DNA from: an uncultured Candidatus Babeliaceae bacterium | Lineage (GTDB): Bacteria; Babelota; Babeliae; Babelales; Babelaceae | Assembly (NCBI GenBank): GCA_963704655.1 | Contig: OY969927.1 | Span: 928,001-992,000, forward strand | Direction: 5' to 3' | Length of the DNA stretch: 64,000 nt | Shown here: positions 1 to 64,000 of the stretch, piece by piece | How the letters are laid out: each line of letters starts with the position of its first letter | Numbering within the stretch: the first letter of the stretch is position 1 | Program-made: the position numbers and the translations under genes | The notes under the pieces: generated by a model | What the model was told of the DNA's origin: nothing | Database searches by the model: none | The model's input: only the letters and a program-made list of their open reading frames with translations

Positions 1-160
1 TTTAATTCTTGAGCTTAAAAAATTCCATATCATAGCGCAGCTATAAAAGTCTTGATTATTTTGAAACAAAAAATATAAGTTAGCTCAGTATGAATATTCA
101 ATACATTGTATTTGACGTTTTAGCGTAAAACAGAAACGGCATGTGACAAGCCCAGGTGTA

Positions 161-198
161 GCAGCCCTAAAATTAAATTCCTTAGGGCTGCCTTTTTT
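161..198. terminator. Intrinsic terminator-like hairpin
   Basis: GCAGCCCTAA...TTAGGGCTGC stem followed by a T-run on +; lies just beyond the stop of the convergent 203..1042 gene. Confidence 0.6.
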
Positions 199-202
199 AT
201 TA

Positions 203-1042
203 TTAAGCTTTTTTAAGAACAACAAAGCTTACACAGCTGTTATAAACTTCTGGGCTATATAAAATGTTGGCATCTCTATTTTTTCTTTGATATAAAACTG
301 CGCCTGTTTCTTCTGAATAGATAATTTTATTTTCATTATCAATAATTACGTTATCAACAGGTACAAAATATTCTTTTACAAGATTAAGAAAATCTACCAA
401 ACAGAACGACAAAGGAGATTTTTGAATTAAACCGAGCTTAACAACAGATTGCTCTAAATCATTCCAGTTATTATGCGGTGTAACTGGTACGTTTTTGTCC
501 CACTGTTCATCTAGCGTCAACACCAAAACGCCATCATCCTTAAGAACTCGACACGCCTCTTGAATTGATTTAATAAAGATTGGGTACGGTATATGCTCAA
601 AGGTGCTGATGCAATAAGCTACATCAAACTCTTTGTCTGCAAATTCGAGTTTTGACATATCCATATGCATGACATCATAATTTTTGCCATGTATGACTTC
701 TTTTTTTATTCTTCCATCTGCATCAATTGCAACATAATATGCTGGGTGCAATTTATCAACAACATGTTTATACCAGTTGTATTGTGATGGCAAACCTGCA
801 CCTAAATCGATAACTTTTTTATCTTTAACCGTTACTACTTTACTCACCCAATAATATTCAAACGGCCTACTGCCCCAATTTCCCCATAAAATCCCCTGTA
901 AAATTGGGTCTGATTTTTTTATTACGCCCAAATGCTTTTCTTCACGTTTATCTTTTAAATGTGCATTTGCTACTATTTCATTAAAACATGCTATCACTGC
1001 TAATAATTGAATCGCTACAAATAAATTTAATTTTTTAATCAT
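203..1042 (-). CDS. Class I SAM-dependent methyltransferase (Methyltransf_11-like) with signal peptide
   Basis: VIDLGAG motif I, FDVAYCISTFEHI, RVLKDDGVLVLT; hydrophobic N-terminus. Confidence 0.8.
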   Translation of the reverse strand: MIKKLNLFVAIQLLAVIACFNEIVANAHLKDKREEKHLGVIKKSDPILQGILWGNWGSRPFEYYWVSKVVTVKDKKVIDLGAGLPSQYNWYKHVVDKLHPAYYVAIDADGRIKKEVIHGKNYDVMHMDMSKLEFADKEFDVAYCISTFEHIPYPIFIKSIQEACRVLKDDGVLVLTLDEQWDKNVPVTPHNNWNDLEQSVVKLGLIQKSPLSFCLVDFLNLVKEYFVPVDNVIIDNENKIIYSEETGAVLYQRKNRDANILYSPEVYNSCVSFVVLKKA

Positions 1043-1255
1043 ATTATTCTTCCTTTTTATTTTTTAACAAAAAAATTGTACCTAACCACTACAGCGTCGT
1101 GCAAATCCTTCCTTCTAAAATGTTAATTCTCAGAGCATTATAGTTTAAAGTATTTTTTTTTCCAAATAAGCCGCATGTAATTAAAATTGCATCTTGCATA
1201 ATAAGAAAATAAGTTCTAAAATCTGTTCGATTTATTAAAACTTCTAAAGGAACGC

Positions 1256-2128
1256 ATGAAAACAATAAAAAATATTTTTGTTCTATTTTTTTTAACGTTA
1301 TTGCAACTACTTGAAGGCGCATCTTTAAATTTGGTTGTTTTTTCTCGCAACAGACCATTACAACTGTACACTTTCTTAGAATCATTTCTTGTTAATACCA
1401 CAGGCTGCCAGAGAATAAATATCATTTATCGAGCAGATACACCAGAATTTAAATTAGGCTACCAAATTGTTCAGCAAGACTTCCCGCAGGTGAATTTTAT
1501 TAAACAAAGAGGCACAGCAGACTTTAAAGAGCTCACATTAAAAGCTATCGACTTTGATGAAGAGGATTTTATTATCTTTGCTGTTGACGACATTATCGTA
1601 ACGCGTAAAATCGATTTCGATGAAATTACAAAGCACTTAGAAACATTTGATTGTAATGGCTTTTATCTTCGCCTCGGGCAGCATATTACTGAATGCTATA
1701 GTGAACACAGAGTCACCGGTACCCCGCCACTCAAAGAGATTGTTCCGGGGGTATTGTGCTGGAACTTTAAAAATGGCACAGGTGATTGGGGCTACCCAAA
1801 TACTGTTGATATGACCGTTTATAGAAAAAAGGACCTTAAGAAAATCTTTGTCATGTTACCATTTACCAACCCAAATACGCTTGAAGGCAACTGGGCCGGA
1901 TTGGCATCAAAAAATCCATTAGGGCTTTGTTACAAAGAAGCAGCTGTTGTTAACTGCCCCCTTAATATTGTACAGAGCACTTTTAATAATCGGCACAGCA
2001 ATGAATGCACCCCTGAAGAACTTTTAGAACTCTTTTTAGACGGTTATAAAATGGATATTGGCCCATTACAAAATATCAAAAACAAAGCGCCGCATATGGA
2101 TTATAAACCGACATTTATAAAAAGATGA
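1256..2128 (+). CDS. Putative GT-A fold glycosyltransferase with signal peptide
   Basis: LVVFSRNRPLQL, FAVDDIIV (DD motif); context in glycan cluster. Confidence 0.6.
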   Translation: MKTIKNIFVLFFLTLLQLLEGASLNLVVFSRNRPLQLYTFLESFLVNTTGCQRINIIYRADTPEFKLGYQIVQQDFPQVNFIKQRGTADFKELTLKAIDFDEEDFIIFAVDDIIVTRKIDFDEITKHLETFDCNGFYLRLGQHITECYSEHRVTGTPPLKEIVPGVLCWNFKNGTGDWGYPNTVDMTVYRKKDLKKIFVMLPFTNPNTLEGNWAGLASKNPLGLCYKEAAVVNCPLNIVQSTFNNRHSNECTPEELLELFLDGYKMDIGPLQNIKNKAPHMDYKPTFIKR

Positions 2129-2137
2129 GCAATAGCA

Positions 2138-2212
2138 CGCTAACCCTTCGACGAGCTCAGGATGAGCGAGCGTTTACTGCTGAGCGCTAGTCGAGGCATC
2201 AGGATGAGCGCC
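2138..2212 (+). repeat. Composite palindromic REP-like element (family A with nested unit)
   Basis: CGCTAACCCTTCGACGAGCTCAGGATGAGCG plus TGCTGAGCGCTAGTCGAGGCA; core recurs at 27846, 31708, 60961, 62087. Confidence 0.85.
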
Positions 2213-2252
2213 GGTTGGATAGCACAAAGTTTAAGTTGAAAAAGAGAGAGTA

Positions 2253-3077
2253 ATGAAACAAAATTATATTTTAAGTTTTTTAGCACTTACTATCTTGAGC
2301 ATTCAAGCCGTTATTGAGTGGGAGATCGTTATACCAACATATAATAACCAAGAATGGTGCATTAAAAATATAGAGTCGGTCGTTAAACAAACCTACCCAT
2401 ACTGGCACGCAACTATTATTGTAGACTGTGCAACAGATAAAACAGAAGAATTACTACGTGAATTTGTAGCAATGTATCATCTTGAACATAAAATAACTAT
2501 CATCGTTAATAAAGAAAACCAAGGTGCCCTAGCAAATATTTACTACGCAGTAACAGCATGCGCACCACATAAAGTTGTCGGCCTTCTTGATGGTGACGAT
2601 TGGCTCGCAGACAATGAGGTTTTAGAGTATCTTTCTGAGATATATGAAAAGAAAAATATCTGGATGACATTTGGTCAATTTGAACTTTGGCCAGAAAACC
2701 GCATTGGTCACTGTCGCCCATATCAAAAAGACATTATAAAAGAAAATAAATTCAGACTGCTCAACGGCCTATTGCCTTCACACTTTAGAACATTTTATGC
2801 GTGGCTCTTCCAATTAATTAAAAAAGAAGATTTGCTCTACAAAGGTAAATTCTTTCCGGTAACTTGGGACCTTGCCATGATGTTCCCTATGATCGAAATG
2901 GCCGGCAAGCACCATAAATGCATATCTAAAGTACTTTATATCTACAACATACAAAACCCGTTAAATGATTTTAAAATTCATACCAAACTTCAAACAAAAC
3001 TTAATTACTTAATTCGTTCAAAAAAAAGATATCAACCACTTAAAGAAAAACCAATTTTCTCAAGGGAAAAGTCATGA
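2253..3077 (+). CDS. Glycosyltransferase family 2 with signal peptide
   Basis: IVIPTYN, IIVDCATD, LLDGDDWL motifs. Confidence 0.85.
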   Translation: MKQNYILSFLALTILSIQAVIEWEIVIPTYNNQEWCIKNIESVVKQTYPYWHATIIVDCATDKTEELLREFVAMYHLEHKITIIVNKENQGALANIYYAVTACAPHKVVGLLDGDDWLADNEVLEYLSEIYEKKNIWMTFGQFELWPENRIGHCRPYQKDIIKENKFRLLNGLLPSHFRTFYAWLFQLIKKEDLLYKGKFFPVTWDLAMMFPMIEMAGKHHKCISKVLYIYNIQNPLNDFKIHTKLQTKLNYLIRSKKRYQPLKEKPIFSREKS

Positions 3078-3916
3078 AGAAAATACTAAAGACTCTATTG
3101 CTCTTTCTCATTGCTTGTCCATTGGCATTAAGCAGTTTTACTGAATTTGAAATGGTTATTCCAACTTATAATAATGAACAATGGTGCATTAAAAACCTTG
3201 AGGCGTTAGTGCAGCAAACCTACCCCCATTGGCATGCAACTATTATTGTAGATTGCGCAACAGACCGTACCGCAGAACTTCTAACTGAGTATATTATCAA
3301 TAATAATTTACAAGACCAAGTTACCCTTATTATTAACACAGAAAGATGTGGTGCGCTTGCAAACATTTATTATGCAGCAAAGGCCTGTCCACCACATAAA
3401 GTAATTTGCCTATATGATGGCGATGATTTTCTGGCAGATGATGAAGTTTTAGCTTATTACGCAGATCTTTATGACACGCATGATATCTGGGTAACCTATG
3501 GGCAATTCCAATTATGGCCCAGTGGTGTTCATGGCTGGTGCTCCCCATATTCACAGTATGTCATTAAAAATAATCTCTTTAGACAAGTACAGGATATACC
3601 ATCACACTTTAGAACCTTTTATGCATGGCTCTTTCATAAAATAGACAAAGGAGACCTTCTTTATCATGGTGATTTTTATAAAATGACCTGGGATATGGCT
3701 ATTATGTTTCCGCTTATGGAAATGGCTGCAGAACGTCACTATTTTGTTTCTAGAATCACGTATCTCTATAATGAGTCAAATCCTTTAAACGATCACAAAG
3801 TCGATAAAAAGTTACAACAAAAGCTTGGCAAGATTATTAGATCTAAGCCTTACTATCAACGCCTTGATTATAAATATGTTCCAAACAAGGGCAAACAAAA
3901 AATGAAGCGAGGGTAA
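3074..3916 (+). CDS. Glycosyltransferase family 2 with signal peptide (paralog of 2253..3077)
   Basis: MVIPTYN, YDGDDFL, shared PSHFRTFYAWLF; ATGA overlap. Confidence 0.85.
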   Translation: MKKILKTLLLFLIACPLALSSFTEFEMVIPTYNNEQWCIKNLEALVQQTYPHWHATIIVDCATDRTAELLTEYIINNNLQDQVTLIINTERCGALANIYYAAKACPPHKVICLYDGDDFLADDEVLAYYADLYDTHDIWVTYGQFQLWPSGVHGWCSPYSQYVIKNNLFRQVQDIPSHFRTFYAWLFHKIDKGDLLYHGDFYKMTWDMAIMFPLMEMAAERHYFVSRITYLYNESNPLNDHKVDKKLQQKLGKIIRSKPYYQRLDYKYVPNKGKQKMKRG

Positions 3917-3922
3917 CCCATT

Positions 3923-4819
3923 ATGATCTACAAAACTGAATCACCTTTAATCACCACAACCGTGCACCCTGAGTGTCCGTCGCCGCTCGTGGTGAGCGAA
4001 GTCAAGACAGTGCGTTTCGCACCATCCATAGCGAAGACGGATGTATCGAAGGGCTGGTATGCGAATTTTTATCTCATACTATTTTTTATACTTGGCATTC
4101 AAAGCACCACTTTATCGGCTGCGCGTGTGGCATTATGCGCAGTAGCAACAGGGAGATACGATGTCTTTGCCGAACAACTTATAGAATCTGCACGACAATA
4201 TTTTTGTACCGAGCATGATGTGCATTATTTCATCTTTACCGATGGAACCATAACCCCAGCGCCAGATGTTACCACTGTTTTCCAAAAACGTCTTGGCTGG
4301 CCGCGTGACACGTTAATGCGTTTTTCAATTTACTTGCAGCACAAAGACCTTTTTGACTCATTTGATTACATTTACGCAACGGATGCAGACATGCTCTTTG
4401 TAGCGCCTGTTGATAGCGAAATTTTATCAGATTTGGTTGGAACTAAACACCCTGGTTATATAAAAAGGCGTGGCACCTATGAAGAAGGCAACAAACTATC
4501 AACAGCCTATGTTGCACGCCATGAAGGAAAATACTACTTTGCCGGCGGTTTTTATGGCGGTTCAAGAGAAAATTTCTTTAAGATGCTCCAGACACTGGTA
4601 GATAATATAGAAACAGATCTTCAAAAGAACTTTATAGCCGTCTGGCATGACGAAAGTCATATTAACCGCTATTTTATCGATAATCCACCAACAAAAATCT
4701 TATCTCCAGCCTACTGTTGTCCAGAAAACGTTAATCCAAACTACTATGACCCTGCAATTCTTCGCCTGAAAAAAAAGCTTATCGCACTGGACAAAAACCA
4801 TAGTGAATTAAGGAAATAA
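3923..4819 (+). CDS. Glycosyltransferase family 6 (ABO/alpha-1,3-Gal(NAc)T-like) with in-frame palindromic insertion at the N-terminus
   Basis: AVATGRY, YFIFTD, TDADM (DxD), YYFAGGFYGG, AVWHDESHINRY. Confidence 0.85.
   Translation: MIYKTESPLITTTVHPECPSPLVVSEVKTVRFAPSIAKTDVSKGWYANFYLILFFILGIQSTTLSAARVALCAVATGRYDVFAEQLIESARQYFCTEHDVHYFIFTDGTITPAPDVTTVFQKRLGWPRDTLMRFSIYLQHKDLFDSFDYIYATDADMLFVAPVDSEILSDLVGTKHPGYIKRRGTYEEGNKLSTAYVARHEGKYYFAGGFYGGSRENFFKMLQTLVDNIETDLQKNFIAVWHDESHINRYFIDNPPTKILSPAYCCPENVNPNYYDPAILRLKKKLIALDKNHSELRK
3960..4053 (+). repeat. Nested palindromic element inside the GT6 coding sequence
   Basis: CCGTGCACCCTGAGTG...GCGAAGACGGATGTATCGAAGGG shared with 23395-23475 and 30300-30412; inner module shared with 53944-54016. 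Confidence 0.85.
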
Positions 4820-4820
4820 T

Positions 4821-5642
4821 ATGAAAAATATAACATTACCATCACTCTTATTTTTTACGCTTATTTTTTGTGCTGTTGCACCACTACAAGCCTACAAAAA
4901 ATTTGTCATACTCATTGCATCATATAATAATGAAAAATGGGCAGAAAAAAACATTGTTTCAGCTTTCCAAAACTACCCAGAAAACAATTACAGAATTATT
5001 TTTATTGATGATTGCTCAACAGATAGAACATTAAATGTAGTAGCCAAAACAGTAAAAAAACATAAAAAAGAACATTTAGTTACTATGATTCATAATGTCA
5101 AACGCCAAGGAGCTATGTATAACCACTGGTACGTTATTAATAACTATATTGCCGACGATGAAATTGTCATAATCCTAGATGGTGATGACCTCCTGGCAGG
5201 TGACGGCGTTTTAAAGTTCCTTGATGATATTTATACAAAAAATGATGTCTGGCTCACCTATGGCCAATTTAAACACATTTATAATAAAGATACGGGCTTT
5301 AATCGGGAAATGCCGGAACGTATTGTAAAAAATAACAGCTTCAGAGCATGGATACATGTTCCATCACATCTCAGAACTTTCTACGCAAAGCTTTATAAAA
5401 ATATAAAAATGGAAGACCTTATGCTTGACGGTCAATTTTTTGAAATGTGTGCTGATATGGCGACTATGATCCCCATGATAGAACAAGCCAGGGATCACTT
5501 TAAATTTATTTCAAAAATTTTGTATTTCTATAACGACAACAACCCAATAAGTGACCATAAAAAAAGCGTCGCGTTACAACAAAAGATCGACAAATATGTC
5601 AGAACATTACCCATATACCAACCATTAGAAAAGCTCTTTTAA
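4821..5642 (+). CDS. Glycosyltransferase family 2 with signal peptide
   Basis: ILIASYNN, FIDDCSTD, ILDGDDLL, PSHLRTFYA. Confidence 0.85.
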   Translation: MKNITLPSLLFFTLIFCAVAPLQAYKKFVILIASYNNEKWAEKNIVSAFQNYPENNYRIIFIDDCSTDRTLNVVAKTVKKHKKEHLVTMIHNVKRQGAMYNHWYVINNYIADDEIVIILDGDDLLAGDGVLKFLDDIYTKNDVWLTYGQFKHIYNKDTGFNREMPERIVKNNSFRAWIHVPSHLRTFYAKLYKNIKMEDLMLDGQFFEMCADMATMIPMIEQARDHFKFISKILYFYNDNNPISDHKKSVALQQKIDKYVRTLPIYQPLEKLF

Positions 5643-5657
5643 TTTAAGGAAAATTAA

Positions 5658-6371
5658 ATGATAAAAAATTATTATATTCCATTATTACTATTCGGTTTTA
5701 ATACCCTCAACAGCACAACAATATACGATTTACTTAAAAAAAATACGCTCGTTTTTGATATAGGTGCCCATGTTGGAGATAAAACTAAAAAATATCAGGA
5801 AATGGGCTGTAAAGTTGTATGCTTTGAACCAAATCCAAAAAATACAAAAATATTGAAACGGCTATTTAATAAGAATCCTCAGATCTCGATTGAAGAAACT
5901 GCTTTGGGCAATACAACAGGAACAATCCAATTAAATATATGCTCTGATGCAGATACTATATCAACATGTAATGAAAAATGGATGACCGGAAGATTTAATA
6001 AATATAAATGGGATAAAATTATTAGCGTACCTTTAACAACATTGGATGTCATGATTAAAAAACATGGGATACCAGATTTTTGTAAAATCGACGTCGAAGG
6101 TTTTGAAATTTCAGTCCTAGAAGGTCTTTCACAACCTATAAAATGCCTATCCTTTGAATTCACAAAAGAATTTATGGATGATGCAGTAAAATGTCTTAAT
6201 TACCTAAGAAAAATTGGGTTTGGATCATTTAATATAGCTTGCGGGGAATGTCCTGATTTTATTTTTTCAACTAATACTGATGATTATACGATTATGAATT
6301 ATATAAAGAAATCAAAAGATAAACTCTTATGGGGCGATATTTATGCATTTTCTAATAATATCTTATCTTAA
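5658..6371 (+). CDS. FkbM family methyltransferase
   Basis: FDIGAHVG, CFEPNP, KIDVEGFE; N-terminal leader. Confidence 0.9.
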   Translation: MIKNYYIPLLLFGFNTLNSTTIYDLLKKNTLVFDIGAHVGDKTKKYQEMGCKVVCFEPNPKNTKILKRLFNKNPQISIEETALGNTTGTIQLNICSDADTISTCNEKWMTGRFNKYKWDKIISVPLTTLDVMIKKHGIPDFCKIDVEGFEISVLEGLSQPIKCLSFEFTKEFMDDAVKCLNYLRKIGFGSFNIACGECPDFIFSTNTDDYTIMNYIKKSKDKLLWGDIYAFSNNILS

Positions 6372-6398
6372 CTCTCAATAAATTAATCAAGGAAAATA

Positions 6399-7118
6399 AT
6401 GATTTTTTTATATTTATTTCTCTCTATTAACTTTTTATTTATCAATACTTCAGAATGCAAAATAATAAGTTTTAAAGAGCCCAGAAATGCTCTTAAAATT
6501 GTAAAAAGGTATCTTCCTGAAAATCCTATAATTTTGGAAGCAGGTTCTTTCGATGGAGAAGATACCCTCTACGTTGCAAAATTCTGGCCACAATCAACCA
6601 TTTATTCATTTGAACCAGTACCACAGATTTATAAAAAATTCTGCAGAAATACAAAAAATTGTTCACAAATTAAAGGATTTAATATAGCTCTTGGTGATTC
6701 ATGTGGTAAAAAATCTTTCTACGTTTCTTCAGATAAAAATTCACCACACATTCCGTCACAATCATCTTCATTATTACCACCAAAAGAACATTTAGATTAT
6801 GCGCCACATATTCAATTTAATAAAATCATTGAAGTTAATTGCTTCACGATTGATGCTTGGGCAGCAGAAAACAATATTAAAAACATCGATCTTATGTGGC
6901 TTGATATGCAAGGCAATGAACTCGAAACGCTGCAAGCTTCGCCAGAAATTTTAAAAACAGTTAAAGCTATAATTACCGAAGTAGAATTTGTTGAAGCATA
7001 TGAAGGTCAATCGCTCTATAGGGATGTTAAAGATTGGCTCGAAGCTCAAGGTTTTACCATGATCGCATTGAGCACAACAGCCGAATGGTTTGGCGATGCA
7101 ATATTTATCAGACTATAG
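6399..7118 (+). CDS. FkbM family methyltransferase
   Basis: LEAGSFDG, SFEPVP, WLDMQGNE, YEGQSLY; hydrophobic leader. Confidence 0.9.
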   Translation: MIFLYLFLSINFLFINTSECKIISFKEPRNALKIVKRYLPENPIILEAGSFDGEDTLYVAKFWPQSTIYSFEPVPQIYKKFCRNTKNCSQIKGFNIALGDSCGKKSFYVSSDKNSPHIPSQSSSLLPPKEHLDYAPHIQFNKIIEVNCFTIDAWAAENNIKNIDLMWLDMQGNELETLQASPEILKTVKAIITEVEFVEAYEGQSLYRDVKDWLEAQGFTMIALSTTAEWFGDAIFIRL

Positions 7119-7128
7119 GATTTTTAAC

Positions 7129-8163
7129 ATGGTTAATAGATGTATAAATTCTAAATCATTTATCATTCTTCTAACTCTTACTAATTTTTTAACAGTAACT
7201 TTAGAAAGTATAAACCTAAATGCAGTAAGAAAATTTAAGAAAAAGTACAATGGAATTTCTATTTTTTATAAAAGTCCACACCAAGGCCTAACATCATCTG
7301 TAATTAGAGGACTTTCTAAATTGGAAATACCCTATAACATCAATCCAAATGATAAAAAGGACATTAAAGAGGTTTTCTTATGTCTTCAAGATGCAAGCCT
7401 CTTAAGAATGGGTATAAAACTTAAAGAAAAGAATCTTATAAAAAAATTAATAGTTGGTCCAAATATGTTTGCAAGAGCATATGAAGAAAATCACCTTCTT
7501 GCCAATAAAAATATAGACAAATATTTAGTCCCATCAGAGTGGACACGAATTGCCTGTACGCAAGATGAGCCCGCCGTGAAAGATACAATTAAAGTTTGGC
7601 CTGCAGGAGTTGATTCAGAATATTGGAAACCAGAACCAAAAAAAGAAACATTTCAAGTTCTTATATATTGGAAAACTGAGTCTCAAGAATTTTGCGATCA
7701 AGTAAAAAATATTCTTTTAAACTATGGTTGGCAGCCTATAGTTATAAAATATGACCACTATAACCATGAACACTATAAAAAGCTATTAAATAAAGTTAAA
7801 TTTGCAGTTTTTTTAAGTAAATCAGAATCACAAGGTCTTGCTCTTGCAGAATGTTGGTCCATGAATATTCCGACCCTAGTTTGGGATCCAAAAGAGCTTT
7901 TTTATTTGGGAAAACATTATGATCCGGTAACATCATGCCCTTTTTTAACAGAACAAACAGGAAAAAGCTGGAAAAAACTGAGCGAATTAGAAGAACTTTT
8001 AACAACAATGAAATCGTATTGGCCAGAATTTAATCCGCGAGAATGGGTTCTTGATAATATGACAGATGAGGTATCAGCAAGCTTATTGCTAGAAATTATA
8101 TATTCAAAAAAAAATAAAACAATTCATGAGGATATAGAAAATAACGAAACAATATCAAGTTAA
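7129..8163 (+). CDS. GT-B fold (GT4-like) glycosyltransferase
   Basis: SESQGLALAECWSMNIP resembles the GT4 E-x7-E motif; start set at ATG 7129 after AGGA. Confidence 0.7.
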   Translation: MVNRCINSKSFIILLTLTNFLTVTLESINLNAVRKFKKKYNGISIFYKSPHQGLTSSVIRGLSKLEIPYNINPNDKKDIKEVFLCLQDASLLRMGIKLKEKNLIKKLIVGPNMFARAYEENHLLANKNIDKYLVPSEWTRIACTQDEPAVKDTIKVWPAGVDSEYWKPEPKKETFQVLIYWKTESQEFCDQVKNILLNYGWQPIVIKYDHYNHEHYKKLLNKVKFAVFLSKSESQGLALAECWSMNIPTLVWDPKELFYLGKHYDPVTSCPFLTEQTGKSWKKLSELEELLTTMKSYWPEFNPREWVLDNMTDEVSASLLLEIIYSKKNKTIHEDIENNETISS

Positions 8164-8200
8164 AAAAACTTAGTGAAGCAATTTAAAAAAAGGAAATTCA

Positions 8201-9328
8201 ATGAACAAAAATCTTTTCTTACCCCTTTTAGTACTATTTTCAACGGCACTATGCAGTAATTATATACTTGAAAATAATGACCAGCCTATAGTATATATTT
8301 ATGCAAACAATAGCAAATACTCGGAGAGTGCTCTTGATTCATTAAATAAATTTAATATTAAATTTAAAGTGGTTGATACAATAAATAATACAAATGATCA
8401 AAATCTTTATATAATTTTTGATGTTTTTAATATAAATAAAAGCGACTTGCCAAAATACTATATATCTTATCAATCATTAGATTTAACCAATAATCAATTA
8501 ACCAACGAATATTTAGATAAACTCGCAAACTCGGTTGCCGTTTGGGACTATAGTAAAAAAAATATTCATAAATATAACTCTAGAATTTATAATTATTACT
8601 ATTTTCCCAAAAATTATAAAAATGCAGACCCTGTTATTTTACCTTGCTTCATGCCTGTTTCCACACTTTCCGACTATAAAAAACTTTTAATATACAGCAA
8701 TCAGAAAGACACAGATATTTCAAGTCACCTTCCAGCACTATTTTGTCATACCGTATTACAAAATCCAAAAATCATAGTTGAAGCTGGCGTTAGAGGCGGT
8801 GAATCAACTATACCTTTTAGAGAATCCCTAAAATTTTGCGATGCAAAACTTATCGGAATTGATATAGAAAAAACTGCAGCTAAACCCTACAGCGAAATAG
8901 AACAAGCAATTTTTTTACTAATGGATGATTTAGATTTTAATACTTATCTGAAAAACAGCCCATTTAATAACAAAAAAATGGATATAATTTTTATCGACAC
9001 AACACACGAATATGAACAAACAATAAAAGAGATAGCCTTATTTGAGCCTCTTTTAGCCGACAATGGCTTTTTATCATTCCACGATTCAAATGTTACACCA
9101 CTTGCCGATGCTGGCTACATTCGGCTCAATGGAACCTCAGATAAGGCCCATGGAAACCCACGCGGCGTTCCTCAAGCAATTAAGGAATATTTTTCTCTAG
9201 AATTCGATGAATATAATTATTTTAATTCAAATTTTATTAGAGATGGCGTTGTTTGGAATATAACTCATTATCCATTTTGCAATGGCTTAACAATTATTAA
9301 AAAAATAATACAAAATCCAAATGTCTGA
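8201..9328 (+). CDS. Two-domain protein with C-terminal Methyltransf_24-like methyltransferase
   Basis: VEAGVRGGEST, IFIDTTHEYE, FHDS; signal-like N-terminus. Confidence 0.75.
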   Translation: MNKNLFLPLLVLFSTALCSNYILENNDQPIVYIYANNSKYSESALDSLNKFNIKFKVVDTINNTNDQNLYIIFDVFNINKSDLPKYYISYQSLDLTNNQLTNEYLDKLANSVAVWDYSKKNIHKYNSRIYNYYYFPKNYKNADPVILPCFMPVSTLSDYKKLLIYSNQKDTDISSHLPALFCHTVLQNPKIIVEAGVRGGESTIPFRESLKFCDAKLIGIDIEKTAAKPYSEIEQAIFLLMDDLDFNTYLKNSPFNNKKMDIIFIDTTHEYEQTIKEIALFEPLLADNGFLSFHDSNVTPLADAGYIRLNGTSDKAHGNPRGVPQAIKEYFSLEFDEYNYFNSNFIRDGVVWNITHYPFCNGLTIIKKIIQNPNV

Positions 9329-9376
9329 TTGTTGTAGCAAGCAATAAATCACATTTTAAAATTAGGTAAATTAACA

Positions 9377-10270
9377 ATGAATCAAAGACATATATATTTA
9401 TTTTTTTCAACTTTTTTTTCTTTTTTTAATGTTTATACGAATGACAAAATACTCATTATGACCTATGTTCATAGCCGACCGGATTTTATAGAACTTCATG
9501 TCAAAACATTTGATGTTTTTTTAGAAGAAGAATATGAATATGTGGTATTTAACGATGCACCAAACGATGTTATGTGCAAAAAAGTTGAGCGCACCTGCAA
9601 AAAACTTGGAGTGAAATGCTTCCGTATCGACCCAAGGCTACATAATCGTCCCAATAACTCAGCTGGGCACAGACACATGGACGCAATCCAGTATTCATTA
9701 GACACCATTGGATATGATTATAATGGCGTAGTATTAATGGTCGATGCTGATATGTTTTTGATAAAACCCTTTAGCGTAAAAAGCTACATGGGTAAATATA
9801 ATTTTATTGGTGGTTATCAAGAACGAGCCGATTCGAATAAAAAAGTAATGTATTCTTTTCCAGGTCTTGTTTTTATGAATATGAAAAATTTACCAAATAA
9901 AAAAACTATTAGCTTTGAAGGTGGTGAAGTCGAGGGGATACCCTGTGATGTCGGTGGCCACACCCATTATTATTTTAAAAACAACCCACATATAAAACTC
10001 AACTTATACACAATACAATCAACAGATCTTTTGCCACGAGATGAAAAAAAATTATTAAATATGGGTTTTGATGAAAATTCAATTAACTATATCTTTTCAC
10101 TCTCATATCCCTATGGAATGGAGTTCCATGCAGATGGAAACTTTCTTCATTACTACGCAGGTGGTTCTAATTGGCCAGAGTATAGTGCCGATTTCCTTCA
10201 AAAGAAAACAACCCTACTTAACGATTTTATAAACAAATCAATAAAAAATTATAAACAAGAAGGAAATTAG
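9377..10270 (+). CDS. Putative glycosyltransferase (paralog family 1 of 3)
   Basis: RPDFIEL, YVVFNDA, VDADMF (DxD), FLHYYAGGSNW. Confidence 0.6.
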   Translation: MNQRHIYLFFSTFFSFFNVYTNDKILIMTYVHSRPDFIELHVKTFDVFLEEEYEYVVFNDAPNDVMCKKVERTCKKLGVKCFRIDPRLHNRPNNSAGHRHMDAIQYSLDTIGYDYNGVVLMVDADMFLIKPFSVKSYMGKYNFIGGYQERADSNKKVMYSFPGLVFMNMKNLPNKKTISFEGGEVEGIPCDVGGHTHYYFKNNPHIKLNLYTIQSTDLLPRDEKKLLNMGFDENSINYIFSLSYPYGMEFHADGNFLHYYAGGSNWPEYSADFLQKKTTLLNDFINKSIKNYKQEGN

Positions 10271-10274
10271 TATA

Positions 10275-11183
10275 ATGAAACAACTTTTAAAATTTATACT
10301 TTTCATACCCTTGTACACGCATAGTTACGTGCTTATCATAACTCATAATTATAATCGTCCTGATTTTATAGAATTACAAGACAAAGCATTTAAAAAGTTC
10401 TTAAAGGATGATTATAGATATGTTGTTTTTAATGATGCAACAAGCGAGGAGATGCGTAAAAAAATTGAAGAGACATGTAAAAAACTTAATATCGAATGCA
10501 TTCAAATTCCTCAAGAAATCCACAGCCGCCCATACTTGCCCAGAGAACCAAACGAAAGAATTAATGCCAGCATTAGACACGCAAATGTTGTAATGTACTC
10601 ATTGGATTTTATGGGGTTTGATCATGATGGAATAGTCTTTATTGTTGATTCAGACATACTTCTCATTCGACCATTTTCAATTGAAAAATATATGAAAGAT
10701 AAGGATATTGCTGCACGCATAAACAGACCACACAATAAAGCATATTACTGCAGCCCTCTATTTTGTATTTTAAATATGAGTAAATTACCCGATAAAAAAA
10801 CACTTAATTTTAATTGTGGAACCATTAATGGAACAGGAGGAGATACAGGTGCGTGGAGTTACTATTATTTGAAAAATCATCCAGAGTTAAATGTAGTACC
10901 AGTTAGCATGACCTTTAGTCATCAACTATTTTTAGCAGACTATCATATTGATAAAGAGGCAGACTTTACTATTTCGGATGATGTAAAAGCTTCATTTTAT
11001 GCCCATTATGGCTTTAATAACACTGAGATAAAATTTTTATTAAATAAGCCGGACACTTTTGAATTTTATTTAGATAATAATTTCTTACATTATAGAGGTG
11101 GATCAAACCATACCAACAATTCACAAAAATATCACGACCACAAGTTTAAAATTTTTAATGATTTTTTTAACGATATTTTATAA
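10275..11183 (+). CDS. Putative glycosyltransferase (paralog family 2 of 3)
   Basis: RPDFIEL, YVVFNDA, VDSDIL, FLHYRGGSN. Confidence 0.6.
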   Translation: MKQLLKFILFIPLYTHSYVLIITHNYNRPDFIELQDKAFKKFLKDDYRYVVFNDATSEEMRKKIEETCKKLNIECIQIPQEIHSRPYLPREPNERINASIRHANVVMYSLDFMGFDHDGIVFIVDSDILLIRPFSIEKYMKDKDIAARINRPHNKAYYCSPLFCILNMSKLPDKKTLNFNCGTINGTGGDTGAWSYYYLKNHPELNVVPVSMTFSHQLFLADYHIDKEADFTISDDVKASFYAHYGFNNTEIKFLLNKPDTFEFYLDNNFLHYRGGSNHTNNSQKYHDHKFKIFNDFFNDIL

Positions 11184-11221
11184 TCACTGCTGGTAATGAA
11201 GCAAAAAAAGGAGATCTGTAG

Positions 11222-12169
11222 ATGAAGTATATAGTATATATAGTGTGCGTACTTACATTAGTACCAGTTTTTTCAAAAAACATTCAAACCTTTCTTGTTT
11301 TTGGTGGAAAAACTGGTTGGGTAGGACAACAAATAATAACTATTCTCAAAGAAAGAGGCTACACAGCTGTATGCGCTGAATCGCGCTTAGAAAACAGAGA
11401 ATCTGTTGAATCTGAAATAAAAAACATTAAACCTGATTATATTATTAATTCAGCAGGGGTAACAGGAGTTCCAAACGTTGACTGGTGCGAAGACCACAAA
11501 CAGGAAACAATCAGATCAAATATTATTGGCGCACTTACAATCGCTGACATCGCCTTTAAACATGGCATACCAGTAATAAATATTGGAACGGGTTGTATTT
11601 ATGAATATGATTCTAACCACCCCATAAACAGTGGAATCGGCTTTAAAGAATTTGAAGAACCTAACTTTGATGGCTCTTTTTACTCTTATACCAAAATTAT
11701 GCTCGATAAATTACTTTTCCACTACCCAAACGTGCTTAATTTGCGTTTAAGAATGCCTATTTCAACTGACTTGCACCAAAGAAATTTTATTACCAAAATT
11801 TCAAAATATAATAAAGTGGTCAATGTTCCTAATTCTATGAGTGTCCTGGCTGATCTGTTGCCGCTAATTCCAGAGATGGCTGAGCGAAATTTAAGAGGCA
11901 ATTATAATTTCGTAAACCCAGGGGTGATATCGCATAATGAAATTCTTGATCTCTATAAAGAACACATAGACCCAAAGTTTGAATATAAAAATTTTAGCAT
12001 CGAAGAACAAAACCAAATCTTAAAAGCTAAAAGATCTAATAATCAACTCGACACAACAAAACTTCAACAAGAATTTCCCGAGTTACCTCATATAAAAGAA
12101 TCTATAATTAAAGTTTTTAAAACTATGAAAAATAATCTTAAGACACATAGTAATAATCTCAAATCATAA
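11222..12169 (+). CDS. Bifunctional NDP-4-keto-6-deoxyglucose 3,5-epimerase/4-reductase (plant NRS/ER, UER1-type) with signal peptide
   Basis: GKTGWVG, AGVTGVPNVDWCEDHK, GTGCIYEYD, PNFDGSFYS, LRMPIS, NFITKISKYNKVVN, NPGVISHNEIL, RSNN. Confidence 0.9.
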   Translation: MKYIVYIVCVLTLVPVFSKNIQTFLVFGGKTGWVGQQIITILKERGYTAVCAESRLENRESVESEIKNIKPDYIINSAGVTGVPNVDWCEDHKQETIRSNIIGALTIADIAFKHGIPVINIGTGCIYEYDSNHPINSGIGFKEFEEPNFDGSFYSYTKIMLDKLLFHYPNVLNLRLRMPISTDLHQRNFITKISKYNKVVNVPNSMSVLADLLPLIPEMAERNLRGNYNFVNPGVISHNEILDLYKEHIDPKFEYKNFSIEEQNQILKAKRSNNQLDTTKLQQEFPELPHIKESIIKVFKTMKNNLKTHSNNLKS

Positions 12170-12183
12170 AAAAAGGAGCTATT

Positions 12184-13305
12184 ATGATTTTCTTATCTCA
12201 TATTAAAACTGTGTTTAAACAAATATTTATTGTCATATTCTTACTAGCCGTTGGTAATTTTTACGCAAATTATGAAAAAAATGTCTTTATAACTGGTGGC
12301 GCAGGATTCATCGGGAGCAATTTTATCAATTATATGTTTGATAAATACCCTACCTATCACTTTACGGTTTTGGACTGCTTAACCTATGCAGGTAACTTAA
12401 AAAATATCAATGCACATATCCGAAATTCAAACCGATTTTCCTTTGTCCATGGTTCAATAACAAATATAGCCCTGGTAGATGAATTAATGAGCAAAGCAGA
12501 TTTAGTTGTCCATTTCGCAGCTGAATCACATGTTGCCCGAAGCATTCTTGATGATTTTGTCTTCTTTGATACTGATGTAATGGGCACACGCGCTATGATG
12601 GCGGCGCTCGTAAAACACAATAAAACAGTTCAACGGTTTATCCATATATCAACATCTGAGGTACTTGGAACGGCCGAAGAACTGCAAATGTCAGAAGAAC
12701 ACCCAATTAACCCAAGAACACCCTACGCTGCAGCAAAAGCTGGTGCCGACAGGCTTGTTTATGCTTATTGGTGCACCTATGACATACCGGCAGTTATCGT
12801 TCGCCCTTTCAATAATTATGGCCCACAACAACACCTTGAAAAACTTATCCCCCGCCTAATTTCTCAAGCAATTCAAGGACTCCCATTAACTATACATGGT
12901 GATGGCGAACAAAAACGTGATTGGGTACATACGCACGATATCGCACGCGCTTTAGATATTATTTTACATATTAAAGACTTTAATAAAATTAAAAATGAGA
13001 CTATTCACCTAGGTAGCGGTATGGCAACCTCAGTTAACCAAATTGCAGATACTATTCTTAACTATTTCGACCAACCCCTATCGAAAAAACGTTATACTAA
13101 AGATCGTCCAGGTCAGGTCGCATTACACATATCTTCAACTCAAAAGGCTTGGGAATTATTGGGATGGGAACCCGAAATAAGCCTATCTGAAGGCATTATA
13201 GATACTATTTCGTGGTATGAAAATAATATAGAGCGCTGGTCAGAATATCTCAATAAATGCACGATTCCGCTTATTAACTCGGATAATAAAATAGAGATGT
13301 ACTAA
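12184..13305 (+). CDS. rfbB: NDP-glucose 4,6-dehydratase (RmlB/RfbB-like) with N-terminal hydrophobic leader
   Basis: ITGGAGFIGSNF, LTYAGN, HFAAESHV, PYAAAK, NNYGP, EKLIP, RDWVH. Confidence 0.85.
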   Translation: MIFLSHIKTVFKQIFIVIFLLAVGNFYANYEKNVFITGGAGFIGSNFINYMFDKYPTYHFTVLDCLTYAGNLKNINAHIRNSNRFSFVHGSITNIALVDELMSKADLVVHFAAESHVARSILDDFVFFDTDVMGTRAMMAALVKHNKTVQRFIHISTSEVLGTAEELQMSEEHPINPRTPYAAAKAGADRLVYAYWCTYDIPAVIVRPFNNYGPQQHLEKLIPRLISQAIQGLPLTIHGDGEQKRDWVHTHDIARALDIILHIKDFNKIKNETIHLGSGMATSVNQIADTILNYFDQPLSKKRYTKDRPGQVALHISSTQKAWELLGWEPEISLSEGIIDTISWYENNIERWSEYLNKCTIPLINSDNKIEMY

Positions 13306-13329
13306 TATTGATATTTTTTGAGACAAACT

Positions 13330-14289
13330 ATGACCTATTTTAAAAAAACCCACCTATTTACTTTAGCAGTATTAACTTTTTTTAAGTTATACCCAAATGC
13401 TGGGCCATTTCCAATACAGTTTTCGATAGCTGAAGAAAAAATAGTTAAGGAAATTCCAGAAAAAGATCGTGATTTTGCCTTTATTATTCCTGGAGACTTA
13501 AGTACCTATATTTATAAAAAAGAATCGGAATACTATAAGGATTATCAACGTTCTTACTTTGCAATTACGCGTGCAAAGGCTGGCTGGGATGCAATGCGAC
13601 ATTATGAAATTTTAGCAAATGGGTGTATTCCATATTTTCTAAATCTCGATAAGTGCAACCCACAGGTTTTGTATTTTTTACCTAAAGATTTAATATATGA
13701 AGCTATGAGTTTAGAAGGCGTTTCTTATCTTAAAATTGATCATACTAAGTTCAATAAGGCTAAATATTATGAACTACTCAATAAACTATTAGAACACACA
13801 AGAAAGCACTTAACAACCAAAAGCATAGCGCAATACCTCCTTCAAAAAATTGATTATAAAGGAGATGGGAAGATCTTATTTTTGACTAATAAAGTCGAGC
13901 CTGATTATATGCCAGATTGCATTTTGGCAGGCCTAAAAGAATTATTTCAAGAAAGAGTGATTGATTTTCCTAAAATTGATTTTATATACAAAAGTTATGA
14001 AGGAGACATATTGCAATTATATGGCAGGGGTATGTCCTATACTAAAATTATTGATGATTTACCTGTAAATAGAGACAACATCGAAGAACGAATAAAAAAT
14101 AAAGAGTTTGATCTTATCATTTACGGTTCAGTGCACCGTGGAATTTTATTTCATGACGTAGTTAAACAAGTTTATGAAAAAGAAAAAATAGTTTATATTT
14201 GTGGAGAAGATTGTCACAGATGTGAATATAAGCATCTACCAAATTTATTTTTAAGAGAAGTTGATGCCCACTCCATTTATTCAAATTAA
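13330..14289 (+). CDS. Putative glycosyltransferase-like protein
   Basis: AGWDAMRHYEILANGCIPYF resembles GT-B/exostosin-like C-terminal motifs; leader peptide. Confidence 0.5.
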   Translation: MTYFKKTHLFTLAVLTFFKLYPNAGPFPIQFSIAEEKIVKEIPEKDRDFAFIIPGDLSTYIYKKESEYYKDYQRSYFAITRAKAGWDAMRHYEILANGCIPYFLNLDKCNPQVLYFLPKDLIYEAMSLEGVSYLKIDHTKFNKAKYYELLNKLLEHTRKHLTTKSIAQYLLQKIDYKGDGKILFLTNKVEPDYMPDCILAGLKELFQERVIDFPKIDFIYKSYEGDILQLYGRGMSYTKIIDDLPVNRDNIEERIKNKEFDLIIYGSVHRGILFHDVVKQVYEKEKIVYICGEDCHRCEYKHLPNLFLREVDAHSIYSN

Positions 14290-14306
14290 TAACTGCAGGA
14301 AATAAA

Positions 14307-14969
14307 ATGCTTAAAAAAACAATCCTATTTTATTTCACTATAACGACACTGCAAATTAGTTCATCAGTTGTTATTTTATCCACTGCTGCTCTTATTCCAC
14401 AAAAATATGAAGATCGGAAAATTGAATATATTAACGTTTTAGAAATTTTACAAAACCAACCATTGCCCGTCTATATGGTTGAATCATGCCTACAAGAAGG
14501 GCCTACTTATTTAGATTATTATTGTAAAAATGTTTTTTATGCCAATTGCAATGATTCACAACTTAAAAATAAAGGTGTGAATGAAGCCAAAGCTATGTTG
14601 GCAGCTTTACAATATTTTGCCTTTGATGATGAAACGATTATCATCAAAGTGACCGGGCGTTATCCTTTTAGAGATTTCAGCTTTATCAATACCATATTAA
14701 ATAATCAACTAAATGATGCTTTTGTAAAATATGATAGAAATGGCCAAGTGTACACGGGATGCTTTGCTATGAGGTGTAAGCATATGAAAAATATGCTTGC
14801 GCGCCTTGATTTAGTAAAGATGGAAAAACAAATGATCAATATCGAAGCCGAAGTTGCACGGTACATAAAAAATAAAATTCCCTATAATGAAGTATTTCGC
14901 GTGTCAAATCTTGGTATTACAGCAAGATTTTTTGGAACAGGTGACCACATTGGTATACACGAACTTTAA
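14307..14969 (+). CDS. Hypothetical protein, possible glycosyltransferase
   Basis: NKGVNE, IIKVTGRY motif typical of polysaccharide-cluster proteins; leader peptide. Confidence 0.45.
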   Translation: MLKKTILFYFTITTLQISSSVVILSTAALIPQKYEDRKIEYINVLEILQNQPLPVYMVESCLQEGPTYLDYYCKNVFYANCNDSQLKNKGVNEAKAMLAALQYFAFDDETIIIKVTGRYPFRDFSFINTILNNQLNDAFVKYDRNGQVYTGCFAMRCKHMKNMLARLDLVKMEKQMINIEAEVARYIKNKIPYNEVFRVSNLGITARFFGTGDHIGIHEL

Positions 14970-15030
14970 TCTTAAAAAAATATGATGCAAGAAATTTGAA
15001 AGCTCTTGCATCATATTTTTTTAAATTTTT

Positions 15031-15903
15031 CTATTCTTTAAGAGCAAACTTAAGTCTATCTATAAATGTTTTTTCATCAAACTTTGTTAACTCAATCCAA
15101 GCACGAGTGTTCCATCCACAAAGTGCGTCCATGACACTTCCAAAATCAAATAAAAAAACATTATCTAATTTATTCCATAGCCTTTTTTGTAATGCGCGGC
15201 CTGAACAACCCATAGCAGTAATTATTATCTTATACTCATTGTTATTGCCGATTTTATTCAAACATTCTGCCTCAATTCTATCTATAGCACTATATGACTG
15301 TTGAAATGGAGTAGGAATAAAAATACAATCCGGCCCAAAAAGCATATCGCGGATTTCCTGCGGGATATTTTCATTTCCAATAAACATAAAACAATTTGAA
15401 TTTCTCAAAAATTTTAAAAATTTTATACACATTTCTGGATATTGAGAAGCTGCAAAGTGCAAGGCAGCATGCGAGTAAACATCCGAAATTTGCCCGTTCC
15501 ATAAAGGCTTTGCTTTTTTAAGTATATCTAAACACCAGTCATAAGGAGCCGCGTGATTACCAGGGAACATCCCGGCCTCATAGCCATTAAATTCTTTACA
15601 ATAAAGAGGCAATGTCTTTAGAACAGTAGGTCCATTTATTGCGAAGGCTTCACGCATTTCTAGCATTAAAGAATGTCTTGCTGGCTGAAGAGCATCATTC
15701 TCTCCCAAAGCAAGGTTAACATCCCCATCACCAAATCGTAGGTAGGCACCCTTCTCCTTATTTGAAATAATTTTTTCTATTTCAAGTAATGTTTCTTCTG
15801 TGCCATAAAACCTTAAGGCAGTAAAGGGCTTTCCATTCAGATATAATGTTTGAACAAAAATATACAATATTATGAGTTGTGCTTTTACAGTTTTTTTTAA
15901 CAT
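15031..15903 (-). CDS. GT-D fold (DUF1792-like) glycosyltransferase
   Basis: YLRFGDGD, AMGCSGR, FDFGSVMD. Confidence 0.7.
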   Translation of the reverse strand: MLKKTVKAQLIILYIFVQTLYLNGKPFTALRFYGTEETLLEIEKIISNKEKGAYLRFGDGDVNLALGENDALQPARHSLMLEMREAFAINGPTVLKTLPLYCKEFNGYEAGMFPGNHAAPYDWCLDILKKAKPLWNGQISDVYSHAALHFAASQYPEMCIKFLKFLRNSNCFMFIGNENIPQEIRDMLFGPDCIFIPTPFQQSYSAIDRIEAECLNKIGNNNEYKIIITAMGCSGRALQKRLWNKLDNVFLFDFGSVMDALCGWNTRAWIELTKFDEKTFIDRLKFALKE

Positions 15904-15928
15904 GACAATTATACCCTTTCAAAATAAC

Positions 15929-15956
15929 TTGACAATAAACAGTGCTATTCTATAGT
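15929..15956 (+). promoter_or_regulatory. Sigma70-like promoter
   Basis: TTGACA-16 nt-TATAGT in the divergent intergenic region; implies true start at ATG 15999. Confidence 0.45.
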
Positions 15957-15998
15957 AAAAAAAATTTGTTTTTTAATTTTAAAAACCTGAGTAGTTCA

Positions 15999-17219
15999 AT
16001 GACTTTTATATATCCTCCTAAACCACGTTTCATACTATTTAAATTTCATCCTTTACGCAATATAATTGTAGCCATACTTTTTTTCCCATTCTTCAATATC
16101 GAGTCAACTACACCGCATAAAAAAAAAATTAATATAAATGAATGGGGCACGCTGTTTCAAAAAGCAGATATTCTTGAACGCGAAAAGATGTTAATTGATT
16201 TTTTTGAATATGCTTTTGAGCCACAATCACCAAATAGAAATTCTACGCTTAAACGATTAAAACAACTCCAAAATATTGTAAAAAATGTTACCTGGAGCAA
16301 AGAAGATAGAGAAATAAAAAAAGCTCTTGAAAAAATCGTCAATGATGAGGTGATTCTTATTGATGCAGCAATCGGGATGAATTTACCAGAATGGGTCGGT
16401 ACCGTCCCCTCAGACTATTTAACAGGGGATAATATAGCTTTTCTCTGTAAGCATAGAACTTTTAAGATTAATGGCTACTCTTCATATTTTGTACCATTTG
16501 ATCCAAAACAAGTAAAACCTGGCGACTCTGTTTTTGTTGTAACAAATTATTTAGACTTATATTTTGATGTTTATCACAAAGAGATATCAGTGCCATACGT
16601 TCTTGTAACCAATAACTCTGACTTCCCTGTTCCTGGAAAGTTTGCACCCTTTTTAAATGATCCAAAAATCATTGCATGGTTTGGCATTAACCTTGATGAT
16701 ACTAAACATGACAAATTACACCCTTTACCTTTAGGTATCCGTAATCATGGGTATAATCGTGAACCTATTAACTACATGGACCAAATAATAATAAGCAATA
16801 AATCATTAACAAAAAAAAATCTTCTGTATATTAATTTTACACTCAATCATCAAGAACGGCACGATGCTATTAATACATTCAAATACAAGCCTTGGTGCAC
16901 AATAGTAATGACAAAAAAGAGTCAGACAGACTACTATAAAGATGTAGCTCAATCAAAATTCGTCTTAAGCCCTCGCGGAGATGGACTTGATTGTTGGCGA
17001 ACATGGGAAACATTATTAATTGGGAGTATCCCTGTAGTTAAACATTCAAGTTTAGACACTATATATGCTGAGTTTCCAATAGTCATTGTTAATGATTGGG
17101 CGGAAGTCACAGAAGAATATTTAGAAAAGAAATATCTTGAATTTGCAGAAAAAACTTATGATTACAACAAATTATTTGCATCTTACTGGGCAGATAAAAT
17201 TAACTCATTTACTAAATAA
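15999..17219 (+). CDS. Exostosin/GT47-like glycosyltransferase
   Basis: SKFVLSPRGDGLDCWRTWETLLIGSIPVV; LYINF; start uncertain (15942 or 15999). Confidence 0.7.
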   Translation: MTFIYPPKPRFILFKFHPLRNIIVAILFFPFFNIESTTPHKKKININEWGTLFQKADILEREKMLIDFFEYAFEPQSPNRNSTLKRLKQLQNIVKNVTWSKEDREIKKALEKIVNDEVILIDAAIGMNLPEWVGTVPSDYLTGDNIAFLCKHRTFKINGYSSYFVPFDPKQVKPGDSVFVVTNYLDLYFDVYHKEISVPYVLVTNNSDFPVPGKFAPFLNDPKIIAWFGINLDDTKHDKLHPLPLGIRNHGYNREPINYMDQIIISNKSLTKKNLLYINFTLNHQERHDAINTFKYKPWCTIVMTKKSQTDYYKDVAQSKFVLSPRGDGLDCWRTWETLLIGSIPVVKHSSLDTIYAEFPIVIVNDWAEVTEEYLEKKYLEFAEKTYDYNKLFASYWADKINSFTK

Positions 17220-17227
17220 TTTAAAAA

Positions 17228-18334
17228 ATGGATACAAAAAAAATGTCGAATAATACCTTTAAATCAAAGAACATACTATTTATTTGTAATCTTTTTGTCA
17301 TTTTTGGCAGTTTTAATATATGCTTTGCAAAAAAAACAAAGATTGCTTTTTTTATCAATTTTCTTACTGTACGCGGTGTCGAAGTTGCTGTATATGATTA
17401 TGCAGATTGCAATGAGACTATTCTTGGCAACGAGTCCATTATCATAAATAATGCAGAGATTTTTAATGATCCAAAAAGTGGCTTTCATAATGATTACACA
17501 AATTCCGCAAGAGAAAAATTTGTCAAAAGGTTTGGAAATCGATTTTTTGATTGCGCCAATATGAAAGAAGCTGATGAAATTATGAAGAGAGAAAATGTAG
17601 ATATTTTTTATACTCAAAAATATGGCGTAATTGATGATAAGGTATCAAAGGTGTGTAAAAATGCAATACACGCAGTATTTACGGTTCAAGCACATGGCGA
17701 TGCTTATGCGTGCATTTCTGAATGGTTAAGTAAGGCCTATTCATCACATCATGCGCCCTATGTGCCCTATATGGTCCGTGTTGATGATACACATGAAACA
17801 CTCCATGACGAGCTAAAAATACCACGCGGAACCGTTATTTTTGGAAGACATGGTGGAAGTGGCACATTCAGTATCCCCTATGCGCGCGAGGCTGTTCAAG
17901 AAATTGCAAAAAAACATAAAGACTGGTATTTCCTCTTTCTTAATACTAATAAATTTTGCGATTTACCAAATGTTATTTTTTTACCAGCAACGGCGGATAT
18001 GGTATATAAGGCAAAATTTATTAATACTTGTGATGCGATGATACATGCAAGAGAAGAAGGCGAAACATTTGGCCTTGCTTGTGGAGAATTTTCAATGAAA
18101 AATAAGCCCGTTATAACATGTTCCAATATGGGTGATCGATGCCATATTGAAATTTTAGGTAACAAAGGGTTCTATTATAACAATAAGCAGGAGCTATTAA
18201 ACATTTTTGAATCGATAGCCAATAATATAGATAAAATTCGTAACCAAGACTGGGATTGTTACTCAAAAAAATATAATCCCGAAATTGTCATGAAAAAATT
18301 CGATGAAATTTTTATACAACCATTAATCAAATAA
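17228..18334 (+). CDS. GT-B (GT4-like) glycosyltransferase
   Basis: RGVEVAVYDYA, FGRHGG, DAMIHAREEGETFGLACGEF. Confidence 0.75.
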   Translation: MDTKKMSNNTFKSKNILFICNLFVIFGSFNICFAKKTKIAFFINFLTVRGVEVAVYDYADCNETILGNESIIINNAEIFNDPKSGFHNDYTNSAREKFVKRFGNRFFDCANMKEADEIMKRENVDIFYTQKYGVIDDKVSKVCKNAIHAVFTVQAHGDAYACISEWLSKAYSSHHAPYVPYMVRVDDTHETLHDELKIPRGTVIFGRHGGSGTFSIPYAREAVQEIAKKHKDWYFLFLNTNKFCDLPNVIFLPATADMVYKAKFINTCDAMIHAREEGETFGLACGEFSMKNKPVITCSNMGDRCHIEILGNKGFYYNNKQELLNIFESIANNIDKIRNQDWDCYSKKYNPEIVMKKFDEIFIQPLIK

Positions 18335-18430
18335 TAATTTAGCCGCAAAAAATTTTAAATCTCAAGGTTTATTGACATCTTAACTTATTTTTATATAGCT
18401 TAATTTCTATATAATTTAAGAAGGTAAAAT

Positions 18431-19315
18431 GTGCAAAAAAAGAGATATTTTTTATTGCTGCTATTTCATATAATTGCTTTTGGAAATAATGTAAAAATTA
18501 TTCCCAAGCCTATAAATGGCAGAAATATAATGAGGACGCTAGTTAAACACAAGCCACCAAGAATTTATCTTCTATCTTTTCCAAAATCAGGAAATACATG
18601 GATGCGCTATTGCATTGAGCTCCTTACAGAAAGACCTACAGCAAGCTTTTCATTGAAACCCGATGCCCAAGAGTTACCAATAAGCTATACTTTTGGGCAT
18701 AAGATAGACCTGTCAAAAAAGCCTATCTGGAAAGCGCATAGAGAGTCTGAATTTAATTTCGCAGGTTATAAGTATAGCCCCCGACGAGATTTATTAATTA
18801 TTGCAGTACGTAATCCTAAGGAAGCTATTGCTCGATGGATGACAACATCAAATGGGGCTGATTTATTATCATTCACAGGGCTTATGCATTTTCAATCTTA
18901 TTTTAATGTCCTTAGACTTTTTGATAGCTGGGCCCCAGACAAAAGAATTTTAATTTATTATGAGGATCTCATAAGCGATCCAAGAGAAACTCTTGAAAAA
19001 TTAGTTAATTTTTTAAATGATCCAAAAAATAAATTCGATGCCTTTTTTGATGAATATGAAAAACACAAAGAACGAGGGCTTAAGTTTTACGAATACAATG
19101 GGGGCAGCCAAAGCCAAGGGAACGACCTTCTTTATCATTCACGTAAAATGTCTGCCGTTGACCGTAAAAATATAGACCAATTTATTAAAGAAAAATATAA
19201 ATATTTATGGGAAAAATACCTTGAAAATAGATATTCAGAAGAAACCTTAGAAGAAAATAATTTTTATCGAGCACAAATTCTACATAACGTATACAGAAGT
19301 TTTATCCTTGATTGA
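18431..19315 (+). CDS. PAPS-dependent sulfotransferase with signal peptide
   Basis: LLSFPKSGNTWMR (5'-PSB loop), VRNPKEA (3'-PB), YYEDL. Confidence 0.85.
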   Translation: MQKKRYFLLLLFHIIAFGNNVKIIPKPINGRNIMRTLVKHKPPRIYLLSFPKSGNTWMRYCIELLTERPTASFSLKPDAQELPISYTFGHKIDLSKKPIWKAHRESEFNFAGYKYSPRRDLLIIAVRNPKEAIARWMTTSNGADLLSFTGLMHFQSYFNVLRLFDSWAPDKRILIYYEDLISDPRETLEKLVNFLNDPKNKFDAFFDEYEKHKERGLKFYEYNGGSQSQGNDLLYHSRKMSAVDRKNIDQFIKEKYKYLWEKYLENRYSEETLEENNFYRAQILHNVYRSFILD

Positions 19316-19332
19316 GTTACTCTCAATTTACC

Positions 19333-20355
19333 CTAAATTGAAATTCTACTTAGGCATTGAACTTCCTCTAAATATTCTCTATATCCAAGTATCAACTCTT
19401 TTAATTGGTTCCAAACCCTAGGATTAAAACTATTGATAAACTCAGGTATTGAAGATCCTTCTAAATAATCAAGAATCGTATTCTTTCTTTCATCCTTTAA
19501 TTCTTGAATATCGGCACCATTATCAAGAAGAATTCGAGCCTTTTCTAAAAGACCCAGATTGTTATACTCTAAGCTACCATACTTAACAATATCGTGCAGA
19601 GCTGTCCCATTAGAAGCCGTTTCATTGACATCATAATGAAGATCTTTAATAAAATAATGTAATAAAGCAGGCTCCTTGTTTACATCCAGAACAATATCAT
19701 GCAAATAAAGTCTTTGAGGGTTTAATTGAGCACCATGATCAACTAATAATTTTGCAAACTTTACCGTTTTAGCTGTATCCAAAACTAAATCACAAGATTC
19801 TCCAGAAAGAAAATATTTATTCGTATCTGCTTTACGACGTAAAAGAGCCTTTGCATAATCATAATGCTTTTGGTTAGTATTAGTTGAATCTTTTGCAGCA
19901 AATGCAAGGGGAAAAATATTTTGTATATTCATCACATTAACAAGATTAGGGTCTGCGCCAGCTTCAACAAGAGCCACAACCCAATATGGGTCTGCGGAAT
20001 CAAATGAAAAATTAGACCCCTTCTGTAGAAAGAGCCTTAATACATCATTTTTAATTTCTTGGTCTTTATCTCTGAGAGCCAACGGTATAACATGCATTAA
20101 TATGTTTTTTTCAAAAGTATCTATTCCTTCATTAGGAAGTAATTCTGCTGGGAAATCATCGATAATTTTTTGAGGATTATTATTTAAAGCTAAGTTAGAT
20201 GCAACGGACAGATTTTGTCTAAAAACATAATTTATTTGACCTAATTCACGCGAGAAGAGTATTTGCATGGAATTATTATTATTATCTCTAACGGAATTCA
20301 AGTCGAATATAAAGAAGAAAAACAAAAATAAGGCTGTAAGTTGGATTTTTATCAT
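19333..20355 (-). CDS. Secreted ankyrin-repeat protein
   Basis: LVEAGADPN, LLRRKADTN, LVDHGA, GTALH, LLDNGADI; leader peptide. Confidence 0.75.
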   Translation of the reverse strand: MIKIQLTALFLFFFFIFDLNSVRDNNNNSMQILFSRELGQINYVFRQNLSVASNLALNNNPQKIIDDFPAELLPNEGIDTFEKNILMHVIPLALRDKDQEIKNDVLRLFLQKGSNFSFDSADPYWVVALVEAGADPNLVNVMNIQNIFPLAFAAKDSTNTNQKHYDYAKALLRRKADTNKYFLSGESCDLVLDTAKTVKFAKLLVDHGAQLNPQRLYLHDIVLDVNKEPALLHYFIKDLHYDVNETASNGTALHDIVKYGSLEYNNLGLLEKARILLDNGADIQELKDERKNTILDYLEGSSIPEFINSFNPRVWNQLKELILGYREYLEEVQCLSRISI

Positions 20356-20467
20356 AAAAAGATATCTGTATAATATGTTTATTGATATATTATACAGATA
20401 TCTTTTTAAATTTATATTTTTTTATAAGCAATACGATTCATCTAAATAGCTTAAAATTAAAATTTTC

Positions 20468-21214
20468 TTAAATTTTCAAAATAAAACATAAACTACCATA
20501 AAAATGTATAGATTTTATGTGCTTTTGATAATAATTAAGGTTATTTTTAATATGAGCTGAACATAGCTTTCTATCAGCATAACCAGTAGTTGCACCAATA
20601 AAATTTACATCATCAACCAATGATTGCAGGAATCGTATTGTTGATTTTTCACTCGCCACTGGGTTGCCAACTGAGCCTAAACCACCAAATGATTCCCAAT
20701 ATGATGTATGTAAATCTTCTATAATATAAATACCGCCACTTTTAACATAAGGAAAAAGCACCTTAAAGCTTGTAATTTGCTGGTTCATAGTATGCCCACC
20801 ATCATCAAGGATAACATCAAAACGCCCTCCTACATCTTGAATAAATTTTAGCAAATCAGCTTCTTCGGACTGATCACAGATATAAAAATTACATCGCGAT
20901 GAAAGACCTTGTGAATATTTTTTAAAAAAATCTTCTTCTTTATCTATAAAAAATAAAGTTGCATTCGGAAAATATTGATCCCACATTCTTGCCGACGCAC
21001 CAACAAAAAAACCGATTTCTAAAAATTTCAACGGCTTGTCTCTTAACTGAACAAAATAGGACTCATAAATAGATAAATAATCATGTGATGAAAATTTATC
21101 AGTTTGGCAGTCTTTACCAATTTCAGACAAGCTTTTAAGTGCAAATAGACCATCTTTAACCATGAAAATCTGAAAAAGTAAAATTGCCGTAAGTAATTTA
21201 TTTTTTACATACAT
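20468..21214 (-). CDS. Class I SAM O-methyltransferase (sugar O-methyltransferase/MycE-like)
   Basis: TDK..HDY, LEIG, DQS, LDDGGH, GGIYIIEDLHTSYW. Confidence 0.8.
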   Translation of the reverse strand: MYVKNKLLTAILLFQIFMVKDGLFALKSLSEIGKDCQTDKFSSHDYLSIYESYFVQLRDKPLKFLEIGFFVGASARMWDQYFPNATLFFIDKEEDFFKKYSQGLSSRCNFYICDQSEEADLLKFIQDVGGRFDVILDDGGHTMNQQITSFKVLFPYVKSGGIYIIEDLHTSYWESFGGLGSVGNPVASEKSTIRFLQSLVDDVNFIGATTGYADRKLCSAHIKNNLNYYQKHIKSIHFYGSLCFILKI

Positions 21215-21681
21215 TTCTAAAATCCTTTTATAAATAAACTTAATCTTTTTAAAAACCTTATAATTCTAAATAATATTACTCAACTCGGCTAATTATTTTT
21301 TAAAATTCAAAATACCTAGACCAGACTGGCAAATTTTATTCATTTACATGTGCCTTAAAAACTAGATATTTTACTGATTAAAAGATAATAACCAATAAAT
21401 ACCAATTCTTTATCATTTCTTTTTTTCCTAAAATTAATTGCTTCAATACAACACAGCCTTATATATAAAAAACTTTTCATTACTTTGTCAAATTAACCAA
21501 TATAAACTATCAAAAAAAATACCAACCCAATAAATTGGAAATAGCACAATTCCTGGAGCAACAGGAATCACAATTCATTAATTCTTTGACTATTCTTTTA
21601 AACTTTTTTATAACTCTATTAAATCACATTATCTACACATCCAATTTTAATCAAATATTAATAATATTTTTAAGGAGCCCC

Positions 21682-22581
21682 ATGAAAAATATCTATTCCA
21701 TACTACTAAGCATTATCATACTTAATGAAATTAGTGCAAAAGTATTATTAATAACTCACAGCTATAATCGCCCGGACTTTATAGAACTCAATGCCCACTT
21801 ATTTAAAACCTTCCTGCAAGATGATTATGAATACGTTGTCTTTAACGATGCACATCAACAAAATATGAAAGAACAGATAGAACAAACCTGTAAAAAACTT
21901 GGTATTCGCTGTTTTAGGGTGCATCAAAATTTACACAATAGGCCAAATAATTCACCCGGCCATAGGCACATAGACTGCATTCAATACTCGCTTGAAAAAC
22001 TCGGTTATGATTTTGACGGAATTGTCGCCTTTGTTGATTCTGATATGTTTTTAATTAAACCATTTAGTATAGAAAAATATCTACAAGGATATGATCTTGC
22101 CGGCGACCTTGAAGGCCGCTCCAATGAACGAATAAGAATACGATACTTATCGCCTAATTTAACATTTATGGACATGCGTACATTGCCCAATAAAAGAACT
22201 ATTTCATTTGAAGGCGGCATGGTAGAGGGTCTAGCCTGTGACGTTGGCGGACATACGTACTATTATCTCAAAAGCAATCCCGGAATCAAAAGCAAATTCT
22301 TTGGACATATACATATGGGGGCAATGAAAGTTGCCGATGGCTGTAAAAAATGCACTAACTTAGATTGCCCATCATGCTTAAAAAAATTACAACAAATTGG
22401 GCTTGATGAAGAAATCATTAAATTTGTTCATGATATACCAGAAGATAAAGATGTTGAATTCTTTCTTGATCATCACTTTCTACACTATAGAAGTGGCTCT
22501 AATTGGAACGGAAAACCGGCAGAATACCACCAAAGAAAAACACGTACATTAAGTACATTAATTAGTGATATAAGTAAATAA
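21682..22581 (+). CDS. Putative glycosyltransferase (paralog family 3 of 3)
   Basis: RPDFIEL, YVVFNDA, VDSDMF, FLHYRSGSNW; ATG 21682 follows AAGGAG. Confidence 0.6.
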   Translation: MKNIYSILLSIIILNEISAKVLLITHSYNRPDFIELNAHLFKTFLQDDYEYVVFNDAHQQNMKEQIEQTCKKLGIRCFRVHQNLHNRPNNSPGHRHIDCIQYSLEKLGYDFDGIVAFVDSDMFLIKPFSIEKYLQGYDLAGDLEGRSNERIRIRYLSPNLTFMDMRTLPNKRTISFEGGMVEGLACDVGGHTYYYLKSNPGIKSKFFGHIHMGAMKVADGCKKCTNLDCPSCLKKLQQIGLDEEIIKFVHDIPEDKDVEFFLDHHFLHYRSGSNWNGKPAEYHQRKTRTLSTLISDISK

Positions 22582-22614
22582 TTAGTTGAAGAAAGAAAAA
22601 ATAAATGAAACTAA

Positions 22615-22650
22615 GGAGCATGCTTTAAAAATCTATAAAAAGCATGCTCC
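22615..22650. terminator. Hairpin between convergent genes
   Basis: GGAGCATGCTTT...AAAGCATGCTCC. Confidence 0.55.
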
Positions 22651-22684
22651 CAACGCTCAAGATCGTCTGTTCAGGACTATGTTA

Positions 22685-23387
22685 TTATATAGCCTGACGC
22701 AACTTCACCCCTTCATTAAGAAATGATCCGCTTTCTATAGCCCCTGTAAGACAAATGAGAGCTATAAGCCCGGTTCCAAAAGTAACAGGTAATCGACTAA
22801 TAGTTTTATAACCTATAATAGAACATAAAGGCAAACCTACAGCGCCCAGAGCAATTTTTCCATCAGCATAGTCACGTTCAATAAGACGGCCCTCTTCCTG
22901 CTCTTTTAGGAATTGTTTATAGGGCTTACATGATTCAGAATTATCAGGTATAGCATTTAACGAATCTTTTATTTGTTTACCTTTTATAAAATATTCGTAT
23001 TGGTTAGGACCAGAATAAAAATAATGCCTAATTTCATTAAGATAATACCTATTTCCAATACCATCAGTATTAATTTTAACTAATTGACGCATTAAATCAG
23101 GAGACGCACAATTACAATTTTTTGCTATAGCTATTGGGTCCCTAAATTTTTCCATTAAAATCGACTGCATTCCAAAAATCATTAAGTAAGGGATTATTGC
23201 CCGAGCTCTCTTTTAAATCTTTAACCCTACTTAACGTATTAATCCATTCTCCTCTTTCTTCTTCTGTACTAGGATATTCATAAGAAGAACCAGTAGGACT
23301 GGGGGACATGGAGAAAATAGCATAAAAAAATAATCTTGCAGCAGTCTTGATAAAATTAAATGTATAGCTTGTTTCACTTAGACTCAT
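22685..23387 (-). pseudogene. Hypothetical membrane protein split by a probable frameshift
   Basis: ORFs 23142..23408 and 22685..23182 join (DFNGK-FRDPI) if one A is removed from the run at 23147-23151. Confidence 0.45.
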
Positions 23388-23394
23388 ACATTCG

Positions 23395-23475
23395 CCCCTT
23401 CGATACACCCGTCTTCGCCTCGGGTTTACTCCTGAGCTTGTCGAAGGGCTACGTCGGGCACTCAGGGTGCACGGG
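23395..23475 (-). repeat. Triple-nested palindromic element
   Basis: Reverse strand CCGTGCACCCTGAGTG[CCCGACGTAGC[CCTTCGACAAGCTCAGG..]GGCGAAGACGGG]TGTATCGAAGGGG. Confidence 0.85.
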
Positions 23476-23580
23476 TGTGGGTAATAAATTAAATTAAGCT
23501 ATATTAATTGAAAATATAATTAAATAAAAAAGTGCTGCATACCATTTAAGCAGTGCAGCACCCAACAAAATCAAAATTAA

Positions 23581-24699
23581 TTATGAAAAATTTTCTTGCC
23601 TCGTGCCGCTCAGCAATTTTAAATCCTCACTCACCATAATTTTTACTAATTCCTGAAATGTCGTCGAAGATTTCCACCCCAAAGCCTTTCTGGCTTTAGT
23701 TGAATCGCCTAAAACATAGTCTACTTCTGATGGACGAAAATATTGAGGGTCAATTTTAACTAAAGTTGCCCCAGTTGCTTGATCAAAGCCAACTTCATCT
23801 GTACCCGTGCCCTGCCAGCATATTGTAATACCAACTTCTTTAAAAGCTAACTCAACAAATTCTCTAACAGTGTGCGCTTGCCCGGTGGCAATAACATAAT
23901 CGTCGGCTGTATCTTACTGAAGTATGGACCACATAGCTTCAACATAGTCTCTTGCATAGCCCCAATCGCGCTTTGCATCAAGATTACCTAGATAAAGGGT
24001 CTCGCCGATTCCTAGCTTATATCTTGCAACAGCCAAAGAAATTTTTCGTGTTACAAAAGTTTCTCCGCGCAAAGGTGATTCGTGGTTAAATAAAATACCA
24101 CTACAAGCAAAGTGGCCGTAAGCTTCTCTATAATTTACCGTAATACAATGGGCATATAACTTGGCGACACCATAAGGTGAGCGTGGATAAAAGGGGGTGT
24201 TTTCCGTTTGGGGTGTTTCTCGAACCTTGCCAAACATTTCACTAGAAGAGGCCTGGTAAAATCTAATTTTTTTCTTTGCATCAGTGACATGTATCGCTTC
24301 CAATATCCGCAAGGTACCTAAAGCATTAATATCTGCAGTCTGTTCAGGGGTATCAAAAGATACTCTCACATGGCTTTGCGCAGCTAAATTATAGATCTCA
24401 TCAGGATCAATTTGCTGGATAAGACCAATAATACTGCCCAAGTCGGCCAAGTCACCGTCATGCAAAAAGAAATTATTAAAATTAACAGATTTTTTTAATA
24501 AAAAATTAAGTCTTTTAGTGGTTGATGCTGAAGAAGCACGCTTAACGCCATGAACTTCGTACCCTTTTTCAAGTAAAAAATCTGCAAGATATGCACCATC
24601 TTGCCCTGTAACACCAAAAATAAGAGCCTTTTTCTGGTAAGCAGAATTATAAACAGGTAATAATAAAAATACAAACCCTATAACTAATAGTCTTTTCAT
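23581..24699 (-). pseudogene. gmd: GDP-mannose 4,6-dehydratase paralog with signal peptide, interrupted by in-frame TAA
   Basis: [37 protein letters not shown] at 23914-23916 then the same frame continues DTADDYVIATG...YFRPSEVD...LGW to 23581. Confidence 0.85.
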
Positions 24700-24757
24700 C
24701 AATTATACTCTTCCATTTTTACTCTATAGTTTCTGTTATTTAAAATAATTTTTTACT

Positions 24758-25753
24758 TTAAACAATGTCACTCAAAAGGTTTAATAAAACTTCGACTCTA
24801 TTTAAATAAGTATGTTTATTTTTAACAAAATCCATTAGATTCAGGAGCTCTTGCAACTCCAGCTCATTCACTTTTTTAAGGCCGTCATAAAAAAGCTGTT
24901 TAGTGTCTGGATTGTACACAATTTTTTGCTCAAACAAATTATAAACTGTTTCGGAATTGGTTATACCAAACTGCCCATAACTAATATTTTTAAAAATTCT
25001 ACACGGTATATAGCCTTCATCAAATTGCCATTTACCCACAATAGTTGGCGCAAGAACTGAATTGAAAATTAATTTCTGGTTTTCTTCTGGCGAGATATGC
25101 ATAAGATGCGAAAACTTCATACCATTTTTTTGACATGCGCGTTTAAATGGCTCAATTTGTTCAACATTGCCATGAAATCCGCCACCTAATGTTCCTATCC
25201 AATAAACGGTATTATCTTTAGATTTACCCCAATTTTTGATAACTTTTTCTTCCATTGCATCAATTTGATAGGGCAGTAAATCTGTTGCCCATGGCATATA
25301 GACAATTTTTCCTGATTTTGATGTATATATACATTCATCAATTTTTTGGATATCGTCATGCTGACCCTTGCATCTATTGGTATACACCTGAAAGACGATA
25401 GCATGGCCGGCGTCTAAAAGAGATTTATATTTTGCCATGGGGCAGTTATGCAATAAATAATAGCTTGAGGCAACAATCGGCATTTTTTTATCTGCCTGAC
25501 CTTCTGTTAAGAACAAACAGTTTTCAAAGTCAAAACCACGAACATCGTCATTATTGTCAAACCAATAGGTTTCGTAACCCATACTTTTAAAGGCTTTATA
25601 AAAAGCGTCATGTATATATGAATGAGTATGACTGTGGAGCTTGTGACCCCATATAACTACTTTTTTGAAATTAAGCGCCGCATGCGCATCGAGTTGGAAT
25701 AATGATAAAAATAGCATCAAAGAAAAAAAATAAAATTTAAAAAATTGCTTCAT
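24758..25753 (-). CDS. Putative glycosyltransferase-like protein with signal peptide
   Basis: VVIWGHKLHSHTHSYIH, PWATDLLP, YIPCRIFKNISYG, HTYLNR. Confidence 0.55.
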   Translation of the reverse strand: MKQFFKFYFFSLMLFLSLFQLDAHAALNFKKVVIWGHKLHSHTHSYIHDAFYKAFKSMGYETYWFDNNDDVRGFDFENCLFLTEGQADKKMPIVASSYYLLHNCPMAKYKSLLDAGHAIVFQVYTNRCKGQHDDIQKIDECIYTSKSGKIVYMPWATDLLPYQIDAMEEKVIKNWGKSKDNTVYWIGTLGGGFHGNVEQIEPFKRACQKNGMKFSHLMHISPEENQKLIFNSVLAPTIVGKWQFDEGYIPCRIFKNISYGQFGITNSETVYNLFEQKIVYNPDTKQLFYDGLKKVNELELQELLNLMDFVKNKHTYLNRVEVLLNLLSDIV

Positions 25754-25789
25754 AACTACTTTCCTTTTATATTAAAGATAATTTCACTT

Positions 25790-25976
25790 TACAAACGCTT
25801 CCGTCGTCGCTCTTCGAGCTATGCCGAGACACGATCATTTAATTAACAACGTAACTAAGCTCACAGAAAGTCCTTAACAAACGCGTCCCTCTTCGCCCAA
25901 GGGCTTCGTCGGACATGATCAAGAATAAACAAAGTAACTAAACTCATCGCAACTCCTTAATAAACGCGTCGTCGGA
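25790..25976. repeat. Degenerate ~83-bp tandem repeats of the GT32 gene 3' end, each carrying a family-B palindrome
   Basis: AACAA(C/A)GTAACTAA(G/A)CTCA at 25845 and 25928; TCCTTAA(C/T)AAACGCGTC at 25871 and 25954; palindromes 25800-25832 and 25884-25914. Confidence 0.7.
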
Positions 25977-26831
25977 AAGCCAACTACCAGCCCAAAGATG
26001 ATTCGCATACGCCTCTGGGCGCATCCACACACTCTTGTCTTTAACCTTTTCATGATAACCCATAGGGTATAAATATGATGCTGGTAACGCTATAACTTTA
26101 TCATGGCACAGAGGCGCCAAATGATAAAATAAAATAGTAAAAAAGAATGGCCCAGTACGTAAAACAACAGCCTCTGCAATTTTTTGTTTTTCACTTATTC
26201 TTTGAATAGCCTCTAATAATAAAGGGTGGCCCGGCCGAGCCCCAAAAAGCCCTAACCCTATCTGCACATGACCCGTATCTAAAGGCTGAATGCCCATATA
26301 AAAATCATAAGATTTATGCAAATCATCAAGTGGTCTATAACATTCGTAATCTGGCACATCTATATAAACACCACCACAGCGATAAATTATCTCATACTTT
26401 GCAATATCTGAACGCTCGCCATAATTAATTGCATAATCATACATAGCTCTATTGGTAAGACCAAATTCATCGATCTCTTTTTCTGTCCAAAGTTTATATT
26501 CCCAATCTGGATGATTTTTCAGCCATGTATCACGCAAGGCAACGTACTTTTCTGGAAACGGAGACCCCAGCCAAATTTGATGAATAATTTTAGGAATTTT
26601 ATAAGGTGCACCAGCTGGAACTTTTGATACATAATTTTTGTTATATAATTTTTTTAACATATCATAAATATCTTTATGCGCAGTGTCCTGATCGAAAATA
26701 TCTGGGTATTCATTCAAGCGCATGGAAACATCAAAATCAACTTTTTTATTACTACGACTCAAAACATATGTAGTAGCTAAACAGGCAAAAAATGCACCGC
26801 CTATAAGTAAATAAACATTATTTATCTTCAC
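25944..26831 (-). CDS. GT32 (OCH1/Gly_transf_sug-like) glycosyltransferase
   Basis: IPKIIHQIWLG, SDIAKYEII, GGVYID, RTGP, HLWAGSW; N-terminal TM anchor. Confidence 0.85.
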   Translation of the reverse strand: MKINNVYLLIGGAFFACLATTYVLSRSNKKVDFDVSMRLNEYPDIFDQDTAHKDIYDMLKKLYNKNYVSKVPAGAPYKIPKIIHQIWLGSPFPEKYVALRDTWLKNHPDWEYKLWTEKEIDEFGLTNRAMYDYAINYGERSDIAKYEIIYRCGGVYIDVPDYECYRPLDDLHKSYDFYMGIQPLDTGHVQIGLGLFGARPGHPLLLEAIQRISEKQKIAEAVVLRTGPFFFTILFYHLAPLCHDKVIALPASYLYPMGYHEKVKDKSVWMRPEAYANHLWAGSWLSDDAFIKELR

Positions 26832-26833
26832 GC

Positions 26834-27817
26834 TTAAAACCCTTTTTTATATTGTTTGTACCATTCAATTGTTTTATCTAAACCCCATACTTCGCTTATC
26901 CGGGCGTCCCCGCTCGGCAAGCTCCGTAGGGCAGGCATCTTCTCTGAGGGAGAACACCAGCCTAAATTTTTTAATTTTGTTACATCAAGCCTCTTGCGCG
27001 GGGTGCCATCTGGATAACTACTATCCCAGACTATCTGGCCCTGAAAACCTGTAAGTTGTGCAAGAGTATATACTAATTCTTCTATTTTTATATCATGACC
27101 AGTTCCAACATTAATTATCTCTGATCCATCAAAATTATTCATTAAAAAAATAAGTGCGTCTGCACAGTCGTCAACAAATAAAAATTCACGGTACACTTGC
27201 CCCGTTCCCCAAACAACCACTTCAGGTTTATTATGCGTAACTGCATCACAAAGTTTTGCGATTAATGCGGGAATAACATGTGCCTGCATGATATCAAAAT
27301 TATCTCCAGGGCCGTATAAGTTTGTCGGCATAGCAGAAATAAAATTCGTGCCATACTGCTTATTATATGCTTGGCAAAGCGCGATGCCAGAAATTTTAGC
27401 AATCGCATAAGGCGCATTAGTCGGCTCCAAGGGCCCGGTTAATAATGCACTTTCTTGTATCGGCTGCTGTGCATCGCGTGGATAAATACAAGAAGAGCCT
27501 AGGAAAAGTAATTTTTTTACCTGATAGGTATACGCAGCATGAATGGCATTAAGCTCAATTGCTAAATTATCATAAATAAATTCCGCTGGCCGTGTATTAT
27601 TTGCATGTATGCCGCCTACGCGGGCCGCTGCCAAAAAGACATAGTCTGGGCGCTCTGATTCAAAAAAATCATTAACCGCTTGTTGTTTGCGTAAATCACA
27701 TTCGGCAAATGTTCTTGTTACGATATTCGTATAACCTAGACTGGTCAGCTTGCGCATGAGCGCTGAACCGACTAAGCCTTGATGACCCGCAACATATATT
27801 TTTGAATCAAGATTCAT
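26834..27817 (-). CDS. fcl: GDP-L-fucose synthase with in-frame palindromic insertion near the C-terminus
   Basis: [47 protein letters not shown]. Confidence 0.95.
26884..26936 (-). repeat. 53-bp palindromic element inside fcl
   Basis: Reverse strand GCCTGCCCTACGGAGC-TTGCCGAGCGGGGACGCCCGGATAA-GCGAAGTATGGG, homologous to 43934-43986 and 44038-44085. Confidence 0.85.
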
Positions 27818-29046
27818 AATTTTTCTCTTACCTGCTCCTTTAGTTGCGCCAACCCTTCGACAGGCTCAGGATGAGCGCAGGTGAGAGCAACATTATACAC
27901 GTGCATCAAAGTATCAGGATGAGCGAGAGGGGAGATTTTATTATTCCGTGCATCCTGAGTGGCTGACTCTGAAAGAGGCAGTTGTATCGAAGGACACGGT
28001 TGTAAATCTTTTATATCTGCGTCCATCATGATTTTAACAAGCTCATGAAACGTAACCGTTGGTTCCCAACCAAGAATATTTTTCGCTTTAGTAGCATCGC
28101 CACACAAAAGCTCAACTTCAGTTGGCCTAAAATAACGCGGGTCGATACGCACAAGAACATCACCAGTTGCAGCATTTTTGCCCACTTCATGCACGCCAGA
28201 ACCTGACCATTCAATGGAAATGTTAACATGCGCAAAAGAAGCTTCAACAAATTCACGAACAGTGTGCCCTTTTCCTGTAGCGATAACAAAATCATCAGGA
28301 GTATCCTGTTGCATCATCAACCACATCGCATATACATAATCAGGCGCATATCCCCAATCCCGTACCGCATCGAGATTACCAAGAGTTATACCATTTTGAA
28401 GACCGCAAGAAATACGTGCAACTGCACGAGTAATTTTTCGCGTTACAAATGTTTCACCACGCAGAGGTGATTCATGGTTAAATAAAATACCGTTACATGC
28501 AAAGATGTTATACGCTTGACGATAATTTACTATAATCCAATACGCATAAAGTTTAGCAACCGCGTACGGTGAACGAGGATAAAAGGGAGTTGTCTCTTTT
28601 TGAGGAATTTCTGTAACGGCGCCGAAAAGCTCGCTGGTTGACGCCTGATATAATTTTGTTGTCTTTTCTAAACCTAAAATTCTAATAGCTTCAAGCAGCC
28701 TTAAAACACCCACAGCATCTGCTTGTGCAGTGTATTCTGGCGTTTCAAAAGAAACGGCAACATGGCTTTGTGCCGCTAGATTATAAATCTCGTCCGGTCT
28801 GATTTCTGAAATCAAACGAATGATGTTGGTTGAATCGGTCATGTCACCGTAATGCAACATAAGTGACGGGTTTTGCTGATCTTGGTTATCAAAAATATCA
28901 TCTATTCGCGCGGTATTAAATGAAGACGAACGGCGCTTAATACCGTGAACTTCATAACCCTTATCTAATAATAATCGCGTAAGATACGCGCCATCTTGAC
29001 CAGTTATACCGGTAATTAATGCTTTTTTCTTAGAGATAATGCTCAT
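27814..29046 (-). CDS. gmd: GDP-mannose 4,6-dehydratase with repeat-derived C-terminal extension
   Basis: [43 protein letters not shown]. Confidence 0.95.
27846..27999. repeat. Three palindromic elements within the gmd 3' end
   Basis: 27846-27878 (family A), 27906-27927 (partial), 27946-27999 (CCGTGCATCCTGAGTG...TGTATCGAAGGACACGG). Confidence 0.85.
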
Positions 29047-30055
29047 AGCCTTTTTTATGTAAATATTCTACAACACGGTCCATACTATTACTATATTCTG
29101 TATTCATAACAACAATAGTGTCGTCTGTTTCAACCACACAAATATTTTCAACACCAAACAAAACAACAAGTTTATCCTGGGCATAAGCACGAACATTATG
29201 TGAATCGAGTGAAACTACTTTGCCATGGGGTTCATTTGAGCAAGCAGCGCTTTTTTGGGCCTGATCGATGAATTGCTCAAGTGTGCCGACATCTGTCCAC
29301 GAAAACTTACCATGGACAACTACGGCATCATGAACTTTTTCAACCACGCCTTTGTCAAAAGAGATAGGCGCGATATCGCTATAACGACCCTCTTTAACCT
29401 GGGCATATAATTCTGGCATATGGCGCATAAACAGCTCTATAAATGTTTGAGCGCGTGCACAAAAGATACCACAGTTCCATAACATGGTACTCATTGAAAG
29501 ATAGGTATGCGCTACTTCTCGAGAAGGTTTTTCATGAAATGACACAATATTATATAAATCTGTCGCACGCAAAAATTCATCATGCCCACGCTCAATATAG
29601 CCGTAGGCTGTTGAAGCATGCGTTGGCGTAACACCAATAAGGGCTAATTGATCATTATTTGATACATAAGCAAGCGCTGCGCATATTGACGCTGAAAATG
29701 CTTGCTGATTAACCACAACATGATCGGCTGGAGCGAATATAACCGTTGCTTGCGGATCATCTTTTGAGATCTCTAAGCAACTTAAAAGAATCGCAGCTGC
29801 AGTATTTTTTGCCATAGGCTCGGTAATTATCAACAAATCTTTATCTAATTTTTCTTTAATCTGCGGAACATACTCTTGCGTTGTAACTACTGCGGTATGT
29901 GTTATGAAAGGAATTTCTTGTAACCGGGCCAATGCTTGCGCTAAAAGCGAAGTGTGCCCAAAGGGAATTAATTGTTTTGGAAAGCCATGACGGCTTAAAG
30001 GCCAGAGACGTTTTCCACTACCGCCTGCAAGCACAACACCATAAACTTTTTCCAT
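29030..30055 (-). CDS. manC: Mannose-1-phosphate guanylyltransferase
   Basis: [49 protein letters not shown]. Confidence 0.92.
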
Positions 30056-30299
30056 GCTTCTCCTTTTTTTACCTTTACGTACGCCAGGCAACATTCAACA
30101 ACCATATATACAACGCGCACCTGTATACTTGAACATCAAATGATGCCATTGGCTGTACAGTGCATAACATAGCATATAGTTACGTGTTAGCAAACTTGTA
30201 AAATCGATAAAAAAACAAAAAAAGCTAGATAATTAACGAAAATCTTCAATCATCCAACTTTAATAAATTAATTATAGCTAAGTTTAGTCCAATCACTAC

Positions 30300-30412
30300 A
30301 CCCCGTGCACCCTGAGTGTCTCGGCATAGCCCTTCGACTTGCCTTTAGTACTGAGCGTTAGTCGAAGTATCAGGAGTAAACCCGGGGCGAAGACGGACGT
30401 ATCGAAGGGGCG
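30300..30412 (+). repeat. Quadruple-nested palindromic element
   Basis: Matches 23395-23475 (rc) plus an extra 27-bp CTTTAGTACTGAGCGTTAGTCGAAGTA inside the innermost loop. Confidence 0.85.
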
Positions 30413-30452
30413 AGGACGCAGATATAAGTGTATTTTCTTATACTTAATAGTT

Positions 30453-30860
30453 TTATTTTTTTGATTCTTCTTTCAATATCTCTGCGATTTTATCGTACTT
30501 ATCAGCTTGATATTGATATAAAAGTAACCCTGGCCATAGAACGAGCTGCGCAAAAGGTCTTCCCCTCTGGCATTCATCATCAATTATATCATAGGACCGG
30601 CGATATCCTTTGCCTTTTTTTATAGCCTCTTCTAAACCAACTGGAAAAAAATGCTCTCTAAGGGCTAACCCAGCACCTACGACACATACGCTAGTAATAA
30701 TGACTATAGGCAAAACCGATTTAAAATTATTCAATACCGGTTCACTTACCAATTTTTCTTGCTGCAAAGCATAAAGTTCTATAATACTTACCGAAATTAA
30801 AATCGCAAAAACTGAAAACAAAACAATTCTTACATTTTTTTTAATATTCTTAAACATCAT
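30453..30860 (-). CDS. Hypothetical membrane protein
   Basis: ORF with leader and hydrophobic segments. Confidence 0.5.
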   Translation of the reverse strand: MMFKNIKKNVRIVLFSVFAILISVSIIELYALQQEKLVSEPVLNNFKSVLPIVIITSVCVVGAGLALREHFFPVGLEEAIKKGKGYRRSYDIIDDECQRGRPFAQLVLWPGLLLYQYQADKYDKIAEILKEESKK

Positions 30861-31051
30861 TTCTTGTCTTTGCCCTGTAGATTTAAAAAAATTAATATGC
30901 TGATTTTAATAAAAAATATAGTGGAAGTCTACACTATATTTTTCGCGGAGCTGCGCAAAAATTACGTAGAAGACAAAAGTCAAGCAGGTTGCTGGACTTT
31001 TTAAAAAAGACCATTATATAAAATACTTTAAATTGATTTTAATTTAGTAGA

Positions 31052-31079
31052 TGGATCCCGGATCGAGTCCGGGATGACA
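31052..31079 (+). repeat. Palindromic element, family D
   Basis: TGGATCCCGGATCGAGTCCGGGATGACA; the same flanks host a nested family-A unit at 60949 and 62077. Confidence 0.75.
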
Positions 31080-31165
31080 CCCGTGGGGACAAACTGCCAC
31101 CTATTGTGATCGTACGCGCCCCGGAGTATACTCTCAGCATTAAAGTTTTATTTTATGGGTAGTAT

Positions 31166-32656
31166 ATGAAGTATAATTTTTTTCAAGAACAAACAGCGCT
31201 TAAGCAAGCGACACAATACACATTTTTGATTTTTTTTATTGCTGCATTTTTAGTGCGCGCAGGTACTTTTTATTTCTATATACAACACGAAGAACGCTAT
31301 TGCCAACCAGATACACAGAGCTACACTATGCCCGCTATGGCACTGTATCATGATATGGGAATGGTTAACCCAAATGGCACGCCAGTCTTTTGGCGAACCC
31401 CTGGATACTCTGCATTTTTAGCGCCATTTTATGCATTTTCCCATTCAAACAGCTGGGAGTTTTCTATGCATGAAGGAGCTCACAAAGCTGCGTTATGGGT
31501 ACAGATTCTTTGGTGCTCGCTCTTGCCGATTTTGCTCTATTTACTTGCATGGTTTTTAACGCACTCACTTATTATTGCTTATTTACTCGCAATAATTGGC
31601 ATTGTGCATCCGGGATTTGTTCTTGCAAGCACGTTTTTACTTACTGATGGTCCTGCGCAAATATTTTTTGTAATTTTTCTTATATGTTTATTCAGAAATT
31701 TCAGGTTCCCACTAACCCTTCGACAAGCTCAGGATGAGCGGGTTTGGGGACAGTATCTTTATCTTGCAGGAGCGGCGCTTGCATTAAGTGCATATACGTG
31801 GATGCGGCCAATGGGGCAATTTGTGGGCATCGCAACATTAATAGTTTTATGTTTTTCGCACTATTCAATAAAAGAAAAAATTAAACAGGGTTTATTTTTT
31901 ATAGCATTATTCGCGCTTTCACTGAGCCCATGGTTTATAAGAAATTATCAACTTACGGGTAAGATATTTTTCTGCCCACTTTTTGGGCTGTATTTTAATG
32001 TCTTTAATGCACCAAAAATCCGTGCCCGCATTGAACAAATTCCTCATGAAGAAGCTTGGAAACGGCAGTGCCAAGAGGCTGAAAAACAAGTTTATAACGA
32101 GTACCAAGAATATGCGCGCACGGGCAATAAGCAAGTAATTGTAAATGAAATGATCTGTATGAAACCTGCAGTTCCGTGGATGTTAGGCTATCCGCATTAT
32201 TTTATCTATGACTGGATCATAGAAGTATGCAAAACAACGTTTGATTTATATTCTTACCAGCTTGTTACATTGCATAACAACTGCTTTAAATGGGACCCAC
32301 TTGTCGAATATCTAGACGATAAGCTTGCAGACACACTCTATAAAAAAGAGTTGCCATTACCAATGCGTATACTTGCTTATTTAGAGCTATTTTTTGAAAT
32401 ACTTTTATGGATTGGAATATTTTCAGGATTATTCATGCTGTTTAATAAAAAATTTCGGGAACAATTTTTTACGTTATGGATACCCTGTGGGATTATGATG
32501 GGTGCAGTTTTGTGTCAAACAGGCGGTTTTGGTTATGCTCGCTTACGATTACCCATTGAACCTTTAATTATTCTTCTGGGTCTAGTATTCTGGTTATATG
32601 TCTATACTAACAAGAGCAAAAATAATGGAAAAACTTTACGCACCATGGCGCAGTAA
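31166..32656 (+). CDS. Multi-pass GT-C (ArnT/PMT-like) glycosyltransferase with in-frame repeat insertion
   Basis: PDTQSY, WRTPGYSAFL, LLTDG, MRP, PWFIRNY, YARLRLP; many TM segments. Confidence 0.75.
   Translation: MKYNFFQEQTALKQATQYTFLIFFIAAFLVRAGTFYFYIQHEERYCQPDTQSYTMPAMALYHDMGMVNPNGTPVFWRTPGYSAFLAPFYAFSHSNSWEFSMHEGAHKAALWVQILWCSLLPILLYLLAWFLTHSLIIAYLLAIIGIVHPGFVLASTFLLTDGPAQIFFVIFLICLFRNFRFPLTLRQAQDERVWGQYLYLAGAALALSAYTWMRPMGQFVGIATLIVLCFSHYSIKEKIKQGLFFIALFALSLSPWFIRNYQLTGKIFFCPLFGLYFNVFNAPKIRARIEQIPHEEAWKRQCQEAEKQVYNEYQEYARTGNKQVIVNEMICMKPAVPWMLGYPHYFIYDWIIEVCKTTFDLYSYQLVTLHNNCFKWDPLVEYLDDKLADTLYKKELPLPMRILAYLELFFEILLWIGIFSGLFMLFNKKFREQFFTLWIPCGIMMGAVLCQTGGFGYARLRLPIEPLIILLGLVFWLYVYTNKSKNNGKTLRTMAQ
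31708..31742 (+). repeat. Family-A palindrome inside the GT-C gene
   Basis: CCCACTAACCCTTCGACAAGCTCAGGATGAGCGGG translated as [11 protein letters not shown]. Confidence 0.9.
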
Positions 32657-33110
32657 CTACGTAATATCACATAACAATGGTTCAGAATGTCCGTTGTGCC
32701 TGTCAAAATCACAAGAAGATGATGAAAAACGATATATCATTAAACGTTATGAGCATGTTTTTGTGATACTAAATTTATACCCTTATAATGCAGGGCATCT
32801 CATGGTGGTCCCGTTTGAGCATAAAGGAACGCTGGGTGAACTTTCTCCAGAAACACGTGCTGAATTAATTGAAGTAACTGCTCTCAGTGAAAAAGTTCTT
32901 AAAGAAGAGTTGCATGCAGATGGGCTCAATATTGGATTGAACTTGGGTGGCAAATCTGCAGGCGGAACCATACCCGAACATTTACATTTACATGTACTGC
33001 CACGTTTTTATGGGGATACTAACTTTTTACCGTTACTTTCCAATACCAAACAGATCGCTCTTGATTTAAACGTTGTTTACAAAAAGCTTAAAGATGCTTT
33101 TTATAAATAA
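32625..33110 (+). CDS. HIT family protein (Ap4A phosphorylase-like)
   Basis: LYAPWR, LNLYPYNAGHLMVVP, HLHLHVLPR. Confidence 0.9.
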   Translation: MEKLYAPWRSNYVISHNNGSECPLCLSKSQEDDEKRYIIKRYEHVFVILNLYPYNAGHLMVVPFEHKGTLGELSPETRAELIEVTALSEKVLKEELHADGLNIGLNLGGKSAGGTIPEHLHLHVLPRFYGDTNFLPLLSNTKQIALDLNVVYKKLKDAFYK

Positions 33111-33112
33111 TA

Positions 33113-34123
33113 TTATGCTAAATAAACGATTCCAGCGCAGCCTATCAACATTATCACATAGAGGCTTACAATAATGACCTTTTTAGTCGATGCAGGGTAG
33201 TTAAGGGCCCACGAGACAGATAAAAAGGTTAAAAGTGACAATAATAGGTACAAAAAGAAAAGATAATCTGAGATCATGAAATAGCTTACATTTGGCGATA
33301 TTGATTCAATAACAAAACGATAGGCAAATAAGGCAGGAACCCCGGCGGCAGCGATGCTTGGTACGTCTGTGACATGCTCAGAATAACCAAAAGAAAATGA
33401 AAAGAGCGTTAAAAAGAAGATCAAATACATAGGTAAAAAGATGCTCAAAAAGTGCCGCATATCAATAGGATTACAATCCACATAAAAAATAGCCCTGGAT
33501 GAATTCATTTGATGCCTTCCATCAGGCAACGTAACGTCCCGGGCAACATAACCAACCTGCGCATTAACATTTTCCGCCATGCAGTTATTAATCGTCATCC
33601 GTGGCCCCAATACAAAAGCGTGCGGCAAAACGGTAAAACAATATTTTTCAATCGGCAAAGCGCTATTTTTTAAACAAAACCAAAACCTGTGGTCATCTAA
33701 TGGATATTCCTTGTAATTAAAATCCATTTTACTGCGCACTTGTATATCAAAGGTTGCAACTTCAAGTTCACCAAACTGACCATAACTGATTTGACTCTTT
33801 TCTGCCGTTGCCTCTTCAAAGCAAAATTGACCAATCTGTTCACGCGTAACCTTTTTTGGATCGTACGCAAAGGAAATGGTAGCATCGATACTTATATTAT
33901 TTTTTATGATATCGGATTCAACAAAATTATGGATAATAAAGCCGGTATAAATTGGGGTTCCATTTTTATGCAACAATGAATAGGGAGTTACACTCGGAAC
34001 ATTATCATATGATCTAAACGTTATAAAAGGTTTATAAAAAATAGCGATTAAAAAAAACGACGCTATAGAAAAGGCAGCAGCTTGAAAAATTGCACTTACA
34101 TGATTTTTACTTTTTGCGACCAT
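33113..34123 (-). CDS. Prokaryotic pentameric ligand-gated ion channel subunit B
   Basis: YKEYPLDDH Pro-loop, IFLPMYL (M1), ALFAYRFVIESISPNVSYFMISD (M2-M3), C-terminal M4; extra N-terminal TM. Confidence 0.75.
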   Translation of the reverse strand: MVAKSKNHVSAIFQAAAFSIASFFLIAIFYKPFITFRSYDNVPSVTPYSLLHKNGTPIYTGFIIHNFVESDIIKNNISIDATISFAYDPKKVTREQIGQFCFEEATAEKSQISYGQFGELEVATFDIQVRSKMDFNYKEYPLDDHRFWFCLKNSALPIEKYCFTVLPHAFVLGPRMTINNCMAENVNAQVGYVARDVTLPDGRHQMNSSRAIFYVDCNPIDMRHFLSIFLPMYLIFFLTLFSFSFGYSEHVTDVPSIAAAGVPALFAYRFVIESISPNVSYFMISDYLFFLYLLLSLLTFLSVSWALNYPASTKKVIIVSLYVIMLIGCAGIVYLA

Positions 34124-36351
34124 CACAGCACCTCCTGCCATTCACTGCCGTCTTGCAAGTCTAGCCATACACGTTTACTAATTTGACGATCTTGCGGATC
34201 AAAGGTAAGTGTTAATCCTTTAAAATTGTAATCTTTTAGCGCTTCAAATTTCTCTATTAAGGCAGTATGGGTAATTGCTCCTGTAACACGTTTCATCATA
34301 TCGCATAAAATGCTGGTACATATATACGCAAGTAAGCTGAACATACCATAACGTTTGCCTTGGTCGTCCATTAAAGATCGATATTCCTGCACAATAGGTA
34401 ACATACTCTTATACGGGTCTGGCGTCACACGCGTAAAAATACAAGAAAGACCCATTTCATTTTTTACAAATGAGGTAAACACATCATCGCCTACAAAAGC
34501 CAGAGCAAAAAGTTGAGTTGATACCAAATTAACCGCACCCACTTGGCGCAAAAACTCCTGCGCAGCAAATGAATTTGAAACAAACCCTAGCGCTTCAGGC
34601 TGCTCATTTTTGATAATTTCACGCTGTTTGTCAAAATTTGTGGTATAAGGCGAATAAGGAATTTCTATACAACGCTCAATGCCCAACTTTTTAAGAATCT
34701 CTTTTGCCTTTTGTAATGCTCCAATGCCATAATCATCATCTTGATAAAAGAACCCGAATGTTTTTAAACGGTACTTTTTAACAAGGAAATTAAGCAGCGC
34801 CTCAAATTCAAGATCATAGCTCGGAGTAAAATTAATAACACCTTTTAAATCAGCTTTCCTGTATTCTGGCGCTCCAATAACAGGGAATGCACTTAAAATA
34901 TTACCCGCTTTAATATCATCGCCTGCAACCTGCAACGCTGTGGTACCAATAGAAAGTAAAAATGTTCGAATATTAAATTCGTTTTCAAGCATTTGAAAAT
35001 TATCATAGGCAATGTGCGGGATATAAAAGTCTTCAAATATAACAGATTTCACAACGTTTCCTGGAACAAGACCTAAAGAATTTGTCTGATTCACTGCAGA
35101 AAAAATGCCCGTGCGTAAACGATCGCCAATTACATAATTAGTTTTTGAAAGGTCTAATGTTGAAGCAATATACATTTTTGGTTTGACCTCAATAACTTTT
35201 TCCTGAGTTTCTATCCCCGTTTCTAAATTAAATTGAGTACGTTTGAATGGTTCTTGTGAATCGGCATCTCGCGAGAAAAGATCTATGATGCTATTGCTCA
35301 ACTGTTGTTTACATTCAATACAAGCAAAAGCATCCTGATTAAAATTATAAGCTTTTTGAAATGCGAACGTTGGCGATGAAAAAACACGCCAAGCGCTTGC
35401 CATCTCATAGGGCTCTAAAAACATAAGCGCCTTCAGTCTTGGAACTTTTACCGTTGGGCCTAAGCCATTTATAAACACACTCACGTGTACTGGTTTAGAT
35501 GTTTTGGTCTTATTATTTAATTGCCATGTATGAATCTCATTCTTTTTTAATTCGGCAAATAAATTTCCAGTACTATTCTCTACAGACTCATGCTCCAGCT
35601 CTTTTAATGCGGTAAACTTTAAAAGGCTATCTGGATTTTCCGCAAAACTCCCATAAAAAGCAAAAGGCATCACCTCAATAAATTCTTTAAATTGAGAAAA
35701 AATCTCATCTCGATATTTTGGGTAAACAGAGTTCACTTGTTGGGCAAATCCTTTATTGCTCCATTCTTCACCCCTTTCAAAATCACTTTCTAAATAAATA
35801 ATATTATCTGGGTTTTTGTTCATTAGCAAAAGAGCCACTAATAATGTCTGTAACGGTTCGGCACTTCGTGCAACCACAGAACCATTAAAAATAATATAAT
35901 AATTTGAATCAATAATTTTTAACTGTTCATCGATTATACCTTGGCGCTTAAGCTCTTGCAGATCACGCACCAATGAATGAAAAGCTCCTTGAATATTACC
36001 AAAGATAATTATTTTTTGTTTGGATGCTAATTGTGTACCCATAATGTAATCACCAATGCGCCCACGGGATTTTTGCACTTCAATGACACTTCTCAAGATA
36101 TGAACAAAATCCTGAATAGGAAACGGGTCCTTTGCTATACCAAAAAATTGTAATATCATGGAAAAAATATTTGGACGCTGTGATGCAAAATATGAAGTAA
36201 AAGATGGGTTGTAATAATCTTTATTATCTGGAGCGATATTGCCCGTATATTTTTTAGTTAAAGCCATAAGGTCTGAAAGCGTATATTCGTGGCCGCAATA
36301 CAAAGGGACTGAAAAAACAAAAACGACATATAGTAATGTTTTAGACGCCAT
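34123..36351 (-). CDS. Exported fusion of a degenerate PPP/metallophosphoesterase domain and a type I periplasmic binding (LivK-like) domain
   Basis: IFGNIQG, FNGSVVARS, MPFA; C-terminal FFYQDDDYG, FKGLTLTFDP..RQ; signal peptide. Confidence 0.7.
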   Translation of the reverse strand: MASKTLLYVVFVFSVPLYCGHEYTLSDLMALTKKYTGNIAPDNKDYYNPSFTSYFASQRPNIFSMILQFFGIAKDPFPIQDFVHILRSVIEVQKSRGRIGDYIMGTQLASKQKIIIFGNIQGAFHSLVRDLQELKRQGIIDEQLKIIDSNYYIIFNGSVVARSAEPLQTLLVALLLMNKNPDNIIYLESDFERGEEWSNKGFAQQVNSVYPKYRDEIFSQFKEFIEVMPFAFYGSFAENPDSLLKFTALKELEHESVENSTGNLFAELKKNEIHTWQLNNKTKTSKPVHVSVFINGLGPTVKVPRLKALMFLEPYEMASAWRVFSSPTFAFQKAYNFNQDAFACIECKQQLSNSIIDLFSRDADSQEPFKRTQFNLETGIETQEKVIEVKPKMYIASTLDLSKTNYVIGDRLRTGIFSAVNQTNSLGLVPGNVVKSVIFEDFYIPHIAYDNFQMLENEFNIRTFLLSIGTTALQVAGDDIKAGNILSAFPVIGAPEYRKADLKGVINFTPSYDLEFEALLNFLVKKYRLKTFGFFYQDDDYGIGALQKAKEILKKLGIERCIEIPYSPYTTNFDKQREIIKNEQPEALGFVSNSFAAQEFLRQVGAVNLVSTQLFALAFVGDDVFTSFVKNEMGLSCIFTRVTPDPYKSMLPIVQEYRSLMDDQGKRYGMFSLLAYICTSILCDMMKRVTGAITHTALIEKFEALKDYNFKGLTLTFDPQDRQISKRVWLDLQDGSEWQEVL

Positions 36352-36364
36352 GTTATTTCCTTTT

Positions 36365-37459
36365 TTATAAAACAATATCTACTGCATAAAAAGTGAAGCC
36401 TAATACATACCACGTAATGATACTAAATAAAGTAATCAAGAGTAGATGCACAAAAATAATTAACATTTTTTTAACACGAACTGAAAGATCCACAGAAAAT
36501 ATACTAATTAAAAAAAGTAACCCTGCAATACCAAGAAAAAAAATGAAAAACAAGTCGCTTAACATAAAATAGCCAACTTTTGGTGACATATTTTCAATAA
36601 CAAAGCGATACGCAATAAGCCCAGATAAGCTTGCGCCATTAGCGACCATAATGGAAGAGAAATATTTTTTAGGGTCGTATGAAAAGGCGGTAAGCATAAT
36701 AATAATAAACACCAGCATAGGCAGCATAAGAACAAGGGTATATTTAAGGCCCTCTCGCGCATAAAAAATTGAATATTGCGCCGCCGGATATTCGACGTTC
36801 ATGCGCTCATCTGTGTTTTCAAGTTTATCTTGTAAATATCCTGTAATGGCTTCATGGTAAAACAGTCTCCAGCCATGAGCCTTAACATCTACATTAACCC
36901 TAAAGGCCTCTCTTTCTGCTTCAAATATAACCTCATAAGGAGAAACAGCCTTATTAATCAAAATAAGGGCAAGCATATGGTCATCCATAGGAAAAAAGCT
37001 ATAATCAAGCCCACCGATAAAGTGAACTATTACATCATAATGCACTAAAGTAGATTTACCTACCATGCGCGTTTTAGGCTGGGACACATGTTGAATTTCA
37101 GCATTTTTAAACTCAAAGCGTGAAATGGTATCAAGCGATACCAAAGACGAGTCAAACTCAAACCAAACGGTACCTTCACATATAAAATTGTTAGCAAGAA
37201 TGTCAAACTGGCGAAAATTAGAAAGGTAAAAACCTGTTTTAACTATGATAGGGCTATTGTTTGAAACACTTAATTTTTCTGGCATAATCGGTTGCACCAG
37301 AAAATGATTCTCTAAAGGCTCTGGGTAATCTATTATCGTTTTCATGAGTAAGAAAAGAATGGTGCAGGTGATAGTAATACTCACAAGATGAAAAAGAAAA
37401 CCTATTGAATTTCCACCATCAAGTAAAGGCTGCTCTTCCCTTTGTAAAGTCGGTTCCAT
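36365..37459 (-). CDS. Prokaryotic pentameric ligand-gated ion channel subunit A
   Basis: VKTGFYLSNF.QFD...NNF..EGTVWFEFD, YSFFPMDDH, LMLPML, GLIAYRFVIENMSPKVGYFMLSD. Confidence 0.8.
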   Translation of the reverse strand: MEPTLQREEQPLLDGGNSIGFLFHLVSITITCTILFLLMKTIIDYPEPLENHFLVQPIMPEKLSVSNNSPIIVKTGFYLSNFRQFDILANNFICEGTVWFEFDSSLVSLDTISRFEFKNAEIQHVSQPKTRMVGKSTLVHYDVIVHFIGGLDYSFFPMDDHMLALILINKAVSPYEVIFEAEREAFRVNVDVKAHGWRLFYHEAITGYLQDKLENTDERMNVEYPAAQYSIFYAREGLKYTLVLMLPMLVFIIIMLTAFSYDPKKYFSSIMVANGASLSGLIAYRFVIENMSPKVGYFMLSDLFFIFFLGIAGLLFLISIFSVDLSVRVKKMLIIFVHLLLITLFSIITWYVLGFTFYAVDIVL

Positions 37460-37639
37460 ACTAAAACTCCTTTAATAAATACGTCTTTATAAAGATAGCC
37501 CTTTTAAAAAAAGCATGTCAATGGTTAACTTCGAACCAGAGCCACCAAATAAAGCCTATTTGATATTTATTACAGATATGATATTATTATTAATATAATT
37601 AAATAATTAAATTAAATCTATTAAAGAAAAGGTATTTAT

Positions 37640-38053
37640 ATGAAGAAACTTATATTAGCAGCTGCATTTGCAGCGACTTTGTCTCTTTGTGCTATGAATG
37701 ACAGTAGTGTTAACAGTAACCTTGAGTTACTCATACCTAAAGGTCAAACCTCTGATTCTAGCAGCTTTATCACTGTTGACATGGGAACAAAAATAGACCC
37801 TATTAACTTCGAATTACAAGAAACACGTAAATTTCATACAAGAACCCTTGCAACTCAAATTGCTGGCGTTTTAATAGCAACTACAGGCTATGGAATAGCA
37901 TTTGTTGCAGAATCAACAGAAGTAAAGGTTATAGGCGGGGCACTTACATTCGCACCCCCACTTATAGGCTCTTTGAATAAAACTTATGAATTATATTGCC
38001 ATAACGAAGCTATCAAAAGATATCAGCAAAGAAAAGCTGACGAAAACGTTTAA
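37640..38053 (+). CDS. Hypothetical exported/membrane protein
   Basis: MKK leader ending SLCA-M; hydrophobic hairpin. Confidence 0.55.
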   Translation: MKKLILAAAFAATLSLCAMNDSSVNSNLELLIPKGQTSDSSSFITVDMGTKIDPINFELQETRKFHTRTLATQIAGVLIATTGYGIAFVAESTEVKVIGGALTFAPPLIGSLNKTYELYCHNEAIKRYQQRKADENV

Positions 38054-38072
38054 TGTATTAAAGATAATTGTT

Positions 38073-38118
38073 TTCATAAAATAAGGGGTGTTTGTAAAAA
38101 CACCCCTTATTTTATGAA
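38073..38118. terminator. Bidirectional intrinsic terminator
   Basis: 21-bp perfect inverted repeat TTCATAAAATAAGGGGTGTTT/AAACACCCCTTATTTTATGAA between convergent genes. Confidence 0.8.
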
Positions 38119-38504
38119 GCTTTTAAAACTAATTTTTGATTTTTAATGTCTTGGCCTTCATATTCAACAGAAATCTTATTTTTACAAATACTTTCCTGTT
38201 TACCAACAGCACCAGTCGATTTACTTTTAATTTCAATCCAGTCAATACAGTCGCCTGGTGTCACAATTTTTGCACTATTTGAAGGTGACGTTACTGGAGA
38301 CAGATACAACGAGCCCTCTTTTCCTGTTAGAACGTCATAAGCACTTCCACCACCGCTCTGCCATTTGAGGTCCATGGGCTCCTGCGTATTATTTGTCACT
38401 ATATACGTCGCTATACGTGAGAAAACGTCTTCCTGCTTGGGGTTTAGCTCTGCCGAACACGTAAAAAACCCTGTTAAGGTGATCATATAAAAAAACTTCT
38501 TCAT
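38112..38504 (-). CDS. Small secreted hypothetical protein
   Basis: Signal peptide; VTNNTQEP..LKW, two Cys. Confidence 0.55.
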   Translation of the reverse strand: MKKFFYMITLTGFFTCSAELNPKQEDVFSRIATYIVTNNTQEPMDLKWQSGGGSAYDVLTGKEGSLYLSPVTSPSNSAKIVTPGDCIDWIEIKSKSTGAVGKQESICKNKISVEYEGQDIKNQKLVLKAS

Positions 38505-38893
38505 AAAGACTCCCTCACAATACTATTTTTAACTTCAATATCAAGTTTCTTACTCTCTTCAAACCAATTTTTTGCATTTTTTAATGTAATAATAATAGCG
38601 GAATCTTTACAGAAAGGTCTTGATCTAGCTTTATAGCGACCATCAACTGTCTGAACATACAAAATATGCACACAATTTTCATCATACGTTTCTATGCAAG
38701 CAGCACAAACTTTACCAGGCTGCAATACAAATTTCCCACTGCGAGCTTCTGGGCCCAAGCCATTACTTTTCCATAAAATCTGTAACGGAAACTCCGTGTT
38801 ATTTACAATTTGAAAATCTTTAGCCTGCATATTTGCAATAAGAAAAAAACTTGCCCCCAGAGACAAGACTAATCTATTAATAATTTTATTCAT
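38501..38893 (-). CDS. Small secreted hypothetical protein
   Basis: Signal peptide; IVNNTEFP..ILW, Cys residues; ATGA overlap with neighbour. Confidence 0.55.
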   Translation of the reverse strand: MNKIINRLVLSLGASFFLIANMQAKDFQIVNNTEFPLQILWKSNGLGPEARSGKFVLQPGKVCAACIETYDENCVHILYVQTVDGRYKARSRPFCKDSAIIITLKNAKNWFEESKKLDIEVKNSIVRESL

Positions 38894-39062
38894 GGTATCG
38901 CCCCTTTGAATACTTAAATTTGTCCCTACCGTAATTATTACATATTTAATTTCAAGTTTGCAATAATTAAATTAAAAGTAGAATTAATATCAGAAGCGGC
39001 TATTACGTTTTTATTGATTTGCGATATTCTTAAATCTATAGAATATTTATTGTAGGTGATTT

Positions 39063-41660
39063 ATGAATTCATTAGAAATACGTCAAAAATTTTTCAATTA
39101 CTTTAAAAAACAACAGCATACGCAGGTTCCAAGCTCAAGCCTGATACCCGCCCAGGACCCAACGCTACTTTTTGCCAATGCGGGGATGAACCAATTTAAA
39201 GATGTCTTTCTTGGTCTGGAAAAGCGATCTTATACCCGCGCAGTAAGTATACAGAAATGTATCCGCGCCGGCGGAAAGCATAATGACCTTGATAATGTCG
39301 GATTTACCAAGCGCCACCTGACTTTTTTTGAAATGATGGGAAACTTCTCTTTTGGCGATTATTTTAAAAAAGAGGCAATTCAGTTTGCCTGGGACTTTTT
39401 AACCAAAGAAATCAATCTCAATCCAAAGCTTTTATACGCAAGCGTATATAAATTAGATGATGAAGCTTACAATATTTGGCATAAAACCATAGGCTTGCCA
39501 GAAAATCGCATTGTTAGATTAGGCGAAGCTGACAACTTTTGGCAAATGGGTGACACTGGTCCATGCGGCCCATGCACAGAAATTTATATCGACCGCGGGA
39601 CCTCCGGTCTTTGGTCTAGTCAATGCCCTAAACCAGCCGACTGTGCTCCAGGATGTTCATGCGATAGATTTCTAGAAATATGGAACCTTGTATTTATGCA
39701 ATATAACCGCCAACCAGATGGCACGGATTTGCCATTAACACAAACTGGTGTTGATACAGGCATGGGGCTTGAACGCTTGTGCGCAGTTGTTCAAGGCAAA
39801 GATACCGTATACGACACAGATATCTTTTTGCCAATCTTACAAGCAACAGAGCATTTAACAGGCATAACCTATGCAAGTGCGCCTCACACAACTCAGGCTG
39901 CATTCAGAGTGCTCGCTGACCACATACGTTCATCAACTTTTGCTATTGCAGATGGATGCACCCCCGCAAATGACGGTCGTGGATACGTATTACGAAAAAT
40001 TATCCGCCGAGCAGCACTTTTTGCACAAAAACTCAGCAACAAGAATATATTCCCTGAACTTGCTGATGTGGTAGTTAACGAATTTGGCAATTTATACCCT
40101 GAACTTATTGCAGCACGTTCCTTAATTAAGCAACTCTTAACGTCTGAAATTGAAAAATTTTCATTAAATCTTATTAACGGTCAATCAATTCTGAAAAGCT
40201 ACTTTACCCAACAAGCAGCAACTAAAATTATTACTGGCGCACAAGCTTTTAAATTATATGACACCTATGGGTTCCCTTTAGAGCTTACACAGGTAATTGC
40301 TCTTGAACATGGGTTCGCGGTCGATACAAGTGGCTTTAAAACAGCCATGGAACAACAACGAATACAGTCAGGTAAAAAAGTAAGCTTTAAACATGAAATT
40401 GTTATCCCTGATGAACTTCAAACTGAATTCACCGGCTATACCGAATTGGTAACACCAACACGCATTACGGGACTTATTTTTAACAATGAGCTTGTTGCAG
40501 AAGTACCAGAAGGTGAAATTTGTTGGATTATTACTGAAAAATCACCATTATATGTTGAATGTGGCGGCCAAATTAATGACACTGCGCTTATGATGATAGG
40601 CCATCGCCAAGCAGAAGTTACTGATATCAAAAAATTAAATAAATCTATAGCTTTTTCTTGTGTTGCGCCAACTCAGCTTACGATTGACCAGGCAATTACC
40701 ATTTCTGTTAATCAGCAAATTCGTGCTAATACCATGAAAAATCACACAGCAACACATTTATTACAAGCGGCCCTGCAAATAGTGCTTGGAAGTCATATCA
40801 AGCAATCTGGCTCAATTGTAACCCCAGATTATTTACGATTCGATTTTACGCACCATATGCCATTAACGCAAGAAGAAATTATCCGCATAGAAGATATCGT
40901 TAATAACAAAATCATGGAAAACATCACCCTTTCTATCACAAACAGCACGTACAAAGCGGCTGTTGAAGCTGGTGTAATAGCTTTTTTTGGTGAAAAATAT
41001 AATCCAGATAATGTACGCGTTGTGCAAATCCCAGGAATTTCGGCAGAGCTTTGCGGTGGCACGCATGTTCGTGCAACGGGAGACATTGGCAGCTTTAAAA
41101 TAACAGAAAATATCGCACTTTCTGCTGGCAATAGACGCATTGTTGCACTTACTGGCCCAAAAGCCTTAGAACTTTTCCAGCAAGATTTTAGCCTTATCAA
41201 AAAATTATCACAAGAACTCAAGGTTCCAGGTGAACAGCTTGTTAAAACAGTTGAAATACAAAAAAATGATTTACAAGAATCACTACGCGCTATTAAGCAG
41301 CTTAAAAAAGAGCTCTTTATAATTAAGATCCCAACTCTTGTAACCCAAGCAACTACACTTAAAAATGGTAAATTACTTCAAGCAGTTTTACCAGAAGCTT
41401 CGCTTACTGAACTTAAAGAATATGCTGAACTCACGCTTTCAAAAGAGCCTGGCATAATGTTATTAATCAGCAGCGAAAATGGCAAACAGCTTGTATTTTT
41501 AGCTGTCTCTGGAGAAACTCAGTATGATATGAAAACTATAACAGACTGGATGAAGACACAGGGCATTAAAGGCGGCGGAACGCTGAAACATTTTCAAGGC
41601 ACTGCCGACAAACTTCCTACAGAGTTTGTAAAATTATTTACGAACTTTATCAACGCTTAA
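39063..41660 (+). CDS. alaS: Alanine--tRNA ligase
   Basis: DPTLLFANAGMNQFK, HLTFFEMMGNFSFGDYFK, GPCGPC, NHTATHLL, ELCGGTHV. Confidence 0.98.
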   Translation: MNSLEIRQKFFNYFKKQQHTQVPSSSLIPAQDPTLLFANAGMNQFKDVFLGLEKRSYTRAVSIQKCIRAGGKHNDLDNVGFTKRHLTFFEMMGNFSFGDYFKKEAIQFAWDFLTKEINLNPKLLYASVYKLDDEAYNIWHKTIGLPENRIVRLGEADNFWQMGDTGPCGPCTEIYIDRGTSGLWSSQCPKPADCAPGCSCDRFLEIWNLVFMQYNRQPDGTDLPLTQTGVDTGMGLERLCAVVQGKDTVYDTDIFLPILQATEHLTGITYASAPHTTQAAFRVLADHIRSSTFAIADGCTPANDGRGYVLRKIIRRAALFAQKLSNKNIFPELADVVVNEFGNLYPELIAARSLIKQLLTSEIEKFSLNLINGQSILKSYFTQQAATKIITGAQAFKLYDTYGFPLELTQVIALEHGFAVDTSGFKTAMEQQRIQSGKKVSFKHEIVIPDELQTEFTGYTELVTPTRITGLIFNNELVAEVPEGEICWIITEKSPLYVECGGQINDTALMMIGHRQAEVTDIKKLNKSIAFSCVAPTQLTIDQAITISVNQQIRANTMKNHTATHLLQAALQIVLGSHIKQSGSIVTPDYLRFDFTHHMPLTQEEIIRIEDIVNNKIMENITLSITNSTYKAAVEAGVIAFFGEKYNPDNVRVVQIPGISAELCGGTHVRATGDIGSFKITENIALSAGNRRIVALTGPKALELFQQDFSLIKKLSQELKVPGEQLVKTVEIQKNDLQESLRAIKQLKKELFIIKIPTLVTQATTLKNGKLLQAVLPEASLTELKEYAELTLSKEPGIMLLISSENGKQLVFLAVSGETQYDMKTITDWMKTQGIKGGGTLKHFQGTADKLPTEFVKLFTNFINA

Positions 41661-41930
41661 ATTGCTTTCTAAATCTTGCAAAATACGACCCACTAGGACC
41701 TTAATTTCTTGAAGTCTTAGTGGGTCATTTTTTTTGGGTTCAGTTTTTTGATTTTTTACCAACTCTGCATGTGCCGCATGAAATTTAAGATATTCTGCTG
41801 ATTGATCAGATTGCTCTGAAGGCGATTCAGGTTCCTGATTTGAATACTTTCGTAATTGTTCTTGAAAACGATCTTTTAAGCCTGAAGAAAAAAGTGTCAG
41901 GCTAAAAAATATAATATACCAATAGCGCAT
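41634..41930 (-). CDS. Hypothetical protein with leader peptide
   Basis: ORF with GGGG RBS-like upstream; hydrophobic N-terminus. Confidence 0.45.
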   Translation of the reverse strand: MRYWYIIFFSLTLFSSGLKDRFQEQLRKYSNQEPESPSEQSDQSAEYLKFHAAHAELVKNQKTEPKKNDPLRLQEIKVLVGRILQDLESNLSVDKVRK

Positions 41931-41993
41931 ATATAACCCCCCCAGGTTCTTAACCTTAAGTGTTACAAAGCATGTATGGGAAAGAAAGAGTTT

Positions 41994-42515
41994 TTACAAA
42001 ATAAATTCTATTAAAGCAATAGCATCTTCAATAACTTGCGTTACTAAAGGCTCACCTTCATCAAAAGCTTGAAGAACATAATCAGGTACTTCAATTTTCT
42101 CTAAAGGCCGTCCAATGCCAATACGAATGCGATGAAATGCATCGCCAATATACGAAATAATAGACTTTAAACCGTTATGCCCACGTGCGGACCCGCCCAA
42201 CTTATGATTAACTTTACCTACAGGTAATTCAAGCTCATCATGCACCACCAGAACTTCTTCTGGCTTAATGCCCTTTTTGGTAAAATAGGCAAGCACTTGG
42301 CCAGAGTTATTCATAAACGTCTGTGGCTTAACGAGATATACTTTATTACCATCCAAAGAAATTTCGGTAATAAGCATCTTATCTTTTTCTTGCCACTTTG
42401 CATGATATTTTTCTGCAAGGGCATCTAATACGCGAAAGCCAATTGAGTGGCGATGTTTATAAAAAGATTGGCCCGGATTACCCAGGCCAATAATAAGTTT
42501 AATATTTGATTTCAT
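41994..42515 (-). CDS. pth: Peptidyl-tRNA hydrolase
   Basis: IIGLGNPG, KPQTFMNNSG, VHDELELP, GHNGLKS, RIRIGIGRP. Confidence 0.97.
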   Translation of the reverse strand: MKSNIKLIIGLGNPGQSFYKHRHSIGFRVLDALAEKYHAKWQEKDKMLITEISLDGNKVYLVKPQTFMNNSGQVLAYFTKKGIKPEEVLVVHDELELPVGKVNHKLGGSARGHNGLKSIISYIGDAFHRIRIGIGRPLEKIEVPDYVLQAFDEGEPLVTQVIEDAIALIEFIL

Positions 42516-42525
42516 ACAAATAAAA

Positions 42526-43170
42526 TTAAAGTTTAGATGCTGGTTTAGCTGCAGCTTTTGGAGCTTCAGATGTCATCTTTTTTGCACGTTTTTCTGCTGC
42601 ATGTTTTGCATTAAGTTCAGCTACAACATCAGAAGTCATGTCTACCGCATTTTTTGCATACATTACAATATCTTTGTAAAGAACAAGGTCGTAACCTTTT
42701 TTGTCAGCTACAGCTTTTACAGCAGCATCAATTTTGAGTTTGAATTGATTTTGTAATTCAACAAATTGTGCTTGTGCTTTTTCTGAAAGTTGTTGATTTT
42801 TTGTTTGTAACTCTTGGAACATTGTCTGAATGTTTGCAGTTTCTTCTTTGGTAGGTTGTTTACCTTCTTTTTGTTTCGCTTCTAATTTTTTGTACTCTTC
42901 TTCAACTTTTGATTGCAATGTTTGAAGAGATTTTTGTTCTTTATCTAAGCCATCAGTAAGCGCTTTAAATGACTCTGTCCAACCTTCTGCTTTTGAGTTT
43001 GCTGGATTTTTTGGATCGATAATTTGGGCAATATCAACCGTTGCAAAGGTGCAACCGCAACTTGTTTTAGCTGCTGAAACGTCTGTTTTTACTGCAGGCG
43101 CCATAGCAAAAGCTGTACTAGAAACAAAAACTAACGCTGAAACGAGCAGTGATACACGTAATGTTTTCAT
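42526..43170 (-). CDS. skp: OmpH/Skp outer-membrane chaperone
   Basis: ATVDIAQI, long coiled coil, KGYDLVL, DMTSDVVAELN; signal peptide. Confidence 0.8.
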   Translation of the reverse strand: MKTLRVSLLVSALVFVSSTAFAMAPAVKTDVSAAKTSCGCTFATVDIAQIIDPKNPANSKAEGWTESFKALTDGLDKEQKSLQTLQSKVEEEYKKLEAKQKEGKQPTKEETANIQTMFQELQTKNQQLSEKAQAQFVELQNQFKLKIDAAVKAVADKKGYDLVLYKDIVMYAKNAVDMTSDVVAELNAKHAAEKRAKKMTSEAPKAAAKPASKL

Positions 43171-43249
43171 AAAATATCCTTCTATAAAAATGGAACAAAA
43201 ATGTATCATAAAGCTACTGCGGAATAGAGGAAGAGTCAATAGAGACAGA

Positions 43250-43375
43250 AAAAAAGTGGCTCGCCATCGGCAGCCTGCCAAGCCTGAAGGCGTGGATAGG
43301 CGTAAGATGGTGGAGGCGATGGGAATCGAATCCCCTTTCGCGCTAACCGCGCTACAGAGGACAGGCCCATGCCGC
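43250..43375 (-). repeat. Duplicated tmRNA 3' end and downstream hairpin, with a 35-bp palindrome inserted at the T-loop
   Basis: TGGTGGAGGCGATGGGAATCGAA[35 bp, 43331-43365]CCCATG vs intact copy at 43489. Confidence 0.85.
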
Positions 43376-43488
43376 TTATACTTGTATAAGATGTTTATTT
43401 CTAAATAACAACACTGTTGTCAGATTTTAACCATTTTCTCAAATAAAAAAAATGGCCTGCCATCTGTAGCTCCGAAAGGAGCGCAAGA

Positions 43489-43876
43489 TGGTGGAGGCGA
43501 TGGGAATCGAACCCATGTCCGCAACACATCAGACTCAAAGCGCTACATGTTTAGTTATTGCTTATACCGCTATGACTCTTTCAATAACAAAAAAATGTCA
43601 TAGGGCCTGTTCAGTAATTGTTACGCCACACAACAAAAAAGTCTTGCGTAACATTCTATCTGGATTATACGTGCTTAATCAACTGATAGACACGCCAATT
43701 AAACAAGAGCTCTTAAAAAAAGTTGCTAAGGCTTACGCCATAGCAAGGTTTTGATAAGAATAGCCACTCATATTAGGAGTTGCGTTTATTGTTTGATCAA
43801 TTCTTTAACGAGCACTTAATCAACGCTCGACATGCTCTTTAAGACGTCAACACCACGTCGAAGCCAGTACGCCCCC
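43489..43876 (-). ncRNA. ssrA: tmRNA; tag (A)ATPNMSGYSYQNLAMA* at 43783-43733
   Basis: 5' GGGGGCGTACTGGCTTCGAC, 3' GGGTTCGATTCCCATCGCCTCCACCA, tag reading frame ending LAMA, adjacent smpB. Confidence 0.95.
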
Positions 43877-43914
43877 GAAAATTTCAAATTAGACACCTGT
43901 TATTATTACAGGTA

Positions 43915-44105
43915 ATTAAGAGAGCAACACCACAGCCTGCCCGCTGAAGCTTGCCAAGCCGGAAGGCCTGGATAAGCGAAAGCTGGGTCGAAGCCAGTAC
44001 GCCCCCGTATATTTCAAAATTGATTCTCAGAAACCAGCCCTCTGTAGCTTGCCGAGGCTGAAGCCCCGGATAAGCGTAAGATGGGTACGCCCCCGAAAAT
44101 TTCAA
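43915..44105 (-). repeat. Two extra copies of the tmRNA 5' end, each interrupted by a palindromic element
   Basis: CAACACCAC[53 bp]GTCGAAGCCAGTACGCCCCCG and GAAACCAG[48 bp]TACGCCCCCGAAAATTTCAA. Confidence 0.85.
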
Positions 44106-44113
44106 TTAATACC

Positions 44114-44142
44114 AGTTTATCACAAGGGGAAAAAATTGGCAA
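44114..44142 (-). promoter_or_regulatory. Probable ssrA promoter
   Basis: TTGCCA-17 nt-TAAACT with TG extension, upstream of the outermost 5'-end copy. Confidence 0.55.
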
Positions 44143-44601
44143 TTAGGCATCATATTTGCCCCGTAGCTCACGACGCGTTTCACGGGCAATATCACGCTCT
44201 TTAATCTCTTCTTTACGCTCATGGGCCTTTTTATGCTTACATAAGGCAAGTTCAACCTTAACCCGGCCCTTTTCATTAAAATAGAGCTTAAGGGGAACAA
44301 GGGTAATGCCCTTTTTTGCTACTTCCATCATAATGCGATTAAGCTGTTTACGCGAAACAAGCAATTTCCTACTGCGTTTAACAAGTTCTTCAAGCTTTTG
44401 ATAGGCATGTGAATAGGGTGAAATCTGACAGTTAATTAAAAAAAGCTCGTTGTTATGGATTGAGCCGAATGCCCCCACAAGCTGAGCGTGGCCAGCGCGA
44501 AGTGATTTAACCTCATCACCCTTAAGAACTATACCCGTTTCATAAGTTTCAATAATATCATAATCGTGAAATGCTTTTTTATTTTGAGCTATTATTTTCA
44601 T
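44143..44601 (-). CDS. smpB: SsrA-binding protein
   Basis: NKKAFHDY, ETGIVLKGDEVKSLR, RKLL, TLVPLKLYF. Confidence 0.97.
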   Translation of the reverse strand: MKIIAQNKKAFHDYDIIETYETGIVLKGDEVKSLRAGHAQLVGAFGSIHNNELFLINCQISPYSHAYQKLEELVKRSRKLLVSRKQLNRIMMEVAKKGITLVPLKLYFNEKGRVKVELALCKHKKAHERKEEIKERDIARETRRELRGKYDA

Positions 44602-45076
44602 ATTTTTTGGCAAGATGAGTATAAAGATGTTTAAACACAGGGTACAAGGGTACCGTAACTAGTATAGCAAAAATAACGCCGCCTACTATAAAATACCAAA
44701 AGCAGACCTGCTTGATACCCAGATAGGTTAGTAAGGTAGGGGCAATTTTTTGTTCGATCCAATTAAACCAGCTTGGGTTATAAGCGCATAAATCCAAGGG
44801 GATAATATAAGTAAAAAGTACATATCCAGTTAAATAGTTTGCAATAACAATAGGAATTGTGGTAAGAAATGGATTATTGACAAGATAAAGAACTGAAAAA
44901 ACAAGAGGTACAGAAAGACCAAGTGCCCAGGCAAAAAAAATTGCCAGCCAAGTCTGCAAACCCAAAAAGGGCGAAAGCCCAATAAAAATACCCAAACAGG
45001 TAGCATATGCAAGTCTTGATGGATCACGCTCAAGTAAGAAAAATTTATGCGCAAGCGTTTGAAAAAATTTTTTCAT
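44579..45076 (-). CDS. DUF2062 family membrane protein
   Basis: P.RLA.A..LGIFIGLSPFLGLQT, NNPFLT. Confidence 0.8.
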   Translation of the reverse strand: MKKFFQTLAHKFFLLERDPSRLAYATCLGIFIGLSPFLGLQTWLAIFFAWALGLSVPLVFSVLYLVNNPFLTTIPIVIANYLTGYVLFTYIIPLDLCAYNPSWFNWIEQKIAPTLLTYLGIKQVCFWYFIVGGVIFAILVTVPLYPVFKHLYTHLAKKYENNSSK

Positions 45077-45185
45077 CTGTCCCCCTAGGTTTATCCCTAA
45101 AAATTAGGTATTCTAAAGTTCAGAGTACGAAATTTTATTCCATTTTATCTAGATCTTTAATAAAAAGTAACCCCGGAGAAATCGT

Positions 45186-45830
45186 ATGAAAAACAATAAC
45201 TTACAAAAAATATTCCTCACTCTTTTAATATTCAGCGCCTTTTATTGTCACTCAAGTGTGCCAACCCAAACCTATACCTATGTCATAAAAGCTGACTCGG
45301 ACCAACGTGATCCCGTGCATATTAAATGTACCTACAAAGGGTGTGTGATTGACCTCAGTGATGGCATCGATTTTTTACCGGAAACTGATCTGATTAACAA
45401 TTTCGCGATAATAATAACTCCTGAACACCCAAGAGTTTCAAGTGGAACCGTATCGCACCTTGAAAGAATTCCTGACGTTGACTGTCTTTGGTATGATGTT
45501 TCATGGACCAAAGAGGGCACAAAAACTGTATGGGCCATTGAACAGCGCGCAGAAGATGATATGCCATTACGCATACCGCACAACGCAATTATTATCTGTT
45601 ATCCAATAGAGTTTATAGAAAAGCTAGAAGACAAAACACCGCAAGAATCATCAACCATTATCCATTTGCCTTCTATTGTTTTAAAAAAGAATCTTACGCA
45701 AGATGAAAAAAAGAAACGAGATGATGGCCTTACTCGTTCCATTCTTGCACAAGTTGATGTCAATGCACGGCTAACACCATCTAAACTGGTTAAAAAAGGC
45801 AACAACATTAAAAATGCACGCGCAGCCTAA
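45186..45830 (+). CDS. Hypothetical exported protein
   Basis: Signal peptide; abuts tsaD. Confidence 0.55.
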   Translation: MKNNNLQKIFLTLLIFSAFYCHSSVPTQTYTYVIKADSDQRDPVHIKCTYKGCVIDLSDGIDFLPETDLINNFAIIITPEHPRVSSGTVSHLERIPDVDCLWYDVSWTKEGTKTVWAIEQRAEDDMPLRIPHNAIIICYPIEFIEKLEDKTPQESSTIIHLPSIVLKKNLTQDEKKKRDDGLTRSILAQVDVNARLTPSKLVKKGNNIKNARAA

Positions 45831-45834
45831 AACT

Positions 45835-46857
45835 ATGGAAAAACTTATATTAGCTATAGAAAGCTCATGTGATGAAACAGCAGCTGCAGTATACAGTAGT
45901 ACACGTGGCGTACTTTCAAATAAACTTTTTTCACAGATAGATCTGCATGCAAAATATGGCGGCGTTGTTCCAGAAATAGCTTCACGTTCACATATTGAAA
46001 AAATTAATCCTATTATTCAACAAGCATTAGACGCTGCGCAGGTAAATCTTGTTGATATCGATACCATTGCAGTTACACAACGTCCAGGACTTCCTGGATC
46101 TCTTTTGATTGGCGTATGCTTTGCAAAAGCACTTGCTGGGTCACTTAATAAAAAAATTATTGGCGTTAATCATTTAGAAGGGCACGCATTTTCAGCATGC
46201 ATAGAAAATGAAATTAAATTTCCATTTTTATGTTTAACGGCATCTGGTGGGCATACGGCGGTTTATTATATTAAAGGCTTTGGTGATTATGAAGTAATTG
46301 GCCAAACAACAGACGATGCTGCTGGCGAAGCATTTGATAAAGTTGCAAAACTTCTTGGATTACTTTATCCTGGCGGACCAGTAATTGAAAAACTCGCAAC
46401 CCAAGTAAATTTTGAAGACTTTTTCCACTACCCGCGACTTAAAGACACTACTACACTTGATTTTAGTTTTTCAGGACTTAAAACGGCTGTATTATACGAC
46501 TTAGTAAAAAGGGGCCTGTATAACCTGCAAGATAAAAAATTTCTTGCGCCGGGCGATATCGAGCTACAACAAAAAGTTTCTAGCTCTCTGCTGGTATGTA
46601 TCGGAGATATCTTTGAACGTGTTCTTGAGCGCGCTTTAAAACGCTATCCCGATGCAACAGCTATCTCATTTGTTGGCGGCGTTGCATGCAACAAATATCT
46701 TAAAAATCGCTTAACGATTATGGCGACAAAGCACAAAAAAGATTTTTATTCCCCATCACCACAATACTGCACAGATAATGCTGCCATGATCGCATATGTT
46801 GCTCAATACAAAGCAGCTCAAAATAATTATTCTGATCTATCCATGGATATTTATTAA
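45835..46857 (+). CDS. tsaD: tRNA N6-adenosine threonylcarbamoyltransferase TsaD
   Basis: LAIESSCDET, GGVVPEIASRSH, NHLEGH, SGGHT, DDAAGEAFDK, FSFSGLKT, CTDNAAMIA; alternative start 45814. Confidence 0.97.
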   Translation: MEKLILAIESSCDETAAAVYSSTRGVLSNKLFSQIDLHAKYGGVVPEIASRSHIEKINPIIQQALDAAQVNLVDIDTIAVTQRPGLPGSLLIGVCFAKALAGSLNKKIIGVNHLEGHAFSACIENEIKFPFLCLTASGGHTAVYYIKGFGDYEVIGQTTDDAAGEAFDKVAKLLGLLYPGGPVIEKLATQVNFEDFFHYPRLKDTTTLDFSFSGLKTAVLYDLVKRGLYNLQDKKFLAPGDIELQQKVSSSLLVCIGDIFERVLERALKRYPDATAISFVGGVACNKYLKNRLTIMATKHKKDFYSPSPQYCTDNAAMIAYVAQYKAAQNNYSDLSMDIY

Positions 46858-47206
46858 TTGAGTAGATCTTGAATAGCAATTTTTTCGCGGTGCGTATTAA
46901 GCAGATCTTGAACGGTAATTTTTTCGCGCGGCACTACGTTTGCAGCTTCGATTAATAGATCAAAATTTCCGCGATCTTTTTTCTTCTAGATACAGTTTTT
47001 TTTCGAGCACTAGATTTAGGTTTTCTGCTAGGCGCAGTAGCTTTTGCTGAATAAGAAGTCTTTTTCATAATTTCTTGTACCTGCTTTGTTATCTCCTCAA
47101 CCCAGGCCTTAGTGGTATATTTACCAAACATACGCCCACTGCCAGTTTCTGCAGCAGAAACAATGCCAGTAGCGCATAACATAATTAATAAAAATATCTT
47201 TTTCAT
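46854..47206 (-). CDS. Secreted basic protein; 84-aa ORF (46952..47206) with probable -1 frame extension to 46854
   Basis: Signal peptide, K/R-rich tract, A_AAA_AAG at 46982-46976, -1 frame open to the tsaD stop. Confidence 0.55.
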
Positions 47207-47360
47207 GTGAAATCCTCTAATCTTGCTATTATTTTATACATATAACATAAGATAATTATAATAGAAAATAATAAAAAAGCAATTCAGAGGCATTTTTTTT
47301 AAAAAAATTGAAGAAAAAAAAGGGTAAATATTCAAATTTATACGGTAAAATCTACTTAGA

Positions 47361-47852
47361 TCATTTGCATGCTGTTTTACTTTTTTTAGATAAATTTCTC
47401 TTTTTCTTTCTATAAAGGTCTTTTTGATCAACACAATATTCTAAGTATTTCTGACCACGCATTTTTAGCAAATCATTTGTCAACGCTGTTTTCTCCAATG
47501 AATTAGTTGTTGCGTTTAGACCAATTAATCCATACCACAATTCATCAATACTTACATTAAGCTCACAAGCAAATATAGCGAATTTTGAAAGATCTGAACC
47601 AATTCTTTTTGCCACAAAAGACTTTGGGCACGCTCTTTTTAATACAGTCTCTCGATATTTTAACTGTGAGCTAAGCCTAGGAAATAAGTTCCCATCAGGT
47701 TCCGACAACTCTATAAGCGGCCTAAGAGAAAGAGGAGTTTTATGAACCTCATTCATAGCATAGAGTGAAGACATTAGAAAAAAATACATTAAAGATACGT
47801 TATGCCCGTTGATCAATAGGTTGCGTAGAAGCTGCAGGTCCGCTAGTACCAT
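47361..47852 (-). CDS. Hypothetical protein (start possibly 47789)
   Basis: Leader ending SLYA-M; basic C-terminus. Confidence 0.45.
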
Positions 47853-49110
47853 TTTTCTTACTCATCGAATCCAAAAACTCTTCGTTAGTTTTGCATTTTT
47901 TAATCTTATCAATCAAAATCTCCATACCTTCAGTAGTATTCATAGTGGACAAGAATTTACGCAAGATACGAACACGGTTAAGTTCAGCTTCAGAAAGAAG
48001 TAATTCTTCACGACGCGTACCAGACAAGAGTAAATCAAATGCAGGGAATATACGCAAGTTAGCAAGTTTGCGGCTTAAATGCATTTCCATATTACCAGTA
48101 CCTTTAAACTCTTCAAAGATAACTTCGTCCATTCTAGAACCAGTTTCTACAAGTGCCGTTGCAATAATCGTTAATGAACCACCTTCTTCGGTATTACGCG
48201 CAGCACCAAAAAAGCGCTTTGGACGCTGTAATGCGTTAGCATCGATACCACCTGTTAAGATTTTACCAGAAGCTGGCGCAACCGTGTTATAAGCACGCGC
48301 AAGACGAGTTATAGAATCAAGAACGATTGCAACATCTTTTCCTGCTTCCACTAAACGCTTTGCCTTTTCAAGAACAATATCCGCAACTTGCACATGGCGC
48401 TCAGCAGGCTCATCAAACGTAGAACTAATAACTTCAACATTTCTGCCTTTAACACCGCGACGCATATCAGCAACTTCTTCAGGTCGCTCGTCGATCAATA
48501 ACACCATTAAATAAACTTCAGGATGATTAACAGCGATTGTTTGGGCAATTTCTTTAAGAAGGACAGTCTTACCCGTTTTAGGTGGCGCTACAATAAGACC
48601 ACGTTGGCCTTTTCCTACAGGAGAAAAGAGGTCCATGATGCGCGTAGAGACAAAACCAGGAGTAGATTCAAAAATAAACTTTTTTTCTGGATGTAATGGC
48701 GAAAGACGATCAAAATGTGGGCGATCGCTTAACTGAACAGGGTTTTGGCCGTTTACATGATTTACCTTTAGAAGAGCAAAATACTTTTCACCCTCTTTTG
48801 GCTTACGAATAACACCGTTAATAATATCACCGGTACGTAAATAAAAACGACGAATTTGAGATGGAGAAACATAAATATCATCCGGGCCAGAAACATAATC
48901 GTAAGCACTTGAACGCAAGAAGCCAAAACCATCTGGCAGACGCTCAAGAACACCTTCAACTTCAATTTCCTTTTCTGGATTTTGCTCAAGTTCAACGATC
49001 TTGTTAACCAATGCATCTTTGGTCATAAGTCCCGCACCAACAATGCCTAGTTTACGTGCATAAGCATGCAAATCAACAAGACTCATCTCCTTTAAAGCTT
49101 GATCTCTCAT
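47800..49110 (-). CDS. rho: Transcription termination factor Rho
   Basis: [64 protein letters not shown]. Confidence 0.98.
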
Positions 49111-49274
49111 GCAAAAAACTCCTTATAAAACATTATGAAACATAATTTTTGTGATTAAAGACAAAGAGAGCACTTGAAAGCGGGCTCTCTTTCTATTAGT
49201 TACCGTAAAATATTTTCTGATACAAGCTCAAGAGCTTTTAAGCGCCCATTAGCTATTTGGTGTGCTTCAGCGCA

Positions 49275-50183
49275 CTATCTTTTTCTATATAAAAACATCA
49301 TTACCGGACTTGCGATATAAATCGATGAATAGGTACCAAAAACGAAACCTATCAACAACGCAATAGATAACGTGCGTAAAACTTCGCCGCCAAAAATAGC
49401 CAGCGGAACAACCACCAATGTGGTTGCAAAACTTGTTAACAACGTTCTGCGCAATGTTTCATTTAAACTGATATTTACAATCTGATGCAAAGTATGCCCA
49501 GGCAAACGAACAATATTCTCTCTGATACGAGAGAAGATAACAATTGTATCATTGATCGAATAACCAAGCACCGCTAAAACTGCACCGATTACGTTTAACG
49601 AAATCTCAAAATCAAAGAATAAAAAGAATGCTAAAATCACTATCACGTCATGGAATAACGCAAAAACTGCGCCTGCCGCAAAGGCAAATGACCAAAAACG
49701 CAATGCAATATATAACAACATGAAAAAGAGGCCAACAGCTATAGCCTGAATAGATTTCCAGCGCATAGTTTCGCCAACACCCGCTGTAATAGCATCGGTC
49801 TGTTGAATCACTACAGTAGTATCTGGTAATTCTTGCTGTAAGACATCACGCATAGTTTCAGCAAGTCTTTCAATTGAATCACCAATTGAACGTAATGGCA
49901 CACGCACGATAACATCAGCACTATTAGTAAATGTTCTTACTACTACGCCAGATATTCCGTGATTTTCAAAAATCTCTTTTACTTTTTCACCTGAAACTGG
50001 CTTTGAGAAACTATAAAGCACCTCTAAACCACCAGTGAACTCAACACTATATACAAAAGCTTGATGGTCAGGATTCGTGGTAACTTTATACCAATAGCCG
50101 CCAATAAAACTCAAAAAAAATAGTGTCGAAAGAGTCGCATAAACCGATCGATATTTTAAAAAATCTATCATCACACTCTCCAA
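49275..50183 (-). CDS. secF: Protein translocase subunit SecF
   Basis: VEFTGG, YIALRF, ALFHDV, LGYSINDTIVIFSRIREN, RTLLTS, GTYSSIYIASP. Confidence 0.95.
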   Translation of the reverse strand: MESVMIDFLKYRSVYATLSTLFFLSFIGGYWYKVTTNPDHQAFVYSVEFTGGLEVLYSFSKPVSGEKVKEIFENHGISGVVVRTFTNSADVIVRVPLRSIGDSIERLAETMRDVLQQELPDTTVVIQQTDAITAGVGETMRWKSIQAIAVGLFFMLLYIALRFWSFAFAAGAVFALFHDVIVILAFFLFFDFEISLNVIGAVLAVLGYSINDTIVIFSRIRENIVRLPGHTLHQIVNISLNETLRRTLLTSFATTLVVVPLAIFGGEVLRTLSIALLIGFVFGTYSSIYIASPVMMFLYRKR

Positions 50184-50186
50184 GTG

Positions 50187-50435
50187 TTAAAGAACAGATA
50201 CGTATTTACGTCCTTGTTGCCCAAAATGGAATTTTACAAGGCCACCACCCATAGCAAAAATAGTATCATCGCTGCCGATACCTACGTTTTTACCTGGATG
50301 AATTCGTGTTCCACGTTGACGAACAATAATTTCGCCGCCGCTTACACGCTGACCATCAAATAATTTGACACCTAAACGTCTGCCAATACTGTCGCGTCCG
50401 TTGGAAGTTGAACCGCCTTGTTTACTTGTTGCCAC
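50187..50435 (-). CDS. rpmA: 50S ribosomal protein L27
   Basis: [41 protein letters not shown] start. Confidence 0.97.
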
Positions 50436-50603
50436 CGCAATTCCCTTGTACTAAAAGAATGGTAATTTTTACTTTTTTTTTGAATTATTTTTGGGTGTTC
50501 ACCCAGCAGGATAACCCGCTGCTTAAGAGACTAAGCATTTTTAATTATGAATAATCCCTTTAAAATGTCAAGCCGCCCATTTTCTTGAAATTATTTACTT
50601 TTT

Positions 50604-50996
50604 CTATTTTACCAGCGTGGTACGCATAAAGCTTTTTAATAATAGATCAGCATGCTTTAAACTGTCTTCCAGACTATATCTTGCATTTCTTTTAAATTTA
50701 TCGTTGTAATATTCAAGCATAAATTCATCATGCCTTTTTTCGCATTCAGCTACAATTTCTGGAGCAAAAACAACACTCGAGGCTCCAGCAACAGCCAAAG
50801 CGCCACCAACAGGAACTCTTAAAATATTTCCTATAACACTATCGTCAAATGCTACCATAGTCCGCAAGCCACATAAGCATAGGACTATCCCAGCAACTCT
50901 AACCATATCTTCTCTATTATCGTTATTGCTACCAAGCCAACCAGCTTGCACCATCGACACAAGCGCCAATGTTGCTAAAATCAACAATTTTTTCAT
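50604..50996 (-). CDS. Hypothetical exported/membrane protein
   Basis: MKK signal peptide, hydrophobic segments. Confidence 0.55.
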   Translation of the reverse strand: MKKLLILATLALVSMVQAGWLGSNNDNREDMVRVAGIVLCLCGLRTMVAFDDSVIGNILRVPVGGALAVAGASSVVFAPEIVAECEKRHDEFMLEYYNDKFKRNARYSLEDSLKHADLLLKSFMRTTLVK

Positions 50997-51085
50997 AAAA
51001 ATATCCCCATGTTTAATATTCTAATCTATCAATTTAATAATAATCTATTAGAGAATTAAATCAATCGAGTATTGATTATGCCAGC

Positions 51086-64000: not shown

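Follow-up and report, generated by a model that had tools for sequence, protein, structure and literature searches.

Signal-peptide-like leaders on the enzymes of a glycan-synthesis island in a Babeliaceae bacterium

Gene content of the island

The window analysed is a stretch of 64,000 nucleotides from an uncultured Candidatus Babeliaceae bacterium (contig OY969927.1), a very small parasite of the Babeliales (Dependentiae) whose habitat is the interior of protists. Its positions 203-25753 hold a block of genes for glycan synthesis, whose ORFs and families are, according to ORF calls and Pfam, overall those described in the first-pass annotation. Five SAM methyltransferases are recognised by Pfam. 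The Methyltransf_11 enzyme (203-1042, minus strand, E 9.4e-11) starts with the leader MIKKLNLFVAIQLLAVIACFNEIVANA, which has an apolar run of 14 residues, an n-region charge of +2 and (-3,-1) sites. Two FkbM methyltransferases (PF05050) lie at 5658-6371 (plus strand, E 1.5e-18), with a weak leader, and at 6399-7118 (plus strand, E 1.1e-21), with a leader; the orthologues of both in a genome of the same genus, G150, possess stronger leaders. The remaining two are Methyltransf_24 enzymes with leaders, one of them CmcI-like (8201-9328, plus strand, E 1.2e-11), the other at 20468-21214 (minus strand, E 5.4e-7). The leader of the Sulfotransfer_1 (PAPS-type) sulfotransferase (18431-19315, plus strand, E 1.4e-9) requires a GTG start, and the database gene call begins downstream of it, at M34; hydrophobic N-termini were seen by eye in about 21 of 27 homologues. 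An ankyrin-repeat protein with a leader (19333-20355, minus strand, Pfam Ank E 4.8e-6) is located inside the island.

Three nucleotide-sugar enzymes of the SDR type carry leaders. The NRS/ER-type 3,5-epimerase/4-reductase (NDP-L-rhamnose synthase; 11222-12169, plus strand) has a leader of 18-22 residues and matches PDB 4qqr (E 1.5e-109, aligned from residue 23 of the query) and 7jid (E 5.7e-65). It is followed by an NDP-glucose 4,6-dehydratase (12184-13305, plus strand, GDP_Man_Dehyd E 9.1e-70), whose leader is about 28 residues long and which matches PDB 6bi4 (E 3.8e-71). The leader-bearing GDP-mannose 4,6-dehydratase (Gmd; 23580-24702, minus strand, Pfam E 3.1e-108) is 62% identical to the leaderless gmd of the same window and has an interrupted ORF, with an in-frame TAA at codon 263 (23914-23916) beyond which the frame goes on to about 23580.

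Among the glycosyltransferases, three leader-bearing GT2 enzymes (PF00535), all on the plus strand, occupy 2253-3077 (E 7.1e-19, domain from residue 25), 3074-3916 (E 1.6e-14) and 4821-5642 (E 5.7e-15); the leader of the second contains, by eye, a lipobox-like LIAC. In the GT6 enzyme (3923-4819, plus strand, PF03414, E 1.1e-40) the hydrophobic run comprises residues 49-59 and is set off by 48 residues from the sole ATG; the cause is a GC-rich dispersed repeat (3946-4029; repeat pairs I4 and I5) in frame within the 45-residue stretch before the run. The GT6 proteins of two relatives have ordinary leaders. An RXYLT1_C/GT47-like glycosyltransferase (15942-17219, plus strand) matches PF24785 with 37 bits (cut-off 27), its GT47 match (19.9 bits) being below cut-off, and has its hydrophobic run at residues 41-51. 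Two paralogues with leaders (9377-10270 and 10275-11183, both plus strand) share the motif YNRPDFIE and an invariant DSD, and alignment detects a third copy at 21682-22581. No Pfam model covers this family; its AlphaFold2 model (pLDDT 87.6) has exclusively GT-A enzymes as top Foldseek matches (E 2e-6 to 7e-5, TM 0.31-0.44), a COLGALT1-like GT-A fold among them, and the predicted fold of the paralogues is that of a GT-A glycosyltransferase.

Of the families listed in the first-pass annotation, the methyltransferases, GT2, GT6, sulfotransferase and SDR enzymes hold, but the GT4, GT47 and GT-D calls fall under Pfam cut-offs. The supposed GT4 enzyme, a leader-bearing protein counted from M14 of ORF 7090 (7129-8163, plus strand), matches Glycos_transf_1 (GT4-type) with 13.5 bits against a cut-off of 26.4; the GT-D-like match of the protein at 15031-15903 (minus strand) reaches 15.1 bits, likewise under the Pfam cut-off. 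The latter protein and two others outside Pfam families (13318-14289 and 14307-14969, both plus strand) bear leaders, and each has a syntenic leader-bearing orthologue in G150. The protein at 1256-2128 (plus strand, with leader) has no Pfam match and five leader-bearing homologues in the islands of relatives. Pfam and the leader scan characterise the product of 17228-18334 (plus strand) as a leader-bearing protein of unknown family. The last ORF of the block (24758-25753, minus strand) encodes a leader-bearing member of a family found conserved by alignment (WGHKLHSHTHSYIH), possibly a glycosyltransferase; its structure model, at pLDDT 54, is too poor for use.

The island extends beyond the block that had been noted earlier. 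A Wzx-like flippase and a leaderless AglJ/ArnC-like (polyprenyl-phosphate-type) GT2 are encoded just left of the window, a multi-pass PMT-like GT-C glycosyltransferase lies at 31166-32656 (plus strand, PF02366, E 1.4e-6, 28.5 bits, cut-off 22.7), and two AAA ATPases with leaders adjoin. The genes manC-gmd-fcl for GDP-fucose synthesis (26834-30094, minus strand) are leaderless, with Pfam domains that start at residues 7-19. The hydrophobicity scan finds no N-terminal hydrophobic segment in any of the three (best 10-residue Kyte-Doolittle mean at most 1.58, not N-terminal) and so supports their earlier use as an internal control. Abutting fcl, a Gly_transf_sug (DXD) glycosyltransferase (25944-26831, minus strand, E 3.3e-10) has an apolar N-terminal run of 20 residues, with an n-region charge of +1 and a charge of +2 in the next 15 residues; this segment resembles an anchor more than a signal peptide.

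Occurrence, geometry and conservation of the leaders

Leaders were called by a hydrophobicity scan of the 26 ORFs of at least 150 amino acids in positions 203-25753. The claim that nearly every enzyme of the block has a basic-hydrophobic leader proved correct: in the refined scan, 25 of the 26 ORFs have a Met closely followed by an apolar run, 10-19 residues long (median 13), the sole exception being ORF 22685, and the net charge of the n-region is positive in 24 of the 25 leaders. A (-3,-1) small-residue site follows the run in 21/25, the other four having no strict site. Three leaders begin at internal Mets (ORFs 7090, 15942 and 21535). Several mature N-termini start Lys-rich, e.g. VFS|KNIQ and CFA|KKTK; Lys-rich mature N-termini hamper Sec export in E. 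coli. In the same window, Skp/OmpH and a periplasmic binding protein have leaders of the same kind as the block, and AlaRS, Pth, TsaD and HIT have none in the hydrophobicity comparison. The genome-wide background is very high: 420 of 1269 crude ORFs (33%) pass as leader-bearing under a strict criterion and 577 of 1194 (48%) under a lenient one. The lenient set includes artefacts of start calling, one example being a GlmU-like ORF whose normal start position holds an internal Met. Against the 48% background, 25/26 corresponds to a binomial tail of about 1e-7, the genes of an operon not being independent. Leaders also occur on WD40 proteins and on a histone-deacetylase-domain protein elsewhere in the genome. 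Together with the ankyrin protein of the island, these fit delivery to the host over periplasmic retention.

Comparison with homologues bears out the earlier idea that the leaders are additions. Alignments with the plant and mimivirus structures of NRS/ER start at residue 23-24 of the query, past the leader, those with dehydratase structures at residue 26-34, and eukaryotic and viral NRS/ER relatives are leaderless. As judged from these alignments, the leaders are additions to otherwise cytoplasm-type catalytic domains. They are also conserved in related genomes. Among 151 Babeliales genomes, NRS/ER was found in 18, at 20 loci; in every one of these the Rossmann strand is immediately preceded by a hydrophobic leader, with an ATG upstream of the leader in 19, and nearly all of the best 120 database homologues have the leader as well. 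Orthologues of the 4,6-dehydratase are leader-bearing in 10/13 and leaderless in 3/13 cases; the Gmd loci are leader-bearing in 14/29 (3 ambiguous) and leaderless in 15/29, and in several genomes the two kinds of Gmd copy are paired. Across 13 orthologue pairs with G150, the leaders are 29% identical (86/297) and the mature parts 71% (2568/3611), and the hydrophobicity of the leader is retained in 12 of the 13. Fusion proteins of relatives carry one leader each (GT2 with Gmd, 673 aa; NRS/ER with the GT-A family, 607 aa), as does a 477-aa ORF of G150 in which GT2 is followed by GT6. The 111 leaders measured in the NRS/ER family have a median length of 22 aa and a median apolar run of 12 (10th-90th percentile 9-16); 96 have a positive N-terminus and 102 a (-3,-1) site. 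For comparison, the median apolar run is 17 in the internal transmembrane segments (n = 440) encoded by this genome.

Cytoplasmic enzymes, secretion genes and co-substrates

The genome retains a leaderless cytoplasmic set of GalU, a GalE-like SDR, ManC, Gmd and Fcl, and the pathway is therefore divided between two compartments and not wholly exported. Many of its enzymes are leader-bearing, as claimed; the complete exported line proposed at first has to be cut back in view of this set and of the stop in the leader-bearing Gmd. Synthesis of UDP-Glc and GDP-Fuc is thus encoded for the cytoplasm, so that host supply of sugars is not forced. A WecA-like gene, one signal peptidase I, two secretins and two TLC nucleotide transporters are also present. 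Of the transporters suggested for a search, the genome offers these two nucleotide importers but no identified nucleotide-sugar transporter or porin (TPT/EamA match sub-threshold only). The profile search of the genome yields no APS kinase above cut-off, and the C-terminal domain of SAM synthetase was not found in it. Babeliales are described as being without most LPS genes (PMC4776705), and the account of Babela argues for type II as the only secretion system (PMC4378268).

Possible roles of the leaders

The leaders do exist and appear to be under selection. That they are untranslated or functionless, i.e. longest-ORF start artefacts in AT-rich DNA or relics of eukaryote or virus genes, is very improbable. 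The crude ORF caller does make false leaders, as in the GlmU-like ORF, the database call of the sulfotransferase omits one, and an internal Met stands exactly at the canonical start in three Gmd loci. Against this, six enzymes (NRS/ER, 4,6-dehydratase, Gmd, the GT2 at 4821, the FkbM at 5658 and the 24758-25753 protein) lack a usable downstream start that would leave the catalytic domain intact, the next ATG of the dehydratase being codon 51, past GxxGxxG; for these six, this speaks against true starts downstream of the leader, one of the findings that had been named as refuting. Moreover, families throughout the order retain the leaders despite sequence turnover, the eukaryotic and viral NRS/ER relatives are leaderless, and the leader-bearing NRS/ER clusters group together in a quick tree (SH-aLRT 94). 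The leaders might instead be uncleaved anchors at the cytoplasmic face, where the enzymes would use cytoplasmic NDP-sugars and Wzx would flip the product. This is unlikely, even with UDP-Glc and GDP-Fuc synthesis, the Wzx-like flippase and the WecA-like gene in its favour, a true 20-residue segment in the glycosyltransferase adjoining fcl, and more positive charge after than before some leaders (+4 versus +2 in ORF 7090, +2 versus +1 in NRS/ER). Type II anchors, the alternative raised at first, fit poorly: with medians of 12-13 residues, the apolar runs do not suffice to span a membrane stably. The positive N-termini favour an N-in orientation with the C-terminal domain translocated, the small -3/-1 residues are conserved, and anchoring brings no obvious gain for soluble SDR enzymes, yet Gmd occurs in leaderless and leader-bearing pairs. 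Since the geometry is that of signal peptides rather than anchors, these sequences are best read as signals for export across the inner membrane, a reading that is well supported. Points that weigh against it are the high genomic background of leader-bearing ORFs, the Lys-rich mature N-termini, the four leaders lacking a strict (-3,-1) site and the few that need a non-ATG or internal start.

Where the exported enzymes would act is less clear-cut. Type II secretion might free them into the lumen of the vacuole or the cytosol of the host, to act on host molecules or build a matrix with host co-substrates, which was the main idea of the first-pass annotation and which we consider possible but doubtful. 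It agrees with the two secretins, with the leaders on the ankyrin protein, the adjoining AAA ATPases and the histone-deacetylase-domain and WD40 proteins, and with the GT6, RXYLT1-like, Sulfotransfer_1 and COLGALT1-like GT-A folds, typical of eukaryotic secretory-pathway glycosylation; in Babela, signal-peptide-bearing ankyrins and AAA/Ulp1 proteins are argued to be secreted into the amoeba, in the account that gives type II as sole system (PMC4378268). On the other hand, release into the host cytosol would dilute a line of some 25 enzymes that act in sequence, the flippase, polyprenyl-phosphate-type GT2 and GT-C act on bacterial membrane-bound carriers, and the fusions of NDP-sugar enzymes with glycosyltransferases suggest substrate channelling in a poor compartment. 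Type II substrates are, furthermore, not predictable from sequence. The same flippase, GT2 and GT-C point to a glycan of the bacterium's own envelope at least as much as to host glycans.

The explanation we prefer, with a probability of about 0.5, is that the leaders are cleavable Sec-type signal peptides by which about 25 enzymes, among them glycosyltransferases, five methyltransferases, sulfotransferases and nucleotide-sugar-converting SDR enzymes, would cross the inner membrane and act, most likely, in the periplasm or at the cell surface. A glycan primed by a cytoplasmic and membrane set (GalU, ManC-Gmd-Fcl, polyprenyl-phosphate-type GT2, Wzx-like flippase and PMT-like GT-C) would there presumably serve as acceptor, to be extended and decorated with rhamnose, methyl and sulfate. 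With export signals on both glycan and activated-sugar enzymes, the glycan is probably made outside the bacterium's own cytoplasm with host supplies. A literature search found no publication on such an export-tagged glycan pathway, and the exported nucleotide-sugar-converting SDR enzymes would be the most unusual part of the set. Host ATP has to reach the periplasm for the nucleotide importers of the bacterium, and NDP-sugars, NADPH, SAM and PAPS would likewise be supplied by the host and may enter in this way.

Gene content of the island

The genome consists of a single contig of 1,298,077 bp with 38% G+C, and its close database homologues are named 'Candidatus Dependentiae bacterium' or 'Candidatus Babeliales bacterium'. 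The block at 203-25753 contains 26 ORFs of at least 150 aa. Pfam assigns to these five SAM methyltransferases, three GT2, one GT6, one Sulfotransfer_1, one ankyrin-repeat protein, one RXYLT1_C protein with a GT47 match below threshold, and three nucleotide-sugar SDR enzymes, i.e. an NRS/ER-type epimerase-reductase, an NDP-glucose 4,6-dehydratase and Gmd; the same search returned no family for 11 of the 26 ORFs. The labels 'GT4' and 'GT-D-like' of the first-pass annotation go back to sub-threshold matches of only 13.5 and 15.1 bits.

The island is larger than the block initially described and holds a mix of cytoplasmic and probably exported enzymes. Three more genes are found immediately to the left of the window: a second Sulfotransfer_1-like gene, again with a leader, a gene for a 443-aa protein that has no leader and whose GT2 domain is like AglJ, ArnC and dolichyl-phosphate hexose transferases, and the gene of a Wzx-like flippase (PF01943) adjoining the island. 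A PMT-like GT-C (31166-32656) is located right of fcl-gmd-manC, and housekeeping genes follow past approximately 33 kb. The glycosyltransferase adjoining fcl (Gly_transf_sug, 25944) possesses a 20-residue hydrophobic segment with more positive charge after than before it, which suggests an anchor more than a signal peptide. Outside the island there are genes for a GalU-like enzyme, identified by eye from its motif, and for two more SDRs, all three without leaders; PF01370 genes number seven in total, three of them with leaders, all inside the island. MraY is encoded elsewhere, the score of a WecA-like gene, 80 bits, falls short of the cut-off, and genome-wide profile searches found neither a Bac_transf nor a Wzy_C/WaaL gene.

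The predicted identity of NRS/ER is supported by full-length similarity to solved enzymes, best to 4qqr ('3,5-epimerase/4-reductase', E 1.5e-109, query residues 23-301) and also to 7jid ('UDP-L-Rhamnose Synthase', E 5.7e-65), and by the N-terminal dinucleotide-binding motif GxxGxxG, read as GGKTGWVG. Viral contigs contain one NRS/ER relative, 36% identical. The 4,6-dehydratase matches Pfam GDP_Man_Dehyd (E 9.1e-70) and, as best PDB entry, 6bi4 (E 3.8e-71), with 306 bits against TIGR01181, under the cut-off of 365; this full-length, family-level profile match suggests an NDP-hexose 4,6-dehydratase acting on a UDP or dTDP sugar. A leader-bearing family in three copies (9377, 10275 and 21682-22581) has no Pfam or PDB sequence match. 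Its model reaches a pLDDT of 87.6, a DSD motif is invariant in 13 sequences, and the Foldseek matches listed are GT-A enzymes, at TM-scores of only 0.31-0.44; the family would thus have a GT-A glycosyltransferase-like fold with a DxD motif. The structure model of another leader-bearing family, at 24758, was discarded as unusable (pLDDT 54). PDB profile searches with the alignments of both families gave nothing meaningful, and the ESM Atlas provided weak leads only (13% of one cluster labelled as GT2, plus automatically assigned names of the kind 'glycosyltransferase family protein').

Form, conservation and background of the leaders

The first-pass annotation ascribed a leader to nearly every block enzyme, and a per-gene table bears this out: an apolar run of 10-19 residues (median 13) follows soon after a Met in 25 of the 26 ORFs. 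According to our own rule-based test, which is not a trained predictor, 24 of these 25 leaders have an n-region of net positive charge, and 21 have a (-3,-1) small-residue site downstream. The manC, gmd and fcl genes (26834-30094, minus), likewise described as leaderless, lack any comparable segment. In the same window, Skp/OmpH, which is a genuine chaperone of the periplasm, and a periplasmic binding protein possess the same leader style, and AlaRS, Pth, TsaD and a HIT protein are leaderless. A strict 15-residue hydrophobicity scan missed short leaders, recovering 16 of 28 block ORFs only, and is superseded by the per-gene table. Our rule-based signal-peptide scorer serves as a rough guide only, with low-score false calls on fcl and manC via Rossmann strands. 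A rule for a Met after the leader ([AGSC]-M-[DENQ]) applied to 51 of 577 leader-bearing ORFs and to none of 23 in the block, and was uninformative.

The hydrophobic core of a signal peptide comprises about 7-15 residues, a membrane-crossing span about 18-22. Among the 120 best database homologues of NRS/ER, 111 have a pre-sequence of 12-45 residues; the remainder consists of tandem or fused forms of greater length (P0003-6, P0019) and of some entries that are truncated. The 111 leaders have a median length of 22 and a median apolar run of 12, compared with 17 in the internal transmembrane segments of the genome (n=440); the N-terminus is positive in 96, and 102 have a (-3,-1) site. With their positive n-region, short core and small -3/-1 residues, the block leaders appear to fit Sec export and signal peptidase I cleavage. 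A single Peptidase_S26 gene in the genome (E 1.5e-34) represents signal peptidase I.

No downstream ATG, GTG or TTG keeps the catalytic domain whole in NRS/ER, the dehydratase, Gmd, the GT2 at 4821, the FkbM methyltransferase at 5658 or the ORF at 24758. A survey of relatives for leader conservation, as the first-pass annotation had proposed, found NRS/ER in 18 of 151 sampled Babeliales genomes, with a leader at all 20 loci: the hydrophobic stretch directly precedes the Rossmann strand in 20/20, an ATG lies ahead of it in 19/20, and the leader usually ends in motifs such as SYA, LSA, ALA or IDA. Dehydratase orthologues (at least 55% identity) bear a leader in 10 of 13 cases; the three leaderless ones, of one family, begin at the Rossmann strand, and leaders are almost entirely missing from SDR paralogues at greater distance. 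Gmd occurs in 71 of the 151 genomes. Its best 29 loci with the motif comprise 14 with a leader, three of them ambiguous owing to an internal Met at the canonical start, and 15 without; both kinds coexist in several genomes, the present one included. In 13 syntenic orthologue pairs shared with a genome of the same genus, leaders are 29% and mature parts 71% identical, and hydrophobicity is kept in 12. Such sequence turnover under retained hydrophobicity is the usual evolution of signal peptides.

Alignment to homologues agrees with the proposal that the leaders are additions, as the alignment with solved NRS/ER chains of plants and mimivirus begins at query residue 23-24 and that with solved dehydratase chains at residue 26-34. 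A search over 1.84 billion cluster representatives yielded 150 best NRS/ER relatives, of which 117 were kept after dropping rows aligned over fewer than 240 residues or beginning after query residue 35. They comprise 66 leaderless sequences, 31 N-terminal fusions (seven relabelled by eye), mostly with a dehydratase domain as in eukaryotic RHM, 14 short non-hydrophobic extensions and six leaders. In a quick tree, five of the six leader-bearing rows and the query form one branch (SH-aLRT 94), which also includes one short, apparently leaderless row; the sixth, P0243, is placed elsewhere and looks like a partial sequence. This topology is consistent with, but does not prove, one leader gain in the Dependentiae clade.

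Leaders are frequent genome-wide, with 420 of 1269 crude ORFs under a strict criterion and 577 of 1194 under a lenient one, artefacts included. This background agrees with the 44% of Chromulinavorax CDS with signal peptides given in the available text of Deeg 2019 (PMC6561590). Leaders as such are therefore ordinary in this genome, and it is the choice of enzymes bearing them that is unusual. A GlmU-like ORF (genome 747252-748769) owes its apparent leader to the choice of the longest ORF, its likely start being an internal Met at residue 19, and is a caution for every crude leader count. Two neighbouring AAA ATPase genes to the left of the window (genome 915138-917153, minus; Pfam E about 1e-30) both bear signal-peptide-like leaders, apparently another ATP-dependent enzyme type that is exported. 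A random sample of 20 leader-bearing ORFs, 12 without a Pfam family, contained a histone-deacetylase-domain protein with an N-terminal leader (genome 1198229-1199260, Pfam E 5.1e-59).

Fusions, hidden leaders and repeats

Three fusions stand behind one leader each in related genomes: GT2 with Gmd (673 aa, G056, L061:1774-3795), NRS/ER with the three-copy GT-A-like family (607 aa, G063, L052:12716-14539), and GT2 with GT6 (477 aa, the same-genus genome G150, L048:13481-14914). These single-leader fusions link transferases and sugar-nucleotide enzymes to one and the same compartment.

The leader-bearing Gmd of the block (23580-24702, minus) has its leader as described but is not an intact gene, being interrupted by an in-frame TAA at codon 263 (23914-23916, minus). 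The frame stays intact for about 110 more codons, which points to a recent nonsense mutation or a sequencing error. Among the sequencing runs listed as containing the sequence there was no RNA run, and every DNA run had only a small share. The leader of the sulfotransferase (18431-19315) requires a GTG start; the public gene call (P0121, 261 aa) begins at an internal ATG (M34) and leaves the leader out, and about 21 of 27 sulfotransferase homologues have hydrophobic N-termini as judged by eye. Gene finders can thus sometimes begin such genes after the leader and hide export tags, a lesson for annotation.

GC-rich dispersed repeats of approximately 45-90 bp occur in direct and inverted copies within the window, at 2138-2186, 27847-27895, 31710-31758, 60963-61011 and 62089-62137, and further at 3946-4029, 23392-23488, 26884-26940, 30370-30413, 43935-44085 and 53944-53989. 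Several are in frame within genes (at the 5' end of GT6, at the 3' ends of both gmd and fcl, and in the PMT-like ORF), adding peptide stretches; in GT6 the repeat stands between the ATG and the hydrophobic run. They resemble palindromic elements that insert into Rickettsia genes. Furthermore, the region 56930-59660 contains three tandem paralogous ORFs (57104-57910, 58010-58747 and 58852-59637, minus) with arrays of a 36-nt (12-residue) repeat; two copies are 98% identical over 300 nt.

Site of action and known systems

Judged from sequence, the island enzymes are probably exported across the inner membrane (probability about 0.8). As their site of action the periplasm or cell surface is favoured, at roughly even odds, by the context of flippase, polyprenyl-phosphate GT2 and GT-C, by the fusions, by the lack of LPS and by the logic of so long a line of sequential steps; Babeliales are without most LPS genes according to the part of PMC4776705 available. 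In the main rival explanation, which we hold for less probable, type II secretion releases the enzymes to the vacuole or the host cytosol. The ankyrin protein within the island and leader-bearing AAA, WD40 and histone-deacetylase-domain proteins elsewhere speak for it. Two secretins are encoded in the genome, and the available text of PMC4378268 names type II secretion as the sole secretion system of Babela. Uncleaved type II anchors, the alternative of the first-pass annotation, fit poorly, the span being too short (median 13), with only the GT2 genes at 4821 (19 residues) and 3074 (17) coming near. Anchors facing the cytoplasm also fit the data poorly and are improbable, and untranslated or relic leaders, a similarly poor fit, more improbable still.

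No APS kinase over cut-off and no SAM synthetase C-terminal domain were found in the genome search, so PAPS and SAM would have to come from the host. From the presence of two TLC-type nucleotide transporters it follows that nucleotides of the host get into the periplasm, and we infer that NDP-sugars, NADPH, SAM and PAPS do likewise; the search for a nucleotide-sugar transporter returned only one sub-threshold TPT/EamA match (25.8 bits).

Action in the periplasm or at the surface can be extended, tentatively, to a Golgi-like periplasm in these LPS-less parasites. The PMT-type GT-C would prime exported proteins or lipids from a polyprenyl-phosphate sugar, with the giant surface fibres encoded elsewhere in the genome as possible acceptors. 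About 20 Sec-exported glycosyltransferases, methyltransferases and sulfotransferases would extend the primed glycans in the periplasm, fed by host nucleotide sugars, NADPH, SAM and PAPS drawn off across the outer membrane. NDP-glucose would be converted to NDP-rhamnose, and GDP-mannose to its 4-keto-6-deoxy derivative, outside the cytoplasm.

No description of export-tagged glycan or sugar-nucleotide enzymes in Dependentiae was found in the literature, and supplementary tables of Dependentiae genome papers might list some. To our knowledge, nucleotide-sugar-, SAM- and PAPS-dependent steps of bacteria are taken as cytoplasmic, with only lipid-linked donors used beyond the inner membrane. If true, an order-wide conserved set of export-tagged glycan enzymes would be an exception to this rule, made possible because the parasite lives inside a eukaryotic cell and is surrounded by its metabolites. 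Such a set would account for the way in which LPS-less Babeliales could clothe themselves or remodel their niche, and would add glycan building to the host resources tapped by energy parasites; paired leaderless and leader-bearing Gmd copies and single-leader fusions would be simple markers.

In the Golgi, glycosyltransferases, sulfotransferases and some SDR sugar-nucleotide enzymes possess N-terminal targeting segments, NDP-sugars and PAPS come from the cytosol, and plants have Golgi-resident NDP-sugar interconversion enzymes. The GT6, RXYLT1-like and Sulfotransfer_1 families are common to Golgi and island. However, the uncleaved anchors of Golgi enzymes, which are type II membrane proteins, are about 20 residues long, whereas the island cores comprise 10-19 residues with signal-peptidase-type ends, and the compartment would be a bacterial periplasm. 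The UDP-L-rhamnose pathway of plants and giant viruses (4qqr, 7jid, the 6vlo dehydratase) is similar in that the mature NRS/ER aligns full-length and the 4,6-dehydratase gene adjoins NRS/ER, as the two-enzyme route requires. In contrast, the plant and giant-virus enzymes are leaderless and act in the cytosol or viral factory, and the island dehydratase is closest to bacterial dTDP-glucose 4,6-dehydratases (6bi4). As in classical Wzx/Wzy or ABC-dependent loci, NDP-sugar synthesis genes, glycosyltransferases, methyltransferases and a Wzx-like flippase are combined in one island. In classical loci of these kinds every NDP-sugar-dependent step takes place in the cytoplasm, and the donors used outside it are exclusively lipid-linked, whereas the island has export leaders on nearly all glycosyltransferases and three SDRs, in a genome where our searches found no Wzy_C/WaaL or Bac_transf.

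Host-directed Dependentiae proteins, as far as covered by the available text of PMC4378268 and PMC6561590, share lineage and leader kind with the island enzymes. These sources discuss signal-peptide ankyrins, proteases, nucleases and AAA/Ulp1 proteins; in Babela, signal peptides are reported for 79 of the 126 ankyrins, with type II secretion as the proposed exit (Pagnier 2015, PMC4378268). Term searches of the same portions of both papers found no mention of glycosyltransferases or sugar-nucleotide enzymes. The closest published parallel found is Chlamydia trachomatis, for which the available text of Gehre et al. (2016, PMC4829429) describes glycogen enzymes secreted into the inclusion lumen and fed by host UDP-glucose. 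In both cases an obligate intracellular bacterium places normally cytoplasmic sugar-polymer enzymes outside its own cytoplasm, here as predicted from leaders. According to the same text, Chlamydia uses type 3 secretion for a single polymer, glycogen, and obtains the sugar via a co-opted host transporter; the island differs in having leaders of Sec type, borne by about 25 enzymes, among which are methyltransferases, sulfotransferases and SDRs that convert NDP-sugars.
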